Assembly (NCBI GenBank): GCA_963762565.1
Contig: CAVXLD010000012.1
Coordinates: forward strand, 384,001 to 448,000
Direction of reading: 5' to 3'
DNA length: 64,000 nucleotides
DNA from: an uncultured Verrucomicrobiae bacterium
GTDB lineage: Bacteria > Verrucomicrobiota > Verrucomicrobiia > Chthoniobacterales > JAFAMB01
Below the pieces are notes generated by a model that worked only from the letters and a program-made list of their open reading frames with translations, ran no database searches and was not told the origin of the DNA. Made by a program: the position numbers and the translations under genes. Of this stretch, positions 1 through 64,000 are shown one piece after another; position 1 is the first letter of the stretch; each line of letters starts with the position of its first letter.

Positions 1-468
1 CTGCTTGGCCATTTCTTCGCCAACTAGCTTGGAAAGCGAATACGCCGTTTCAGGTCTACCCGGGTATTCTTCATCCACTGGGACATAGGGGGGTGGTGTA
101 TCGAATGGCAATCCTAAGACGGTTTCGCTCGACGCCCATACGATGTTCTTGATCTGGAGTTGTCTGGCTGCCTCGAACACGTTGTAGGTGCTGATTGTGT
201 TAGTCTCAAATATCACGTGATTAGGGGCCAGACCCGGGGCTGGGATTGCGGCCAGATGAACAATGCCGGTTACCTTTTGCACCCGCTCATCGATCGCCGA
301 TAACGCTGCCATCGTTTGACCGAAATCGGTTATATCAACCCGGCTGCCCGGAACACCCTGATCGCCCGCCGCAACCTGATCGATATTGCAGATTTGATAT
401 CCGTGAGCCACGAGTTCCTTGATACAGGCTCGACCCGCTTTGCCGCTACCGCCGGTAACCACAATCAT
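1..468 (-). CDS. NAD-dependent epimerase/dehydratase family protein (3' end outside window)
   Basis: Manual translation from ATG 468 gives MIVVTGGSGKAG (Rossmann motif), HLAAIP, WASSE and YSLSK (YxxxK). The frame is open to the window edge. Confidence 0.9.
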   Translation of the reverse strand, partial: MIVVTGGSGKAGRACIKELVAHGYQICNIDQVAAGDQGVPGSRVDITDFGQTMAALSAIDERVQKVTGIVHLAAIPAPGLAPNHVIFETNTISTYNVFEAARQLQIKNIVWASSETVLGLPFDTPPPYVPVDEEYPGRPETAYSLSKLVGEEMAKQ

Positions 469-654
469 GGAGGGCACTGAATCGTAGCCCGGAGAAATAG
501 CAACCGCGAATGGATCCGCCTCCGCCAAGCCTACGGCGCGACGGGCCGCGAAGAGAAACCCCAATTCAACCGCGGATCAACGTAGATGGAAGGCGCATGG
601 CGGGCAGTGGGTTCACACCGTCCACTCAGTCCACTGTGTCCACTCAGTCCACTT

Positions 655-1899
655 CTACGCCGGTTCCACCAACGAGACTCCCATTCTTGTCCTGCGGAAA
701 TGAAAATAGGCCTGCACAAACGCCATAGCCTGGGCCAAAGCCGCTACAAAGAATACAATGCCCACCCGGAAATCCGTGGCCTGAAGACCGGAGACCTGTG
801 CTAGCAACGGTGCTCCGACTAAAGGTGCGATTACTCCCATGATACTACTGATCGAGTTCAGCGAACCCAGCATTATCCCTTGGTGACGCGGATCCACCGC
901 CTTAGACACGATCCCTTGCAAGGCTGGGTTTATAACGAAACCCAACACGTTGATTAAAATGATCGCGTACATCATCCAGCCTTGGAAAGCGAGTCCGTAG
1001 AGCACGTAAGCCACTGAAGAAGACGCCATACCCGCTAAGGCCGTGCGAGTGTCACCGAATTTCTTCAAAAGCAGGCCGAGCAAACCCGCTTGAGCGATGG
1101 TGCTGGCAATGCCAACTACAAAGAGCGATATGCCATTCGCTTGTGGCCCCCAGCCGAATCGAAACGAAGTGTAAAGCACCCACGTGGTCTGGAGCATGAA
1201 TTGGCCAAACACACTGAAAATATAGACCAGCACCAAACTGCCGATTCCCCGCACCTGCGTCAGCGCCAGGATCGCTGAGAACGGGTTTACTTTCTTAAAA
1301 TCGATCGCAGTCCGGCGTTCCTTCGACAGGGATTCCGGCAAAATAAAATAGCCGTTAAGCCAATTTAACAGAGCAAGAACGGCTGCGGCGAAATAAGGCA
1401 ACCGCAAGTTATTAGCGGCTAACAAACCACCGATCATCGGTCCGCAGATGAAGCCAAGCCCGAACACGGCGCCCATCAGTCCAAAGCTCCGGCTGCGATT
1501 CTCCGGTGTAGTGACATCGGCAATGTAAGCGCCAGCCACGGTGTAACTTGCGCCCGACGCACCGCCGATCAGACGAGATACCAGCAAAAGCCAAAGCCAG
1601 GGGGAGATCGCGGTAATTAAAAAATTGAGTCCAAGACCAAAGATCGAGATGAGCAGAACCGAACGCCGGCCGAACCGATCGCTAATCGCGCCAAGCAGCG
1701 GAGCGGAGAAGAATTGCGCCAATCCGTACGAAGCCAATAATGCTCCGTACCAATACGCTTGTGCCGGTTTGTCGGCCGTCATGCTGGAAACGAGCGCCGG
1801 CAATACCGGGATAACAATCCCGAACCCCAGCATGTCCAGAAATACTGTCGCCAGGATGAAGGGCAGACCGGCTTTTCGACCTCGGAACATAGAAATCAT
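655..1899 (-). CDS. MFS transporter, TCR/Tet (DHA1) family
   Basis: About 12 hydrophobic segments, motif A GAISDRFGRR, LDMLGFGIVIPVLP and GPMIGG. Start trimmed to MISM (1899) or MFRG (1890) because the longer ORF begins inside a repeat. Confidence 0.9.
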   Translation of the reverse strand: MISMFRGRKAGLPFILATVFLDMLGFGIVIPVLPALVSSMTADKPAQAYWYGALLASYGLAQFFSAPLLGAISDRFGRRSVLLISIFGLGLNFLITAISPWLWLLLVSRLIGGASGASYTVAGAYIADVTTPENRSRSFGLMGAVFGLGFICGPMIGGLLAANNLRLPYFAAAVLALLNWLNGYFILPESLSKERRTAIDFKKVNPFSAILALTQVRGIGSLVLVYIFSVFGQFMLQTTWVLYTSFRFGWGPQANGISLFVVGIASTIAQAGLLGLLLKKFGDTRTALAGMASSSVAYVLYGLAFQGWMMYAIILINVLGFVINPALQGIVSKAVDPRHQGIMLGSLNSISSIMGVIAPLVGAPLLAQVSGLQATDFRVGIVFFVAALAQAMAFVQAYFHFRRTRMGVSLVEPA

Positions 1900-2084
1900 T
1901 GGGTGCGGGAGGTCGCGAAAGGTACCGCGAATGCATGCTAATGAAAGGCGTAATAGCAGGAGTTCAGGGTGGGGTGGACTACAACATTGCAAGCATGAAG
2001 GTCCTATGCACGAGAATCGTAGAACAACCCTATACCCAAGATAGCAGGCTCCTGAACTCCTGAACTCCTGCAACTCCTACTCCT

Positions 2085-3060
2085 TTAATCTGCTCTGCGT
2101 TGTGGCGCGATGAAGAGTCTGCCTGCCTGGCGCCGGCAGGAGTTACCGGCTGAAAGATTGACCTTTGCGATCTCTTGATGGTTTAGCATGGAGCGGATTT
2201 GTTCTACCTCTTCAAAACCGACATCATTGATCTGTTTCCGAGTTAACCATTGGTGAATTACTCTGCGTTGTAGCGCCACGGGTAGCGTTCTCAGGTCGCG
2301 CACAGGCAACTGCATCTAGTTCCCACCAGCCAGGTGTTAACTGACGGAGCAGCTCGGCTTCATCAGCCGCAATCTCACATAGTCGCAAAAGATTTGCTTT
2401 AAATGGCCGGCCTAGGATTTGCTCAATCTGGGGCACTAACAGATTCCGGATCCGGTTACGCGTAAATTTATTCTCCGCGTTAGTAACGTCCTCGGAAAAT
2501 TTGAGACGCCGTTTCCTGGCATAATCGCGAATTTGCGTTTTCCAGACCTGGAGGAGAGGCCGGACGAAAACAAGCTCGGATCCCTCCACCGAGATTCGCG
2601 TTTTTGTTCGCATCGCCGCGTGGCCAATCGCACCCGTGCCACGCAGCAGGTTCAACAGAAAAGTTTCAACTTGGTCATCCGCATGATGACCGAGAAAGAC
2701 ATGCTTAGCGCCGAATTTCTTCGCTGCCTTAGCAAAGAAATGCTGGCGAGCTTGGCGAGCAGCGGTTTCCAGGGAAAGTTTGGCCGGCCATTCCTCGACT
2801 TGATCCTGAAAGATTGGCAGCTTCAGACGGCTCGCCAGTCGCCGGATGAATTGGGCTTCTCGTTCACTATCGATACCACGCAACCGGTGATCGAGGTGAC
2901 AAATCACCAGGTTGCCGAGGCCTGCGTCCAACAAGATTTGTAGGAGTACCCGGGAATCGATCCCGCCAGAAACACCGACCAGGTAAGGCGGTGCTTTTGG
3001 ATAAGGTTGAAGGCTCTGGGTCGCCTCTTCGACCCAGGCTAAGCGTTGATCTACAGGCAT
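2085..3060 (-). CDS. tilS: tRNA(Ile)-lysidine synthetase, frame break near 2313
   Basis: PP-loop VSGGIDS, HHADDQVET and RNRIR. The C-terminal part (LPVALQRRVIHQWL) is in another frame (2085..2315). Confidence 0.9.
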
Positions 3061-3110
3061 GGTCCTTTTTCATAGAACCATGCCTGTGCAGCTTGAGCAA
3101 TTAACCTGAT

Positions 3111-4706
3111 CTAGAGATTAGGGTCGGTAGCTAAAGTCTCGCCAATGGGTGAGCCGATGCCGCTCACGTTATCGTATCCAACTTTGGCATTATATTCACC
3201 ATTGCTGCCTTGAGTCACGTCGTAGAAATCGGTATACCCGGACTTCTTGAACGCCCTGTAAATGTCCGGATTAACGTAGCCTAGCCGCGTTCCTTTCACT
3301 TGATTGATCTCAAGTTGGAGCGCCACATAGGTAGGTGAGCTCCAGGAAGTGCCTTCACCCGATACCCATCCTCCTGAGACAAAAATGTCAACCAAGTCAG
3401 CTGGGAACGATAGATCGGGCACATTCCGGGTGGTGGTTGACGCTAAGCCGCTGACCCCTTTTTGATACTTGGGAATCGCGTACAAGCTGGAAACGCCGCC
3501 GCCCGAACCGCTCCAAGCTTGGTCAGTCACATATGTACCACCGCTGTAGCTGATATCGGTTCCGCCCAAGGAGATTACCTGCGGCACTACCGCGGGCCAG
3601 CTAACGATCCCGCCGTTGGACCCACTGTCACCGCTCGATGCCGACCAGGTGATGCCTTTGGCTTCCCCGGCTTTCACAGCCGCCGTGAACGTTGCGTCTT
3701 TGAACTCGTCGCCCCCAAAACTCATATTCACCGCTTCCGCAGTATTGTCGGAAACGATTTTATTGGCCGCGCCGTTAATGTCAGCGGTAGACAATTCCTT
3801 GATCAGGTACAGGATGATGTCGGCTCCCGGCGCCAGGCCGCCGATTGTCTCGGTGTCGAGTGCTGTCTCATCCACATCGCTATTGATCGCGCCGGTACCG
3901 CTGACGATCTCGCGGGAGATTGTACCCGTGCGCGTGATCGGGAAATAGGAGAAAAAGCTGGTCAAGTCCGAAGTTTTGACATTCGAATCGATGATGATCG
4001 CAGCGGTATGCCCGGTGCCGTCGTATCCATTCTGGACCGGGAAATTGAAATCGTTGGCTAAGGCTACCGGAGTATATCCACCACCTGGACCTTGAATCGG
4101 GCCGGTAATGGAGTCCCGATGAACACCGACTTTCGCCACGATCAAGTTGTCGACATGAATGGCGAGAACCAGCGGAATCAGAGAATCCGGTAACAACGCG
4201 GGTGTCACGTTCATGTAACGGTCGCCGCCGGCAGCTTGCGCAACCGTGTGGATCTCAGTCTTGAAGTAGCTTTCCACTAGAGCGCTCGTCGCCTTTGCAT
4301 ACACCAGGACCCGGTTTGACGTGGTCTGGGTTATCTGAAAGCCGGCTTTTTGGAGCGCGCTGGTCACGCTGTTTAATTGTTCAGCCGTGGGCCCAAATCG
4401 CTCGTCAAACTGAGCAGTTGTCAAATACTTGTGGTAGTTCGCGGAGCTGGGATCGCTCTGTTCCTCTACGAGTCGATCCAGATCGTCGGAGTGGTTGTAA
4501 CGGAGGGTAACAACAACATCGACCAGTGCGCTTCCAGCTCGGCGACCTAAGTCTTGAACGCCAGCTATCGGTAGTACTTCGGCACCGATGGCTGGGTTTT
4601 CGTTAGTGGTTGCCGCGTCATCTCCTGCATAAACTCGGCTGATTCCAATACAAGCGAATAGGAGCCCAGAGAATAGACCGATGCGATACAATTCCTGCTT
4701 CAACAT
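3111..4706 (-). CDS. S53 (sedolisin/kumamolisin) serine-carboxyl peptidase with pro-domain
   Basis: Signal peptide, pro-kumamolisin region (PSSANYHKYLT..F), ETALD, SSGDSG, GTSWSSP and C-terminal GYDNVSGIGSP. Confidence 0.92.
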   Translation of the reverse strand: MLKQELYRIGLFSGLLFACIGISRVYAGDDAATTNENPAIGAEVLPIAGVQDLGRRAGSALVDVVVTLRYNHSDDLDRLVEEQSDPSSANYHKYLTTAQFDERFGPTAEQLNSVTSALQKAGFQITQTTSNRVLVYAKATSALVESYFKTEIHTVAQAAGGDRYMNVTPALLPDSLIPLVLAIHVDNLIVAKVGVHRDSITGPIQGPGGGYTPVALANDFNFPVQNGYDGTGHTAAIIIDSNVKTSDLTSFFSYFPITRTGTISREIVSGTGAINSDVDETALDTETIGGLAPGADIILYLIKELSTADINGAANKIVSDNTAEAVNMSFGGDEFKDATFTAAVKAGEAKGITWSASSGDSGSNGGIVSWPAVVPQVISLGGTDISYSGGTYVTDQAWSGSGGGVSSLYAIPKYQKGVSGLASTTTRNVPDLSFPADLVDIFVSGGWVSGEGTSWSSPTYVALQLEINQVKGTRLGYVNPDIYRAFKKSGYTDFYDVTQGSNGEYNAKVGYDNVSGIGSPIGETLATDPNL

Positions 4707-4803
4707 AGGTATTTAGTTTGGATTAATGTCTACGGGGCCCAAAAATGGGTGACCAGCAGTAACATCTTTGCCTGAAACTGTCGAAAGCAATCTTACACGA
4801 CGT

Positions 4804-4981
4804 TTCTCGTGGAGCGTGCCTCGCTCGCGAGGCCGCGGTAAACAGGGTCCAGGGCTTGATGCAAGCCTATTTTTGTCAGCGCTCTGGATCTTCATGCAAA
4901 AGAGCACAGCCAAGCGAGGCGCCCACCGCGCTATCAGTCTTGCTTACCACGGCCTCGCAAGCGAGGCACGTTCCACGAGAA
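4804..4981. repeat. Family A REPIN/MITE-like element
   Basis: About 40-bp terminal inverted repeats built on CGTGGAGCG(T/C)GCCTCGCTTGCGAGGCCG. Confidence 0.85.
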
Positions 4982-5008
4982 GCGCGCTTGTTGCTTTCGG
5001 CGTCACGG

Positions 5009-6001
5009 CTATGCCGGCGTTAAGACAGCAGCGCCTTCCAATTTGCCTTTACGCGCTGCATCCAAGGCCTCGTTTGCTTGAGCGAGCGGAAACCGGGTAA
5101 CTCTGGGTTGGATCCTCGCCGCGGGGGCCAGCCGAAGAAATTCTTCGGCGTCTCGGCGAGTCAAATTAGCGACAGAACAGAGGGTTCGTTCTCCCCAAAG
5201 CCAGGCGTAAGGGAAAGCAGGGATATCGCTCATATGAATCCCACCACAAACCACCCGGCCTCCTTTATCAACTGCCTGCAACGCTTGAGGAACCAAAGGC
5301 CCAGCCGGAGCAAATATGATGGCGGCGTCGAGCGGGTCGGGCGGTAATTGGTCGGAACCGCCGGCCCAGGTTGCACCTAACTCTTTGGCGAAGAGCTGAC
5401 CAGGCGTGTCTCCCGGGCGAGTAAAAGCAAATATCGCTCGACCTTGGTAAGTCGCTGCCTGTGCTACCAAGTGTGCAGCTGCGCCGAACCCGTAAATACC
5501 AAGTTTTTTGACTCGGTCCGCTGGGCCGGCTAGAACCAGCGACCGGTATCCGATCAGTCCCGCGCACAACAAGGGAGCGGCAACCGCTGGGTCGCTATAA
5601 TAATCTGGAATTCTGAAACAGAAGCGTTCGTCGGCGACCGCATATTCAGCATAACCGCCGTCGCGTGTGTAACCGGTGAACAGAGCGTTCTCACAAAGAT
5701 TTTCTTTATCTGCGAGGCAAAACCGGCAATGGCCGCACGTGCGACCCAGCCATGGGATCCCAACTCGTTCCCCGATGTTGAATCGGCCAGACACACACTG
5801 GCTAACCGTGCCAACAATTTCGTGCCCGGGGATAAGCGGCAGTTTCGGTTTCGGCAGCTCTCCGTCTACAACATGCAGATCGGTCCGGCACACCGCACAG
5901 GCCTCTACTTTAACCAGTAGTTCACCATTCCTTGGTTTAGGTACCGGAACCTGAGCCGGACTCAATGGTGTTAAAGGCTGGGTTAACACCATGGCGAACA
6001 T
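5009..6001 (-). CDS. Zinc-dependent alcohol dehydrogenase family protein
   Basis: CRTDLH, GHEIVG, CGHCRFC...C and GIYGFGAAA. Start taken at MFAM (6001); the upstream extension runs into a repeat. Confidence 0.92.
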   Translation of the reverse strand: MFAMVLTQPLTPLSPAQVPVPKPRNGELLVKVEACAVCRTDLHVVDGELPKPKLPLIPGHEIVGTVSQCVSGRFNIGERVGIPWLGRTCGHCRFCLADKENLCENALFTGYTRDGGYAEYAVADERFCFRIPDYYSDPAVAAPLLCAGLIGYRSLVLAGPADRVKKLGIYGFGAAAHLVAQAATYQGRAIFAFTRPGDTPGQLFAKELGATWAGGSDQLPPDPLDAAIIFAPAGPLVPQALQAVDKGGRVVCGGIHMSDIPAFPYAWLWGERTLCSVANLTRRDAEEFLRLAPAARIQPRVTRFPLAQANEALDAARKGKLEGAAVLTPA

Positions 6002-6097
6002 GCTGCTGGGGACTTCCACGGTTGGCACGCTGAAAACCGTCGAGCTTGGTGTCCCGGCGTCAAGGCCGTATTCGTAGTAGTCGTTCCGTCGTTTTGG

Positions 6098-6306
6098 AGG
6101 GGTCGCCACCCGTGGAGCGCTGCCTCGCTTGCGAGGCCGTGGTAAACAGGGGAAAACCGTGATGCATATCGAATTTCTGTCTGCGCTCTATTGCGAGGTC
6201 GGCCTTTTACACAGAAGAGCGCAGCTTGACGATTCGTCTTTCCACACCCTTGGCTCCGCTCACCACGGCCTCGCAAGCGAGGCACGCTCCAGGGGTGGCG
6301 GCCCCT
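6098..6306. repeat. Family A REPIN/MITE-like element
   Basis: Same TIRs extended by GGGGTCGCCACC; inner CTGCGCTCT...AGAGCGCAG stem. Confidence 0.88.
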
Positions 6307-6447
6307 TCAACTTTTCGAGCACGAGGACGAGGACGATTACGAGAACGATTTTTCAGCGGTTATTACGACCGCTAAAAAAGTACAGCACCAACCCCCCTCC
6401 TAGAGGTTGGTGCTGCTCGGCTGCATCGCCAGAACCGCCGGGCGTGC

Positions 6448-8376
6448 TCACTCACTCACGCTCGGCGAAGGCTGAGGCGATGGGTCTACTTTGGGCTCTT
6501 CGGGAAATTGTTTGGGCAAATCTGAAGCTCCAGGCCGAGGAGCAATTTGTTCTCGCTCCTGGAAATGCGGGGCTAGAAAGAAGAATCGGTTTTCAGGCGG
6601 TAGCGCTTCAATAGGTCCAGGCATTCGTCGGGTGATGACAAGACCCGCATCGTCTTTCAGCTTGTTGATACCATCGATGCTCCGCCTATAAGCGTCCTTC
6701 TGTTGCTCGAGCACGTCCGGAGGAACCGCGACACGCTTCCCGTTCACAACGAATCCTTGTACTTCTGCGCTCTCGCCAGTGATTGCCCGTAATGCCACCT
6801 TGCGTAATTGCGGATCGGGGTCCTGCTTTGCGATCGAGATCAAGAATTCTTTGGCGGTTTTTGAGTCGGTTGCACCTAATCCTCGCAAACACGCTGTCCT
6901 GACCGTCGCGCTGGTTGCGCTACGATAAATCGTGATTAGCTGGTTGATAGTCGCTTCATCGAGATGTCTGGCGAGTAACTCAATCGCCGCGGTCCGAATG
7001 GCATCCGATGTCTCGTGCAGTGCCAGATCGTTTAGTTTCTCCCTCACCCGCGGATCCGCTCCCCGTCTTGGTGTCATCCGATACAAAATGGTTAGGCGGA
7101 TTTGTTCGTCTTTACTTTGGTTGAACAGCGCGAGCAACGCGGCAGTAACGTCATTGCCCTCGTGGTCACACAGCGCAAACGTCGCTTCTTGGCGAACACT
7201 CGGATCAGGGTCATTCAATGCCGAACTGGTTAGGAGTGAAATAATCTCGGGGTCCAGCGAGGATCGAGTTATTTCCATGCCGTTAGGACCCACTATGGTT
7301 CCGGATTCATTTGCCTGCGCGCTCGGGGTCCACACTATGGCCGGCAACCAAACTAACCCGGCTACGCTGGCGCCCATCAGTCCGATGGCGGCGGCCATGA
7401 TGTTGCGCACCGACGGCCGGACATTCCGGTTACGGGTTCCGTCCAGAATTCGTGTCAGTCTCTGATACAACTGTTTTCCTTGACGGCTAACACCCGCTGC
7501 CAATAGAGACCGTTCTGTGGCTCCGTCTGCCAGGCGAGCCAGTAGGTGGGCATAACTCTTTGCTTGATGAGTCTCGCTCAATACCCGGTCGTCACAAGCC
7601 GCCTCTTGGTGTAGGTGCAAGATCCGGTTGGTAGCCCATAGAAAAGGGTTGATCGGAAAGGCCGCCAGCAATAGTTGCTGCAAGAAAGTCGACCAGTCGT
7701 CAAGCCGTTCCAGGTGGGCGATTTCATGGAGCAGCACATTCCGTTGCTCCATAGCAGAGAACTGCGATTGAAACCCTAACGGCAATAACACCGTTGCTGG
7801 CCAAAGACCGACTGCAACCGGTGAAGAAACTAGCGAGGATTCGGCGATAGTAATCCGCCGGGAGCTAAATACCTGTTCGGTCAGCGACACCGGCTGCGCG
7901 CTGCGGTGGAGCACTCGCAATCGATAGAGTGCGGCCAGCAACCGTACGCCGCAGACGAAACTGAGTAACGCCCAGCCGGCGAAGAGTAGGAGCAGCCAGT
8001 CGACATTCTCAAGCCAAGCTGGTTCCACGATTGGGGGCGCTTTTCGTTCCAAACTGATTGGCTCACGAATTAGCCGGCCCATGAGCGGTGCCGATGGAAG
8101 GTTGTTCACCGCGGCGTCCTTATTCGCTGCTTGAGCACTGTGGACTGCGGGGCTCGGTTGGCCAGGTTTGAGAACAACCAGCAAGGGTGTGCTGGCCAGA
8201 ATCACGAAGGTTAGTAACGACACCCAGTGCCGGGTCGTTGCGCTCCACCGGTCAGCACGAAAACAAAGCGGCAATAGAATTACAGCTCCGATGAAGATAG
8301 GTGCCGATAGAATCAGCCCGTTCAAAAGGTGAGCTGCCACGAGATCGGCAAAATCGGTGAGCGCAGGGATGCTCAT
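6448..8376 (-). CDS. BlaR1-like M56 metallopeptidase with C-terminal HEAT-like repeats
   Basis: N-terminal TM segments, HEIAH (HExxH), QEAACD and DPDPxVR repeats. Overlaps the upstream BlaI gene (ATGA). Confidence 0.9.
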   Translation of the reverse strand: MSIPALTDFADLVAAHLLNGLILSAPIFIGAVILLPLCFRADRWSATTRHWVSLLTFVILASTPLLVVLKPGQPSPAVHSAQAANKDAAVNNLPSAPLMGRLIREPISLERKAPPIVEPAWLENVDWLLLLFAGWALLSFVCGVRLLAALYRLRVLHRSAQPVSLTEQVFSSRRITIAESSLVSSPVAVGLWPATVLLPLGFQSQFSAMEQRNVLLHEIAHLERLDDWSTFLQQLLLAAFPINPFLWATNRILHLHQEAACDDRVLSETHQAKSYAHLLARLADGATERSLLAAGVSRQGKQLYQRLTRILDGTRNRNVRPSVRNIMAAAIGLMGASVAGLVWLPAIVWTPSAQANESGTIVGPNGMEITRSSLDPEIISLLTSSALNDPDPSVRQEATFALCDHEGNDVTAALLALFNQSKDEQIRLTILYRMTPRRGADPRVREKLNDLALHETSDAIRTAAIELLARHLDEATINQLITIYRSATSATVRTACLRGLGATDSKTAKEFLISIAKQDPDPQLRKVALRAITGESAEVQGFVVNGKRVAVPPDVLEQQKDAYRRSIDGINKLKDDAGLVITRRMPGPIEALPPENRFFFLAPHFQEREQIAPRPGASDLPKQFPEEPKVDPSPQPSPSVSE

Positions 8377-8756
8377 GAGTTGTCTCCTTTTTTGATCAAT
8401 TCGCGAATTCGTTGAAGATCTTCCGCATCAAGTTTTTCTGTTTCCAAAACCCGTAACACCAGGAGCTCGGGTGAATTATCGAAAAAGCGGCTAAGAATAT
8501 GTTTTAAGACCTTTTTCTGAGCCTGGTTCTGGTCAACGACTGCATGGTAAACGTAGGCTTGACCCTCTTTCGTGTGGGTGGCGTAGCCTTTCTGTTCAAG
8601 GATTCTGAGCGTAGTCAACACCGTGCTGTAGCTAAGTCCCAGTTCTTTGGGTAGAGCATTCACAACATCGGACACGGTGGACGGACCGCGCTCCCAGAGC
8701 ACTTCCATGGGCCGCAACTCAGCGTCGGTTAAGGTAGGTGAAGTTCTCCGAGCCAT
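8373..8756 (-). CDS. BlaI/MecI/CopY family transcriptional repressor
   Basis: LTDAELRPMEVLWERG, YSTVLTTLRILEQKGY and RFFDNS. Confidence 0.95.
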   Translation of the reverse strand: MARRTSPTLTDAELRPMEVLWERGPSTVSDVVNALPKELGLSYSTVLTTLRILEQKGYATHTKEGQAYVYHAVVDQNQAQKKVLKHILSRFFDNSPELLVLRVLETEKLDAEDLQRIRELIKKGDNS

Positions 8757-8757
8757 T

Positions 8758-8822
8758 TCTATTAAAGAATTAATAGGGTTTTAATCGGAACGATCGCGCC
8801 CGTCAACTAATTCTTTAATAGA
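8758..8822 (-). promoter_or_regulatory. Putative sigma70 promoter with two BlaI-type operator boxes
   Basis: Minus strand TTGACG-17nt-TAAAAC. Perfect 15-bp inverted pair at 8758-8772 and 8808-8822, and palindrome CTATTAA-N4-TTAATAG at 8759-8776. Confidence 0.65.
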
Positions 8823-8872
8823 TCGCAAAAAAAGGAGTTCACGAGGAGGTATCGTGTAAGCGCCGCGCCAGA

Positions 8873-9153
8873 CTGGAGGGGAGCCGCTTTGGTGCGTGAC
8901 TGTCTGACCGCGCGTATTTATTCGAGCGCTGGTCCGGCCTGAGACATGTGCCAAGCAGGCGGCTCCCGGGAATGACCCAGTGATTCGCATTTCTATTGGT
9001 ATCGCTGAAAATGAACGAACAGAATCGCTGGGTAAGAACCTAACGCTGGATAATTCCCGGGAGCCGCCTGTTTTGCACCCGCCGAGGTCATCTCCACCTT
9101 TGGAAGAAATACGCGAGGTCTTAAGTCCACGCGCCAAAGCGGCTCCCCTCCAG
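8873..9153. repeat. Family B four-arm palindromic element
   Basis: GGAGGGGAGCCGCTTTG ... CAGGCGGCTCCCGGGAA ... TTCCCGGGAGCCGCCTG ... CAAAGCGGCTCCCCTCC. Confidence 0.9.
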
Positions 9154-9201
9154 TGCCGAAAGCACGCTCCTTGAACTCCTCGTACTCCTTGAACTCCTTT
9201 T

Positions 9202-10245
9202 CTATAACCGTTCCAAAAACTCCAGGCCCTTCGCTTTGGGTGTGAGTCCCTTTTGGGCCAGCCACTCCGGATTATATAATCGCGAAACGTAACGTGACCC
9301 GGCATCGCATAGGATCGTCGCGATGACTTGCCCGCTTCCCCCTTCTTTTGCCAGCTTTACGGCGCCGCACACGTTGATTGCCGACGAGAGACTCAGAAAG
9401 AGACCTTCTGCGTGCAGCAAATGATAAAGCATCTCCACCGCCACATCGTCCGAGATACGATAAGCCTGATCGATCTTTACTCCCTCCAGGTTCTTCGTGA
9501 CGCGGCTCTGTCCGATTCCTTCCGCTACGGAGTCACCGTCGTTGATGTCGGTATGCCCGAACTTTACCCAGGACCAGATAGCGGCTCCATACGGATCCGC
9601 CGCCACAATCTGCACGTTCGGGTTCTGTTCTTTGAGAAAGAGGGCGACGCCGGCCAATGTGCCGCCAGTGCCGATGGAGGCAACAAAACCTGTGAGCCGA
9701 TGTTCAGTTTGCTCCCAGATTTCCGGGCCAGTCGAATGATAATGCGCCAGACGATTCGCCACATTATCGAATTGATTCGCCCAAAAACCTTTTGGGGTCT
9801 GTTCGGCAACGCGTTGGGAAACGCGAATGTAATTATCCGGATCTTTGTACGGCTTTTCCGGAACTGTTCTGACTTCAGCGCCCATGGCCCGCAAGCCTTC
9901 GATCTTTTCTTTGGATTGGGTTTCGGGGATGATGATCAACGTGCGATACCCCCGCGCGTTGCCTACGAGCGCCAACCCAATGCCGGTGTTCCCGGCGGTG
10001 CCCTCCACGATGACTCCTCCAGGCTCGAGCGCTCCCGAGACTTCACCATCGAGCACGATCCCCAAAGCTGCGCGATCCTTTACCGACCCGCCCGGGTTCG
10101 CGAACTCTGCCTTCCCCCAAATTTCGCATCCGGTGACTTCTGACAATTTGTGCAATCGAAGGAGCGGAGTTCGGCCGATGGTTTCGCAAAATCCATCCGT
10201 AACAAATCCGAAAGGCGCAGGTTTGGAGGATGCAAACGTGAGCAT
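9202..10245 (-). CDS. cysK: Cysteine synthase (PLP-dependent O-acetylserine sulfhydrylase family)
   Basis: NPGGSVKDR (PLP lysine), TAGNTG, NQFDN, GTGGT and EGIG. Confidence 0.9.
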   Translation of the reverse strand: MLTFASSKPAPFGFVTDGFCETIGRTPLLRLHKLSEVTGCEIWGKAEFANPGGSVKDRAALGIVLDGEVSGALEPGGVIVEGTAGNTGIGLALVGNARGYRTLIIIPETQSKEKIEGLRAMGAEVRTVPEKPYKDPDNYIRVSQRVAEQTPKGFWANQFDNVANRLAHYHSTGPEIWEQTEHRLTGFVASIGTGGTLAGVALFLKEQNPNVQIVAADPYGAAIWSWVKFGHTDINDGDSVAEGIGQSRVTKNLEGVKIDQAYRISDDVAVEMLYHLLHAEGLFLSLSSAINVCGAVKLAKEGGSGQVIATILCDAGSRYVSRLYNPEWLAQKGLTPKAKGLEFLERL

Positions 10246-10322
10246 GTATCAAATAGAGCCAAAGATGTGGCGCGGGAAAGCAAATCCGAATTCTATATCT
10301 ACTTTCGAATAAAGAGGCCGCC

Positions 10323-10865
10323 TTGACGATGGTTAACCCAAAATCCCTCTCCAAAAGAACGACGTTGAGGCTGAATCATCGGGCCATCGTGACCGGCCTG
10401 ATCATCCTCTTGTATGTGGTAGCATGTTGTTGTCCTGCGCTCAGGTTCGACAAGTATTATCCTGGCGATAACGCCCCTCAATTGAGCGAGACTTGGTTCG
10501 GCTGGACTGCTTTGTTGCTTGGCTGGCTCGGCATTCTGGTAGGGTCAGTGGGTTGGCTGGCAAACTTCCTACTTGGTTTAACCCTGATCTTTCTTTTGTC
10601 CGGTCTCCGTTGGGCGACTCTTATTTCAAGCGCGGTCACGGTTCTTGTCAGCCTGGACTTCTTTCCTTTGTTCTGGGCCAATATTCCAGCCGACGAAGGG
10701 GGCGTTGGGCGAGCGGTCCTACGCCCGCCGGAAGCAGGCGTCTGGCTTTGGTTCGCCAGTATTGCCGCCGCTTTCGCCGGCGCCTGGATTTTGTTCCTAG
10801 CGCCGAGAACGGAACCGCAGATGGAGGCAAAGAAAACACCTCAACCGCAGATGAACGCAGATTGA
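10323..10865 (+). CDS. Hypothetical integral membrane protein (about 4-5 TM)
   Basis: Several hydrophobic segments with a GWLAN motif. The last codons lie in repeat family C. Confidence 0.7.
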   Translation: MTMVNPKSLSKRTTLRLNHRAIVTGLIILLYVVACCCPALRFDKYYPGDNAPQLSETWFGWTALLLGWLGILVGSVGWLANFLLGLTLIFLLSGLRWATLISSAVTVLVSLDFFPLFWANIPADEGGVGRAVLRPPEAGVWLWFASIAAAFAGAWILFLAPRTEPQMEAKKTPQPQMNAD

Positions 10866-11070
10866 CGCAGATTGAATACAGGCCTGCCGAATCAACGACT
10901 ACAGATCAACCGCGAATGGACACGAATGGACGCGAATGTTTAGGCGAGGGGATGCATTGCGTTTGTTCGTAACGCCTTTATCTGTAAATCTGCGTTGATC
11001 TGCGGTTAAGGGTTTTTATTCGTGTTAATTCGTGTCCATTCGCGGTTAAGGTCAGTATCCATTCGCGGTT
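10843..11070. repeat. Family C inverted 10-mer tandem repeats
   Basis: AACCGCAGATGAACGCAGAT and AACCGCGAATGGACACGAAT arms with their complements. Also at about 502-590, 14365-14455, 18032-18257 and 23785-24082. Confidence 0.88.
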
Positions 11071-11838
<768 letters not shown>

Positions 11839-11863
11839 GACGGTAGGATGAGCCGCCGAACGC

Positions 11864-12063
11864 CTGGAGGGGAGCCGCTTTGTAGGTTGGCAGTTCTGTG
11901 AGTATCTAGCAGGCGGCTCCCGAGAATTACACAGCGTGTTCACTTCGGTGCAGGTGTTGCTCAAAAAATCCGATTTTATGGGCTGGCTTGTTCGGGGGTA
12001 ATTCCCGGGAGCCGCCTGCTAGATACCGATAGAACTGCCAAGCGACAAAGCGGCTCCCCTCCA
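11864..12063. repeat. Family B element between convergent genes
   Basis: Same four arms. Confidence 0.9.
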
Positions 12064-12090
12064 AATGATGTCGGCGGCTCCTTATCCCTG

Positions 12091-14265
12091 CTACGAAAAC
12101 AGTTCGCCGAGAAACTGCCGGAATGCCGCTGGATCGGGGATTCTGAACCGGGCCTGAGTTGGGCCCGATCCGACCTTGATCGTTAGCAACCGCGGCAGCC
12201 TGAGCTCGAACATCCCTTCATCAGTCAGGTCATCGCCGGCGCAGATGGCGAGTCCATAATCAGGCAATTTCTCGAGTACCCGCGCAACGGCTGCCCCTTT
12301 GTTAATCTCCGCTGCATTCACTTCTACCATCTTCTTACCATGCCGTACCTTAATTGGTTCGTTGGCGGCCAGTGCCGAGAGTTCCTGGGTTAGACGATTC
12401 GCTTTCCATCCGCCGAATTCTTCGTCCGCTCTGCGATAGTGCCAGACGATTGCCGAGGGTTTCTCTTCAACCATGCTTCCCGGTGTGGCTTGTTCGTAGA
12501 CTCGCAAGATCGGAAGCAGTTTGTCCTTCCAAGTGTACTTCAAATTATGATCGGCTCTTTCCCAGGTTTTCTTTCCCACCTGTCGCCAACTGGCTCCGTG
12601 CTCGGCAATAAGTCGAAAAGAAAAGCCGCCAAAAAAGCTTTCTAAATCGGTTTCGGATCGCCCGCTCAAAATCGTGACGTCCAAATTTGGCTGTTGTTCG
12701 AGCTGGCGCAGCAAGGTTTCGATAGCTGGATTTGGCGTTGCCGCGCTGGGCTCGACCTCGATTTCACGCAAAGTGCCGTCGTAATCCAGGAAGAGGGCAA
12801 TTTTCTCGTCGCTTTGAATTGCCCGTCTGATCTGATCGCTCGCTTCTTTAATGTTGGCTTTTCCCGTTCCGGTGTCACCAGCCGAATCCGATGCCAGGTC
12901 CTCGATAAAAGAACGGGCCCAGTGCTGGGCGTCATAACGGATCACGCGTTCTCGCATCGCCTGAATGCCGGTTCTCCTTTGCTCGACCGGCGTGCCTAAC
13001 GCATCGATTAACGTTGCTGCTACCGCGTCGGAATCATACGGATTGACAAAGAGGGCGTTGAAAAGCTCTTCGGCGGCGCCGGCAAATTCGCTTAAGATGA
13101 GGAGCCCGGCGTTCTCGCGTTGGCAGGCAATAAATTCTTTAGCCACCAGATTCATACCGTCGATCAGCGGTGTCACTAAGGCCACATCCGCCAAAGCATA
13201 CAACGCGCACAGGTCGACAAAGGGAATCGAGCCATGAATGAAATGAATCGGGCTATTCAGTAGGGTCGCATACTTCCCATTTAGCTGGCCGATCCTCGAT
13301 TCGACTTCCTCCAGCAAATGTTGATACTCTTCGATCCCTTCGCGCGACGGCACGCTGACAAAGATGAAACGAATGTTATCAATTTGTTTCCACCTGGTTA
13401 GGAAATCATCGATCGCCTCGAGCCGATGTAGAATTCCCTTTGTGTAATCCATCCGTTCTACAGAGACGACCAGGCGTTTCCCCTCGTGTGCCCGGCGAAA
13501 CTCGTCTCGGCGTTTTCTGAATTCTTCCGAATCCATCGTTTCCTCAAACTTCGGCGCATTGATGCCGATTGGATAAACGCCGAGCGCTGTAGTGTGCCCA
13601 TCGCTTGAAATTTGGGTAAGCTTTGTCTCGATCCGCAAGAGCCGCCGGACCGCGCCGCTGAAGTGCCTGAGATAGTTGAAAGCGTGAAAGCCGATACGAT
13701 TTGCACCGAGCATTCCCGCAGCCAATTCGCGACACCGAGGATGGAATCGAAAAACCTGCGGCGCCGGAAACGGTGTGTGCAAAAAGAAACCGATCCTGAG
13801 GTTTGGCGCCTCCGCTCGCAAAATGGCGGGGAGTAGCATCAATTGATAGTCGTGCACCCAGACCAGGTCACCATCCTTGGCGACGTCTAGCACTTTGTTA
13901 GCAAAAGTCTGATTGACCTTCCGGTAGTCCTCCCACCACTCCGGTTCGTACCGCAGATAGTTAGGCAAATAGTGCAGCAAAGGCCAGATGCTGGAATTTG
14001 AAAACCCTTCGTAAAACCCCGCTGCCTCCTCTTTACCGAGAAAAACCGGAATACACCCATATTCGTCAGCGAGCTTACGTCCGATTTGCTTCTGCTCTTT
14101 TTTATCTGGGATTTCTGCTCCGGGCCAGCCGATCCATTTTTGTTCGTAGTGCCCTTTTGGCAGCCCTTCCAATGCTGCCACCAATCCGCCGGATGATTTG
14201 GTCATCTCGCCGTTTTTCACCGCAACCGGCAGCCGGTTAGAAACATTGATTAGGGTATTTGACAT
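12091..14265 (-). CDS. Bifunctional trehalose-6-phosphate synthase/phosphatase (OtsA-OtsB fusion)
   Basis: GT20 motifs VSNRLP, WVHDYQL, FLHTPFP and DGMNLVAKE, followed by HAD motifs FLDYDGTL and GDDLTDE. Confidence 0.95.
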   Translation of the reverse strand: MSNTLINVSNRLPVAVKNGEMTKSSGGLVAALEGLPKGHYEQKWIGWPGAEIPDKKEQKQIGRKLADEYGCIPVFLGKEEAAGFYEGFSNSSIWPLLHYLPNYLRYEPEWWEDYRKVNQTFANKVLDVAKDGDLVWVHDYQLMLLPAILRAEAPNLRIGFFLHTPFPAPQVFRFHPRCRELAAGMLGANRIGFHAFNYLRHFSGAVRRLLRIETKLTQISSDGHTTALGVYPIGINAPKFEETMDSEEFRKRRDEFRRAHEGKRLVVSVERMDYTKGILHRLEAIDDFLTRWKQIDNIRFIFVSVPSREGIEEYQHLLEEVESRIGQLNGKYATLLNSPIHFIHGSIPFVDLCALYALADVALVTPLIDGMNLVAKEFIACQRENAGLLILSEFAGAAEELFNALFVNPYDSDAVAATLIDALGTPVEQRRTGIQAMRERVIRYDAQHWARSFIEDLASDSAGDTGTGKANIKEASDQIRRAIQSDEKIALFLDYDGTLREIEVEPSAATPNPAIETLLRQLEQQPNLDVTILSGRSETDLESFFGGFSFRLIAEHGASWRQVGKKTWERADHNLKYTWKDKLLPILRVYEQATPGSMVEEKPSAIVWHYRRADEEFGGWKANRLTQELSALAANEPIKVRHGKKMVEVNAAEINKGAAVARVLEKLPDYGLAICAGDDLTDEGMFELRLPRLLTIKVGSGPTQARFRIPDPAAFRQFLGELFS

Positions 14266-14512
14266 CTACACAATAGATCGTGTCTGGGCGGCTAATTAGT
14301 TTGCCGAGAGCGCGTTTTCCCGACGAGTGGGCGCTGGGCCATTGCTCACTCGTTACGTAATTCGGATGCATGCGTGTTTATTCGTGGTTCCTCTATCTGC
14401 GTAAATCTGCGTTCATCCACTTTCGCTACGCTACGGCGCGACAGGTCTGCGGTTGAGTTTTGTATCCCGCGTGCCTTGAACTCCTCGTACTCCTTGAACT
14501 TCTTGAACTCCT

Positions 14513-15493
14513 TTATTTTCCCGTCAAAGTCGCGACTCTGTCCACATTCTCCGGGGTAACAAAGCTTGGTCCGGTCAATAATAAGTCGTTTTGGGGTATG
14601 GCGCCGTGTTTCGCGTAGTTGGCCAGAAAGATTACCGGGAGATATCCTTGCAGCCATTGTTGCTGGTCGACGGCAAAGCTCATCTGCCCTTTAGATAATG
14701 CCTGAATTACTTCCGTCGAGATATCGAACGTGCAGAGCTTGATCTTACCAAGTTCACCCATCTCGCCGAGTGCTTGCAGGGTTGGCTCAGCGACGACCGG
14801 TCCCAGTGCTAAGATTCCGTCGATTTCCGGATGTTGTGTCAGGTAGGCAATCACCGCGTCGCGGCATTCCTCGGACTTGATAGTCACCGCCACCACCTGC
14901 ACATGATGGAAAGGACCTTCAAAGCCGTCTTTGAACCCTTTAATTCTTTGGTCAAGACCAGCATTGCCGGTTTCCTGGTTGAGAATCATGACCTCGGTTA
15001 CGCCGATATCCTTCATTCTCTCACCGGCCGCTTTCCCGGCAGATTCTTCTTCCTGGCCAATATGCATCATGCATCCAAGCTCCCGAGACACCTTTAGGCC
15101 TGAGTTTATCGAAATCACCGGAATCTTGGCCTTTACTGCAGCTTGAATCGATTTGCCTAGTACATCGGCGTCCGGGATGGAAACGATCAGACCATCGGGC
15201 TTCGATGCGACTGCCGCATCGATCAGATGCGACATTTCCACCAAATCGAATTTTGCTGGAGACTGATATTCTAGTTCAGAATCTGTCTCCTTTGCGGCAG
15301 TCTCCGCACCTCGGCGGACAACAGTCCAAAAAGGGTCGCCGGCCTGACCATGAGTGATAAAAGCAATTCTGGGCTGCTTTTGAGCCAACCCGGTCAAGGG
15401 AACAAGCCAACCGGCTGCGAACAGGAACCAAGCTGCGAGCCGAACTCGCCTGAGCGTCGTCCGGAATGACAAATTACAGATGACAGATGACAA
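14513..15493 (-). CDS. Sugar ABC transporter substrate-binding protein (orphan; start uncertain)
   Basis: HGQAGDPFW, IPVISINSG and DQQQWLQGY. No permease or ATPase is adjacent. The TTG start lies inside repeat family E. Confidence 0.85.
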   Translation of the reverse strand: MSSVICNLSFRTTLRRVRLAAWFLFAAGWLVPLTGLAQKQPRIAFITHGQAGDPFWTVVRRGAETAAKETDSELEYQSPAKFDLVEMSHLIDAAVASKPDGLIVSIPDADVLGKSIQAAVKAKIPVISINSGLKVSRELGCMMHIGQEEESAGKAAGERMKDIGVTEVMILNQETGNAGLDQRIKGFKDGFEGPFHHVQVVAVTIKSEECRDAVIAYLTQHPEIDGILALGPVVAEPTLQALGEMGELGKIKLCTFDISTEVIQALSKGQMSFAVDQQQWLQGYLPVIFLANYAKHGAIPQNDLLLTGPSFVTPENVDRVATLTGK

Positions 15494-15670
15494 ATTGGGG
15501 AAAATCGTAAGCCGCGCCTGTCCGCTTCGTTATAACTCATCTGTCATTTGTCATTTGTCATCTGTCATTGAAACGAGCGTCTATTTGGCTCGTCCTCGCG
15601 CTGGAAAGAATATCATGGGATCTTTAAGGCACGACCCAAAGCGGCTCCCCTCCAGTTAGACGTTTGCCCT

Positions 15671-17476
15671 ATGGATCAACCCCAGCCACAGAAACCTCAG
15701 CGATACCCGACGCCTTTAACTCAGCGGTTGCTGAAAGTGAAGGTCTGGTTCGTTGACCGCTTCCACCTTCGTGAACGGCAGCTCATGTTGGTATGGGCGG
15801 CGTTGATTGGCCTACTGGGCGCGATTGCGGCTGAATGTTTTCGCCGAGCCAGCGATATCGTTCACTTTCTGGCAACCGGTAACGACATGGAAATCATTTC
15901 CTCATTTTCCCAGCTGCCGCTTTGGCAAAAACTCGCGGTGCCGGCGGCTGGTGGATTCCTGGCTGGGTTGACCCTGTGGATCGGTAATCGTTTTACGATG
16001 CGCCTCCGTCAGAAAACCACGACGGACTACATGGAGGCGATCGTGGTAGGAAATGGCAACATTTCGCTACCGGCGAGCCTGGTGAAGAGTATCTCCGCTC
16101 TTTTTTCGATCAGCACCGGGGCATCGATTGGACGGGAGGGACCATTGGTTCAGCTCTCGTCCCTAGTCGCCTCGTTAGTAGGTCGAGCTCGAAGCTTTCC
16201 GGTTGCGCAACGGCGTCAATTGGTGGCCTGCGGCGCGGCGGCAGGGATCGCTAGCGCCTATAACGCGCCGATTGCCGGATCTTTTTTTGTGGCAGAAATC
16301 ATTTTAGGAACTGTCGCTGTAGAAACGTTGGGACCGCTCATTCTAGCGGCGGTGGTGGCAGCCTTCACCGCGCAACTTTTGCATGGCGGCGGCCCTATCT
16401 ACAAATCTCCGGGGTTCGCGTTGCATAGTTATTGGGAGATTCTTTTTCTCTCCTTTATGGGATTGGTTTCAGGGTTGTTAGCTCCAGTCTATCTTTTCTT
16501 TTTACGGACCATCGAGCGGCTCTTTTCCAAACTGACGATCGGTCCGCCGGCAAAGCTTGCGCTCGGCGGCGGCATCGTCGGCTTGCTAGCCATGATTAGT
16601 CCTGACGTTTGCGGCAATGGCCAAGGTCTGCTCAATACGCTGTTTAACCAGAATTGGTTCTCCAATGAAATTCTAGCGATTCTGTTGCTGAAAGTCGTGG
16701 CAACGGCGGCAGTATTTGGCTCCGGTGCGGTCGGCGGGGTTTTCACACCCACCCTTTTCATCGGCGCCGCCCTGGGAATGTTGTACGGCCGAACCTTGCT
16801 TTTACTCTTCCCCAGCTTCCACCTCGATCCCGGTATGTATGGCATTGTCGGCATGGGTTCTTTCATCGCTGCTACTACCGGTGCACCACTGATGTCGATT
16901 CTCATGGGGTTTGAACTAACTCTCGATTACACCTTGGCGCCGTTGCTCATGGTGACTTGTGTTATCGCTTATTACTGCAGCAGCATCTTCGAAAAGCGGT
17001 TTATCTATGGTGAATCTCTCGAACGCAAAGGAGCGTCGTTTTTCAATCAACAATTGGCCGAAGCCAAAATTGAGGATCTCATTCAGCCTGACCCCATCAC
17101 ACTCCCCGGTAAGGCCACTTTTGCTGAAATCGCCAAGACCTTTGTGCAGCAACCGCTACAGCACCTCTACATCGTTGGACAAAACAACCGGTTTCTAGGC
17201 GCCGTCTCTCTGCATGATATCAAGGAGTACCTGGATCGGCCTGAGCTGGCCACTATGTTCATTGCGACCGACCTCATGAACGAAGATTTTCCTAGGATCT
17301 CGCGTTTTCAAGGGATGGGCGACGCTTTCGAGAAATTCTCTGAGGTCCGCTCCGAGCGACTTCCGGTAGTTGACGATCTGGATTCCTGTCGCCTGATCGG
17401 CAGTATCTCCAAGACGGACATCATGATGTATCTGGCCGGGAAACAGAAATTAAAGGAGCCAGGAGCTAGAATCTAG
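15671..17476 (+). CDS. ClC-family chloride channel/transporter (ClcB-like) with CBS pair
   Basis: GREGP, AYNAP, GNG, GGVFTP and a C-terminal CBS region (RLPVVD..LIGSIS). Confidence 0.93.
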   Translation: MDQPQPQKPQRYPTPLTQRLLKVKVWFVDRFHLRERQLMLVWAALIGLLGAIAAECFRRASDIVHFLATGNDMEIISSFSQLPLWQKLAVPAAGGFLAGLTLWIGNRFTMRLRQKTTTDYMEAIVVGNGNISLPASLVKSISALFSISTGASIGREGPLVQLSSLVASLVGRARSFPVAQRRQLVACGAAAGIASAYNAPIAGSFFVAEIILGTVAVETLGPLILAAVVAAFTAQLLHGGGPIYKSPGFALHSYWEILFLSFMGLVSGLLAPVYLFFLRTIERLFSKLTIGPPAKLALGGGIVGLLAMISPDVCGNGQGLLNTLFNQNWFSNEILAILLLKVVATAAVFGSGAVGGVFTPTLFIGAALGMLYGRTLLLLFPSFHLDPGMYGIVGMGSFIAATTGAPLMSILMGFELTLDYTLAPLLMVTCVIAYYCSSIFEKRFIYGESLERKGASFFNQQLAEAKIEDLIQPDPITLPGKATFAEIAKTFVQQPLQHLYIVGQNNRFLGAVSLHDIKEYLDRPELATMFIATDLMNEDFPRISRFQGMGDAFEKFSEVRSERLPVVDDLDSCRLIGSISKTDIMMYLAGKQKLKEPGARI

Positions 17477-17637
17477 GAGCTAAGAGACGCGCGCCACGTG
17501 GGTCGTACTCGTCCTCGTCCTCGATTCAGGCTCCTGGGTTGCGCCGAGATCCCACCCTGACTCAATCGCCAGGCGAATCCGATTCGTCGTGGTGATTACC
17601 GCGCTCCAAATCGAGCGCGAGTACGATTCACGCGCCG

Positions 17638-18000
17638 TCATCTCCTAGCTCCTAGCTCCTGCTGGTCGTACAGTCCATCGACCTTCGCGGCCACGACAAA
17701 ATCATTCCGATGCAGTCCGCGAATCTTATGGGTCCACAGGGTCACCGTCACGCGACCCCATTCCGTCAGGATGGCCGGATGATGACCTTCCTCTTCAGCA
17801 AGATCACCCACCTTGTTGCTGAAGTGGAGAGCTTCCGCAAAGTTTTGGAACCGAAAAACCCGTTCTAATCTCGGGATCCCTTCGCGTTCCAACATCGTCC
17901 ATTCCGGGATCTGTGGTTTGAGCTCCGCAATCTCAGCTTCGGTCACTGGAGGAGAATCACGGCGGCAAGCAGTACATTTCTCAGTCGTCAGTGTTGCCAT
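17638..18000 (-). CDS. phhB: Pterin-4-alpha-carbinolamine dehydratase
   Basis: AEEEGHHP and WTHKIRGLHRNDF. Confidence 0.92.
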   Translation of the reverse strand: MATLTTEKCTACRRDSPPVTEAEIAELKPQIPEWTMLEREGIPRLERVFRFQNFAEALHFSNKVGDLAEEEGHHPAILTEWGRVTVTLWTHKIRGLHRNDFVVAAKVDGLYDQQELGARR

Positions 18001-18356
18001 ACCTCTAGCTTAAGAGAAGCACGCCAAAAGCAACCGCGAATGGACACGAATTGACAAGAATAAGCACAAGGAGTTCTGGGAAAAGGTCAAAGGTGACGGG
18101 TGAAAAACCGGAGTGCTCTCTGTTTATCATTTACGAGCCAAGTGATTCTCGAACTGCTGTAACTCCTGAACTCCTCTTTTATTCGCGTTCATTCGTGTCC
18201 ATTCGCGGTTCAATCGTTCGTGTCTTATCTTTGTAAATCTGCGTCCATCTGCGGTTCGTTTTTGACCGATTTTGGTATTCGTGGGTCGTTTTTTGTCTTG
18301 TAACTGGCAAAAAAGTTGTTGCACGGTCCGCGATATCATGAAACAGGGGCGGTTCC

Positions 18357-18833
18357 ATGAAGAATTGGATCCTCTGTAATCTTTTAGTTCTTGGTCTTCC
18401 GGTGACGATGCATGCCTCGGATGAGAGCTTTCGCGTCTTTCGTCCGGTTGATCCGGCCAGGCTAGAAAGGAAGGTGCCGGCCGGTTACGGCCAGGTGTTT
18501 ATTGAAGCTGGTCGTCAGAATAATATCGATCCACTTCTGTTAGCGGCGATCTCAGCACATGAGTCGGGTGCCTGGAAAAGCGCAGCCGCGCGTCACAAGA
18601 ACAATTGGATGGGCTTGATGACCAGGTTTGGGACTAAGCGATTTGCCAGTTCTGCTCAATCGATCTTCTACGCAGCTGAGCTGCTGAATCGTAGACCGTT
18701 CAAAGGCCGCAACACTTTGAGCGAGATTGCATCCGTCTATTGCGCCACCAATCCCGGTTACTGGGCGAAATCTGTTCTGGAGTGGGAAAGATTGTTAGGC
18801 GGCGGCCGTCTGCGTTTAGCTAATAGCCGATAG
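18357..18833 (+). CDS. Secreted glucosaminidase/lysozyme-like (GH73-like) protein
   Basis: Signal peptide, IDPLLLAAISAHESG, NNWMG and YCATNPGYW. Confidence 0.7.
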   Translation: MKNWILCNLLVLGLPVTMHASDESFRVFRPVDPARLERKVPAGYGQVFIEAGRQNNIDPLLLAAISAHESGAWKSAAARHKNNWMGLMTRFGTKRFASSAQSIFYAAELLNRRPFKGRNTLSEIASVYCATNPGYWAKSVLEWERLLGGGRLRLANSR

Positions 18834-18972
18834 CCCATCCAGTAGTCAGTAATCATGATTGGCGATTGGTGATTGGTGATTGGTGATTGGTGATCGGTGT
18901 GCCGATGCGCCAATTTGTCATCTGTCTCTCATTGGCTTTCGGCTATTGGCTATTGGCTATGCCGCGAAGCGG

Positions 18973-19743
18973 CTACAGCCCAGGTATAACCGTCCGCAGC
19001 GCCCGAGCTTGGCGTTCGCTGACTTCGATTTGGGTGCTGGCGGGATCATCCATGATTAGCATGAAAGCGCTGCGGGCAGCCGGTCGAATCTCCTTTACCC
19101 TGCGCAAATTGACCAGAGATGAGCGATGCGCCCGAAAGAAATTGAACTCGCTTAGGCCCTGCTCTAGGTCGCTGATTTGATAGTTTACCCAAACCGTGTC
19201 GTTGTTAGTGCGTGCGCGTACGATCCCATGATCGATAAAGAAATACACGACATCGGTTGGATCCAAAAGTAGGAATCGGTCCAGTTTTCGAGCGACGATC
19301 TGCTGGAAATTTCGGGGCACACCGGCACTGAAACGATGAATTTGATCGGTAACTTGCGCGCGGTCGTCTGCAAATTGATGTAATCGCCACGCGCGTTCCA
19401 CCATCTCGCGAAGCCGTTCAGCTTCGATCGGTTTCAACAAATAGGCAATCGCGTTTGCCTCGAAGGCCGCCATGGCATGTTCATGAAAACCGGTAACGAA
19501 AATAATCAATGGTAGCGTTAAATCGGCCGGTAACGCCTTGAGGGTTTCGAAACCGTCCAAGCCCGGCATTTGCACGTCCAGAAACACTAAGTCCGGCCGC
19601 AACCGCTGAATCTCAGCCACTGCTTCGAGACCATCTTTCGCTTCACCAATAACCTCGACGTGCTCTTCCTCCTTCAACAACCTCCGTAATCGCAGCCGAG
19701 CGTTCGGTTCGTCATCAATAAGCAACGAGCGCAATTTTTTCAT
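18973..19743 (-). CDS. LytTR-family response regulator
   Basis: REC domain (IDDE, FLDVQMPG, YLLKP) plus LytTR domain (FFRAHRSSLVN). Confidence 0.95.
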   Translation of the reverse strand: MKKLRSLLIDDEPNARLRLRRLLKEEEHVEVIGEAKDGLEAVAEIQRLRPDLVFLDVQMPGLDGFETLKALPADLTLPLIIFVTGFHEHAMAAFEANAIAYLLKPIEAERLREMVERAWRLHQFADDRAQVTDQIHRFSAGVPRNFQQIVARKLDRFLLLDPTDVVYFFIDHGIVRARTNNDTVWVNYQISDLEQGLSEFNFFRAHRSSLVNLRRVKEIRPAARSAFMLIMDDPASTQIEVSERQARALRTVIPGL

Positions 19744-21734
19744 CGAGCGACCCGCACCACACCTGCTGCCTCCTCCCGAATCTGACTTTTTTTAGTAATC
19801 GGAATCAGGATCTGAGCGCGTGAACCTGAGCGAGGAACACTTTCAAAGCTGAACTGGGCGTCGCCGCGATAGACAGTCTGGAGTCTCTCTTCCACGTTGC
19901 GAAGCCCCAGCCCCGTGGAACCCCGACCGGCGAGCTTCAGGCTGACATTCGCGCCAACCCCGTTGTCTTCCACCGTAAGCTCAAGGTGCTCGGTGACTTG
20001 GCGGGCCCGGATGGTCAAAAGATTCTCGCCCACCTTCGGCCCGAGACCGTGCTTAAGCGAGTTCTCCACCAGAGGTTGAAGGATGAAAGTCGGAATCGCG
20101 AGTTGCGACGTCGCTTCCTCGATCTCGAAGTTTACCCTTAAACGGTCCCCAAACCGGATCTTTTCGATTTCTAAATAAGTGCGGAGAAAAGAAATCTCGT
20201 CGTTGACCGAGCTAAATGGGCGATCGTGATAGGTTAGGACGTGTCGAAAGATCTTCGCTAATCGAACAATCATTTCCTCTGCCACTTCTGGCTCTGCTGT
20301 AATCAGGGCCGCGATACTGTTCAACGAGTTGAACAAGAAGTGCGGATTGATTTGAGCGCGAAGCGCGCGCAACTCCGCCTCCACTAGTTGTTTCACCAGG
20401 TGCGCTTCACGCCGGGCCCGTTCAATGTTTTCTTTCTCCCGATCGATCGCTTCGAGGCGGCGCTCGATCGCTAAACAAACTTCGCGAAGAAAATCGACCT
20501 CAGCGTTGAACAGGATATGACGGCGCGTGCCCGTCGTGATCACCAAAGCGGTACCTGGATGATCGCCGCTTTTTGAAATATGGAAGACATAATCGCGACC
20601 GGCATCGCATCGAACCGTATCAGCGGATTCCCCAGCGGCATCGTCCGGACGAATGGCCGCATCGGCGATTCGCAATGTATTTTTCGCGAGTGCTCTTCCG
20701 GTTTCGAAGATAGTACCGACGTCTGATTCTCTGGATATGGCTTCTCGAAACGACTTTAAGGCGCGACGGTAATCTGTTTGCCGGAAAATTTGCCGGTCGA
20801 CTAGCCAATCACTCAAAGCAGTGATCTTGGCGTACAGCACGATCGCGATCCAGATGATCATGGCGAAACCGAGCACCGACAGCTTCATGGAAGCCGGTTC
20901 TTCCTGAAAAGGCGGTCCGAACAGGACGCGAGCTAGATGGGCAATCGCGAGCGCGATTAAGGCGCCAAGCAGAATGCGTAAACCGCGTTGCGCAAAGATG
21001 TCACTGAAGCGGAAGCGAGATAGCCCAAATAGGCCGCCGCCAACCAAAAGAACGACGTTGAACGGTCTGGCGAACTCAACCAGTGAGTGAAGCCAGAGTG
21101 GTGCCTGTCCAAAACTCTCTTCCAGGGCGTGGACTGTCGACAACGACATGCCCGTCAAGAGGGAGGCTACTGAAATCCAAGAGAGCCATCCTCTTAGCCG
21201 GCCTGGTAAGAAGACAAACGCGCCGGACCAAAAGAACAGAAGCCCATTGTATTCCGCTGGCAGGAGCGCGTCCATTGGGCTGACCATCCCATACTCGGTG
21301 TGTGCCGGGAGTAACCCAGCTACATGCGCGACACTTAAGATCACGGCAGACAAGGCCGCCAAACCAATCACCACCCGCCCAAGCTGGCGCCTCCAATCGG
21401 AAGAGAAGGGGCCTTGGGCCCAGAGTCCAAGAATTGTGACTGGCCAGGTCACCGCGGCGAAGAAAGCGAAGTCTGTGGCGAGAACCACGACTGGTGACTG
21501 AAGCGACTGACTTATGCTATACGCAACCTGCGCCAGGCAGGCGCTGACCGTGAAGGTCAGTGTGCACAGCGCAAAGCCAAGGCGGGCCGCCCGTTGTTCT
21601 TCGCTTGAACGCAGGGCCAGAATTAAGAGGAGGGTCGCAAGCGTGGCGCCGACGCCGAAACTAAAGCACTTCTGGATCGTGTTCTGATCGTTGCTGAATG
21701 CGAGAGCGAGTAAAAAAAAATGCTGCGAGATCAT
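19740..21734 (-). CDS. LytS/YehU-type sensor histidine kinase with large membrane sensor
   Basis: ALRAQINPHFLFNSLN, LQPLVENSLKHG, DNGVG and GLGLRNV, with many N-terminal TM segments. ATGA overlap with the regulator. Confidence 0.95.
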   Translation of the reverse strand: MISQHFFLLALAFSNDQNTIQKCFSFGVGATLATLLLILALRSSEEQRAARLGFALCTLTFTVSACLAQVAYSISQSLQSPVVVLATDFAFFAAVTWPVTILGLWAQGPFSSDWRRQLGRVVIGLAALSAVILSVAHVAGLLPAHTEYGMVSPMDALLPAEYNGLLFFWSGAFVFLPGRLRGWLSWISVASLLTGMSLSTVHALEESFGQAPLWLHSLVEFARPFNVVLLVGGGLFGLSRFRFSDIFAQRGLRILLGALIALAIAHLARVLFGPPFQEEPASMKLSVLGFAMIIWIAIVLYAKITALSDWLVDRQIFRQTDYRRALKSFREAISRESDVGTIFETGRALAKNTLRIADAAIRPDDAAGESADTVRCDAGRDYVFHISKSGDHPGTALVITTGTRRHILFNAEVDFLREVCLAIERRLEAIDREKENIERARREAHLVKQLVEAELRALRAQINPHFLFNSLNSIAALITAEPEVAEEMIVRLAKIFRHVLTYHDRPFSSVNDEISFLRTYLEIEKIRFGDRLRVNFEIEEATSQLAIPTFILQPLVENSLKHGLGPKVGENLLTIRARQVTEHLELTVEDNGVGANVSLKLAGRGSTGLGLRNVEERLQTVYRGDAQFSFESVPRSGSRAQILIPITKKSQIREEAAGVVRVAR

Positions 21735-22067
21735 CTGAGTGCTGCCGGCCGATCCACGGTCTTCGGGACAAACAAATTAGGCCGGTCTAGCACATTGGCC
21801 CAATAAATTATTTGTCGCTCCGCTCCGCCGAGTCTGTGCCCGAATCCAGTGAAAGAGCCGCCATCGGCGTTTGCCGGAAAGGAGAAATGGATTTCGTTCC
21901 CGAGGAACTTTTTTGTTTTTCATAGCAGCGAGTAATCCTGAGCCTAAGGCCGTCGCTGAGGCCATCAATCGATAACCGGGCCAGCGCGGATCATCGTTTG
22001 TCGAGCGCGGGGTATAAGGGCATCAGCGCGTGGGTTGGAAGGGCGAATGGGCGATGCTACCTATGAA

Positions 22068-22533
22068 ACGACCGGAGCCCAACGTTGGTGGGGCGAGGCT
22101 CCGGAGTGAGCTCAAACGCTGCGCAGGGGTCAATCATGTGGTGTCATTATATGAAGGGTTGGGCCGACACGCTCTCGTTGCGAATGGGCGAAACGGCGTA
22201 GGGGCGAAGGGGCGACGCCGAGAAAAAGCGATGGGACGGTAATAAGCTTCGAAAGCGCTGATAAGCATTTAGTTCGGCAGCCGCCGGATTAGGCCCAAGG
22301 ATTATGCAAGTAACAGGAACCAGTACCGAAGGCCCAAGAGAAATCGCCGTTCCGCCGATTCGCCCATTCGCCGTTTCGCAAACGGGTTGGCTGGTGAATC
22401 CTGGGTGTTGGCGAATCAGGGGCGGCGGCTCGGCAGCGAATCAGCCTTGCACACTTTCTCGTCGACATCCGCGGAAAGCCCTGGAATTACCAGCGCCCGT
22501 TCCGGAGCCTCGCCCCACCATTCTTGGGCTCCG
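22068..22533. repeat. Family H REP pair enclosing family L inverted repeats
   Basis: Perfect 20-bp IR TGGTGGGGCGAGGCTCCGGA at 22086-22105 and 22501-22520, with inner GGCGAA(T/A)-type arms. Confidence 0.82.
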
Positions 22534-22665
22534 ACAAACGCCGACACGCCGAACGCCAAACGCCCCACACGCGTTCATCCCGCCAAGCTCGTCATTTATC
22601 CGCTTTTTCCCGCGCCGGTCCTGAATCGCTGGCTTCGACGGAGTCGACGTCTTTCAGTGTTGGCT

Positions 22666-22941
22666 ATGAGACCTCCAGAGGCGCAGGCAATTTCGGGTGG
22701 CGGACCGGCGCGCGACCTTGACCGGCAAACGAGACCGAGCCGCACGAATTGGCTCCACGTCATAATGGCTGCAGCCGGAATTACCTTGGTTAGCTCGGTG
22801 GCCGGAGTACTCGCTTATAATTGGTATTTCGATACCACGCTTGTTGCCTTGTCATCCTCTTTGCAGCCGATTTCCAGCGCTTTCCATCAGCTCGGCGGTA
22901 GTCATTTGAGGCAACCGTCATCACCTACACCCGGAAATTGA
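22666..22941 (+). CDS. Hypothetical single-TM small protein (about 91 aa)
   Basis: ATG 22666, TM segment WLHVIMAAAGITLVSSVAGVLAY. The longer ORF start lies in repeats. Confidence 0.5.
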   Translation: MRPPEAQAISGGGPARDLDRQTRPSRTNWLHVIMAAAGITLVSSVAGVLAYNWYFDTTLVALSSSLQPISSAFHQLGGSHLRQPSSPTPGN

Positions 22942-23111
22942 TGCAACCTGTTATGAACGCTCTAGTAGAGTTCGATGAAAAAGAATTTTGGATCCAACTC
23001 TTCTCGATTGCGGTGCGACGAGAGGCGAGAACAGAAGATGAGGATACTCACTGGGATGATGCAGCGGATACCTGCTTTCAACAGGAAGGGGAACTTGGCG
23101 CTGTTCGCTAA
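22941..23111 (+). CDS. Hypothetical acidic 56-aa protein (below ORF-track cutoff)
   Basis: TGATG overlap with the upstream ORF; MQPVMNALVEFDEKEFWIQLFSIAVRRE...GAVR*. Confidence 0.45.
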   Translation: MQPVMNALVEFDEKEFWIQLFSIAVRREARTEDEDTHWDDAADTCFQQEGELGAVR

Positions 23112-23770
23112 ACGATTCTGTTATCCTTGACCGCTTCGTTCTTTTGTAGATTAAAATCTCTCGTCCGGGCGCTCGACTTTGCCCAGTACTTCGTGATCCG
23201 GACGGCCTGCAGAACGACCAGCCAAAGGAGCAGCCAGCGCGAGATGTACCAATGCCCTTTGCCGGCGATCGACTGGTGATAGATCAGGACCGCTGCCGCC
23301 ACGTAAGCTAGCCGATGCAGCCATTTCCAACGTTTGCTACCCAATCGGCGAACTGACCAGTTGTTGCTGGTCGCAGCTAATATCACCAGGATCGTTAGCC
23401 CAATGAGACCGAACCAGGTAAAGGGTTTGGTGAAACTCTGGAGCAGATCGTCCCAGTCGCCTTGGTAGAGTACATGACAGGAGAAATGGATTAATCCATA
23501 AATACAGGCTGAGACCCCGATATACCGTCGATGACGGTTCAAAGCGTTTACAATCGGGGAATGCGGAAAGAGTGCTCGCAACGGGCTTAAACTAAGGACG
23601 GCGCCCAAAGTCCAAATGGCAATTTCACCGGACACATGCAGGAGCCGATCAATCGGGTTAGCTCCAAGCTGGTCGGTCAGAGCGGGAACAACCAGAAACC
23701 AAACGCCCACGCCAACTAACACCGCGAGCGCGAAAAGCTTCTTGGATAAAATCCGAGCGATGACGTTCAT
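23108..23770 (-). CDS. msrQ: MsrQ (YedZ) heme-binding membrane subunit
   Basis: RRYIGVSA..Y..IH, LAATS and WKWLHRLAY; lies downstream of msrP. Confidence 0.88.
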   Translation of the reverse strand: MNVIARILSKKLFALAVLVGVGVWFLVVPALTDQLGANPIDRLLHVSGEIAIWTLGAVLSLSPLRALFPHSPIVNALNRHRRYIGVSACIYGLIHFSCHVLYQGDWDDLLQSFTKPFTWFGLIGLTILVILAATSNNWSVRRLGSKRWKWLHRLAYVAAAVLIYHQSIAGKGHWYISRWLLLWLVVLQAVRITKYWAKSSARTRDFNLQKNEAVKDNRIV

Positions 23771-24080
23771 GCCCGACTAGACCCAACCGCAAATGAGAAG
23801 CCCCAACCGCAGATGAACGCAGATGGACGCAGATAAAAAAACTGAACCGAGAATGGGCACAAAGGGATGCGAATCGATAATAACCGCGAATGCACGCGAA
23901 TTGACGCGAATGGAATCCTTTTTTGCTCCTTAGGGCCTCTGTAGAATTTCCGAAAGACGAATTTTGGGCAGACGAGATTTTTGGGCAAACAAAGCTCCAT
24001 TTAATTCGTGTCCATTCGCGGTCGATCCCTTTATCTGCGTGTATCTGCGTTCATCTGCGGTTGACTCTCCTCATTCGCGG

Positions 24081-25043
24081 TTAAAAGTTCTTCCTTAGGT
24101 CCAGTCCAGTGTACAGCGCGGCCACTTCCTTCTCGTAGCCGTTAAATTTCAGGGTTGGTTGTCTGCCTCCAAAGAAACCTGCGCCGATTACTCGCTCCGT
24201 TTTTTGGCTCCACCGAGGGTGATCGACCTCTGGGTTCACGTTTGCGTAGAAGCCGTACTCGTTAGGCGCCATTTCGTTCCAAAGCGTCTTTGGTTGATCG
24301 CTAACGAAATCGATTCGTGCGAGCGATTTCGCTCCTTTAAAGCCGTACTTCCACGGAACTACTAGCCGGATGGGTGCACCGTTCTGATTCAGCAACGGTT
24401 TTCCATAGATGCCGGTCGCCAGGAACGCCAGCTCATTGTTGGCCTCAGCCAAGGTCAAGCCTTCCGTATAAGGCCAAGGAAAATCCTGCGACTGTTGGCC
24501 CGGACAATTCTTCGGATCCAGAAACGAAGTGAACTTCAGAAACTTTGCTTCGGGCTTCGGTTGCGCCATGGACACTAACTTGGCCAAAGCAAAACCATCC
24601 CAGGGGATGACCATTGACCAAGCCTCTACACATCGGTGGCGGTAGTTTCTTTGCTCGATCCCACCGATAGTCTTTACCAGGTCATTGACATCATAGGTTC
24701 CTGGTTTCTCGCACAAGCCCCCAATCTGGATGGTCCAGGGTTCGGTTTTCCAACCGTGATTAGCATTCACTTTGGGATCGCCCTTATCGAGACCCCATTC
24801 ATAGAAATTGTTGTAACTAGTAACGTCGTCGTACGGCGTTAGCTTAACTCCAGCCAGAGCATACGTTTTATCTAGCGAATCGGGAAAACCAAAGCTAGCG
24901 CCACGGGCCAGAGCCGGAAACAAGGCGCCGGCAGCAACACCGAGACCAAACACGCGCAAAAATTGTCGCCTGCCAAGGTATTGAGACTCCGGTGTCACCG
25001 CAGAATCCGGCAGCTGCCACGAATGTTTTCTAATGATATGCAT
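24081..25043 (-). CDS. msrP: Protein-methionine-sulfoxide reductase catalytic subunit MsrP (YedY)
   Basis: Tat motif RRQFL, YNNFYE, HRCVEAWS, GAPIRLVVPWKYGFK and HPRWSQ. Confidence 0.96.
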   Translation of the reverse strand: MHIIRKHSWQLPDSAVTPESQYLGRRQFLRVFGLGVAAGALFPALARGASFGFPDSLDKTYALAGVKLTPYDDVTSYNNFYEWGLDKGDPKVNANHGWKTEPWTIQIGGLCEKPGTYDVNDLVKTIGGIEQRNYRHRCVEAWSMVIPWDGFALAKLVSMAQPKPEAKFLKFTSFLDPKNCPGQQSQDFPWPYTEGLTLAEANNELAFLATGIYGKPLLNQNGAPIRLVVPWKYGFKGAKSLARIDFVSDQPKTLWNEMAPNEYGFYANVNPEVDHPRWSQKTERVIGAGFFGGRQPTLKFNGYEKEVAALYTGLDLRKNF

Positions 25044-25110
25044 GTGAATCTTCTAAAAGTTTGAGATGCCGAAGCGCCTCGATATTCCCTCGCGTCTCAG
25101 GTCCATGACG

Positions 25111-25410
25111 TGCGAGGCCGAGGGGTCGCCCCCGTGGAGCGCGCCTCGCTTGCGAGGCCGAAGGGGTCGCCACCCGTGGAGCGCGCCTCGCTTGCGAGGC
25201 CGAGGGGTCGCCACCCGTGGAGCGCGCCTCGCTTGCGAGGCCGAGGTGAGCAGGGCCGACGATGGTGCGGCCCTGTCCACTTGCTGCGCTCTTTTGTGTG
25301 TCCTGTTTGAAGAGCCAGAAATCGCGAGATAGAGCGCTGAATGGATAGGGCGCTACTGCACGATATCCCTTGCTCACCACGGCCTCGCAAGCGAGGCAGC
25401 GCTCCACGGT
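25111..25410. repeat. Family A element with left arm tandemly triplicated
   Basis: Units of 40, 42 and 41 nt at 25111, 25151 and 25193, followed by the core and the inverted arm. Confidence 0.88.
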
Positions 25411-25560
25411 CTCCGACCGAATTATCCACGCCCTCTCACTTCTTCCAACGCAGCCGCAAGTTCACGAACACCGCGTCGAATCTCGTTGGCACTAGTGGCA
25501 GCAAACCCAAGTTGTAATCCTTTTCGGTCCGGCCGGCCGCGGTCATACCAGCTGAGCGGA

Positions 25561-25978
25561 ATGACCTCCACCTGTCGAGCAGTTGCAGCTTTAGCCGCAG
25601 CCTCGTCGTCAATCTGCTGTCGCTGCTCGGTTTGGTCTCTGGGGAGACAATACCGGTCCCGACAGCTTCCAGCATTTTGTGGAATACACCGCGCAGGTTA
25701 ATTCCTTTATGCCGGCGTTCACGATTCCGTTTCTGGCTTGGGCTGCCACGGTCGCAGAGACCTTTCTCGGTATTACCTTGATTCTAGGAATTTGGACTCG
25801 CTTCATGGCACTCGCCGCCGCGGGGTTGCTGGTCTTGTTTGGCACCGCCATGGCGGTTTCGTTCGGTATCAAATCACCAGTAGACTATTCAGTGTTTTCC
25901 GCGTCCGCCGGAGCATTGCTATTAGCGATGTGCCAGATTCGAAAGGGGGAGGCTAAACCCAGGCTGGCACACGGATAG
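25561..25978 (+). pseudogene. DoxX-family membrane protein with broken 5' frame
   Basis: SAVAARFGLWG..YTAQVNSF..AWAATVAE..DYSVF. That frame is closed by TAG at 25592, while ATG 25561 (..AALAAA) is in another frame. Confidence 0.6.
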
Positions 25979-26010
25979 CGAGGGGTGATTTTGCGACCGT
26001 GGGCGAGTCC

Positions 26011-26231
26011 CTGGAGGGGAGCCGCTTTGTAGGTTTTTCAGGTCTGTAGGTAGGCAGCAGGCGGCTCCCGGGAACGGCCGTTGATTTGCCATGGTCTATA
26101 ATTTTCCCGAACGCCTTCGATGCGGATCTTGTTGCCGAGGCGTTGGACCAAAGGGAACACACTGGGTAATTCCCGGGAGCCGCCTGATGCATACTTATAG
26201 AGCTGCTAACCTGCAAAGCGGCTCCCCTCCA
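26011..26231. repeat. Family B element
   Basis: Same four arms. Confidence 0.9.
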
Positions 26232-26320
26232 CGCCGGGGCCTCCGCTTGCACGCTCCCGGCGTTCCCGTCGCTCCCGGCGTTGACGACGTTTCCCAAGCG
26301 GGCCCATATTCGTCTCATCC

Positions 26321-27748
26321 ATGAAGGATCAATTTCTCTCCAGGAACTTCCTCTTATCCACGCCGACGAGTGAAAAGCTATATTTCCAGTTTGCGCAGGA
26401 TCTCCCCATATTCGACTATCATTGCCATATCCCGCCCGGCGAAATCGCTCAGAACCGGCGTTTCGAAAATTTGACGAAAATCTGGTTAAACGACGGTAAG
26501 TACGGGGATCACTACAAATGGCGGGCGATGCGAGCGCATGGAGTGCCTGAACGTTACATCACCGGCGACGCCAGCGATTACGACAAATTCCTCGCATATG
26601 CCAAGACGGTTCCTGCCACGATCCGCAACCCGCTCTATCATTGGACGCACCTCGAGTTGCGACGCTATTTCGATATTACCGAGCTTCTCGATGAATCCTC
26701 TGCTCCCCGGATCTGGCAACAAGCGAACGAGCGCCTGAAAGATCTCAGCGCCCAACGAATCATCCAAAAATTCAGGGTCTCGGTGATCTGTACCACGGAT
26801 GATCCGACGGATGATTTGGAGCACCATCAAACGATCAGACGCAGCGGTTTATCAGCGCGGGTCTACCCTGCCTTTCGCCCTGACAAAGCATTTGCCGTCG
26901 ATCAGGTCGAATCCTTTAATCAATGGACCGACCGGCTGGCAAAACTTAGCGGCTCTGCCTGTCGCGACTTATCTGAGTTCACAGACGCTTTGCGAAAGCG
27001 GCATCGTTTCTTTGGCGGGCAGGGTGCGAAATTGTCCGATCACGGTATCCCGTATTGTTATTCTGCGACGTGCGATGAATCCGAGGCCGGCGCCATCTAC
27101 GGGAAAGTCCGATCGGGAACTACGCCAAACGAGAACGAAACGCTTAAGTTCAGAAGTTACCTGTTACGGTTTTTTGGCGAACTAGATGCGGAGGCAGACT
27201 GGACAAAGCAGTTGCACCTCGGAGCGCTTCGCAACACGAACAGCCGAGCGTTCAAAGATCTTGGACCTGACGCCGGGTTCGACTCAATTGGTGATTGGCC
27301 CCAAGCGGAGCCGCTAGTCCGGTACCTCGACCAGTTGGAGTCCGCGGGAAAACTGCCGAGGATGATCGTCTATAATCTGAATCCGAACGATAATTATCTT
27401 CTGGCAACGATGGTGGGCAACTTTCAAAGCGGTCCGACTCCAGGCAAACTCCAGTTCGGGACGGGTTGGTGGTTTCTGGATCAGAAAGAGGCCATCGAAT
27501 GGCAATTGAATGCGCTATCGAATTGCGGGCTGTTGACCCATTTTGTTGGCATGTTGACTGACTCCCGCAGTTTCATGTCGTATCCGCGCCACGAATATTT
27601 TCGGCGAGTCTTGTGCGATGTCCTAGGCCGGGAAGTCGAGCGAGGCGAGATTCCGAATGATGAAGGTTTGTTAGCTAATTTGGTCACAGGAATCTGCTTC
27701 GATAACGCGAAGCGGTATTTCGGTTTGGAGTGTGGGGAAGGGCGGTGA
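26321..27748 (+). CDS. uxaC: Glucuronate isomerase
   Basis: DYHCH, DHYKWRAMR, NPLYHWTHLEL, WWFLDQ and GMLTDSRSFMSYPRHEYFRR. Confidence 0.97.
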   Translation: MKDQFLSRNFLLSTPTSEKLYFQFAQDLPIFDYHCHIPPGEIAQNRRFENLTKIWLNDGKYGDHYKWRAMRAHGVPERYITGDASDYDKFLAYAKTVPATIRNPLYHWTHLELRRYFDITELLDESSAPRIWQQANERLKDLSAQRIIQKFRVSVICTTDDPTDDLEHHQTIRRSGLSARVYPAFRPDKAFAVDQVESFNQWTDRLAKLSGSACRDLSEFTDALRKRHRFFGGQGAKLSDHGIPYCYSATCDESEAGAIYGKVRSGTTPNENETLKFRSYLLRFFGELDAEADWTKQLHLGALRNTNSRAFKDLGPDAGFDSIGDWPQAEPLVRYLDQLESAGKLPRMIVYNLNPNDNYLLATMVGNFQSGPTPGKLQFGTGWWFLDQKEAIEWQLNALSNCGLLTHFVGMLTDSRSFMSYPRHEYFRRVLCDVLGREVERGEIPNDEGLLANLVTGICFDNAKRYFGLECGEGR

Positions 27749-27756
27749 CGCCGCCT

Positions 27757-27972
27757 TTGGTGGGGCGAGGCTCCCGAAGAGCGCGACGATAGACCAAGGG
27801 TGTACCGTGCGAACGTCGAGAGATGAATGAGCAAGGCCGACAGACGCGCCGAGCCGTGGCCCACGGTGGCCCACGGCTCGGCGTGATTCTAGGCGTAACA
27901 GCGCGATCCGGGCAGGCGTTGCCGAACGCTTCGTTCGAACCGTTGGGCCATTCGGGAGCCTCGCCCTACCAA
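27757..27972. repeat. Family H REP pair with inner perfect 13-bp hairpin
   Basis: TTGGTGGGGCGAGGCTCCCGAA and TTCGGGAGCCTCGCCCTACCAA, enclosing CGCCGAGCCGTGG..CCACGGCTCGGCG. Confidence 0.85.
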
Positions 27973-28015
27973 ATCGAGGACGAGGACGACGGAAGAGACG
28001 ATAGCGCGCTCGCCG

Positions 28016-28603
28016 CTACCCCACCAACCGTTCATACGCCTTAACATCATCCACATCGCGAACGACGTGATCATTCTCCATCTCTAACGCGTAAACCTTC
28101 TCTGGGTAACGTTTGATAACGCCTTTGCAACCAACATCACCGACGATACCCAAGATCGCCACCCTCAGCGATGCATCTAAAATCACCGGGTTGCCGCGTT
28201 CTCCTTTGAAGAAGGGGACCACAATGCTTTTATTCACTTTCTTGGCGTCAGCAAAGGCCGCGACGATCTGGTTAACGTCCGCTGGTTCAAGCAAGGGTTG
28301 ATCGGCTAAACAGATCATGATGCCATCAGCGTCCGGCGAAACAGCGTCAACCCCGGTTCGGACTGATGTGCTGAGACCCTCCCGATAGTCCGGATTATGA
28401 ACGAGCCGGACCGGTTTACCCTGGAGTTCAGCCCGCACCTTCTCGATTTCATGTCCTAACACCACAATTACTTCATCGATCTTTGAGGCTAGCAAGGTGT
28501 CGACAAGGCGAGCGATCAGAGGTTTATCTTTGAAGTTGAGGAGCAACTTGTTCCGCCCCATCCGGGTCGACAAACCAGCAGCCAGGACAACAGCGGAGAC
28601 CAT
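28016..28603 (-). CDS. mocA: Molybdenum cofactor cytidylyltransferase-like NTP transferase
   Basis: LAAGLSTRMG..KLL, LADQP, GNPV and GDVG; last gene of the cox cluster, with TGATG coupling. Confidence 0.8.
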   Translation of the reverse strand: MVSAVVLAAGLSTRMGRNKLLLNFKDKPLIARLVDTLLASKIDEVIVVLGHEIEKVRAELQGKPVRLVHNPDYREGLSTSVRTGVDAVSPDADGIMICLADQPLLEPADVNQIVAAFADAKKVNKSIVVPFFKGERGNPVILDASLRVAILGIVGDVGCKGVIKRYPEKVYALEMENDHVVRDVDDVKAYERLVG

Positions 28604-29478
28604 CAGTGCGCCTTGGATTCGCTCGACACCGATGCCGGAAGCGTGGGCCCCTTTAGTTCGTGATCGGGATTATCGAGGTTCGACTCGAGTAGGCGGACTT
28701 CCGCACTTTCGGCCATCGGCCGGCCTGAGCCGCCGCGCCGAACGGCCACGACTTCGCTCATGATGCTCAATGCGATTTCTTCCGGGGTCTGCGCACCAAT
28801 GCTTAACCCGGCAGGCGAACGTACCTTGGCCACCTCGTCCCGCGGCATACCGGCAGCCTCGAGGTATTCAAATATCAACTGGGATCGGGTCCGGCTAGCA
28901 ACCAAAGCGACGTAAGCAGATTGGCTATCGATCGCTTTCTTAAGTGACAAATGATCTCCTTTGTGATGAGTGGCGACCACCACATAAGAGGCGGGCTTTA
29001 GTTCGACCTCAGCCGAAGTTAATCCCGTAGAAAAAACGTGCTCGGCGGTTGGGAAAGCTGAGGGAGTAGCGCCAGGATCAGCGACGGTCACAGCGAAACC
29101 GAGCAAATGACCGAGCTGAGCCAAGCTTTCGGCGATCCGGCCGTGACCCGCAATGACCAGGTCAGGTTTTGGCAAGACTGGTTCAATCGCCACCTGCATC
29201 ATTCCGCCGCATGGCATTCCGAAAACCTCGTCGGTCAAATCGACGTTAATAACCCTGACTTTGCCGTCGCTCATACTTTCCAGAGCTTCGTGACAGACCG
29301 TGCTTTCCGCACATCCGCCACCGACCCATCCAAGCACCACCCGGCCATCCGTGTCTACAATAACTTTCGAGCCCGGTTTAGCGGACCCTGATCCTTGCAC
29401 GCTGATGACAGTTGCAATCGCAAACGGCTCGCCGCGCGATTTCAGCTCGTGTGCAGTTCCAAAAACATCGTCAAACAT
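28603..29478 (-). CDS. XdhC/CoxI-CoxF family Moco maturation protein
   Basis: GWVGGGCAE, MPCGG and SPAGLSIGAQTPEEIALSI. Confidence 0.9.
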   Translation of the reverse strand: MFDDVFGTAHELKSRGEPFAIATVISVQGSGSAKPGSKVIVDTDGRVVLGWVGGGCAESTVCHEALESMSDGKVRVINVDLTDEVFGMPCGGMMQVAIEPVLPKPDLVIAGHGRIAESLAQLGHLLGFAVTVADPGATPSAFPTAEHVFSTGLTSAEVELKPASYVVVATHHKGDHLSLKKAIDSQSAYVALVASRTRSQLIFEYLEAAGMPRDEVAKVRSPAGLSIGAQTPEEIALSIMSEVVAVRRGGSGRPMAESAEVRLLESNLDNPDHELKGPTLPASVSSESKAH

Positions 29479-29589
29479 GCTCAATAAAAAGGATGCACCG
29501 GTCCGACCGGCTCACAAGTGCTATTGCATATGCTCCGCTCCTCGCGCCTTGCCGGCGGCCCATTTTGATCGCAACGAAAGCCACGCTAT

Positions 29590-30579
29590 TCATGGGACAG
29601 GACACTTAGCTAGATAGTTTTCCGGGTGGAGATCAAACTCTTGTTTGCAGCCGGAGCAGCAGAAGTAATACGTCTCACCACGATACTCAGAAACGTACCT
29701 GGTCGTTCCCGGCTCCACCGACATTCCGCACACTGGGTCAAGGGATTTTGGCGGAGCCTCTTGGTTGGGTGAGGCAATGTTCTCGTCGCTGGGTACTGCT
29801 TCCGTTTTGCTGACCAAGACGATTTCAGCCAGAATACTCAATGCGATTTCTTGGGGAGACAATCCACCGAGACGCAACCCCGCCGGTGCTCGGATGCGGC
29901 TAAGCTTTTCCTGCGGAATCCCTTTCCGAGCCAGCAAATCGAAAACTTTGTGCGACTTAACGTCACTAGCTACAAAAGAGATGTAGGGAACATTCGTGCG
30001 GCAAGCTAGCTCCAGCGCCTCTTCATCCTGTTCTCCTTGAGTGGACACCACGATAAACGTTGAAGGAGCGAGGTCGCCCGGCGCTAATTCCAGCTCTTGT
30101 TTAGAAGAGTCCGCGTCCGGAAAAATTTCGGGTCCGGCTCCCGGCGCCATAACCATGATCCGATAGCCGATGGCTTTACCCAAACTGCATAAGGCCTGGG
30201 CAACCGCTGAACGGCCAAGAATTAAAATCTGCGGCTTAGCGAGAACTGGTTCGATATAAATGTCCAAAGCGCCTCCGCCATGACACGTCATGGTGTAACT
30301 GACCGTTCCCGCCTCCGGTTCCGTGGTAGGGGACGGCGTCACTCGAACTAACCTTGGCTTTCCATCAGCGATCGCTTTCAACGCCTCTCGCACCACCAAC
30401 GGCTGGACGCATCCACCTCCGATCCATCCCCAAATGCTACCGTCATTTCCGATGATGGCCTTGTCTCCCGGTTTACCCGAAACCGGTGGCAAGCATCTTA
30501 CTACCACCGCTGTCGCAAAAGGCTGTTCTCGCGAACGTAACCCGGCAGCTCGACTTAAGAACTCGTCGAACATTTTCAT
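29590..30579 (-). CDS. XdhC/CoxF family protein fused to C-terminal YHS domain
   Basis: GWIGGGCV, MTCHGGG and APAGL..PQEIALSI, then DPVCGM...YYFCCSGCKQEF. Confidence 0.9.
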   Translation of the reverse strand: MKMFDEFLSRAAGLRSREQPFATAVVVRCLPPVSGKPGDKAIIGNDGSIWGWIGGGCVQPLVVREALKAIADGKPRLVRVTPSPTTEPEAGTVSYTMTCHGGGALDIYIEPVLAKPQILILGRSAVAQALCSLGKAIGYRIMVMAPGAGPEIFPDADSSKQELELAPGDLAPSTFIVVSTQGEQDEEALELACRTNVPYISFVASDVKSHKVFDLLARKGIPQEKLSRIRAPAGLRLGGLSPQEIALSILAEIVLVSKTEAVPSDENIASPNQEAPPKSLDPVCGMSVEPGTTRYVSEYRGETYYFCCSGCKQEFDLHPENYLAKCPVP

Positions 30580-31733
30580 CTAAGCCACCTTAAGATGCCT
30601 CTCTAACTGCAGAAGACTGTTTAAGTTATGGGCGGGAGCAAAAACGTCAATATAAGGCAGTGCTGCGCTCATTCCTCGCGTTACCGGTTCGTAACCCGGA
30701 AGCCCTAGCAACGGGTTAAGCCAGATCAGTTGCCTGATCTTGCCCTTAATTTTTTGAAGCTCATTCACCAAGCCGTCTGGTGCTTCGGTATCCCACCCAT
30801 CACTCAGGATGATGACGGCAGTATGTCTGGCCAGCAGTTTAACACCGAACAGCTGGTTGAACTCCCTCAAGGAGGCTCCGATTCGAGTACCGCCATACCA
30901 ACCTGTTATTGTGTCCGAAAGTCTTTCTAAAACCTCGGGCCAGGACTTAGCGTTTAGTGCTTCGCTGATATCAATGAGCTTGGTGCTGAAAACGAAGGGG
31001 ACGACTTCGCGAGAGCATCTCTTCAACGCATAGGCAAATTTCAACAGGAACAGGCTGTACGGATTCATCGAATCGCTGACATCCAATAGCAGAACCAGCT
31101 TTGTCCGCTGCCGGCGCCGCGTTCGATAGCACAATTCCACTAATTCCCCGCCATGTACCAAGTTCCGGCGGATGGTTCTGCGCAAATCGACAACACCAAG
31201 GCGATCGCTGATTTGCAGGCGTCTTGATAGCCGGTAGGACATTCGCCGCAGAAGCCGGAGCGATAACCGTTCGAGTTCTGCTAAGTCCTCTTGCGGGATC
31301 AGTGCAAAATCGGTTTTTGTCAGCCGTTCGATCAAACTGGCGCCGGAGGTCGCTTTGTCCGGATCCGACTCATCCAAGTTCAAGCTTTCGGCGTTGGTGA
31401 AAAGCTTTAACACGTCGTTCCCACGGCCGAATCCCTGACTGGAGAACCGGTTCTTACCCGACTTTTTTGGCGATGGCTTGGTTGGCGCCGGCCCCTCCCA
31501 AACTAAGGCGAAGAGTTTAGCAAACAGATCCCAGTCACTCTTCGAAGAACAGAGCACCGCTCTGAGTGCGTCCTCGATTGCGGCTGCTCCTTCGGTTTGC
31601 ACGATCCGTGAGCGCCTTGCAAGCAGTCGAGCGTCGTTCTGCCGGAACCTAAGCCGTTCGCGCGAGCACAACGGCAAAAGCGCACCACTGCTCGTTCTAG
31701 GTTGTCCGCATCGTTAGTCGGTTCGGCGCTCAT
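30580..31733 (-). CDS. coxE: CoxE-like VWA domain protein, frame break near 31605-31620
   Basis: DLRRTIR, LLDVSDSM, GGTRIG, ILSDG and WLNPL. The N-terminus (MSAEP..RAVVRFCRCARANGL) is in another frame. Confidence 0.85.
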
Positions 31734-31741
31734 GCGTTCTT

Positions 31742-32162
31742 TCGTACTCGTCCTCGTCGTCGTCCTCGAAACGGTTGGCACGTTGATAAGGGGTGTATTT
31801 GCCCAACGTCTGGAGGGGAGCCGCTTTGGCGCGCATCTCGCCACCCTCGCTCCGTTCGCATCAAAACCAATCCAGCCGAAACATGCGAAATATCAGGCGG
31901 CTCCCGGGAACAACCCAGCGTGATGCATTTACCCTTCGCCTTGGGATCTTGTTTGCGCCTCACCGATAGAGCTGCCAACCGGTGGGTCGTTCCCGGGAGC
32001 CGCCTGTTGCGATATTTTCTCGCCAGCTGAAACGCTGAAACAAATAACGCGAAGTCATGAGGTACATGGCAAAGCGGCTCCCCTCCGGGCCTTGGGCAAA
32101 TACACGCCTTATCAACGTGCCAACCGTTTCGAGGACGAGGACGACGACGAGGACGAGAACGA
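31742..32162. repeat. Family B element nested inside family G arms (about 420-bp palindrome)
   Basis: Near-perfect inverted arms of about 85 bp (TCGTCCTCG... / ...CGAGGACGA) around the B core at 31810-32087. Confidence 0.9.
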
Positions 32163-32190
32163 TTCAGCTGGCAGCATTGCTGGTCGCTCA

Positions 32191-33102
32191 TCATCGATGG
32201 GCCAGCAGGTTGTCAATTCCCGTTTCCCGGACCTTCACGAGATCATCGGCCGATTTGATAACACACCCGATGGTCTGGTCAGCGGTCTCGCTGTCCAGAT
32301 TCGTCTTCTCCAGAAGCGCCAACGTAGCCGATAAATCCAAGGTCTCGGCAACTCCTGGAATCTTCGTGAGACTCATCTTTCTGAGGGAATGCAAAAAATG
32401 AACTACCTGTGCGCCGAGTTCCAGGCCGATGCCCGGCAGCCTTGTGTGGACGATGTCCATCTCCTTCTCGAACGTGGGATAATCAATCCAATGATAGAGA
32501 CATCTCCTCTTCAGCGCGTCACTCAATTCACGGGCGCCGTTGGAAGTGAGAATAACGTGCGGTCTCTTCTCCGCCTTGATCGTTCCCAGTTCCGGAATGC
32601 TGATTTGGAATTCACCGGTTACTTCAAGCAGGAATGCTTCGAACGCTTCATCCGCTCGGTCAATTTCGTCTACCAGCAGAACGGGAGAGGCCTCTTTGGA
32701 AGAGATCGATTTCAATAATGGCCGGCGAAGCAAAAAGTCTGGTCCGAAGATGTGTGCCTCCAAGTCTTGGACATTTCGATCGGTTCCCTCTCGCATTTTA
32801 ATGGCCAAGATCTGCTTCTGATAGTTCCACTCGTAAACCGCCGAATTCACGTCTAACCCTTCGTAACATTGGAGCCGGATCAGCTCCGTTCCGAGGATTG
32901 CAGCAAGTACTTTAGCCGCCTCGGTCTTACCGACTCCAGCGTGGCCTTCAATCAATAAAGGTTTGCCGAGCTTTACTAACAGATAGACCACGGTCGCCAG
33001 CGACCGATCCATGACATACCCCAAGCTCCGCGCTCTCGCGATCAGATCATCAATGCTCCGAATGTCCTGATTTCCGGAGTCCGAGTTAGATGAAGCCGCC
33101 AT
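32191..33102 (-). CDS. coxD: MoxR-family AAA+ ATPase (CoxD)
   Basis: GHAGVGKT, RLQCYEG, VDEID and ELSDALKRRC. Start at MAAS (33102); the longer ORF begins in a repeat. Confidence 0.92.
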   Translation of the reverse strand: MAASSNSDSGNQDIRSIDDLIARARSLGYVMDRSLATVVYLLVKLGKPLLIEGHAGVGKTEAAKVLAAILGTELIRLQCYEGLDVNSAVYEWNYQKQILAIKMREGTDRNVQDLEAHIFGPDFLLRRPLLKSISSKEASPVLLVDEIDRADEAFEAFLLEVTGEFQISIPELGTIKAEKRPHVILTSNGARELSDALKRRCLYHWIDYPTFEKEMDIVHTRLPGIGLELGAQVVHFLHSLRKMSLTKIPGVAETLDLSATLALLEKTNLDSETADQTIGCVIKSADDLVKVRETGIDNLLAHR

Positions 33103-33109
33103 AGGAAAG

Positions 33110-33250
33110 AATAGCAGATAGCAGATAGTAAAAAGAAATGACAGATGACAAATGACAGATGACAAACTGGAGGGCGGCGCCCCTAATTTGTCATTTGGGA
33201 TCTGTCATCTGTCATTTCTTTTTACTATCTGCCATCCGCTATTTGCTATT
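33110..33250. repeat. Family E heptamer (ATGACA[A/G]) long hairpin between coxG and coxD
   Basis: Inverted arms of about 60 bp. Related copies at 15466-15570 and 40212-40282. Confidence 0.88.
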
Positions 33251-33830
33251 TCTTCTCGTCCGATTCTGGCCGAAAAATGCGCCCGATCGGTCGGAGCACG
33301 GCGGAGACAGCCACTGCTCCCGCATCAATCGGCTTTACCTCTTGCGGTGGTCCATTCTCCGCTCCTCCGGCGGCTTGCTGTTGAAGGCGCCGCCGCAGGT
33401 TCTGAGTGAACTGCTCGAACATCTGGTTTGCGACTTCTTGAATCATTCTGCTCCCCATTTGTGCGAGAATACCGACCACATTCAGCTCCGAGATAGTAAC
33501 CACTTCGGAACCTCCCTCGGGTAAGTCCCGAACCCTTCCGGTCATCTTCATAGACGCGCTGCCCTTACCCCGGACATCTTGCCCTTTTCCGATCATCTCG
33601 ATCTCGCGATTCTGATCATCTAGCCGCTCAATGTGTGCCTCACCTTTATAATCGCTTACGGCGGGGCCGAGCTTGATTTTGATAACCCCTTTGTAAGTCC
33701 TCTCATCCACTGCTTCGGTAACCTGTGCCCCAGGCACGCAACCGGCCACACTCCTTGGGTCGCTGAGGATCTTCCAGACCTCCGCTGCCGGTTCAGGCGT
33801 CTTGAAGCTTTTTTCAATCTTAATCGCCAT
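33246..33830 (-). CDS. coxG: CoxG (SRPBCC) protein
   Basis: VWKILSDP..VAGCVPGA and LAQMGSRMI; directly follows coxL. Confidence 0.88.
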   Translation of the reverse strand: MAIKIEKSFKTPEPAAEVWKILSDPRSVAGCVPGAQVTEAVDERTYKGVIKIKLGPAVSDYKGEAHIERLDDQNREIEMIGKGQDVRGKGSASMKMTGRVRDLPEGGSEVVTISELNVVGILAQMGSRMIQEVANQMFEQFTQNLRRRLQQQAAGGAENGPPQEVKPIDAGAVAVSAVLRPIGRIFRPESDEKK

Positions 33831-33836
33831 ACAGCT

Positions 33837-36200
33837 TTACTGAGTTACTCCTTTCTCCCCTTTCTCCTTTAGGATCTGCCAGATTTTCCAAGGAGAGAGC
33901 GGCATATCAATGTGTTTGACCCCGAGATGTGATAATGCGTCTACCACGGCATTAACAAACGCCGCGGGCGAGCCCACATTCGGCGATTCTCCTACTCCCT
34001 TCGCGCCGAACGGATGATGGGGTGAGGGGGTGCAGGTATGACCCGTTTCCCAGTGCGGGGTTTCGACGGCGGTGGGTACCAAATAATCCATGAATGTCCC
34101 GCCCTGAACGTTCCCGCTTTCGTCATAAGTGATTTCCTGCATAAACGCGATGGCGAGTCCCTCTGTTAATCCCCCGTGAACCTGCCCTTCGACGATCATC
34201 GGATTGATAATATTCCCGCAATCATCCACCGCGATAAATCGCCGGACCTTGACCTCACCGGTGCCCTTGTCGATATCCACCACGGCAATATAGGTGCCGA
34301 ACGGGAAGGTTAAGTTTGGTGGATCATAGTAGTTAACTGCTTCTAACCCAGGCTCCATGCCTTGTGGGAAGTTAGTGTAGGCAGCAAAAGCGATCTCTTG
34401 GATCGTCTTCGATTTGCCAGGTGCGCCTTTCACGGAAAACTTGCCTGGCTCCCATTCCAGATCCTCTTCGCTGACTTCAAGTAGATGCGCTGCAATTTTT
34501 CGAGCTTTATCCCGAACTTTCCGAGCGGCTAATGCCGCGGCCGCGCCGGACGTCGGTGTGCTGCGACTCGCATAAGTACCCAGTCCGTACGGCGCGGTAT
34601 CAGTATCGCCTTCTTCGATCGCCACATCCGCGGCCGGAATCCCGAGCTCTTGCGCGACGATTTGGGCATAAGTGGTCTCGTGTCCTTGTCCTTGCGATTT
34701 TGTCCCCATTCGCATGATGGCCTTCCCTGTCGGATGAACTCGAAGCTCTGCGCTGTCGAACATCTTGAGCCCGAGAATGTCGAATGTGTGCGATGGCCCG
34801 GCTCCCACAATCTCGGTGAAACTCGATATCCCGATCCCCATCAGTTCCCCTCGCTGCCGTTTCTCCTCTTGCTCCTTCCGTAGCGCCTGATATCCGATCT
34901 TTTCTAGGGCCAGGTCCAGCGCTCCTTGATAATTGCCGCTGTCATAGTTCCAGCCTAGTGGGCTCAAGTAGGGGAACTTGTCCGGAGGGATGAAGTTCCT
35001 CCGGCGGAGCTCAGCCGGATCCATCTTCAATTCCTGTGCGAGAACGTCCATCGCTCTCTCGATCAAATAGGCCGCCTCAGTGACCCGGAAAGAGCAACGG
35101 TAAGCGATGCCGCCCGGCGCTTTATTGGTATAGACGCCGTCGACCTCGGCAAACGCAGAGGAAAAGTCGTACGAGCCGGTGCAGATACTAAACAGGCCCG
35201 CCGGGAATTTCGTCGGTTGCGCGGCTGCGTTAAAAGCGCCGTGGTCAGCCAGGGTCTTAACCCGTAGAGCTTTAACTCTTCCTTCCTTATCAGCAGCTAG
35301 TTCGGCCTCCATGTGGTAGTCCCGGGCGAAGCCGGTTGACTGCAGGTTCTCCGATCGGGTTTCGATCCACTTAACCGGACGCCCCAACGTAAGCGCAGCG
35401 ACAGCAGCGCAGACGTAGCCCGGATAGACCGGCACCTTATTACCAAAGCCACCGCCGATATCAGGGGATATCACGCGGATATTCTGTTCCGGTAGTCCTG
35501 CCACTAGCGCAAAGACCGTTCGATGTGCATGAGGTGCTTGGGATGTGATCCAGGCCGTCAGCTTGCCGGTCGCGGAATTGAAATCGATCACACAGCCACA
35601 TGTTTCCAGCGGAGCCGGGTGACAGCGTGGGAAGAAGGCCTGTACCAGAGCCGTAACCGGTGCCCCCTTCATCTGCTCTTCGGTTGCCGCGCGATCGCCG
35701 ACTTCCCAATGAAAAATAAGATTCGATTTTTCTTCCCGATCATCCCGCAAAATCGGCGCATCCGCGTCCTGAGCTTTGTGCGGATCCACCAGCACCGGCA
35801 GCTCTTCGTAATCTATCTCAACTAAATCCGCTGCGTCGGCGGCCGTGTAGCGATCCTCAGCAACGACGAAAGCGACCTCCTGCGATTGGAAGAGCACCTT
35901 GCCTGTCGCTAACACCATTTGCTTGTCGTGGAAAAGGGTTGGCATCCAGGCCAGATTGGCTTTGGCTAAGTCCTCACCGGTAATGACTGCGAGCACGCCG
36001 GGTAACTTCTTAGCTTCTTCTGTCCGAATGGCCTTAAGACGAGCATGCGCGTAAGGGCTGCGCACCATGTGTCCGTAAACCATGCCGGGCAGTTGCACGT
36101 CGTCGATGTAGTTGCCTTTCCCTTGAATGAATCGCAGATCCTCTTTGCGCTTAATTGAGTGGCCCATTCCCCCGATTTCTGGAGATGTCTTGGCTAGCAT
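33837..36200 (-). CDS. coxL: Aerobic Mo-Cu carbon monoxide dehydrogenase large subunit, form I
   Basis: Active-site loop AYRCSFR (nt 35085-35105), GGGFGNK, QGQGHET and AKGVGE. Confidence 0.96.
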   Translation of the reverse strand: MLAKTSPEIGGMGHSIKRKEDLRFIQGKGNYIDDVQLPGMVYGHMVRSPYAHARLKAIRTEEAKKLPGVLAVITGEDLAKANLAWMPTLFHDKQMVLATGKVLFQSQEVAFVVAEDRYTAADAADLVEIDYEELPVLVDPHKAQDADAPILRDDREEKSNLIFHWEVGDRAATEEQMKGAPVTALVQAFFPRCHPAPLETCGCVIDFNSATGKLTAWITSQAPHAHRTVFALVAGLPEQNIRVISPDIGGGFGNKVPVYPGYVCAAVAALTLGRPVKWIETRSENLQSTGFARDYHMEAELAADKEGRVKALRVKTLADHGAFNAAAQPTKFPAGLFSICTGSYDFSSAFAEVDGVYTNKAPGGIAYRCSFRVTEAAYLIERAMDVLAQELKMDPAELRRRNFIPPDKFPYLSPLGWNYDSGNYQGALDLALEKIGYQALRKEQEEKRQRGELMGIGISSFTEIVGAGPSHTFDILGLKMFDSAELRVHPTGKAIMRMGTKSQGQGHETTYAQIVAQELGIPAADVAIEEGDTDTAPYGLGTYASRSTPTSGAAAALAARKVRDKARKIAAHLLEVSEEDLEWEPGKFSVKGAPGKSKTIQEIAFAAYTNFPQGMEPGLEAVNYYDPPNLTFPFGTYIAVVDIDKGTGEVKVRRFIAVDDCGNIINPMIVEGQVHGGLTEGLAIAFMQEITYDESGNVQGGTFMDYLVPTAVETPHWETGHTCTPSPHHPFGAKGVGESPNVGSPAAFVNAVVDALSHLGVKHIDMPLSPWKIWQILKEKGEKGVTQ

Positions 36201-36222
36201 TTGAAATTCCTCTGCGTTATTC

Positions 36223-36735
36223 TTACGGCTGGGTTGCGGATGCGTTCACTGCGGATGTGTTGATCTTCTCGGCCGCATACTGGACCGCTTTCACGATGTT
36301 CTGGTAACCGGTGCAACGACATAAGTTGCCCGAAATTCCCCAGCGAATGTCTTCCTCGGTTGGATGAGGATTCTTCTCCAGCAGAGCACAGGCTGACATG
36401 ATCATGCCGGGCGTGCAGAACCCGCATTGGAGTCCATGGCTTTCTTTGAATCCCTCCTGCAGTGGGTGCAAGGCGCTACTGTTACCGACTCCTTCGATCG
36501 TGCGCAGCTCGCGTCCATCGGCCTGAACGGCAAACAGCGTGCACGATTTTACCGCGCGCCCGTCGAGCAGCACCGTGCATGCGCCACAATTCGTCGTATC
36601 GCAACCGATATGCGTCCCGGTGAGCGCGAGATGTTCCCGGATGAAATGCACTAACAACAAACGCGGCTCGACCGCGGCCGCGCGGTCCTTGCCATTTACC
36701 TTTACTGTAATATCGATGACTTTCTTGTTAGTCAT
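36223..36735 (-). CDS. coxS: CO dehydrogenase small [2Fe-2S] subunit
   Basis: [18 protein letters not shown] and NLCRCTGY. Confidence 0.95.
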
Positions 36736-36758
36736 AAAAGCTCTTCGATTAGTTTCTG

Positions 36759-37634
36759 CTAATGGTCCTGGGTCGCCCGGTTGAGCGCTTTAGTTAGTGC
36801 GCGTTTGGTCAATTCTCTCACCATCGCGACTTTGTATTCAGCCGGACCGCGGAGATCCGAACTCGGATGCGCTTCATCGGCTGCCAGCGAAGCTGCTTGG
36901 CTGATATTGCCGTCATCGAGCGCTTTGCCGCGCAGGAACTCCTCCGCGTTCTTGGCCTTGATCGGTGTTCCTCCCACGTTCGTCAGACCAATTCCGGCTT
37001 GTTGGCAAGTTGCCGTCGTGTCGACCGTTATCTGCGCCGCCACTCCGACAGTAGCGAAATCTCCTACTTTGCGTTCTAGCTTAAAATAAGCTCCACCGCT
37101 CCGAGCGGGCGGTATTGGAATTCGGATCTCTGTCAGTATTTCGTTGGGTTCGAGGGCAGTGGTGAAAATGGATAAAAAGAAGTCCTTTATGGGGATGTTC
37201 CTTTTTCCGTTAGGGCCCGTGGCAACGACCTCCGCATTAAGGGCTAACATGGTTGCCGGGTGATCGTTCGCGGGATCACCATGGGCCAGATTGCCGCCCA
37301 CCGTGGCCAGGTTACGCACCTGCGGATCGGCGATCGAGAAAGCCGTGTCTAAAATCAGCGGATATTTGGAGCGTATTAAATCGGAAGCTTCGAGATCGGC
37401 TTCCCTGGTGAGCGCACCAATCTTCAAATAGCCGTCGTCTTCCTCGATGTAGTCGAGGCCACCTATTTGATTGATATCAATAAGATACTCTGGCTGCGCC
37501 AGTCGCATCTTCATCATGGGGATCAAGCTTTGTCCGCCACTTAATATTTTCGCAGCATCACCGTGTTGCTGTAGTAACGAGATGGCCTCAGGAAGGGTCT
37601 TGGGCCGGCAGTAGTCGAATGCTTTCGGGATCAT
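36759..37634 (-). CDS. coxM: CO dehydrogenase medium FAD subunit
   Basis: GGQSLIP and [21 protein letters not shown]. Confidence 0.95.
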
Positions 37635-37806
37635 TTTTCAAAAGCAAACGTCCGCTTCTCCGATCAGGTAACTCTCGACAACCGGGCGAGAGTTACCCGG
37701 TACACTTAGGATAAGCAGACGGCAGTGGGATGAGGGGGGACCACAAACTACGCACGAAAAGGGCATTTGGACAGAAGAAGATTAAGCCCATGCTAACCGC
37801 GAGTGA

Positions 37807-38031
37807 CCTGGAGGGGAGCCGCTTTGTAGCGTGGTAGTTCTGTAGGTAGGCAGCAAGCGGTTCCCGGGAACGGCCTTGCGATGTGGCTCTCTCCAGGATT
37901 TCAAGGGTGAGCCGCGCGTCCTCCGAACCGAGACGGGAACGTCCAGGAAGTGGCGCATCTTGGGCTCTTCCCGGGAGCCGCTTGCTGCACCTCTGCAGAA
38001 CTGCAACGCTACAAAGCGGCTCCCCTCCAGG
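37807..38031. repeat. Family B element
   Basis: Same four arms; inner arms carry single mismatches. Confidence 0.88.
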
Positions 38032-38074
38032 CGTCGGGGCTGCTCCGTCAGGAGTTAAGCCCTACCAGAACGTC

Positions 38075-40147
38075 CTACTTCCGCGCTTTCTTTGCGGCCT
38101 CGATCACCTTCTGTTCTAGCTCAGCCGGCAGCTCTTGATAATGACTGAACTCTTCGCTGTGTAACCCGCGGCCGCCGGTGAGGGACCGAAGCTGAGTCGA
38201 GTACCGGTAAAGTTCGCGAGCTGGTACATGAGCCCGGACGACCTGGAAATTGCCTTCCGTGTCCATACCCAGAATCTTGCCGCCGCGACTTGACAAATCG
38301 CCGATTACTTTGCCCATGTAATCTTGCGGGATTTGGACCTCGAGCAATTGTATCGGCTCTAGAAGGCAAGGTCTGGCTTTAAGAAAAGCTTCTTTAAATG
38401 CCCAATAACCGGCGATCTGGAACGAAATATCGTTGGAATCGACCGGATGCATTTTGCCATCGTAAAAATCGACCGCCACATCGACGACTCGGTAACCGGC
38501 AAGAATGCCCTCGTTGCATGCATTGTGCACACCGCGCTCTACCGATGGAACATAAACTCGGTCGACGCACTGGCCGGAGAGCGATTCTTTAAATTCAAAT
38601 CCCGCGTTACGCGGTCTTGGAGCGATGCGCATCCAGACCTCCCCGAATTGCCCCGCGCCACCGCTCTGTTTCTTATGCCGATAAGTCGCCTCTGCCGGTA
38701 TCCTGATCGTTTCCCGGTAGCGCACACGTGGTTCGATGAGGTCAAAATGTACTTTGAACCTCCGGCGCAAGCGTTCAGCCAGTACATCCAGATGTAATTC
38801 CCCTTGGGCTGCCACGATCGTTTGATGCAGTTCAGGATCGGTTTTCACCACGAAGGTCGGATCCTCTTCATGTAAGATCGACAGCCCAGCCGCGATCTTG
38901 TCTTCTTCTCCTTTTGCTTGTGGGTGAAGAGCGGCGTGAACGGTCGGCTTGGGATAGACCGGTTCAGGTAATTTTACGGGACGGCTACCGGAACAGAGCG
39001 TGTTCCCTGTGTAACTGTTTTTTAGTTTTACGGTTGCGCCAACTTCACCTGGCCCAAGCTCATTGACGGGCACGCGATTACGGCCGTTCAGATAGTAAAT
39101 TTGGCCAACTCGCTCGAAGGAGCCACGCGAGCTGTTCAATAGGTCGATCCCGGTCTTGACCGTTCCCGAATAAACCCGGAAGAACCAGAGCTCGCCAAAC
39201 TGTTCCTCGTTCATGGTTTTAAAAATCTGAGCCACCGGTTCTCGGTCAGTGAGGCTGATTTCTGTCTCCTGACCGTTACCGTTGACACCGGCCACCTTCT
39301 GGCGATCTACCGGCGAGGAACCGTACTTAGCGATGAAATCCATGAGCCGGGCGACTCCGACCCCGGTCTCAGCCGATACGGAAAAGACGGGCGTGAAAAG
39401 TTGGGATTGAATCGCTGAATGGATTCCGCTGCGAAACTCTTCTTCCGAAAGCGAGCCTTGCTCGAAAAACTTGTTCAGCAGGGTGTCATCGGACTCCGCG
39501 ATAAGCTCGATTAGCTCCTGGTGCAGCTCGGTCACCCGTTTTTTCCACGGGCCGGTAGCCGGCTCTTCGTTGAACCGGCTGCGACCCGTGGTTTCGTAAT
39601 CCACAATATCGCTGCGTAAGACGTCTAGGATCTTGTTAAAACCCGGTCCCGGATTGACCGGGATGTTCAGGGGGAAAATCCGTCCGTATTGAGCCCGAAG
39701 ATCAGCCAGCACGAGCTCAAAATTGGCGTGTTCCTTGTCCAGCGCGTTCACCACGATAATCTTGGGGATGCCGCATTCCGTGGCGTAATTCCAAACGCGT
39801 TCCGTCCCGACGCCGGCTCCGTGTTGCGCGTGTACCACCACCAGAGCGAAATCTGCGACTCTCAAGGACGCGTACGTCTCGCTCATAAAATCCGGGTAGC
39901 CAGGGCTATCCAGGATATTAAATCGCTTATCGAGCCAATTCGTGTGTAACAACGACGTTTGAGTCGAAATCTGTCTTTGTCTTTCGCTCACATGATAATC
40001 GGACACGGTCGAACCTTCGCTGATCCGGCCCATTCGTCCGATCGCGCCGCTACAGAGCAGCATCGCCTCGGTGAGGATTGTTTTCCCGGACGAGGCGTGC
40101 CCGGTTACAGCGAAGTTGCGGATGTCCGCGGGGGCTAGCGGCACCAT
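38075..40147 (-). CDS. Elongation factor G paralog (EF-G2-like)
   Basis: Full EF-G layout including HKKQSGGAGQFG, DGKMHPVDS and LRSLTGGRG, with divergent G-motifs GHASSGKT, DSPGY and NALD. Confidence 0.92.
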   Translation of the reverse strand: MVPLAPADIRNFAVTGHASSGKTILTEAMLLCSGAIGRMGRISEGSTVSDYHVSERQRQISTQTSLLHTNWLDKRFNILDSPGYPDFMSETYASLRVADFALVVVHAQHGAGVGTERVWNYATECGIPKIIVVNALDKEHANFELVLADLRAQYGRIFPLNIPVNPGPGFNKILDVLRSDIVDYETTGRSRFNEEPATGPWKKRVTELHQELIELIAESDDTLLNKFFEQGSLSEEEFRSGIHSAIQSQLFTPVFSVSAETGVGVARLMDFIAKYGSSPVDRQKVAGVNGNGQETEISLTDREPVAQIFKTMNEEQFGELWFFRVYSGTVKTGIDLLNSSRGSFERVGQIYYLNGRNRVPVNELGPGEVGATVKLKNSYTGNTLCSGSRPVKLPEPVYPKPTVHAALHPQAKGEEDKIAAGLSILHEEDPTFVVKTDPELHQTIVAAQGELHLDVLAERLRRRFKVHFDLIEPRVRYRETIRIPAEATYRHKKQSGGAGQFGEVWMRIAPRPRNAGFEFKESLSGQCVDRVYVPSVERGVHNACNEGILAGYRVVDVAVDFYDGKMHPVDSNDISFQIAGYWAFKEAFLKARPCLLEPIQLLEVQIPQDYMGKVIGDLSSRGGKILGMDTEGNFQVVRAHVPARELYRYSTQLRSLTGGRGLHSEEFSHYQELPAELEQKVIEAAKKARK

Positions 40148-40317
40148 ATGTTACAATCATGTAACCGATCTGCAGCCGTTGCAAGCCCCGACCTCGCTTA
40201 GGCTCGGTCGAATGACAAATGACAGATGACAAATGTCAGAATAGTTTGGCCAAACTGTCATCTGTCATTTGTTATTTGTCATCCGGGCGAGCCTAAGGCG
40301 AGCCCCGGAATCTCATC

Positions 40318-40962
40318 ATGAAGAAAATCTTTCACACCCCAATTCGCACGTTTGTGGCCGGCTTGGTTGCGGTGCTGCCAGTGGTATTGACCGTGGCGGT
40401 TATTGTCTGGGTCGGGAGTGTAGTGGATCAATTTGTCGGGCCTCAGAGCGCTTTCGGTCGGTTGCTCATCTCGATCGGGCTTCGGGTTGTGGACACCAAA
40501 GTCGCTGCTTACCTGATCGGGATAGTAGTCGTTCTTACGGCGATTTATATGCTCGGGATATCTGTCGAAGCGGGCCTGAAGCATCGCTTGCAGACCTTTG
40601 TCGATCGGAGTCTCGGGCGAATCCCGGTGATCGGGAATGTTTATAACTTGGCCTACCGTTTTGTGGGCATGCTGGATCGAAAACAAGAGACCGATTTGAA
40701 AGCCATGAGCCCGGTCTGGTGTTTTTTTGGTGGGGAAGGCGGGACCGCGATGCTAGCCCTGATGCCGACCTCGGAACCAGTCATGCTGGGGGGCCGGGCA
40801 TGTCACGTGATCTTGGTCCCCGGCGCCCCGGTACCGATGGGCGGTGCGCTGCTCTATGTCCCGGTCGAGTGGATCAAACCAGCATCCTTCGGCGTGGAAG
40901 GATTGACCAGTATCTATGTCTCGATGGGAATTTCTACGCACCAATTTATGCGGGCTGGGTAG
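40318..40962 (+). CDS. DUF502-family membrane protein
   Basis: AGLVAVLPVVLT, RIPVIGNVY, VPGAPVPMGG and YVSMG. Confidence 0.8.
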   Translation: MKKIFHTPIRTFVAGLVAVLPVVLTVAVIVWVGSVVDQFVGPQSAFGRLLISIGLRVVDTKVAAYLIGIVVVLTAIYMLGISVEAGLKHRLQTFVDRSLGRIPVIGNVYNLAYRFVGMLDRKQETDLKAMSPVWCFFGGEGGTAMLALMPTSEPVMLGGRACHVILVPGAPVPMGGALLYVPVEWIKPASFGVEGLTSIYVSMGISTHQFMRAG

Positions 40963-41135
40963 TGGATTGGGCCGTCGGGCTTGGTCCTTCCGCCTTCGCC
41001 GACTCTTTGTTGTGGAGCGCGCCTCGCTTGCGAGGCCGACATTGAGGGGGTTGGAGACATAGAGATTGGGCTACGGCGGACAAGCTGTTCTCGATCGGGC
41101 GGGTCACGTCCACCAGGGGTTTTTGTTCCCAACGC

Positions 41136-41410
41136 CCTGGAGGGGAGCCGCTTTGGCATGTGGCAGGCGAGCTCTCGATATTTGTTTCAGCGCTGAGTCC
41201 TATCAAGAAATGTCGCAACAGGCGGCTCCCAGGAATAACCCAGGGTGATGATTTATCCAACGCTGCGACTCGTTTACACCCTGCCCATAGAGCTGCGAAC
41301 CGCTCAGTCGTTCCCGGGAGCCGCCTGTTTTCGTACGTGTCGGCCGGATTAGTGTTGAGACGAAATTCGCGAGGGCGGAAAGATACGCGCCAAAGCGGCT
41401 CCCCTCCAGG
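41136..41410. repeat. Family B element
   Basis: Same four arms. Confidence 0.9.
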
Positions 41411-41479
41411 CGCTGGACAATCGCGCGTCGCATCAACGCACCATGTTATTTGAGGACGAGGACGCTGGGCTGGCGCCCA

Positions 41480-43186
41480 TTAATTCGAAGGCGACCCTCC
41501 CGCCCTGCCGGTGGCCTCTGCTATAACCTGCGCCATGATGTGGCCGAGAGTCTTCAGCCGCTCAGGGATCTGGTGGAGACCAACCTTGCGACCAAGTTCC
41601 AAATATTGATCTTCTCGCGGGTCATACGCTGGCCATTGGGGCAATCCCTCAGAATTGGGGTCACCAGTCTTGGCAAACTGGGTCCAATAAAGACGCATTG
41701 TCCGGCCAAGGTTCTCTTCGGCCCCATCGTGTTCCCAGTCCGCTGGAAAAGAGTTGCTTAGGAATTCGAGTTCCTCACCGTGGTATGCCCCCAGGTTCGC
41801 GCGTTTCCCTTTTTCCGCGTATGTGAACTGATAAAGATAAGCTCTCCGACCCAGCCGCGTAGTCGCCTGGGCCAAAGAAAATGCACCGTAACCGAATAGA
41901 TCGTTCTCCAGCTTCAGGTACTGCTCAGGAACGGCTGCGTCGGATCGCGCTGGATACGCTTCAAATTCCTGGTCTGCGAACCGGCCGGTATCCTGATTGA
42001 GATAGATTCTATATTCAGCAAGCGTTTTCGGCCCGGCGTGACCAAACACCGTTGCTTCGTCAGCATTGCTGCCCATCAACACCGGAATATTGAGTTGTTT
42101 GGCTTCCGCGAAAATCTTCGCAGGCTGCTCCGGAATGACCCAGCCATCCACGATCGCGTCAAAACTAAGGCCGTGATCCTGCTGGCAGGCAGCCAGGATT
42201 TTGTCAGCAGGCACTCTACGCAGTTTTGCTAACGTGTCCGCGCCACCGGCTATTCCTAAATCATTCGCCAATCTTTCTCCAGAAGCCTCGCCTGTACTAG
42301 AGATCGAATTGTACGGAATAGGTGACCGGATGTCTTCGTTGAGCACGCTCTGACCTTCACCGCTCTCCAGAATTGCTCCTTGAAACAGTCCGCGAGCCAG
42401 CGGAGAAGCCATCAACAGACAAATATCGACTGCGCCTGCGGATTGTCCCATCACTGTCACTCGATTCGGATCACCGCCGAAACGCGAGATATTGTCTTGA
42501 ACCCAGCGCAGCGCTTGGAGTTGATCCAATAAACCGTAATTGCCGGAGGAGTGATGCTCCGACTCTGCAGTCAAGGCTGGGTGGGCAAAGAACCCGAATG
42601 GTCCAAGCCGATAATTGGCGGTTACCACCACAACCCCAAAACCCGACAGAGCGGGGCCAAGCGGAGTCAATTGGCTGTATCCGGCTCTGTTCGATCCGCC
42701 ATGAAAAAACACGATAACAGGGAGCTTGGCATCCGGAACGAACCGTGACGTCCAGATATTCAGATAAAGACAGTCTTCGCTCCAGCCAATATAAGGCAAC
42801 CAACCAGCCGGAAGTTGCGGAGCCGCTGGGCCGTACTGTTTCGCCTCACGTATGCCGGTCCATTTTTTCACCGGCTCCGGTGGCTTCCAGCGCAGCTCAC
42901 CTACCGGCGGTGCGGCATACGGCAGACCAAGGAAAGCAACACCACCGTGGTCATCGAAAGACGTTCCTTCCAATACGCCGGCTTCCAGTGTCACACTTGG
43001 CGCAGAAGAGCCCAGGGCAATCGACGCCTGACCAAGAGCGGCAACCGCCAGGGTTAGCAAGGATCGCAAAAAAAACTTAACAGGAGAACACAAAGGCCAC
43101 AAAGACTGACAACTTCCGAAGCGGCCTTGAATTCCACCTTTGTGTCCTTTGTGATCTTCTGTGAGCTCCCTTATTTTCGGTCTCAT
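41480..43186 (-). CDS. Type-B carboxylesterase/lipase family protein (secreted)
   Basis: FLGLPYAAPP, SEDCLYLN, HGG, GQSAG (GxSxG) and HGEEL. The signal peptide is interrupted by a palindromic insert. Confidence 0.92.
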   Translation of the reverse strand: MRPKIRELTEDHKGHKGGIQGRFGSCQSLWPLCSPVKFFLRSLLTLAVAALGQASIALGSSAPSVTLEAGVLEGTSFDDHGGVAFLGLPYAAPPVGELRWKPPEPVKKWTGIREAKQYGPAAPQLPAGWLPYIGWSEDCLYLNIWTSRFVPDAKLPVIVFFHGGSNRAGYSQLTPLGPALSGFGVVVVTANYRLGPFGFFAHPALTAESEHHSSGNYGLLDQLQALRWVQDNISRFGGDPNRVTVMGQSAGAVDICLLMASPLARGLFQGAILESGEGQSVLNEDIRSPIPYNSISSTGEASGERLANDLGIAGGADTLAKLRRVPADKILAACQQDHGLSFDAIVDGWVIPEQPAKIFAEAKQLNIPVLMGSNADEATVFGHAGPKTLAEYRIYLNQDTGRFADQEFEAYPARSDAAVPEQYLKLENDLFGYGAFSLAQATTRLGRRAYLYQFTYAEKGKRANLGAYHGEELEFLSNSFPADWEHDGAEENLGRTMRLYWTQFAKTGDPNSEGLPQWPAYDPREDQYLELGRKVGLHQIPERLKTLGHIMAQVIAEATGRAGGSPSN

Positions 43187-43275
43187 TACTCCTTTGCGTT
43201 CGTTCAGCTTCCCACCAATCACCAATCACCAATCACCAATCACCTTCACCTTTCACCTTTCACCTTTCACCTTCT

Positions 43276-43839
43276 TCACCTCCCGGCCTTCCGTGAGTAC
43301 TCGCCCTTGAAGACGACTGTCCAAGAGCCTCCGTTATCCGCCGATTTCTCCCAAGATTGTTCAACCCTGTCTGGAGCTAGGCGAACAACCCGAATCCGGT
43401 TCAGAACCGCCTCTCCTGCCGGACCGCGACTCGGTCCATAAAACTCGGCCAGTCCTCCGCTTACTTTCCCGGTAAACACATGGACGCGGCCTTGATTGTC
43501 CGCGAACATCCCGTGCCAGGTTTTATCATCCGCACTATAAGCAAAAAGGTTTTCGCCTTTGTGACTTCGTCCGTCATCCCAGTTTTCGACCACCAGATAT
43601 TGGCCGAGAGCAAGAGACACGCGACTGGACGCCTCACTTGAACCGTTGGGATCTGTTATCGCCCAATCACCAAGCCAGAAATCGAATTGCCGGTTTTCCG
43701 GGTCGGTAGCCGCTGGGGTTTCAGCTGCGATGGCGCTGGGTTGAGCTGCGGAAATACATCCCGCGAGCGCCAGCATGAACAGCCCTGGCTGTAACCAACC
43801 GAAATTAAACAAGGAACGTGTGCCGATGAGTAGCCGCAT
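43276..43839 (-). CDS. Hypothetical exported protein (DUF1579-like), possible lipoprotein
   Basis: LAGC lipobox-like motif, QFDFWLGDW and QSWEKSADNGGSW. Confidence 0.65.
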   Translation of the reverse strand: MRLLIGTRSLFNFGWLQPGLFMLALAGCISAAQPSAIAAETPAATDPENRQFDFWLGDWAITDPNGSSEASSRVSLALGQYLVVENWDDGRSHKGENLFAYSADDKTWHGMFADNQGRVHVFTGKVSGGLAEFYGPSRGPAGEAVLNRIRVVRLAPDRVEQSWEKSADNGGSWTVVFKGEYSRKAGR

Positions 43840-43902
43840 ACGAGATCATTCCCGAAAACTTGATGTGGCGCAAGATAGCGCTTACGGCATAATATAACTG
43901 TA

Positions 43903-44689
43903 ATGCGACAACAACTCCTAATTAGAGAGAATGACCCCAAGCCAGGGGAATCTGTCGCGACGCATTCCCGAGAATATCCTCGTGGTTCCCGCATTCCCGA
44001 GCATGCGCATGGCTCAGACCAATTGGTATACGCCAGCAGGGGGGTCATGGAGGTCTCTTCAGGTCAAAGTTTGTGGAAGATCCCACCGCATTTTGGTCTT
44101 TGGATTCCAGCGCGGACTGCGCATCAGATCCAAATGCCTGAAGCCGTTTCGATGCGCACGTTGTATCTTCGACCGGTGCGCACCCGGCTGGCTTCCTCAT
44201 GCAGCCGTGCTCCACGTCGGCGCCTTTCTCCGCGAGCTCATCATTGAGATTGTCCGAGTTGGCCGGCTCCGGGCGCGGAACCGGATCGAGTGCGCCCTCC
44301 GTGATCTCCTAATCGCGGAGTTGGAGCGAGCATCGCCTGTGCCCACCGGCATCATGTTCCCAGGAGACCCGCGCGCGTGCCGCGTTGCCCACCTGGTCAT
44401 TGAAGATCCGCGCTGCCCGGTCTCGCTAAAATCGATGTGTGCCTCTGCCGGGGTCAGTGTCCGCACCCTGGAGAGAACCTTTCGCCGGGAGGTCGGCACC
44501 GATTTTGAATGCTGGCGACGGCAAGTGCGCCTGATGAAAGCAATCGAGATGCTGGTTGCGGGCCGGAGGGTGAAAGAGGTCGCTTTCGCAGTCGGCTACC
44601 AGCATCCCGGCGCTTTCGTTGCCCTTTTTCGGGAGACATTCGGAACCACGCCCAAGGCATGGGTCGCAGCGTTGGAATGGCTGAATTGA
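43903..44689 (+). CDS. AraC-family regulator (cupin plus HTH), frame break at about 44203
   Basis: HAH..QLVYASRG cupin in one frame; SVRTLERTF..WRRQVRL..VGY..AFVALFR in the next. Removing A44203 joins them. Confidence 0.88.
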
Positions 44690-44947
44690 AGGCAGAAGCC
44701 GGGATCGCAAAAAGACTCAATAGAAGGACACGAAGGCCCCCAAAGACGGGCGAGTTCCCAGTACTGGGGAGGGATCGCGTCCTCGCGATCAGTTGTTACC
44801 GGAGCCGACGACGCGTTGTCATCACAGACGAAAATACACCTTGAGTTGTGGCACGTCCTCGCGGCGCGCGGGGATCCGCCGTCGCTAAAGCTATGGCGGA
44901 CAGGCAGCGCGCCCTCCCCGATTTGCACGCCTACCGCGCGATCACGG

Positions 44948-45958
44948 TTAACGAAACGTTTCCCCAACCACTTTCCCAACATCCGCGAACGCTTGGTTGA
45001 TTTTGTCGCTCGAGGCACTGGATTCAACGGTGTAAACCACAATTAGAATCGGCGCCCGGTTCGGAGGCCGCGCAATTGCGACATCTCCGGTCGCTCCGTT
45101 CTTGGGGCCAGTGCCGGTTTTGTCTCCGATCTGCCAAGTCGACGGTAACCCGGCCCGTAAACGCTTGTCACCGGTCGTATTCTTAATCAACCAGCCTTCT
45201 AACTTTTGTTGTGACCCCGCGGATAGCTCCTGGTCCACCAGCAACGATTTCAAATCCTTTAACATCGAGGCCGGAGTCGTCGTGTCACGTTCATCGCCCT
45301 TGATCGCGGTATTTAACGTTGGTTCGTTGCGGTCAAGCCGGGTGATAGGATCGCCGATAGAACGGACAAATTCTGTGAGTCCGTGCGGCCCGCCGATCGT
45401 TTGCAGCAGTAGATTCCCGGCTGTGTTATCACTATACTCAATAGCGGCCGCGCAGAGGGCGTCCAGGGTCATACTGCCTTCCTGAACATGGTTTTCGGTG
45501 ATGGGTGCCCACTCCAGCATATCGGCAGGCCCATAAGAAAGCTTTCGATCAAGACGTTCCTGGTTCTGGTCGACGCGCTTAAGAACTGCTGCGGCAGCCA
45601 GCCATTTAAAAGTGCTGCACATCGGAAAACGGTCCTTGGCGTGGTAGTCAATGCTTCTACCGTTCGCCGTATCCAGAATAGCTACCCCGAGACGGCCTTG
45701 GAGATCTCGCTCGATCTCCGCAATTCGTGTGACTGCGGGTTGCGCGGTCTTTTGGTCATCCGCAGCCGGAGCAGACAGGCCTGAGAATAATTGAACTACT
45801 CCGATAGGTAACACCTTCAGTATCTCCAACCCGCTGCGCGGGTGCTTTTCGGCCTTGGCGCAGTACTCCAACACTCCGCACTCCATCACTCCGCGTGGCC
45901 GGATTCGAGGACGAGGACGACGACGATGACGAGAACGAAACGCCTTGTGAGTGACCAT
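44948..45958 (-). CDS. Class A beta-lactamase
   Basis: STFK (SxxK), SDN, DRNEPTLN (E166 region) and KTG are all intact. Start uncertain (ATG 45958 or GTG 45814). Confidence 0.93.
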   Translation of the reverse strand: MVTHKAFRSRHRRRPRPRIRPRGVMECGVLEYCAKAEKHPRSGLEILKVLPIGVVQLFSGLSAPAADDQKTAQPAVTRIAEIERDLQGRLGVAILDTANGRSIDYHAKDRFPMCSTFKWLAAAAVLKRVDQNQERLDRKLSYGPADMLEWAPITENHVQEGSMTLDALCAAAIEYSDNTAGNLLLQTIGGPHGLTEFVRSIGDPITRLDRNEPTLNTAIKGDERDTTTPASMLKDLKSLLVDQELSAGSQQKLEGWLIKNTTGDKRLRAGLPSTWQIGDKTGTGPKNGATGDVAIARPPNRAPILIVVYTVESSASSDKINQAFADVGKVVGETFR

Positions 45959-46014
45959 GGATCCTTCATTGATCTCGTGAGATGCCGGCAAGCCGTTGGT
46001 AAAACCGAAGATAT

Positions 46015-46176
46015 TTAGAAGTGGAGAGCGATCTGGGACAGACTGAACAGGATGCTGATCACGCTGCTAGTGGCAAAGACTGCCCACACTGCAGACTCTG
46101 CAAGACCAGTATAACGAACTGCTCTTTGCGATTCTTGTTGAAATTCCGTGGTGGAAGAGAAGGGGATCATCTTCAT
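46015..46176 (-). CDS. Hypothetical 53-aa single-TM protein
   Basis: MKMIPFSSTTEFQQESQRAVRYTGLAESAVWAVFATSSVISILFSLSQIALHF*; non-repeat sequence with an AT-rich upstream region. Confidence 0.5.
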   Translation of the reverse strand: MKMIPFSSTTEFQQESQRAVRYTGLAESAVWAVFATSSVISILFSLSQIALHF

Positions 46177-46354
46177 AATAACAGCGTCATACGCACGTCG
46201 CGTGCCACGCTTTAAGCTGTCGCTTAAGTGACTGAAAATGAGTGCCTTACGGATGTACTTAAATTCGTGATCCTCTAAGAAACCATCTCAAAATAGGATT
46301 CAGGTTCTCAATTTGAGACCAAAAATGAAATAGCCGCAAGCAGGGCCTAAAGCC

Positions 46355-46721
46355 TCGCGCAAAGGACGCAAAGGGCGCAAGGGGGAGAGGGTGATTAGTG
46401 ATTAGTGATTAGTGATTGGTGATTGGTGGAAACCCAAATCACCGCAAGGGGAAGACAGGTGAACCGCAGATGTACGCGGATTTATTCTGATAGAGAAGCG
46501 AAGCCTAGTGGAGGTGCGAAGCGGTGAAAGGACTATCGCCTGACAGCTGCGGGATGAGTCTGCGAGTCCTGCGAAGGTAAAAAATGCAGGCCGCCTGTTC
46601 GCCACCCATTTTTGCGCGTTGTGTGCCTTCCGCCGCTACTAGGGTTTTCCACCAATCACCAATCACCAATCACCAATCACGTTCTTCTAACCTCTGCGCC
46701 CTTTGCGTCCTTTGCGCGAGC
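46355..46721. repeat. Nested family I (GCAAAGGAC) and family F (GTGATTG) inverted repeats
   Basis: Outer arms at 46355-46380 and 46692-46721; inner heptamer arms at 46390-46436 and 46642-46680. Confidence 0.85.
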
Positions 46722-46733
46722 CCCTTCCGCCTC

Positions 46734-47567
46734 TCACTCCGCCGCGGTCGTTGGCGCCGAGACCTGTTTCAGACCTTCCGGTGTGAATTCGCTATCGCTA
46801 AACGTGACGTTATGCTTAATCCGGGAGCCATCCAGTTCTGTGACTGAACCTTTCTTGGGATTCTGAACCGTCAGATTGGCCGGTATGGGCCGGCCTTTGT
46901 CATCGTTCGAGACACGAGTGGTGTCGATCCGCACTCTGAGCTCACCCGAAGGCAAATATTTCTCGATGCGCATCAGGACCAGGCGATTCGGATCGATCCA
47001 GGAACGCACTTTGGCGTATTCGGATTCTCCCTTGCTTGGTTTGGATTCGAGAACCGTGCAGTTGACGCCATTAACCAGGTCGGTGCCGGTTATAGTCTGG
47101 TTATCCCAAGATAATGGGTCTTCAATGACATCCAGGTAGGAGAGATCACTGCCGAAAAAAGGTTCGCGCAATTCAGAGGCGGTCAACTTCTGAGATTTAT
47201 CCGGAGGGGTGAAAAGTGTTCCACTTGCCGGGCCGCCTGCCTCTTGATGCAGAAGCACAGATTCGCCCTTTTGCGTCTGCGGCCAGAGCACTTGATAAAC
47301 CAAGTCGGTTGCCGACTTAGTTCGTCTCTCTTTGATTTGAATCTGTAACGTCTCCTCGCTCGCGTTTCCGGACGGTTTCACTTGCAACCGGAGACGCACA
47401 TAAGCATCCCCTTGCTGTTTAGCTGACACAGCCGAAGCCAAATCCTTTGGCGACAATTCAGCGGCCGATGCATCCACAAACGCCGTCAACGCCGTGAGCG
47501 CCGTCATCGCCGTGAGCTGAGTTAGCCAAGACGTCCTCCGACGCTTACAGGCATTGCAATAATTCAT
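46734..47567 (-). CDS. Outer-membrane lipoprotein-sorting (LolA-like) protein
   Basis: Signal peptide, PFFGSDLSYLD, CTVLESKP and YAKVRSWID; follows the ABC permease. Confidence 0.75.
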   Translation of the reverse strand: MNYCNACKRRRTSWLTQLTAMTALTALTAFVDASAAELSPKDLASAVSAKQQGDAYVRLRLQVKPSGNASEETLQIQIKERRTKSATDLVYQVLWPQTQKGESVLLHQEAGGPASGTLFTPPDKSQKLTASELREPFFGSDLSYLDVIEDPLSWDNQTITGTDLVNGVNCTVLESKPSKGESEYAKVRSWIDPNRLVLMRIEKYLPSGELRVRIDTTRVSNDDKGRPIPANLTVQNPKKGSVTELDGSRIKHNVTFSDSEFTPEGLKQVSAPTTAAE

Positions 47568-47647
47568 GTCAAACCTCCTGGATTGATTTTCTCAGTTGGC
47601 GCGACCTCGTCGTCGGCTCTCCTGAACTCCTGAACTCCTCGAACTCC

Positions 47648-48766
47648 TTAAGACCCGTGCAAGGTCTGCCCCGGCGTCACTCTTGAGCTGCGCCAGGCCG
47701 GGTACAGCCCGCTAAGCACACCGACCACGATGGCAATCGCAACGGATACCCCGAGCAGGCGAATCCCGATATCCGGCTCTAGAAGCCCGCGGACACTCGG
47801 TGCGGCTCCTATCATCCGAACGCCTACGACCCCGATCAGGACACCGACTATACCCCCAAGCAGACCCAAAATAGCTGATTCCCACAGGATCAGCTCAACG
47901 ATGCGGCTTCGTTTCCAGCCTAATGCGAGCAACACACAGATCTCCGTTGTCCGTTCGAAGACGTTCATCAACATGGTGTTCATCACGCCCAGAACGCCCA
48001 CGAGTACCGCGAGTAGAGAGGTACTCCAGCTCATCGCTCCTACAATACGAGAGACCTCGCTCTGGCTCAGATTCTCGCTGGCTACGATCGCGCGAGCTTC
48101 CGGTGTCAATTTGTCAATTTGTTCGCAAAGCTGTTGCACGTCCGCCCGGCTGGTGCCGGGAGTGAGCCGGATATCAATCACGTTGATTTTGTCTTGATCA
48201 CCGGTGATCTGCTGGAGCAATGGCAATGAAAGAATCACCGAGCCATTCTCGACCCAAGCGTTACCATCGACGATCCCAACGACTTTCAGTTCCGCGGTCT
48301 CGATTTGGATCGGATCGCCGACCTTCTTTTTAAGCACTTCGGCCGCCGTACGCCCAAGCACGACTGCCTTCTCTTGAGCATCGTCCGGCATTCTGCCAGA
48401 GATGATCTTCAGGTTCTTCCAGGTGAACCCACCCCATTCCCGAGCCGAGACCATTATCATCTCGGTATTTTCAACGCTCATGAGGTCTACCAAGATCGCA
48501 CAAGTGGCATCGACATGGGGGAGATGAGCAATCCGGTCCTGGGCCGCAGCACTGAATTCTTTCGGGACTAGCGAGCTGGTCATATTGCTGACCACGACAT
48601 CCGTCCCCCGCGCTTTCATCCCTGCCGCCCAACTTTTGTTGAGTCCGCGCGAAAGGCCCACTAGCGCGACGACTGCGGCAATTCCGATGGAAATACCTAA
48701 CAAGGTGAGAAGGGTGCGGGTTCGGCGACGGGTCAAACCCCGTATCACCACAGTCATAAAACTCAT
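47648..48766 (-). CDS. ABC transporter permease, FtsX/MacB/LolE type
   Basis: RTLLTLLGISIG, NTMLMNVFERTTEI..LGW and GLYPAWR. Confidence 0.93.
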   Translation of the reverse strand: MSFMTVVIRGLTRRRTRTLLTLLGISIGIAAVVALVGLSRGLNKSWAAGMKARGTDVVVSNMTSSLVPKEFSAAAQDRIAHLPHVDATCAILVDLMSVENTEMIMVSAREWGGFTWKNLKIISGRMPDDAQEKAVVLGRTAAEVLKKKVGDPIQIETAELKVVGIVDGNAWVENGSVILSLPLLQQITGDQDKINVIDIRLTPGTSRADVQQLCEQIDKLTPEARAIVASENLSQSEVSRIVGAMSWSTSLLAVLVGVLGVMNTMLMNVFERTTEICVLLALGWKRSRIVELILWESAILGLLGGIVGVLIGVVGVRMIGAAPSVRGLLEPDIGIRLLGVSVAIAIVVGVLSGLYPAWRSSRVTPGQTLHGS

Positions 48767-49515
48767 TAGTACGCTCCGTTACCTGTTTGCCGGTCCGACA
48801 CGGTCTGTCCGTCAATCATATGAATGATTCGCGACGCTCGATGGGCAATCCGGTCGTCGTGAGTGACGAGCACGAGCGTCATGTGTCGTTCCTGCTGGAT
48901 CTGGTTGAGCAAGTCGAGGATCATGGCCGTGTTGTCACTGTCCAAGTTGCCCGTCGGTTCGTCGGCGAGCAGCACAGAAGGGCTGTTGGCCAGGCTGCGG
49001 GCAATGGCTACTCGTTGTCTTTCTCCTCCCGACAATTTGTTCGGGAAGTGGTTCAGCCGGCCTTCCAGCCCAACCGCCTTCAAAAGCTCACGTGCTCGAT
49101 CCTTGCGTTTCGAGCTCGGCATCCGAGTCTCGAGCATCGGAATTTGCACGTTCTCTAATGCGGTGAAGGTCGGCAGAAGATGGAACGACTGGAAAATAAA
49201 CCCGATTTCCCGAGATCGGTAATCTGACGGATCGGATAAATCGGGGATTGATATTCCCCGGAACAATAAAGTCCCGGCGGTAGGCCGATCTAGTGCACCA
49301 AGCAGTTGAAGCAGAGTGGTTTTACCACAGCCGCTTGGACCCATGATGGCGATAAATTCTCTCTCTGGGATCTCTAGATCCAAACTTCGGAGAGCTTGAA
49401 CCGCGCCGTCATCAAAATCCTTCTTGAGCCCTGCCGCCTCAAATACGTTTGGAATTGGAGCGTCTGACATAGTGTCGACGGCCGCGGTTTCATTAGACCG
49501 AAGCGATGGCTGCAT
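48766..49515 (-). CDS. ABC transporter ATP-binding protein (LolD/MacB type)
   Basis: GPSGCGKT, LSGGERQRVAIAR, ADEPTGNLD and VTHD. TAATG overlap with the permease; start uncertain. Confidence 0.95.
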   Translation of the reverse strand: MQPSLRSNETAAVDTMSDAPIPNVFEAAGLKKDFDDGAVQALRSLDLEIPEREFIAIMGPSGCGKTTLLQLLGALDRPTAGTLLFRGISIPDLSDPSDYRSREIGFIFQSFHLLPTFTALENVQIPMLETRMPSSKRKDRARELLKAVGLEGRLNHFPNKLSGGERQRVAIARSLANSPSVLLADEPTGNLDSDNTAMILDLLNQIQQERHMTLVLVTHDDRIAHRASRIIHMIDGQTVSDRQTGNGAY

Positions 49516-49929
49516 AAATAATTCCTGGCATCGGTGTTTTGGCCGACTTATTTCTTCCGTTATCTCAATTCGACGATCCGCTGACCTGATATTCTTCAAT
49601 CAAAAACGTAACCCCCATTGAGAGTTCGTTTTGCAGGCTTGGGCAGGTTGTAGCCTCTTGCCCCAGCCGTTGGAATCGGGCGACGAGAATAGCACGGGAT
49701 GCGTCAAGCGCGAAAAGAATTTCTTAAGCGGTCATTTGTGTCGGCCGATTGGTTGCTTTGCCCCTGATGGGGGAGGGCGTGCGTCCCCGCGCGCCGCGAA
49801 CGGTCTGCATTGTGGACTTGGCCCAAGACAATTCATCGGGTCTACGCGGCCTTCGGTAACAATCCGGCGACTGCCGGACGACGACGCGATCTCTCCCCGG
49901 CGATGGGCGGGTTGTTCGTCCCAGCGCTC

Positions 49930-50190
49930 GGAGGGGAGCCGCTTTGGCGCGCATTGGGTGACCTCGCGATATTTGGTTCAGCGCTCCCTTTGCCAAAGAA
50001 TATCGCAACAGGCGGCTCCGCGAATAGCCCAGCTGCTCGCAGCTCGAGGGGCCGCGCTTAAACGAATCGAAAGTCACAGGTAAATGCATCACACTGGATT
50101 ATTTCCGGGAGCCGCTTGTTTTCACACGTTTTGCCCGGATTGGCTTTGCGGCGAAATGTGCTGGGCGGCTAGATGTGCGCCAAAGCGGCC
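49930..50190. repeat. Family B element, right end decayed
   Basis: Arms 1-3 recognisable; arm 4 reads CCAAAGCGGCC. Confidence 0.8.
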
Positions 50191-50338
50191 TGCCCGACGT
50201 AGCCTCCCGAGTCTAGACGAAGGGGCGAAGTCCGCCTCTCCGCCGGGCGCTGGGTGATTACACGTCGCATCACCCGCCACGCTTTTCGAGGACGAGGACG
50301 AGGACGCGAACGCGGGCGATTGCCGGCGGCGAATCCCC

Positions 50339-51292
50339 TCACCGGGTCGGGGTAAGCCACTGAGAACCGACCCGGGGATCCGCTAGATTACGGAAAAGAT
50401 GCTTAAACGCGTGCCAATAGCTGGGAAACGGGGCCATCTCATCCGGATTCTTCGGTTCAAGTGCCGAAGCGAATAACGGGAGCTCGGCATGCGGAATGCC
50501 CGAGCGCCAATGATGGACGCCATGAAACGGTTCGTGTAGCAGAGTTAAAGCAACAAATTTTCCGAGTGGCCCTTTTGCGATGATACTTCGGGTTGAGCCA
50601 TTCACTGTCGACCCAGTCAGGCCGACATGTTCGATGTATTTACGCCAGCTCTGCATGTTCCCGGCCAAGACTGCCGGCGCCAGATACAACCACAAAAAAT
50701 AAACCCAAGTTTTCGTGATCGCGACAACTCCGAGAATGCAAACCCAGGCGACCCCCATCAAAAGGAATTCCTCCCAAATTTTCCGCCGAACCTTCGTGTT
50801 GCGGATAGGGGAGCCCTTTCGAAAAAAGGTGCGGACGAACAAAAATGGGGTGTAAAAGGTGCCGATGGTGAGCTCGAGAAACGCGCAGAGAATTCGGAGC
50901 CATCGGGGCGTGCCAGGGATATCGAACGGCCAGAGTTCTTCGTCTTTTTGAGTCGCCAGGTGGGCGTGATGCAGTTGGTGCGCGGCCCGGTAAAGGTTGA
51001 AGCTGGTGAAGCTCATCACGCCGATGATGACGCCGTCGATTTCGTTCAAGCGCCGGTTTTTGCGGAGCAACCCATGAGTTGCTTCGTGAAAACCGATCAA
51101 CATCCCGTGCATGAGATGGCTCACAATCAGCATCAACAGTACGCTCACCCAAATCCATCCCAGATACACCGAGAGGGTCAGCGCTGCTTCGGTCACAAAA
51201 TAAATCGCCGCTAGCAGTGGGAAAGCAGCCCGGCTTACCCAGGTTGGCTGCTCCTGTGGGGTCACGGCTTCGGTCGAAGGGGTCGTGCTCAT
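50339..51292 (-). CDS. Membrane fatty acid desaturase family protein
   Basis: Three His boxes HEATH, HQLHH and HGVHH. ATGA overlap with the C-domain gene. Confidence 0.9.
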   Translation of the reverse strand: MSTTPSTEAVTPQEQPTWVSRAAFPLLAAIYFVTEAALTLSVYLGWIWVSVLLMLIVSHLMHGMLIGFHEATHGLLRKNRRLNEIDGVIIGVMSFTSFNLYRAAHQLHHAHLATQKDEELWPFDIPGTPRWLRILCAFLELTIGTFYTPFLFVRTFFRKGSPIRNTKVRRKIWEEFLLMGVAWVCILGVVAITKTWVYFLWLYLAPAVLAGNMQSWRKYIEHVGLTGSTVNGSTRSIIAKGPLGKFVALTLLHEPFHGVHHWRSGIPHAELPLFASALEPKNPDEMAPFPSYWHAFKHLFRNLADPRVGSQWLTPTR

Positions 51293-52653
51293 GAATCTTT
51301 GCCCGGAAAAGTGTTAATCCGACTCTCAGGGGAACGACAAGCGGCTGCCAGTATCGCCTGAAAGAGGTTAACTAGGTTTTCAATTTCTGCCAGTGGGAAC
51401 AGGTCGGGCCGGAAGAGCCACACTACCTCGAGTCCTTCATCTATCACGGTGATTTCGCAGCCGAGGTGGAATCTGGCGGTACCGGTGGACCGCATGCTAA
51501 GGGACGCAGATAATCCGTGGAGTGCCACGTCCGGCATCGGATGGTTCTGCAATGCGAAACGCACTTCGAAGATCGGGTTATGTCCCGCCCTTGGAGTTTC
51601 CCCCATAGCCGTCACCAGCTCGACAAAAGGCATGGCTTTGGCGAAACATTCCACAGTTCCTTCATGCACTTTTTTGAGATGATCCGAAAAGACCCGGTCA
51701 GGCTCTACCTGCCCGCGAATAGGAACAATACCTGCGCAGTATCCCATCGTTTCCCGGACCGCCTGGGTGCTTCGGTTAGCGACGGGCGTACCCACGAGTA
51801 CATCAGCCTCGCCTGTCCATTTAGAAAGCGCGATCTGGAACGCGGATAGCAGAGTGCTAAAAAGCGTTGCGCCGGTTATGCGAGCAAGTTCCCGCACCGC
51901 ATTGGCGAGATCGATCGGAAAATAAAAGACGCGCCGCTCCGCAGGTCCCGAGGCGGTCATTGATCCTTCAAAGGAACTCCAAAGTCTCCGGGTTCCAGCC
52001 AGATAAGATCTCCAGAACGGCGCGCGGCGTTCTATTTCAGCCGGCTGCCAATAAGAGCGTTCGGCTGTGCCCCAAGCGCTGTACGTTAACGCTACTTCCG
52101 GGAGTCGCTCCCGCGGAGAGAGGATGCCGGTTAAGTAGGCGGCGCACAAATCCTCAACGAATACCCCCAAACTCCAGCCGTCCGCGACAGCATGATGAAT
52201 AGCCAGAACCAAGACATGAGTATCCTGGCTTAGCCGCAGAACTTCCACTCGATAGAGCGGCCCTCGCACGAGCTCGAACGGCGTACGGAAAACTTCCATG
52301 GCTGCCTCTTCGACCACTTCGTCGCGGACTAGCCCGTCGGAAAGGCTCCGGTACCGGAGATTAACATCCGCGCTCGACCGGATCATCTGGAGCGGGCGCT
52401 CTTTGCCGGGCAGGATCGAAAGCCGCAGGACTTCCTGGCGTTCCATTACCCGGCGGACAGCTGACTCGCAGGTTTCCTGAGTCACCAGGCCTCGCACCCG
52501 GATCAGGCAACAGATATGATTGGCAACGTCCGCAACCGGGACCGGCGATGCTTCCCAGAGCTCTCGTTGCGGAAAGGTCAGAGGCTGCAGTTTCGCTTTT
52601 CCACTGGCCAACCAGTCCTTGAGCGCGGCGCGTTTATCTACAGACACATCCAT
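51289..52653 (-). CDS. Stand-alone NRPS-type condensation domain protein
   Basis: PLTFPQ, RQEVLR, PFELVRGPL, HHAVADGWS (HHxxxDG), GTPVANR and PFVELV. Confidence 0.93.
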   Translation of the reverse strand: MDVSVDKRAALKDWLASGKAKLQPLTFPQRELWEASPVPVADVANHICCLIRVRGLVTQETCESAVRRVMERQEVLRLSILPGKERPLQMIRSSADVNLRYRSLSDGLVRDEVVEEAAMEVFRTPFELVRGPLYRVEVLRLSQDTHVLVLAIHHAVADGWSLGVFVEDLCAAYLTGILSPRERLPEVALTYSAWGTAERSYWQPAEIERRAPFWRSYLAGTRRLWSSFEGSMTASGPAERRVFYFPIDLANAVRELARITGATLFSTLLSAFQIALSKWTGEADVLVGTPVANRSTQAVRETMGYCAGIVPIRGQVEPDRVFSDHLKKVHEGTVECFAKAMPFVELVTAMGETPRAGHNPIFEVRFALQNHPMPDVALHGLSASLSMRSTGTARFHLGCEITVIDEGLEVVWLFRPDLFPLAEIENLVNLFQAILAAACRSPESRINTFPGKDS

Positions 52654-52655
52654 TG

Positions 52656-55600
52656 CTAATGAACGACATCTCTTGAATCCGAAAGTTTCTCTTCGGTGGT
52701 GTCTTCTCCTAGCAAGCCCGCAATTTCCTCATCAGATAGCGCAGTCAAATCGACTTCCTCGCTGAGCGTTTGCCCGGCCTCGCCTCGAGCGGCCGCTTTT
52801 TTCGCCGGCGTCCCGCCGCTTCGTTTTGCGCCCATGTATTCTGCGATCAGCGTGACGATTTGGCCGATCGTGCGCGCTCGAGTCAGGCTGGCCGGCGGTA
52901 GCGACACTCCCAGGGAGGCATCAAGCGTATTCTCGATCTCAACTCCCATTAACGAATCGAGCCCTAGATCCGTTAACGGCTGATCATCACGCAACGTCTC
53001 CGGTTTCACCCGCAGGACGGACGCGACGGCGTCGCGCACTGCTTGCCCGACGATGCCTTCCACTTCATCCGGCGCTGCTGATTCGATCCTTTGGCGATAA
53101 TCGCTGACCTTACCGGGGCTGTCGTTCCCTTCGATGGCCGAGAAAATACGTTCGAGTAACGGTCTTTCCTGCATGCTGCGGAAGACCTGGCGCCATTTCA
53201 CCCAATCAATCCGGATCGCCATCACTTGATCGGCATTCGCCATGAGCGAAGACTCCATCAGGTCAACCACCTCATGGGGCGAAAGTTCACCGGTTCCTTG
53301 TCTGGCGAGAAACTCAGCCACCCTTTCATTGCGGGCCACGTAACCCTCGCCACCAAGTGCTCCCCAGTTGATCACGAGAGCTGGTAAACCCAGTGCCCGG
53401 CGATGATGCGCCAAGGAATCAAGGAAAGCATTGGCCGCAGCATAATTGCCCTGCGCCGGATTTCCAAAAATGCTCGAGACAGAGGAGAACATCACAAAGC
53501 AATCGAGTTCGAGGTCACGCGTTGCTTGATGGAGTAACCAGGCTCCCCGTGCTTTAGGGGCAAGCACGCTCCGCATCCGGTCGCTGGTCAGCGCCGCTAG
53601 CGGGGCGTCGTCGATCACCATGGCCAAGTGGAAAACGCCTTTTAACGGACGATTGGCTGTCCGGACCGTCGCCATCAGCCGAGTCACGTCTTCTTCAGAT
53701 CCGGCATCCGCGCGGATCGCGGTGACGGAAACACCTCGCTCGCGAAGCCGATCCACGAACCCTTTCGCTTCCGGAGTTTCTGCGCCGCTCCGGCTGACCA
53801 GTACCAGGTCTCCTGCACCGGCTTCTACTAACCATTGGGCAACGACTTTACCGAATCCTCCGAATGCCCCCGTGATCAAATAGCTGCCCTGCGTATCGAC
53901 ATGAAATCCTGCGGTCAGCGGTTCTCCTCGTCGGGGAAGGAAGGCTTCGGGGAATGTGACCAGCACTTTGCCGATATGCTTGCCCTGAGCCATCAACCGG
54001 AAACCTGCGTCAACCCGAGCCGCCGGATAAGATCGGTATGGTAGCGGTCTAAGAGAGCCGCGCTCGATGAGATCGGAAATCTCTTCCAGCATCTGCCGGG
54101 TCAAAGATTCATCACCGGAAAATACCGCATCCATGGCCACCACATGAAAAGATGCATTCCGGCGGAGCGGCCAAAGGGGGATACGTGCGTTCTGATAGAT
54201 ATCTCGCTTCCCGATCTCGATAAATCGGCCGAACTCCGTCAGACACGAAAGTCCCATTGGAATCGCTTCGGAGGCAAGTGCATTCAGTACGACATCAACT
54301 CCGCGCCGTCCGGTGATCTGCATGACCGCATCCGCAAAATCGCCGCGACGGGAATCAATGACGTGCTTAACGCCCAATCGCTCGAGCAAGTTTCGCTTAG
54401 TTTGGCTGCCCGCCGTGGCGATTACTTTTGCTCCCAGGTAATGGGCGATCTGAATCGCCGCCATCCCAACACCGCCGGCGCCAGCGTGAACCAGGATAGA
54501 TTCTCCCGGCCGCATGCGGGCCACATTCTGCAACGCGTGCCAAGCCGTCATGAACACGACCGGCAACGTGGCGGCCTCTTCAAACGATAATTCACCGGGA
54601 ATGCGGCGCACATCGCCACCTCGGGCTAAGGTGTGGGTAGAGAGCCCAAACACTGAAAGGCCGAAGACGCGGTCACCAGGCGCAACATGATCGACGCCGG
54701 ATCCCACCGCTTTCACAATCCCGGCAACTTCGTCCCCAAAGAGCCGTGCGTCCGGCGCCTCCATCGGATACAAAGCGAGGGCTTTTAATACATCCCGGAA
54801 ATTCAGGCCGGCTGCTTTAACTTCGATGAGCACTTGGCCCGGGCCGCAATCCGGTGCGACAAAGGGTTTGAAACCGAGGGTATCAAGATGCCCGCGTTCG
54901 CGGGACTCGAGTCGCAGAGGAACTGCCGGATCGAGCCGCTCGTCAACCGACGAGCGACCGCGAACGATGCGCTGAACGTACCTGGCTTGGCCCCTGAATG
55001 CGACTTCTCGTTCCCCGTCAGTCCGCATCAATTCTTGCCAGAGGAAAGAAAAGTCAGAGGGTGACGGCTCAAATCCGAGATCGATGCCGCGGCCGGAGAA
55101 GTTCGAGTACTCATTGAGGACTACGCGGAAGAGACCAAGCAGGGGAGCTTGAGCAACATTGGGAGGGATTTCCGCCCAGCCGGCCGGCTGTGCGCCGCGA
55201 GTCACCAGATCGATGCGAAGCTTTCCCGTCGGGCCGACGACGGAGTCCAAAGCTTGGACCAAATGGAGCAACGCGTCTGTCCCCATCAATGCGGGGTCTT
55301 GTTTCGAGTCTCGATTTGCCGGTTCCGTCCAGAGATAAACGATCCGCTCGAGCGGCGCATCCTGGAAGCACTCTTGCAGTACGCTCTTCCAATCCTCAAC
55401 GGACTCGGGAGCAACCGTAAAAACTCCGGTTCCGTTGCCTGGAAAATGGTTGCCGGGTCTAACTACCCTGCAGGTTGTATCCAACTGACGGAGTTGGGTT
55501 GCGAGTAGGTCTCCCAGATCAGACGCGTCGTCGACAATCAGCCACGACTTTTCTGACGGCGCTTCTATCGAACCGTTGGGCCATGCGACCGGCGTCTCAG

Positions 55601-58600
55601 CAGGTTTCTGCCAGGCCTTCCGCGCGAGCAGACCGATCTGGCCTTCGCCTTCCGGGCCAACCAGACCAGGAAGGGTTATTGTCTCGGCGAATCCGGTTTC
55701 CCGGAGGACACTCTCCCATTGAGAACGGCCCAGCAACGGGTGCTCCTGACGCAAATCGCTATCCGTAAAGCGCCACCATCCTGATGTCAGACCGAAGACG
55801 ACCTCTGTCCATAGTTGCGGGTTGGCGAGGTCCATGAAAGCCAAGCTGCCTCCCGGAGCCAGTAGGCTGTGTAGTTCCCTTAGCTCTGCCCGCAAGTCGC
55901 GGACGGCATGCAACACGTTCGTTCCAATGATGAAGTCGAATGTGCCGGCTTCAAATCCTTGCTCGGCAGCGGGTTTCTCCAGATCGTAAGTCTTAAATTC
56001 CACGTTGTGGAAATTGGCCAGCTTTTGCTTGGCGCCGCCGAAAAACGCCGGAGATACATCCGTGAAAGTGTAGGAATGCAGTTCATGGTCGATCAACGGC
56101 AACACATGAGCTGTTAATCCTCCGGTGCCGGCTCCCACTTCCAGAATTCTGAGCCCACGACCTTCCGGTAAATGGCGCGCTGTTTCCTGGATTGCGGCGG
56201 CAATCGCGCCGAGCCAATGGCTGGCGTAGAGCCCCTCGCAGTAGAAATGATCCAGCAAGTCCACTGCGCTTCCCGCGAATAGTACCTGTACGGCGTCTTT
56301 TTCTCCCCGTAAGATTGGGCCAAGTTCAGCGCAATTGTCCACGCAAAGCAGGCCCTCTGCGGTGTATCCGGGATGTTTAGTTATAAAGGTCCGGAGAGCG
56401 TCGGCGGCGGAATCTGCGGCCCGGGTGAACGCTGTTGTCGGTCGATAGCTGTCTCCATTCTTTTCGAGCCAACCGCGTCTGGCCAGGTTAGCCAGGAAAC
56501 GTTCAAACACGTGGCGCATCGGTTCCGCGACTTGCAAAGATTGGCTCGAGAAATCGACAGCCCCGGTTACAGATGCCATCTTTCGAATGCCATCAGCAAG
56601 CTGTTCCGCTGCCAGCTGATCTTGGTCGATTATCGCCTGGATCATCTGAGATCGGCCTCGCATGGTGAGCACCTCATCCAATGCTGCCTGCGCGGCTTCC
56701 CGCACCCGGCCAAACGGGATTGGCTCTGGCAGAGGCCCCGTCGATCCAACCGGTGTTCGCTCCCAGGTAAGGTGGTAGAGCACGTTGCGGCTAACAGCTT
56801 GCGCTCCTCCTCGATGGCCTCCGGCGATGGCAATTGCCCGGAAACCGTCTACCAGCACACAAGGCTGTCCTTGCTCGTCAAACAGTTCGATCCGGCCTTC
56901 AACGTATTCGTTGCTGCATTGGTGAACCGTGGCCCGTACCCGGGTGTTATCCCCGGGAGATTGAAGGAATAAAATTTTAGAAAATCGGACCGGCAATTTT
57001 AGCCCGGCTTTGCGGTCTTCCTTGGTGGCGGCCGCCGCCGAAAAGACGTGGAGAGCGCCATCGAAAAGTACGGGGTGAAGCGAGTACTCACTTGCCCGGT
57101 CGATAATTCGTTTTGATAAAGCGACCTGTCCTTCAGACCGCCCGTTGCTGGCCGAAAGGGCGCGGATCGGCCGGAACTCTTCCCCATAAGGGAGTCCCAG
57201 ATCGCTCATGTGCCGGTAGAAGTCTTCAATCCCAACCGGGGTTAGATCGGACACCGGGGAAGAATCCCAGGATGCTGTGCCAAAGCTGGTCTCTGTCCGC
57301 TCGCTGCGCATTGAGCCGACCACATGCAGGGACCACGCCGCCCCGTGATGCATTTGGCTCTGAATCGAGAAGGTTCGCTCGTTTGGGTCGTAGGAGAGCT
57401 CAAGCTGAAGCTCAGAAGGGGTATCGGACAGGATCAGCGGTTTCCGAATCTCGAAGTCTTCGACGATAAAGGGTCGTCCATTGAACAGCTGGGTGCCGGC
57501 CTCCAAGATCATCTCAACAAACGCAGCAGCCGGGAAAACGACTAAATTCTCCACCTTGTGATCCCGGAGGAAAGCCAGGTGCCGGCCGTCCAAGCGACTG
57601 ATCCAGGTGGGCGTAGCCCGCGGTAGTTTGACCTCGAGTAATCCGCGGGAGCCTGAGCTCAAGCGGCTTTCTGCCCAATCATTGGATTCGTTCCACCACC
57701 GGTTCTTGTCCCAAGCATACGCTGGGAGTGAGAGTAACCGGCGAGATGGGGTCATGCTGGTAAAGTCCAATCCGACATTGGCTCGGTGCAGGCTCATCCC
57801 AGTCTCGAGCAGTGATTCGTGTTCGCGCTCTCGCCGGATCGAAGAAAATACCGTGGTCTTGGTTCCGTTGCGTCCAGCCAGACAATCTTGAATTGACCGA
57901 ACGAGGGCGGGTTGCGCGCTAAGTTCGAGCCAAACGTCGATCCCCGTCTCGCTTACGGCGTCGACGGCGGATGCAAATTGAACCGGCTGCCGTACGCCGC
58001 GTCCCCAGTGTTCAGCGACACAATCCGTTCCAGCGCATTTCTGACCGGTGACCGTGCTGAAGAAAGGTACCTTCTCCGGATGCGGAACCAGATCAGCCAA
58101 CGCCGCCTCCAACTCTTCGGATGCAGGCCTCATCAACGGATGATGAAAAGGATGGTCCACCCGGACGAAGCGGGCGAATACCTCATCGGCCTCGAGTTCC
58201 GTCGCGATCGCTTCCAAAGAAAGCTTTGGTCCGGCTAGGGTGAGCGAGTTAGGACCGTTAAAGGCCGCGATAGTGATGGTGCGATCATATTGCGCCAGCC
58301 GAGCCCGAGCGGCCTCTTCATTTAAACCGACGGCCAACATCGTACCCTGTCCGCGGGCGCAGTCATCCATGAAGCGAGCTCGTAACACGATTATCCGAGC
58401 TGCTTCTTCAAAGGTGAGGACGCCGGCCACGAATGCAGCCGCGATTTCACCCACGCTGTGACCCACCACAGCCGCGGGCTCAATTCCCCAGGATTTCCAC
58501 ATTTCTGCCAGAGCCACCTGAATGGCGAAGATGGCCGGTTGAGCCACCTCTGTCCGCGCCATTTGCGTCTCTTCCTCCGAGCGGCTGAGCTCTTCGATCA

Positions 58601-60356
58601 GTGAAAATCGGCTATACGGCCGCATGGCGGCATCGCAACGCTCAATGGTTTGGCGAAATAGGGGCTCATACTGCATGAGCTCGCGGCCCATGCCCCACCA
58701 TTGCGGCCCTTGCCCGCTCATCACGAAAGCCACCCGTGGGCTCTGGGTTGGTCGAGGGGCAAACGTGGTTTGGATCTTTGGCCCCGGCTGTCCGGTTGCG
58801 TAATTCGTCAGTTCCTGAACGACCTCGACTAGTGACCCGGCCACCAAAGTGAGCCGGTAGGGATGATGATTACGCCGAGTGCCTAATGTGTAGGTCAAAT
58901 CGGGCAGAATAGGAGAGCTGCCGTTAGCAGCCGCGTGTTGCTCGACCCAGGTAGCCATGCGCATGGCATAACCTCGCAGCGATTCTTCTGAGCGGGCCGA
59001 CAACATCACCGGCCAAGCTCGTTCAACCTCGATCTTTTCGTGCTCCGTTTGGCATTCTACCGGGGGCTCGACCAAAAGGACGTGTGCATTTGCGCCACCG
59101 AAGCCGAAAGAATTGACGCCGGCCATTCGGGAACCAGACGTCTCCGGGAACGGCTCCAAGGTTGTGGGTATCCGCAGCTTCAGCGCTGCGAAATCGATGT
59201 TTGGATTTGGTGTATTGAAATGCAGGCTGGCCGGGATACGACCATGTTTCAGCACTAACATCGCTTTCAACAGACCAGCCAGACCGGCAGCGGTCTCCAG
59301 GTGGCCCAGATTCGTCTTTACCGATCCAATCGGTAACGGTTTATCCGCAGGGCGATCCTGGCAAAGGGCCTTCGAAAGGGCATACGCTTCAATCGGGTCA
59401 CCGACCGCCGTGCCGGTTCCATGAGCTTCAACGAACCCGATCTCAGAAGGAGAAATCCCAGCGTTTACACACGCCTCTGAGACGAGTCGGGCCTGCGCTT
59501 CAGCACTGGGAAGCGAGATCCCATTCGTATGACCATCCTGGTTGAGTGCGGTGCCGATAATGATCCCTTGGATGGGGTCGCCATCCTCGATCGCTCGAGA
59601 GAGCCTTTTGAGCAGTACCATGCCGGCTCCTTCGCCACGGACGAAGCCATTGGCCGCAGCGTCGAACGCTTTGCATTTCCCTTCCGGCGAGAGCATTGAA
59701 GCTTGCGAAAATCCGATGAACCCGCCGGGAGTAATGATCACCGTGACCCCCCCGGCCAGCGCTGTATCGCCGCGGCCCGCGCGAATGTGTTCGCACGCCA
59801 TATGAACAGCCGTTAATGCGGACGAACAGGCCGTATCCATCGCCACGCTCGGCCCTTGCAAATTTAGGCAATAGGAAATTCGGTTAGCGGCGATGCTGTG
59901 GGCGGTGCCCGTCGGCGAATGGGGTCCGATCCCAGAATGGTCGAAAGCGGTACTCTGAATTCCCTGATATTCGTTGTGCGAAATACCGACGAAAACGCCG
60001 ATGTCGGTTCCGCGCTCAAAATCGAGCACCACGCCTGCGTCTTCGATTGCTTCCCAAGCCGTCTCCAGGAGTAACCGATGTTGCGGGTCGACATAGGGAG
60101 CTTCCCGTGGCGAGATGCCAAAAAACTGTGGATCGAATTGGTCGATGTTCTCCAGAAACCCGGCCCGCTTGGCTATCGATTTTCCAGGGAGTCCAGGTTC
60201 CGCGTCGAAAAAGCGTTCTATGTTCCAACGGTCCGGCGGGACGTCAGTTACGGCTTCGCGTGCCTCGACCAGCAGTTTCCAAAATGACTGAACGTCATTT
60301 ACTCCGCCGGGGAATCGGCATCCGATGCCAATAATTGCGATAGGATCTTTCGACAT
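52656..60356 (-). CDS. Single-module highly reducing type I PKS: KS-AT-DH-cMT-ER-KR-ACP
   Basis: KS DTACSS/HGTGT/NLGH; AT GHSVG and HPFH; DH HKVENLVVFP and DGALH; cMT ILEVGAGTG and NVLH; ER HAGAGGVG; KR TGAFGGFG, IDD and NYAAAN; ACP LGLDSL. No TE domain. Confidence 0.96.
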   Translation of the reverse strand: MSKDPIAIIGIGCRFPGGVNDVQSFWKLLVEAREAVTDVPPDRWNIERFFDAEPGLPGKSIAKRAGFLENIDQFDPQFFGISPREAPYVDPQHRLLLETAWEAIEDAGVVLDFERGTDIGVFVGISHNEYQGIQSTAFDHSGIGPHSPTGTAHSIAANRISYCLNLQGPSVAMDTACSSALTAVHMACEHIRAGRGDTALAGGVTVIITPGGFIGFSQASMLSPEGKCKAFDAAANGFVRGEGAGMVLLKRLSRAIEDGDPIQGIIIGTALNQDGHTNGISLPSAEAQARLVSEACVNAGISPSEIGFVEAHGTGTAVGDPIEAYALSKALCQDRPADKPLPIGSVKTNLGHLETAAGLAGLLKAMLVLKHGRIPASLHFNTPNPNIDFAALKLRIPTTLEPFPETSGSRMAGVNSFGFGGANAHVLLVEPPVECQTEHEKIEVERAWPVMLSARSEESLRGYAMRMATWVEQHAAANGSSPILPDLTYTLGTRRNHHPYRLTLVAGSLVEVVQELTNYATGQPGPKIQTTFAPRPTQSPRVAFVMSGQGPQWWGMGRELMQYEPLFRQTIERCDAAMRPYSRFSLIEELSRSEEETQMARTEVAQPAIFAIQVALAEMWKSWGIEPAAVVGHSVGEIAAAFVAGVLTFEEAARIIVLRARFMDDCARGQGTMLAVGLNEEAARARLAQYDRTITIAAFNGPNSLTLAGPKLSLEAIATELEADEVFARFVRVDHPFHHPLMRPASEELEAALADLVPHPEKVPFFSTVTGQKCAGTDCVAEHWGRGVRQPVQFASAVDAVSETGIDVWLELSAQPALVRSIQDCLAGRNGTKTTVFSSIRREREHESLLETGMSLHRANVGLDFTSMTPSRRLLSLPAYAWDKNRWWNESNDWAESRLSSGSRGLLEVKLPRATPTWISRLDGRHLAFLRDHKVENLVVFPAAAFVEMILEAGTQLFNGRPFIVEDFEIRKPLILSDTPSELQLELSYDPNERTFSIQSQMHHGAAWSLHVVGSMRSERTETSFGTASWDSSPVSDLTPVGIEDFYRHMSDLGLPYGEEFRPIRALSASNGRSEGQVALSKRIIDRASEYSLHPVLFDGALHVFSAAAATKEDRKAGLKLPVRFSKILFLQSPGDNTRVRATVHQCSNEYVEGRIELFDEQGQPCVLVDGFRAIAIAGGHRGGAQAVSRNVLYHLTWERTPVGSTGPLPEPIPFGRVREAAQAALDEVLTMRGRSQMIQAIIDQDQLAAEQLADGIRKMASVTGAVDFSSQSLQVAEPMRHVFERFLANLARRGWLEKNGDSYRPTTAFTRAADSAADALRTFITKHPGYTAEGLLCVDNCAELGPILRGEKDAVQVLFAGSAVDLLDHFYCEGLYASHWLGAIAAAIQETARHLPEGRGLRILEVGAGTGGLTAHVLPLIDHELHSYTFTDVSPAFFGGAKQKLANFHNVEFKTYDLEKPAAEQGFEAGTFDFIIGTNVLHAVRDLRAELRELHSLLAPGGSLAFMDLANPQLWTEVVFGLTSGWWRFTDSDLRQEHPLLGRSQWESVLRETGFAETITLPGLVGPEGEGQIGLLARKAWQKPAETPVAWPNGSIEAPSEKSWLIVDDASDLGDLLATQLRQLDTTCRVVRPGNHFPGNGTGVFTVAPESVEDWKSVLQECFQDAPLERIVYLWTEPANRDSKQDPALMGTDALLHLVQALDSVVGPTGKLRIDLVTRGAQPAGWAEIPPNVAQAPLLGLFRVVLNEYSNFSGRGIDLGFEPSPSDFSFLWQELMRTDGEREVAFRGQARYVQRIVRGRSSVDERLDPAVPLRLESRERGHLDTLGFKPFVAPDCGPGQVLIEVKAAGLNFRDVLKALALYPMEAPDARLFGDEVAGIVKAVGSGVDHVAPGDRVFGLSVFGLSTHTLARGGDVRRIPGELSFEEAATLPVVFMTAWHALQNVARMRPGESILVHAGAGGVGMAAIQIAHYLGAKVIATAGSQTKRNLLERLGVKHVIDSRRGDFADAVMQITGRRGVDVVLNALASEAIPMGLSCLTEFGRFIEIGKRDIYQNARIPLWPLRRNASFHVVAMDAVFSGDESLTRQMLEEISDLIERGSLRPLPYRSYPAARVDAGFRLMAQGKHIGKVLVTFPEAFLPRRGEPLTAGFHVDTQGSYLITGAFGGFGKVVAQWLVEAGAGDLVLVSRSGAETPEAKGFVDRLRERGVSVTAIRADAGSEEDVTRLMATVRTANRPLKGVFHLAMVIDDAPLAALTSDRMRSVLAPKARGAWLLHQATRDLELDCFVMFSSVSSIFGNPAQGNYAAANAFLDSLAHHRRALGLPALVINWGALGGEGYVARNERVAEFLARQGTGELSPHEVVDLMESSLMANADQVMAIRIDWVKWRQVFRSMQERPLLERIFSAIEGNDSPGKVSDYRQRIESAAPDEVEGIVGQAVRDAVASVLRVKPETLRDDQPLTDLGLDSLMGVEIENTLDASLGVSLPPASLTRARTIGQIVTLIAEYMGAKRSGGTPAKKAAARGEAGQTLSEEVDLTALSDEEIAGLLGEDTTEEKLSDSRDVVH

Positions 60357-60589
60357 AATTAAGTGGGTCGCGGGCCGACTGTGCGCAGAGAGCTCCAGCG
60401 TACAGATTTCGTTTCAGCGAAGTCAATGGTGTGGTGGATTGGGTTCACTTTGCCAAACAAGAGCAAAAAGAGAACACCACATTTCGATTTCGCGAACGAA
60501 ATCGAGTTCGGATTGATTAACTATTTGTTTTTTTGACGTTTCCATTGCAGCCTGCATTCAAATTCGCCACGTAAACCTGGCTGAAGGCC

Positions 60590-60786
60590 GTGGCGCTGCC
60601 TCGCTTGCGTGGCCGTGGTAAGCAAGGAAAATTGTTTAGTCAATCCTTATCGCTGCAGCGCTCTATCTCGCGACCTCGTCCATCTTTATAAACAAAAGCG
60701 ACGGCCTGACCAAGCGACTTCCACACCGATATCCTTGCGAACCACGGCCTCGCAAGCGAGGCAGCGCTCCACGGGTGGCGACCCCC
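60590..60786. repeat. Family A element in the PKS/asnB divergent region
   Basis: GCCTCGCTTGCG..GCCGTGGTAAGCAAGG ... ACCACGGCCTCGCAAGCGAGGC..CCACGGGTGGCGACCCC. Confidence 0.85.
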
Positions 60787-60880
60787 TTAGGCCCTCCGCG
60801 GACAAATCAGCTAATAGCACGAGATGCGAATTGGAAACAAATGTTTGACCGGTCCCCGATAGGCGCTGAGCCTTAATAAG

Positions 60881-62875
60881 ATGTGTGGAATTGCAGGCTT
60901 TATTGATTTGGCCGGAGGCCGTTCCCTCGGTGACGATGTCATCAAGAGGATGACACGCGCGATCATTCACCGAGGACCAGACGAGGAGGGGTATTTCCAG
61001 CGTCCGGGCCTCGCTCTGGGCTCAAGACGGTTAAGCATCGTCGGTTTGGCGGACGGTCAACAACCGGTGACGAACGAAGACCGGACGGTCCATGTGGTCT
61101 TTAATGGCGAGTTTTTTGACTTCCAGGAGCGGCGTGCTGAGCTGCAAGCCAAAGGGCATCGTTTAGTAACGCATTGCGATACCGAGATCATTCCGCACTT
61201 TTGGGAAGAAGCGCAGGAGAAGATGTTCAAGAGTTTTCAGGGCCAATTCGCCTTCGCGTTGTGGGACGATCGGCGGCGTTGTCTAGTGCTTGGTCGGGAC
61301 CGGTTTGGGATTAGCCCGCTTTATTGGACCAGACAAGGCGATTGGTTGTTCTTTGCTTCTGAAATTAAGGCCTTGCTGGCCTCCGGGATGGTTCCGGCCG
61401 AGCCTGATCTCCGAGGCATCGATCATGTTTTCACTTTCGCTGCTTTGCCCGGCCCAATTACCTGTTTCAAAGGGGTTAAATTATTACCGCCCGGTCATTA
61501 TTTAGTGATTCGGCCGGGAAACCGATCTGGAACGACTTCATCGATCAAAGAGAGTGCCTATTGGAAAATGGACTTCCCCGATCGCGGGGAAGAAGATCGG
61601 GGAGAAAACGCTAAGGCCTTGGTTGACCGGTTCGAGCAGCTCCTGCTGAACGCAGTTGAGGAACGCCTCAGAGCAGACGTACCGGTTGGTTCTTATTTGT
61701 CCGGCGGTGTCGATTCAAGTGTTATCGCGGCTCTCGCTTGTCACGTTAAAGGTCCTGCCATCAACACCTATACAGTCCGGGTCGATGCGCCCCATTTGGA
61801 TGAGCTGGACGCTGCTAACCTTGTAGCCCGCCATATCGGTACCAAACCTCCGATTGTTCAGCAATTCAGGAGCGAAGACGTGTTAAACACCTATCCGGAG
61901 TTGATCCACGCTGCGGAAGCGCCGGTCATCGACACTTCCTGCGCGGCGCTCTTACAACTGGCAGGGCGGGTTCACCGTAATAATCAAAAAGTCGTTCTTA
62001 CCGGCGAAGGAGCCGACGAATGGTTGATCGGTTATCCCTGGTATAAAGCCGCTAAGATTCTCAGTCTTCTCGATGTTATTCCTGGATTGCCACTTAGCGA
62101 CCTATTCCGTAGCGCGTATCTCGGGCTGCACCACGTACCGCAGTATCCCGCGAGCTTTCGACGCGGAGTAGAGGCTTCACTCGGCGGACCCAATGCCTGG
62201 ATCGATACTTATGGTGTCCTCGGACTGGCGAAACTAAGATTTTATGCGCCGCCGATGCGGGAGGTCCTGGCACAACACAATGCTTGGGCCGATCTGCACA
62301 TCCCCTTGGAACGAGCCAAACGATGGCACCCGTTAAACCGGGGGGTTTGGGTGGCGGCACGAGTTACTCTGGCCGGACACCTTTTGCAGGCCAAAGGAGA
62401 TCGGGTGGCGATGAATTCCTCGGTTGAAGTGCGCTACCCGTTTCTTGACGAAGACGTTTTCAACTTTTTGGCTTCGCTGGATCCGCGCTGGAAGCTTCGA
62501 GGTTTTCGCGACAAGCATCTGCTGCGCCTTTTGGCGGAACGTTGGGTGCCGCCTTCCGTGTATCGGCGCCGCAAGGTGATTTTCCGAGCTCCTTTGGACA
62601 GTTTTCAGTTGGAACCTGAACCGCCTTTTGTCAGCCAGTTAGTGAGCGAAGAATCGCTACGACGGACCGGATATTTCGACGTCGAGCAAGTCCATCATTG
62701 GCGACGAGCTTATCGTCAACTGCGCGCCGGGTCTCTAGGACGACTTTCGGTCGAATTGGGCCTGGTGGCAGTAGTCGCGACTCAGCTCTGGCATCATTTG
62801 TTTATTCGGCCTGAGCTCGCCGAGCTGCCCGTTGGAACTGCCAACGGAGTCTCTCTGGAGAAGGCGGCCCTCTAA
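60881..62875 (+). CDS. asnB: Asparagine synthase (glutamine-hydrolysing)-like amidotransferase
   Basis: N-terminal MCGIAG, HRGPD, FNGE, LSGGVDSS, LTGEGADE and VEVRYPFLD. Confidence 0.92.
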   Translation: MCGIAGFIDLAGGRSLGDDVIKRMTRAIIHRGPDEEGYFQRPGLALGSRRLSIVGLADGQQPVTNEDRTVHVVFNGEFFDFQERRAELQAKGHRLVTHCDTEIIPHFWEEAQEKMFKSFQGQFAFALWDDRRRCLVLGRDRFGISPLYWTRQGDWLFFASEIKALLASGMVPAEPDLRGIDHVFTFAALPGPITCFKGVKLLPPGHYLVIRPGNRSGTTSSIKESAYWKMDFPDRGEEDRGENAKALVDRFEQLLLNAVEERLRADVPVGSYLSGGVDSSVIAALACHVKGPAINTYTVRVDAPHLDELDAANLVARHIGTKPPIVQQFRSEDVLNTYPELIHAAEAPVIDTSCAALLQLAGRVHRNNQKVVLTGEGADEWLIGYPWYKAAKILSLLDVIPGLPLSDLFRSAYLGLHHVPQYPASFRRGVEASLGGPNAWIDTYGVLGLAKLRFYAPPMREVLAQHNAWADLHIPLERAKRWHPLNRGVWVAARVTLAGHLLQAKGDRVAMNSSVEVRYPFLDEDVFNFLASLDPRWKLRGFRDKHLLRLLAERWVPPSVYRRRKVIFRAPLDSFQLEPEPPFVSQLVSEESLRRTGYFDVEQVHHWRRAYRQLRAGSLGRLSVELGLVAVVATQLWHHLFIRPELAELPVGTANGVSLEKAAL

Positions 62876-62919
62876 TGTGGCTAATCGCCTGACCTGGGCG
62901 GTTAGCAGGATTTTTTTGA

Positions 62920-64000
62920 ATGGATACAAAAAACCGATGTGCCTCCGCGGCTCAACTCTTCAAAGTCGCCCTCGCGCTTGTTGCCCTTCTCAGCGGGTGC
63001 GCGACCCCATTTAACCATGATGCCAGCGTTACGCGGAATAACGCCTTTATCGATTACTGGCCGGGGCCGAAAGACTCGGAAAATGTCCGTCTAGCGGTTA
63101 AGGACGTTATCGATCTCAAGGGCGTTGTTACTACGGCAGGTTCTGATTATTTCGAAAAGCACGGCCAGCCCGCCTCCCGCGACGCGGCCTGTATGGCGAT
63201 CGCCCGGCAACGAGGCATCAGGATCGTCGGCAAAACCAACCTCGACGAATTTGCCGTCGGGGTGACCGGGATGAATGAATATTTCGGAATCCCGAGAAAC
63301 CGGATCAGCCGATGGCGGGATCTTATTCCGGGTGGCTCATCCTCCGGGTGCGCGGTGGCAGTTCAAAGCGGTATGGCGGATGTTGGCTTTGGCACCGACA
63401 CCGCTGGATCCGTCCGAGTCCCGGCGGCTTGTTGCGGCATTGTGGGTTTAAAAACCACGTTCGGTCTGATCTCGCTACATGGCGTATTTCCCCTTGAACC
63501 TAAGCATATGGACACGGTTGGCCCGATGGGCAAAGACATCGACCACGTGGTCGAGGGCATGGATCTGCTGGAGAACGGCTTCCGTGAACGCTACGAATCT
63601 GCCATCGCAAACATGCCGGCGAGAAGAATTCGGATCGGCCGCTTATACGTGGATGGCACCGATAAAAAAATCGATCAAGCGATCGATTCCGCTCTTAGCC
63701 AGGCAGGATTTGAAGTTATTCCGTTAAGCAAAGCTTTTAAAGACAGATGGGACCAGGCCGAGAAGGACGCGACTACCGTCGCGGAGTCAGGCGCCTGGAT
63801 CAGCGATGGCCCCTATTTTTCGAAACCGGAAGTTGGCGGCAAAGTCAAAGCGGCAATCGCTTTGGGACAGATTGAATTCACGACGAACTATAAAAACGCG
63901 CTTAGCCGAGAAGCGGCTTGGCGGCGCACCCTGGGCCAGCTGTTCACGCGCGTCGATTTCATTGCTTTGCCGACCCTGAAAAAATTGCCCCCCAGGATTC
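62920..64000 (+). CDS. Amidase-signature family lipoprotein (3' end outside window)
   Basis: Manual translation: MDTKNR..LALVALLSGC (lipobox), AVKD, GKTN, GGSSSG and GTDTAGSVRVPA. The frame is open to the edge. Confidence 0.9.
   Translation, partial: MDTKNRCASAAQLFKVALALVALLSGCATPFNHDASVTRNNAFIDYWPGPKDSENVRLAVKDVIDLKGVVTTAGSDYFEKHGQPASRDAACMAIARQRGIRIVGKTNLDEFAVGVTGMNEYFGIPRNRISRWRDLIPGGSSSGCAVAVQSGMADVGFGTDTAGSVRVPAACCGIVGLKTTFGLISLHGVFPLEPKHMDTVGPMGKDIDHVVEGMDLLENGFRERYESAIANMPARRIRIGRLYVDGTDKKIDQAIDSALSQAGFEVIPLSKAFKDRWDQAEKDATTVAESGAWISDGPYFSKPEVGGKVKAAIALGQIEFTTNYKNALSREAAWRRTLGQLFTRVDFIALPTLKKLPPRI

Follow-up and report, generated by a model that had tools for sequence, protein, structure and literature searches.

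The locus considered here raises the question of what a verrucomicrobium makes with a single fully reducing polyketide synthase (PKS) module, a free condensation (C) domain, a desaturase-family enzyme, an AsnB-type amidotransferase, an ABC transporter, a LolA-like protein and a lipoprotein amidase, and of where the product goes. The genes occupy one end of the stretch of DNA that was analysed (64,000 nt, hereafter the window). No characterised cluster of such kind was found in the literature, in agreement with the first-pass annotation, which had recognised no system with this combination, and the product of the cluster has not been described so far. The cluster probably builds a methyl-branched fatty chain, joins it to a partner and carries the product towards the outer membrane. 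The interpretation favoured here, with a probability of roughly 55%, is that verrucomicrobia inherit it vertically as a pathway whose product is a lipid for export, most likely one of the envelope.

Occurrence and inheritance of the cluster

The gene map of the window and Pfam searches placed the nine genes, their domains and their couplings where the first-pass annotation had put them. The gene cluster is real and is common to many soil and water Verrucomicrobia. A scan of 185,579 species-representative genomes recovered 221 relatives of the free C domain, of which the best 80 all come from Verrucomicrobiota. As relatives number only 221 among so many genomes, the lipid is not universal in the phylum. 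The per-gene counts given below are drawn from these best 80 loci, each denominator (51–78) being the number of loci judgeable for that gene.

The full set of seven genes (AsnB, PKS, C domain, desaturase, ABC ATPase, permease and LolA-like protein) is present in 32 of the 47 loci that are long enough for all of them to be judged, and relatives belonging to at least two orders show the same gene order. This arrangement is far beyond chance. The expected co-occurrence of the PKS with its neighbours was recovered for each of them: in 74 of 77 loci the C gene directly follows the PKS gene, and the desaturase gene was recognised in 73 of 78 loci, the ATPase gene in 58 of 71, the permease gene in 55 of 70, the LolA-like gene in 49 of 65 and AsnB in 40 of 51. 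The cluster lacks adjacent exporter genes in 13–16 of the 65–71 judgeable loci and AsnB in 11 of 51; these parts are therefore either dispensable or encoded elsewhere. The C domains are 48–74% identical across relatives and their tree is clustered by order (none of 500 label shuffles was as clustered); no GC anomaly was detected in the cluster region.

Some loci (L045, L057, L060 and L078) carry a variant reduced to PKS and C domain, devoid of AsnB, desaturase and exporter; L054, too short for AsnB to be judged, belongs to the same variant. In L057, an RND pump pair (HlyD and AcrB) lies directly downstream of the C gene and replaces the ABC/LolA set, while a glycosyltransferase is encoded upstream in L060 and L078. 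Among the loci examined, the conserved genes of the cluster include neither a resistance gene nor a regulator.

The exporter and the destination of the product

The exporter genes lie on the minus strand. The ABC ATPase gene (48766..49599; PF00005; LolD/MacB/DevA-like) most likely starts at an in-frame ATG at 49515, from which it encodes 249 aa (orthologue median 250). This start therefore leaves a spacer of 823 nt (49516..50338) behind the desaturase gene; in most loci, the ATPase gene follows the desaturase gene closely. The spacer includes an unconserved 122-aa ORF (49724..50092) that has no match in Pfam or NCBIfam and no tblastn match in the 80 loci. The second gene (47648..48766) encodes a MacB-type (FtsX) permease of 372 aa (PF12704 and PF02687), whose periplasmic core domain spans approximately residues 42–244. 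The third (46734..47567) encodes a periplasmic LolA_like carrier of 277 aa (PF17131, E 2.1e-26) with a signal peptide and, across 34 aligned orthologues, no conserved lipobox; its PDB relatives are 4z48, 9tp6 and 3bk5, the last two being named outer membrane lipoprotein-sorting proteins.

The exporter had initially been described as Lol-like. This label needs to be changed, because both the permease and the ATPase fall under every Lol equivalog cut-off (ATPase, 238.8 bits against 307.75 for LolD TIGR02211; permease, 52.2 bits against 362.45 for LolC/E). The ATPase reaches 181–195 bits with MacB, DevA (190.5) and bacteriocin/darobactin exporter models. The permease periplasmic domain and the LolA-like protein are predicted to bind each other: the modelled complex of permease residues 42–244 with LolA-like residues 37–277 scores 0.69 (best of three controls, 0.01), with at least 95% contact agreement between runs and a partner pLDDT of at least 89. 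Among solved complexes, 116 of 157 reach the mark used for this score; among mismatched pairs, 2 of 215 do. Predicted contacts involve invariant residues on both sides, namely E99 of the permease and Q75, L94, P96, G247 and S248 of the LolA-like protein. A LolC–LolA complex has been solved structurally, and the score may mirror likeness to it. By analogy with LolCDE and LolA, the transporter would pull the lipid from the inner membrane and pass it to the soluble carrier. Its cargo is presumably the PKS lipid, not lipoproteins, because the exporter genes sit inside a biosynthetic cluster. No flippase was identified for the proposed lipid route.

The same genes could instead serve a diffusible specialised metabolite (N-acyl amide signal, surfactant or antibiotic) expelled by MacB-type efflux, the amidase activating a pro-form or ensuring self-protection. 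The core enzymes are indeed of PKS/NRPS type, the ATPase resembles those of MacB, DevA and bacteriocin/darobactin exporters, and the RND pair and glycosyltransferases of the variants would also suit such a product. Furthermore, MacB-type pumps are known to export soluble toxins and antibiotics as well, and a periplasmic hydrolase beside biosynthetic genes would recall pro-drug activation. However, this explanation appears unlikely, since the architecture is uniform over two orders (with the C-domain identities given above and 63–81% identity among 46 full-length PKS orthologues), the C-domain tree is clustered by order, unlike the usual patchy and diversifying antibiotic clusters, and conserved resistance or regulator genes are lacking. 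In addition, the pump is paired with a LolA-like carrier, which it is predicted to bind, instead of a membrane-fusion protein and outer-membrane channel.

The polyketide synthase

If the product is an exported lipid, its chain would be made by the PKS (52656..60356, minus strand), a fully reducing single-module type I enzyme of 2566 aa. According to Pfam, it comprises KS (residues 4–380), AT (544–846), DH (909–1180), methyltransferase (1388–1557), ER (1838–2133), KR (2157–2334) and ACP (2438–2504) domains, in the order KS-AT-DH-cMT-ER-KR-ACP, followed by an acidic tail of about 60 aa; Pfam detects neither a thioesterase nor a loading domain. KS, AT, DH, ER, KR and ACP all exceed their Pfam cut-offs and every PKS domain retains a catalytic motif (DTACSS, HGTGT, GHSVGE, HPFH, HKVENLVVFP, DGALH, LEVGAGTGG, HAGAGGVG and LGLDSL); H933...P942 occurs together with DGALH, and the KR tyrosine is present. 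The first reading of the gene as one reducing module with a methyltransferase and no thioesterase is thus borne out, and a check for further modules found no second PKS gene on either side in the loci examined. Its description as fungal-style holds for the domain order but not for the sequence. Indeed, the closest solved structure is that of mycocerosic acid synthase (9d2z, 1029 bits, residues 4–1200), followed by DEBS (831 bits) and LovB (716 bits). The scores with NF041183, the Pks2 model (1232 bits, cut-off 2400), and NF045894 (1338 bits, cut-off 1740) lie below the respective cut-offs.

Two features bear on the origin of the branches. The AT carries GHSVGE and HPFH where the methylmalonyl-specific DEBS AT3 carries GHSQGE and YASH; motifs of the GHSVGE/HPFH type denote malonyl specificity and those of the YASH type methylmalonyl specificity. 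The mean fraction of residues identical to the window is 0.70 in the methyltransferase region, 0.69 in the AT, 0.72 in the KR and 0.51–0.63 in the linkers, over 47 alignment rows; the single antisense ORF among these rows adds noise only. Conservation of the methyltransferase region thus matches that of the AT and KR, and its SAM-binding motif I is about 98% conserved. The malonyl-like AT motif and the conserved methyltransferase fit SAM-derived branches. The PKS would therefore assemble, on its own ACP and most likely by iterative use, a saturated acyl chain from malonyl units, with methyl branches supplied by SAM.

A rather improbable alternative is that the PKS is not iterative and lengthens a fatty acyl primer from primary metabolism by one methyl-branched C2 unit, the C domain then passing the 2-methyl acyl chain to the acceptor. 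The enzyme is a single module lacking a loading domain, with a KS that begins at residue 4 and possesses its active-site Cys, and the sequence does not separate iteration from single use, a single primer extension fitting equally. The nearest solved relative, mycocerosic acid synthase, extends long fatty-acyl primers; however, it is iterative although fatty-acid-primed, and neither the window nor the conserved neighbour families include a fatty-acyl-AMP or acyl-CoA ligase.

Proposed release and modification of the chain

The next step would be release by the stand-alone NRPS-type C domain (454 aa; 51289..52653, minus strand; PF00668, E 1.6e-62, 212 bits against a cut-off of 30.6). The ATG of its gene lies 2 nt past the PKS stop codon, the gap between both genes stays within 35 nt in 65 of 73 loci, and in L029, from a Udaeobacter genome, PKS and C domain are fused in one ORF of 2994 aa. 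This organisation counts in support of PKS and C domain acting together. The HHxxxDG motif is intact (HHAVADG), and H153, H154, D158 and G159 are invariant across 21 sequences. The best PDB matches are the C domains of Txo2 and TycC, and the top Foldseek matches of the predicted model, which is of moderate confidence (pLDDT 69.8), are also C domains; the C domains of LovB and MokA are weak PDB matches (2.1e-9 and 9e-10, respectively). The protein is an ordinary NRPS-type C domain and is not PapA-like: its 57 PDB matches at E≤1e-3 are headed by NRPS C domains and do not include PapA5.

The translationally coupled C domain would take the chain off the ACP and join it, as an amide or ester, to a nucleophile free of any carrier. 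Neither the window nor the gene families that recur in the 80 loci up to 10 kb from the C gene include an adenylation or a PCP domain. As there is thus neither an adenylation domain nor a carrier protein to present an amino acid, any acceptor is a guess.

The following gene (50339..51292, minus strand) overlaps the C gene by 4 nt (ATGA), which is also the commonest spacing of this pair (25 of 67 loci). It encodes a membrane di-iron enzyme of the fatty-acid-desaturase family (317 aa; PF00487, E 1.5e-29, 104 bits against a cut-off of 29.7) with the His boxes HEATH, HQLHH and HGVHH. Named desaturase subfamilies score at most 37 bits and no PDB relative was found at E≤1; the enzyme may be either a desaturase or a hydroxylase, and it would desaturate or hydroxylate the lipid.

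The divergent genes: amidotransferase and amidase

Divergently from the PKS gene, the plus strand carries a gene (60881..62875) for a glutamine-hydrolysing amidotransferase of the AsnB family (664 aa; PF00733 and PF13537), whose N-terminus, MCGIAG, provides the N-terminal Cys nucleophile. The protein exceeds the cut-off of the asparagine synthase model TIGR01536 (407 bits against 267) and falls below that of the XrtA/PEP-CTERM amidotransferase model TIGR03108 (400.6 bits against 816.9). Its closest PDB match is the hydroxyamidotransferase 7ylz, which we take to be TsnB9, an enzyme whose substrate is a polyketide acid rather than aspartate. Using ATP and glutamine, AsnB would amidate the product or its head group at a carboxylate.

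The intergenic region between the PKS and AsnB genes (60357..60880) contains a palindromic element of 175 nt (60593–60767; 36-nt arms, 92% complementary) that folds at -98.9 kcal/mol (z -7.7). A sister element at 25226–25397 shows that the repeat is dispersed and does not belong to the cluster specifically. The 44-nt gap between AsnB and amidase genes includes a terminator-like hairpin (62880..62906, plus strand), a 12-pair stem followed by a T run. This stem is the longest among the 24 terminator-like sites of the scan, a count that is not above shuffles (20.8 expected).

The last gene (62920..63999, plus strand) runs off the window, so that the first 360 aa are visible; they belong to an amidase-signature lipoprotein (PF01425, E 4.1e-54) with the lipobox LLSGC. 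L072 and L065 have amidase orthologues with lipoboxes (55–59% identity) next to the cluster, and L045 has a partial copy; gene order and orientation differ from those of the window in each of the three loci. In most loci, the 10-kb flank ends short of the region past AsnB in which conservation of the amidase could be counted. Periplasmic TPR genes or their C-terminal ends are found in 12 loci, and patatin-like genes in 3, the copy in L075 being assigned by length. Elsewhere the amidase is accompanied by a TPR gene, which the window lacks; the cluster therefore probably extends beyond base 64000, and the earlier proposal to read on past this point is justified. In the periplasm, the amidase, together with the TPR protein in relatives, would receive, trim or transfer the lipid.

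It is very unlikely that the functional unit is restricted to PKS, C domain and desaturase, with AsnB a housekeeping asparagine synthetase and the amidase and ABC/LolA genes kept by shared ancestry: AsnB does pass the general TIGR01536 model, the hairpin does separate it from the amidase, and AsnB and exporter are missing from the fractions of loci given above, but AsnB has moved into the exporter operon in L072 (2 nt past the LolA-like gene), AsnB, desaturase and exporter are jointly absent from the judgeable PKS+C-only variants, amidase orthologues adjoin the PKS in L072, L065 and, partially, L045 in differing arrangements, permease and carrier are predicted to bind, and the best solved relative of AsnB presumably acts on a polyketide acid.

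A more specific version of the exported-lipid pathway is speculative and rather doubtful. Many Verrucomicrobiae would possess a second Lol-like route devoted to a PKS-made, SAM-methyl-branched amide lipid, and the amide formed in the cytoplasm by the C domain would be a stored acyl donor and not the end product. After export, the amidase and the lipid-binding-type TPR protein would transfer or release the chain at the outer membrane without ATP; enzymes of the amidase-signature family work via an acyl-serine intermediate. If true, this would imply a Lol-like trafficking dedicated to lipids rather than to lipoproteins in many Verrucomicrobiae, and a logic of acyl transfer in the periplasm for which no description is known in Gram-negative envelopes.

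Comparison with known systems

The pathway proposed here recalls in its logic the synthesis of the mycobacterial lipid PDIM, in which a reducing PKS (Mas) makes a methyl-branched chain, PapA5, of the C superfamily, off-loads it, and the transporter MmpL7 and the periplasmic carrier LppX act in export. Mas is also the best solved match of the PKS. The available part of PMC11539658 names MmpL7 and LppX in PDIM export. However, the branches would here come from a SAM methyltransferase combined with a malonyl-like AT (HPFH), not from methylmalonyl-CoA (YASH), the C domain is of NRPS type, without PapA5 among its PDB matches, and the transporter is a MacB-type ABC transporter, not an RND pump. Furthermore, the PKS remains far under the cut-offs of the Pks2 and Pks13 equivalog models of mycobacterial synthases, and the host is a Gram-negative verrucomicrobium.

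Fungal highly reducing PKSs of the LovB type share the identical domain order and a terminal fused C domain, found here in L029. The LovB score is nevertheless lower than those of Mas and DEBS, and the C domain examined here has a canonical HHxxxDG, whereas LovB-like enzymes carry HRxxxDG according to the available part of PMC13492342. Unlike that of LovB, the ER carries an NADPH motif.

SupA has the domain order KS-AT-DH-MT-ER-KR-ACP. In the available part of PMC4245539, the monomodular FAS-like PKSs Sup, Swf and RkpA/WcbR, from Gram-negative bacteria and sponge microbiomes, are proposed to make branched fatty acids or lipids of envelope polysaccharides, and the source organism of the sup genes is reported as unresolved. 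By their description, these small single-module PKSs resemble the enzyme studied here, but that part of the paper describes no C domain, AsnB or Lol-like exporter for them.

With LolCDE–LolA, the exporter shares a permease of the MacB superfamily, a LolD-like ATPase and a soluble carrier of LolA fold, with a predicted contact between permease and carrier. It differs by its LolD and LolC/E scores, which lie under the cut-offs, by a carrier that matches PF17131 (LolA_like) only and by a single permease gene instead of two.

Lastly, clusters for aryl polyenes and heterocyst glycolipids also place lipid-building PKS/FAS-like genes beside a dedicated transport set, and the ATPase matches the DevA family. 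Those systems rely on type II-like synthases or on different PKSs, and on RND or DevBCA–TolC transport. They differ from the present cluster in being devoid of the set formed by free C domain, AsnB and amidase; the term LolA-like occurs in the available part of an aryl-polyene preprint (10.1101/2020.12.19.423268). Globally, the PKS-made envelope lipid with its own transport is a known theme, and the verrucomicrobial cluster is a variant of this theme.

Gene organization of the cluster

All the genes named in the first-pass annotation, which proposed a lipid system combining a highly reducing polyketide synthase (PKS), a condensation (C) domain, Lol-like export, AsnB and an amidase, are present in the window according to the ORF list and a Pfam scan. 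The reverse strand carries the genes of the PKS (2566 aa, 52656..60356), of a condensation-domain protein (454 aa, 51289..52653), of a fatty-acid-desaturase-family protein (317 aa, 50339..51292), of an ABC ATPase (48766..49599), of a MacB_PCD/FtsX permease (47648..48766) and of a LolA_like protein (46734..47567). Divergent from the PKS gene, the forward strand carries genes encoding an AsnB-type amidotransferase (60881..62875) and an amidase-signature protein (62920..63999), the latter running off the window. In the ORF list, 2 nt separate the PKS stop from the start of the C gene, which overlaps the desaturase gene by 4 nt. The ORF 49724..50092, neither conserved nor matching any family, was rejected as a cluster gene.

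Pfam and a further scan find no PPTase, acyl-AMP ligase, adenylation domain or separate carrier protein within the window, and the GC content at the cluster shows no break with the surrounding window. No Rfam match reaches the gathering thresholds across the whole window, and a promoter scan found 3 sites, i.e. fewer than in shuffled sequence (7.7). A terminator-like hairpin with a 12-pair stem lies between the AsnB and amidase genes, such sites being no commoner in the window than in shuffled sequence.

The window also harbours 18 long inverted-repeat pairs, mostly intergenic, with arms of 28–98 nt (8872-9154, 10908-11047, 11865-12063, 18032-18210, 22073-22533, 23785-24082, 25226-25397, 26039-26205, 27756-27973, 31742-32156, 33110-33243, 37807-38031, 46354-46720 and 60593-60767). 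Arm sequences are shared, for example, between 60593 and 25226, among 10908, 18032 and 23785, between 8948 and 26039, and between 22073 and 27756, and the repeats resemble dispersed palindromic elements that fall into families. The palindrome of the PKS/AsnB spacer (60593-60767) was rejected as a regulatory site because it is a member of a dispersed family of repeats, represented again at 25226-25397. The one at 46354-46720, between the LolA-like and beta-lactamase genes, is composite, with outer arms of about 35 nt and inner arms made of tandem GTGATTA/GTGATTG heptamers.

Other genes of the window, all on the reverse strand, include a class A beta-lactamase gene (44948-45991; NF033103, 332.8 bits for a cut-off of 200) and a gene encoding a BlaR1-type M56 peptidase with HEAT repeats (6448-8376), which fit the richness of Verrucomicrobia in beta-lactamases reported in a passage of PMC7343977. 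A carbon-monoxide-dehydrogenase-like molybdenum enzyme cluster (28016-37634) encodes FAD, 2Fe-2S and large MoCo subunits, together with CoxG, an AAA ATPase, a CoxE-like VWA protein, two XdhC proteins and a MobA-like transferase. A 724-aa trehalose-6-phosphate synthase/phosphatase fusion (12091-14265) combines Glyco_transf_20 and Trehalose_PPase.

Distribution, variants and descent

A scan restricted to a single genome for each species yielded 221 stretches encoding a relative of the free C domain, the best 80 of which were analysed as loci with 10-kb flanks. Every title among these best 80 is Verrucomicrobiota, the taxa including Chthoniobacterales, Ca. Udaeobacter, Terrimicrobiaceae, Prosthecobacter, Luteolibacter, Akkermansiaceae and others. 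The loci nearest to the window are L001, L002, L003 and L022, and beta-lactamase, AraC and carboxylesterase flanking genes are common to the window, L001 and L022. The window is therefore chromosomal DNA from an uncultured lineage of the Chthoniobacterales.

Synteny was assessed by tblastn of the window proteins against the 80 loci (E≤1e-10), only the loci long enough being counted for each gene. The PKS gene is present in 74 of 77 judgeable loci, the desaturase gene in 73 of 78, the ATPase gene in 58 of 71, the permease gene in 55 of 70, the LolA-like gene in 49 of 65 and the AsnB gene in 40 of 51. AsnB is upstream and divergent in 39 loci and downstream in L072. The set of seven genes (AsnB, PKS, C, desaturase, ATPase, permease and LolA-like) is complete in 32 of the 47 loci spanning the whole region, and at least one cultured strain, Brevifollis gellanilyticus NBRC 108608 (L033), carries all seven.

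Five loci (L045, L054, L057, L060 and L078) carry the PKS and C genes without desaturase or exporter. AsnB is also missing from all of these except L054, which is too short to judge, and the same four loci (L045, L057, L060 and L078) carry a gene encoding a TPR protein upstream of the PKS and C genes. Additional genes encode a glycosyltransferase (L060 and L078) or a patatin-like protein (L057), and L057 harbours an RND pump downstream. In 8 other loci, the PKS, C and desaturase genes lack an adjacent exporter.

A quick maximum-likelihood tree of C proteins (n=77) clusters by order, equal clustering being obtained in 0 of 500 label shuffles, with 32 rows devoid of order label left uncounted. 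This fits a mainly vertical descent.

The polyketide synthase

According to Pfam, the PKS displays the domain order KS, AT, DH, methyltransferase, ER, KR and ACP, with neither thioesterase nor loading domain. Catalytic motifs are present in every domain, an Asn replacing the Gly of the HxxxGxxxxP motif of DH. Among solved structures, mycocerosic acid synthase matches best (1029 bits), versus at most 831 for DEBS modules and 716 for LovB, and the protein falls below the NCBIfam equivalog cut-offs for Pks2, Pks13 and the PKS-plus-SDR type. The HAFH/YASH rule relates the AT motif to malonyl or methylmalonyl specificity. The window AT carries GHSVGE and HPFH, whereas the aligned methylmalonyl-specific AT3 of DEBS carries GHSQGE and YASH; by this rule, the motifs point to a malonyl-specific AT.

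The full-length orthologues (n=46) are 63–81% identical to the window PKS. Across orthologues, identity to the window is 0.70 for the methyltransferase, 0.69 for AT, 0.64 for DH and 0.72 for KR, versus 0.51–0.63 for linkers. Some loci harbour PKS ORFs shorter than 2400 aa, most of which are truncated by the contig end. Two short ORFs, those of L047 and L067, were scanned for domains; domain loss was rejected for both, as they begin mid-AT and thus reflect frame breaks. L047 also contains, antisense to its PKS, C and desaturase genes, an open frame of 2743 aa (3998-12229, reverse strand) without similarity to PKS, which illustrates the length that spurious ORFs can reach in DNA of 67% GC. Apart from split PKS ORFs, no second PKS gene lies beside that of the cluster in the loci whose gene lists were examined.

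The condensation domain and its coupling to the PKS

Close relatives of the free C domain, equal to it in size, are numerous; the best 120 listed are 66–83% identical, and those few listed relatives whose hosts are named come from Verrucomicrobia or Chthoniobacterales. The closest proteins beyond this family are ordinary NRPSs (25–34% identity). Its 57 PDB matches are headed by the C domains of teixobactin and tyrocidine synthetases and include the free-standing SgcC5; PapA5 and VibH are absent from them. The predicted structure (pLDDT 69.8) has generic C domains as Foldseek neighbours, which give no hint of the acceptor.

The tight spacing seen in the window is conserved. Indeed, the PKS-C gap is at most 35 nt in 65 of 73 loci and the C-desaturase gap in 63 of 67, a 4-nt overlap being the commonest value of the latter (25 of 67), as extrapolated from tblastn alignments. 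In a Ca. Udaeobacter locus (L029, 2360-11344), PKS and C even form a single frame of 2994 aa, a natural KS-AT-DH-MT-ER-KR-ACP-C fusion; a search for longer C-domain proteins covered 796–2270 aa, a range that this fusion exceeds, and retrieved ordinary NRPSs of 25–34% identity. L029 is the sole true fusion, in contrast to the candidates L024, L033 and L065. The ORF list gives separate genes for the putative PKS-C fusion of L024 and the putative C-desaturase fusion of L033, and the PKS-C candidate of L065 is a remnant ORF only (3843-4868), in which the first 56 residues of KS are joined to the first half of the C domain. This remnant belongs to the genome bin that also contains the intact L006 cluster, and may represent either a decayed second copy or an assembly chimera.

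AsnB, desaturase and exporter

AsnB passes the general asparagine synthase model and begins with the Cys nucleophile. Among solved structures, it comes closest to the hydroxyamidotransferase 7ylz, which we take to be TsnB9, acting on a polyketide acid. The desaturase-family protein displays three His boxes and has no close named subfamily; it has no PDB relative at E≤1, and an Atlas search retrieves generic desaturase clusters only.

The exporter proteins belong to the MacB/Lol superfamily, yet score below every Lol cut-off. Residues 42-244 of the permease, its periplasmic domain, were co-folded with the mature LolA-like protein (residues 37-277), using an alignment of 34 rows for each. The predicted complex scores 0.69, versus 0.01 for the best of 3 controls, and passes a mark that 116 of 157 solved complexes and 2 of 215 mismatched pairs also attain. 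The runs agree in at least 95% of contacts, with a partner pLDDT of at least 89, and the predicted contacts include positions invariant in the alignments. The modelling supports, rather than demonstrates, binding of the LolA-like protein by the periplasmic domain of the permease. As the LolC-LolA complex is already solved, this pass may nevertheless mirror likeness to LolC-LolA.

Amidase, TPR protein and other accessory genes

The amidase, matched in 3 of 80 loci, had been considered an unrelated bystander. This verdict was premature and was withdrawn, since the far side of AsnB lies beyond the 10-kb flank in most loci, the flank stopping inside or just past AsnB, and since the matches are orthologues bearing a lipobox (55–59% identity, 46% for a partial copy) that adjoin the cluster in three differing orders. 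In L072, the LolA-like and AsnB genes are followed by a convergent TPR and amidase pair; the order in L045 is amidase, TPR, small ORF and PKS; in L065, the amidase gene is divergent from the remnant KS and C ORF.

The TPR protein, a PF21033 match, carries at its N-terminus either a signal peptide or a lipobox-like sequence. Its gene is complete in L045, L057, L060, L072 and L078, and the sequence for its C-terminal 184 aa is found at the edge of L053. C-terminal ends, convergent on AsnB, are also found at the very edge of six loci of the main type (L018, L041, L059, L073, L074 and L076); the comparable locus L079 shows no match within its 133 nt of room. The window has no TPR match, so that the gene, if present, would lie beyond base 64000.

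Eight loci (L072, at 13072-14184, and L034, L036, L053, L064, L067, L073 and L075) harbour a 370-aa gene within or directly after the exporter genes. It was rejected as a second permease, since no Pfam family matches it at 1e-5 and the Atlas look-alikes, of weak likeness, are class I SAM methyltransferases. A 1285-aa patatin-like protein is encoded inside the cluster of L073 (14321-18178), and L075 harbours at the corresponding place an ORF of 1285 aa (10773-14630) matched by length and position alone. In L057, a patatin-like phospholipase gene (1-1141) lies beside the cluster. The window lacks both patatin-like genes and the L075 ORF.

Proposed pathway and product

The gene content, intact motifs, conserved coupling, natural PKS-C fusion and phyletic pattern are observed features; the pathway to which they may belong can be sketched as follows. 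The PKS would assemble malonyl units, probably iteratively, into a saturated chain methylated from SAM, which the C domain would off-load to a nucleophile not attached to a carrier. The di-iron enzyme may then oxidize the product and AsnB may convert a carboxylate to an amide. The ABC transporter and the LolA-like carrier would move the product across the periplasm, where the amidase and TPR lipoproteins could act on it.

A structural or surface lipid is favoured as the product because of the uniform architecture of the cluster, its conservation and the recurrence of putatively lipid-active accessory genes (patatin-like, amidase, methyltransferase-like and glycosyltransferase). The same features make a diffusible antibiotic the less favoured product.

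The Chthoniobacterales, to which Candidatus Udaeobacter belongs, rank among the most abundant bacteria of soils and, to our knowledge, hardly anything is known about the chemistry of their envelope. A conserved pathway, present in single copy and combining a PKS whose domain order resembles that of fungal enzymes, a C domain for off-loading, an amidotransferase paired with an amidase and a private Lol-like transport, would suggest a class of bacterial surface lipids not yet described. Such a lipid, if real, could serve as a biomarker for the group, and would be a second natural class of cargo for MacB/LolA-type machineries. As a bacterial system of simple genetics, the cluster would also be a model for the highly reducing PKSs that use a methyltransferase. 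As B. gellanilyticus can be cultured, the question is directly testable.

Comparison with known systems

Full-text literature searching found no description of this cluster. Three sources come closest: in the passages concerned, a Luteolibacter genome paper merely lists a type I PKS among antiSMASH hits (PMC11427321), a paper on Ca. Udaeobacter finds few genes for secondary metabolites (PMC7343977), and a review of Verrucomicrobiota includes polyketides among the compounds predicted for the phylum by a genomic study, with no cluster described (PMC12714770). Sponge microbiomes are known to encode small monomodular PKSs, the Sup enzymes, for which a role in making branched fatty acids has been proposed (PMC4245539). 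Although the verrucomicrobial cluster fails several defining features of the Mas-type, aryl-polyene and heterocyst-glycolipid families, it follows the same logic as the mycobacterial pathway in which mycocerosic acid synthase (Mas) is associated with PapA5, MmpL7 and LppX, a logic also matched by the aryl-polyene and heterocyst-glycolipid clusters, which carry their own transport genes.
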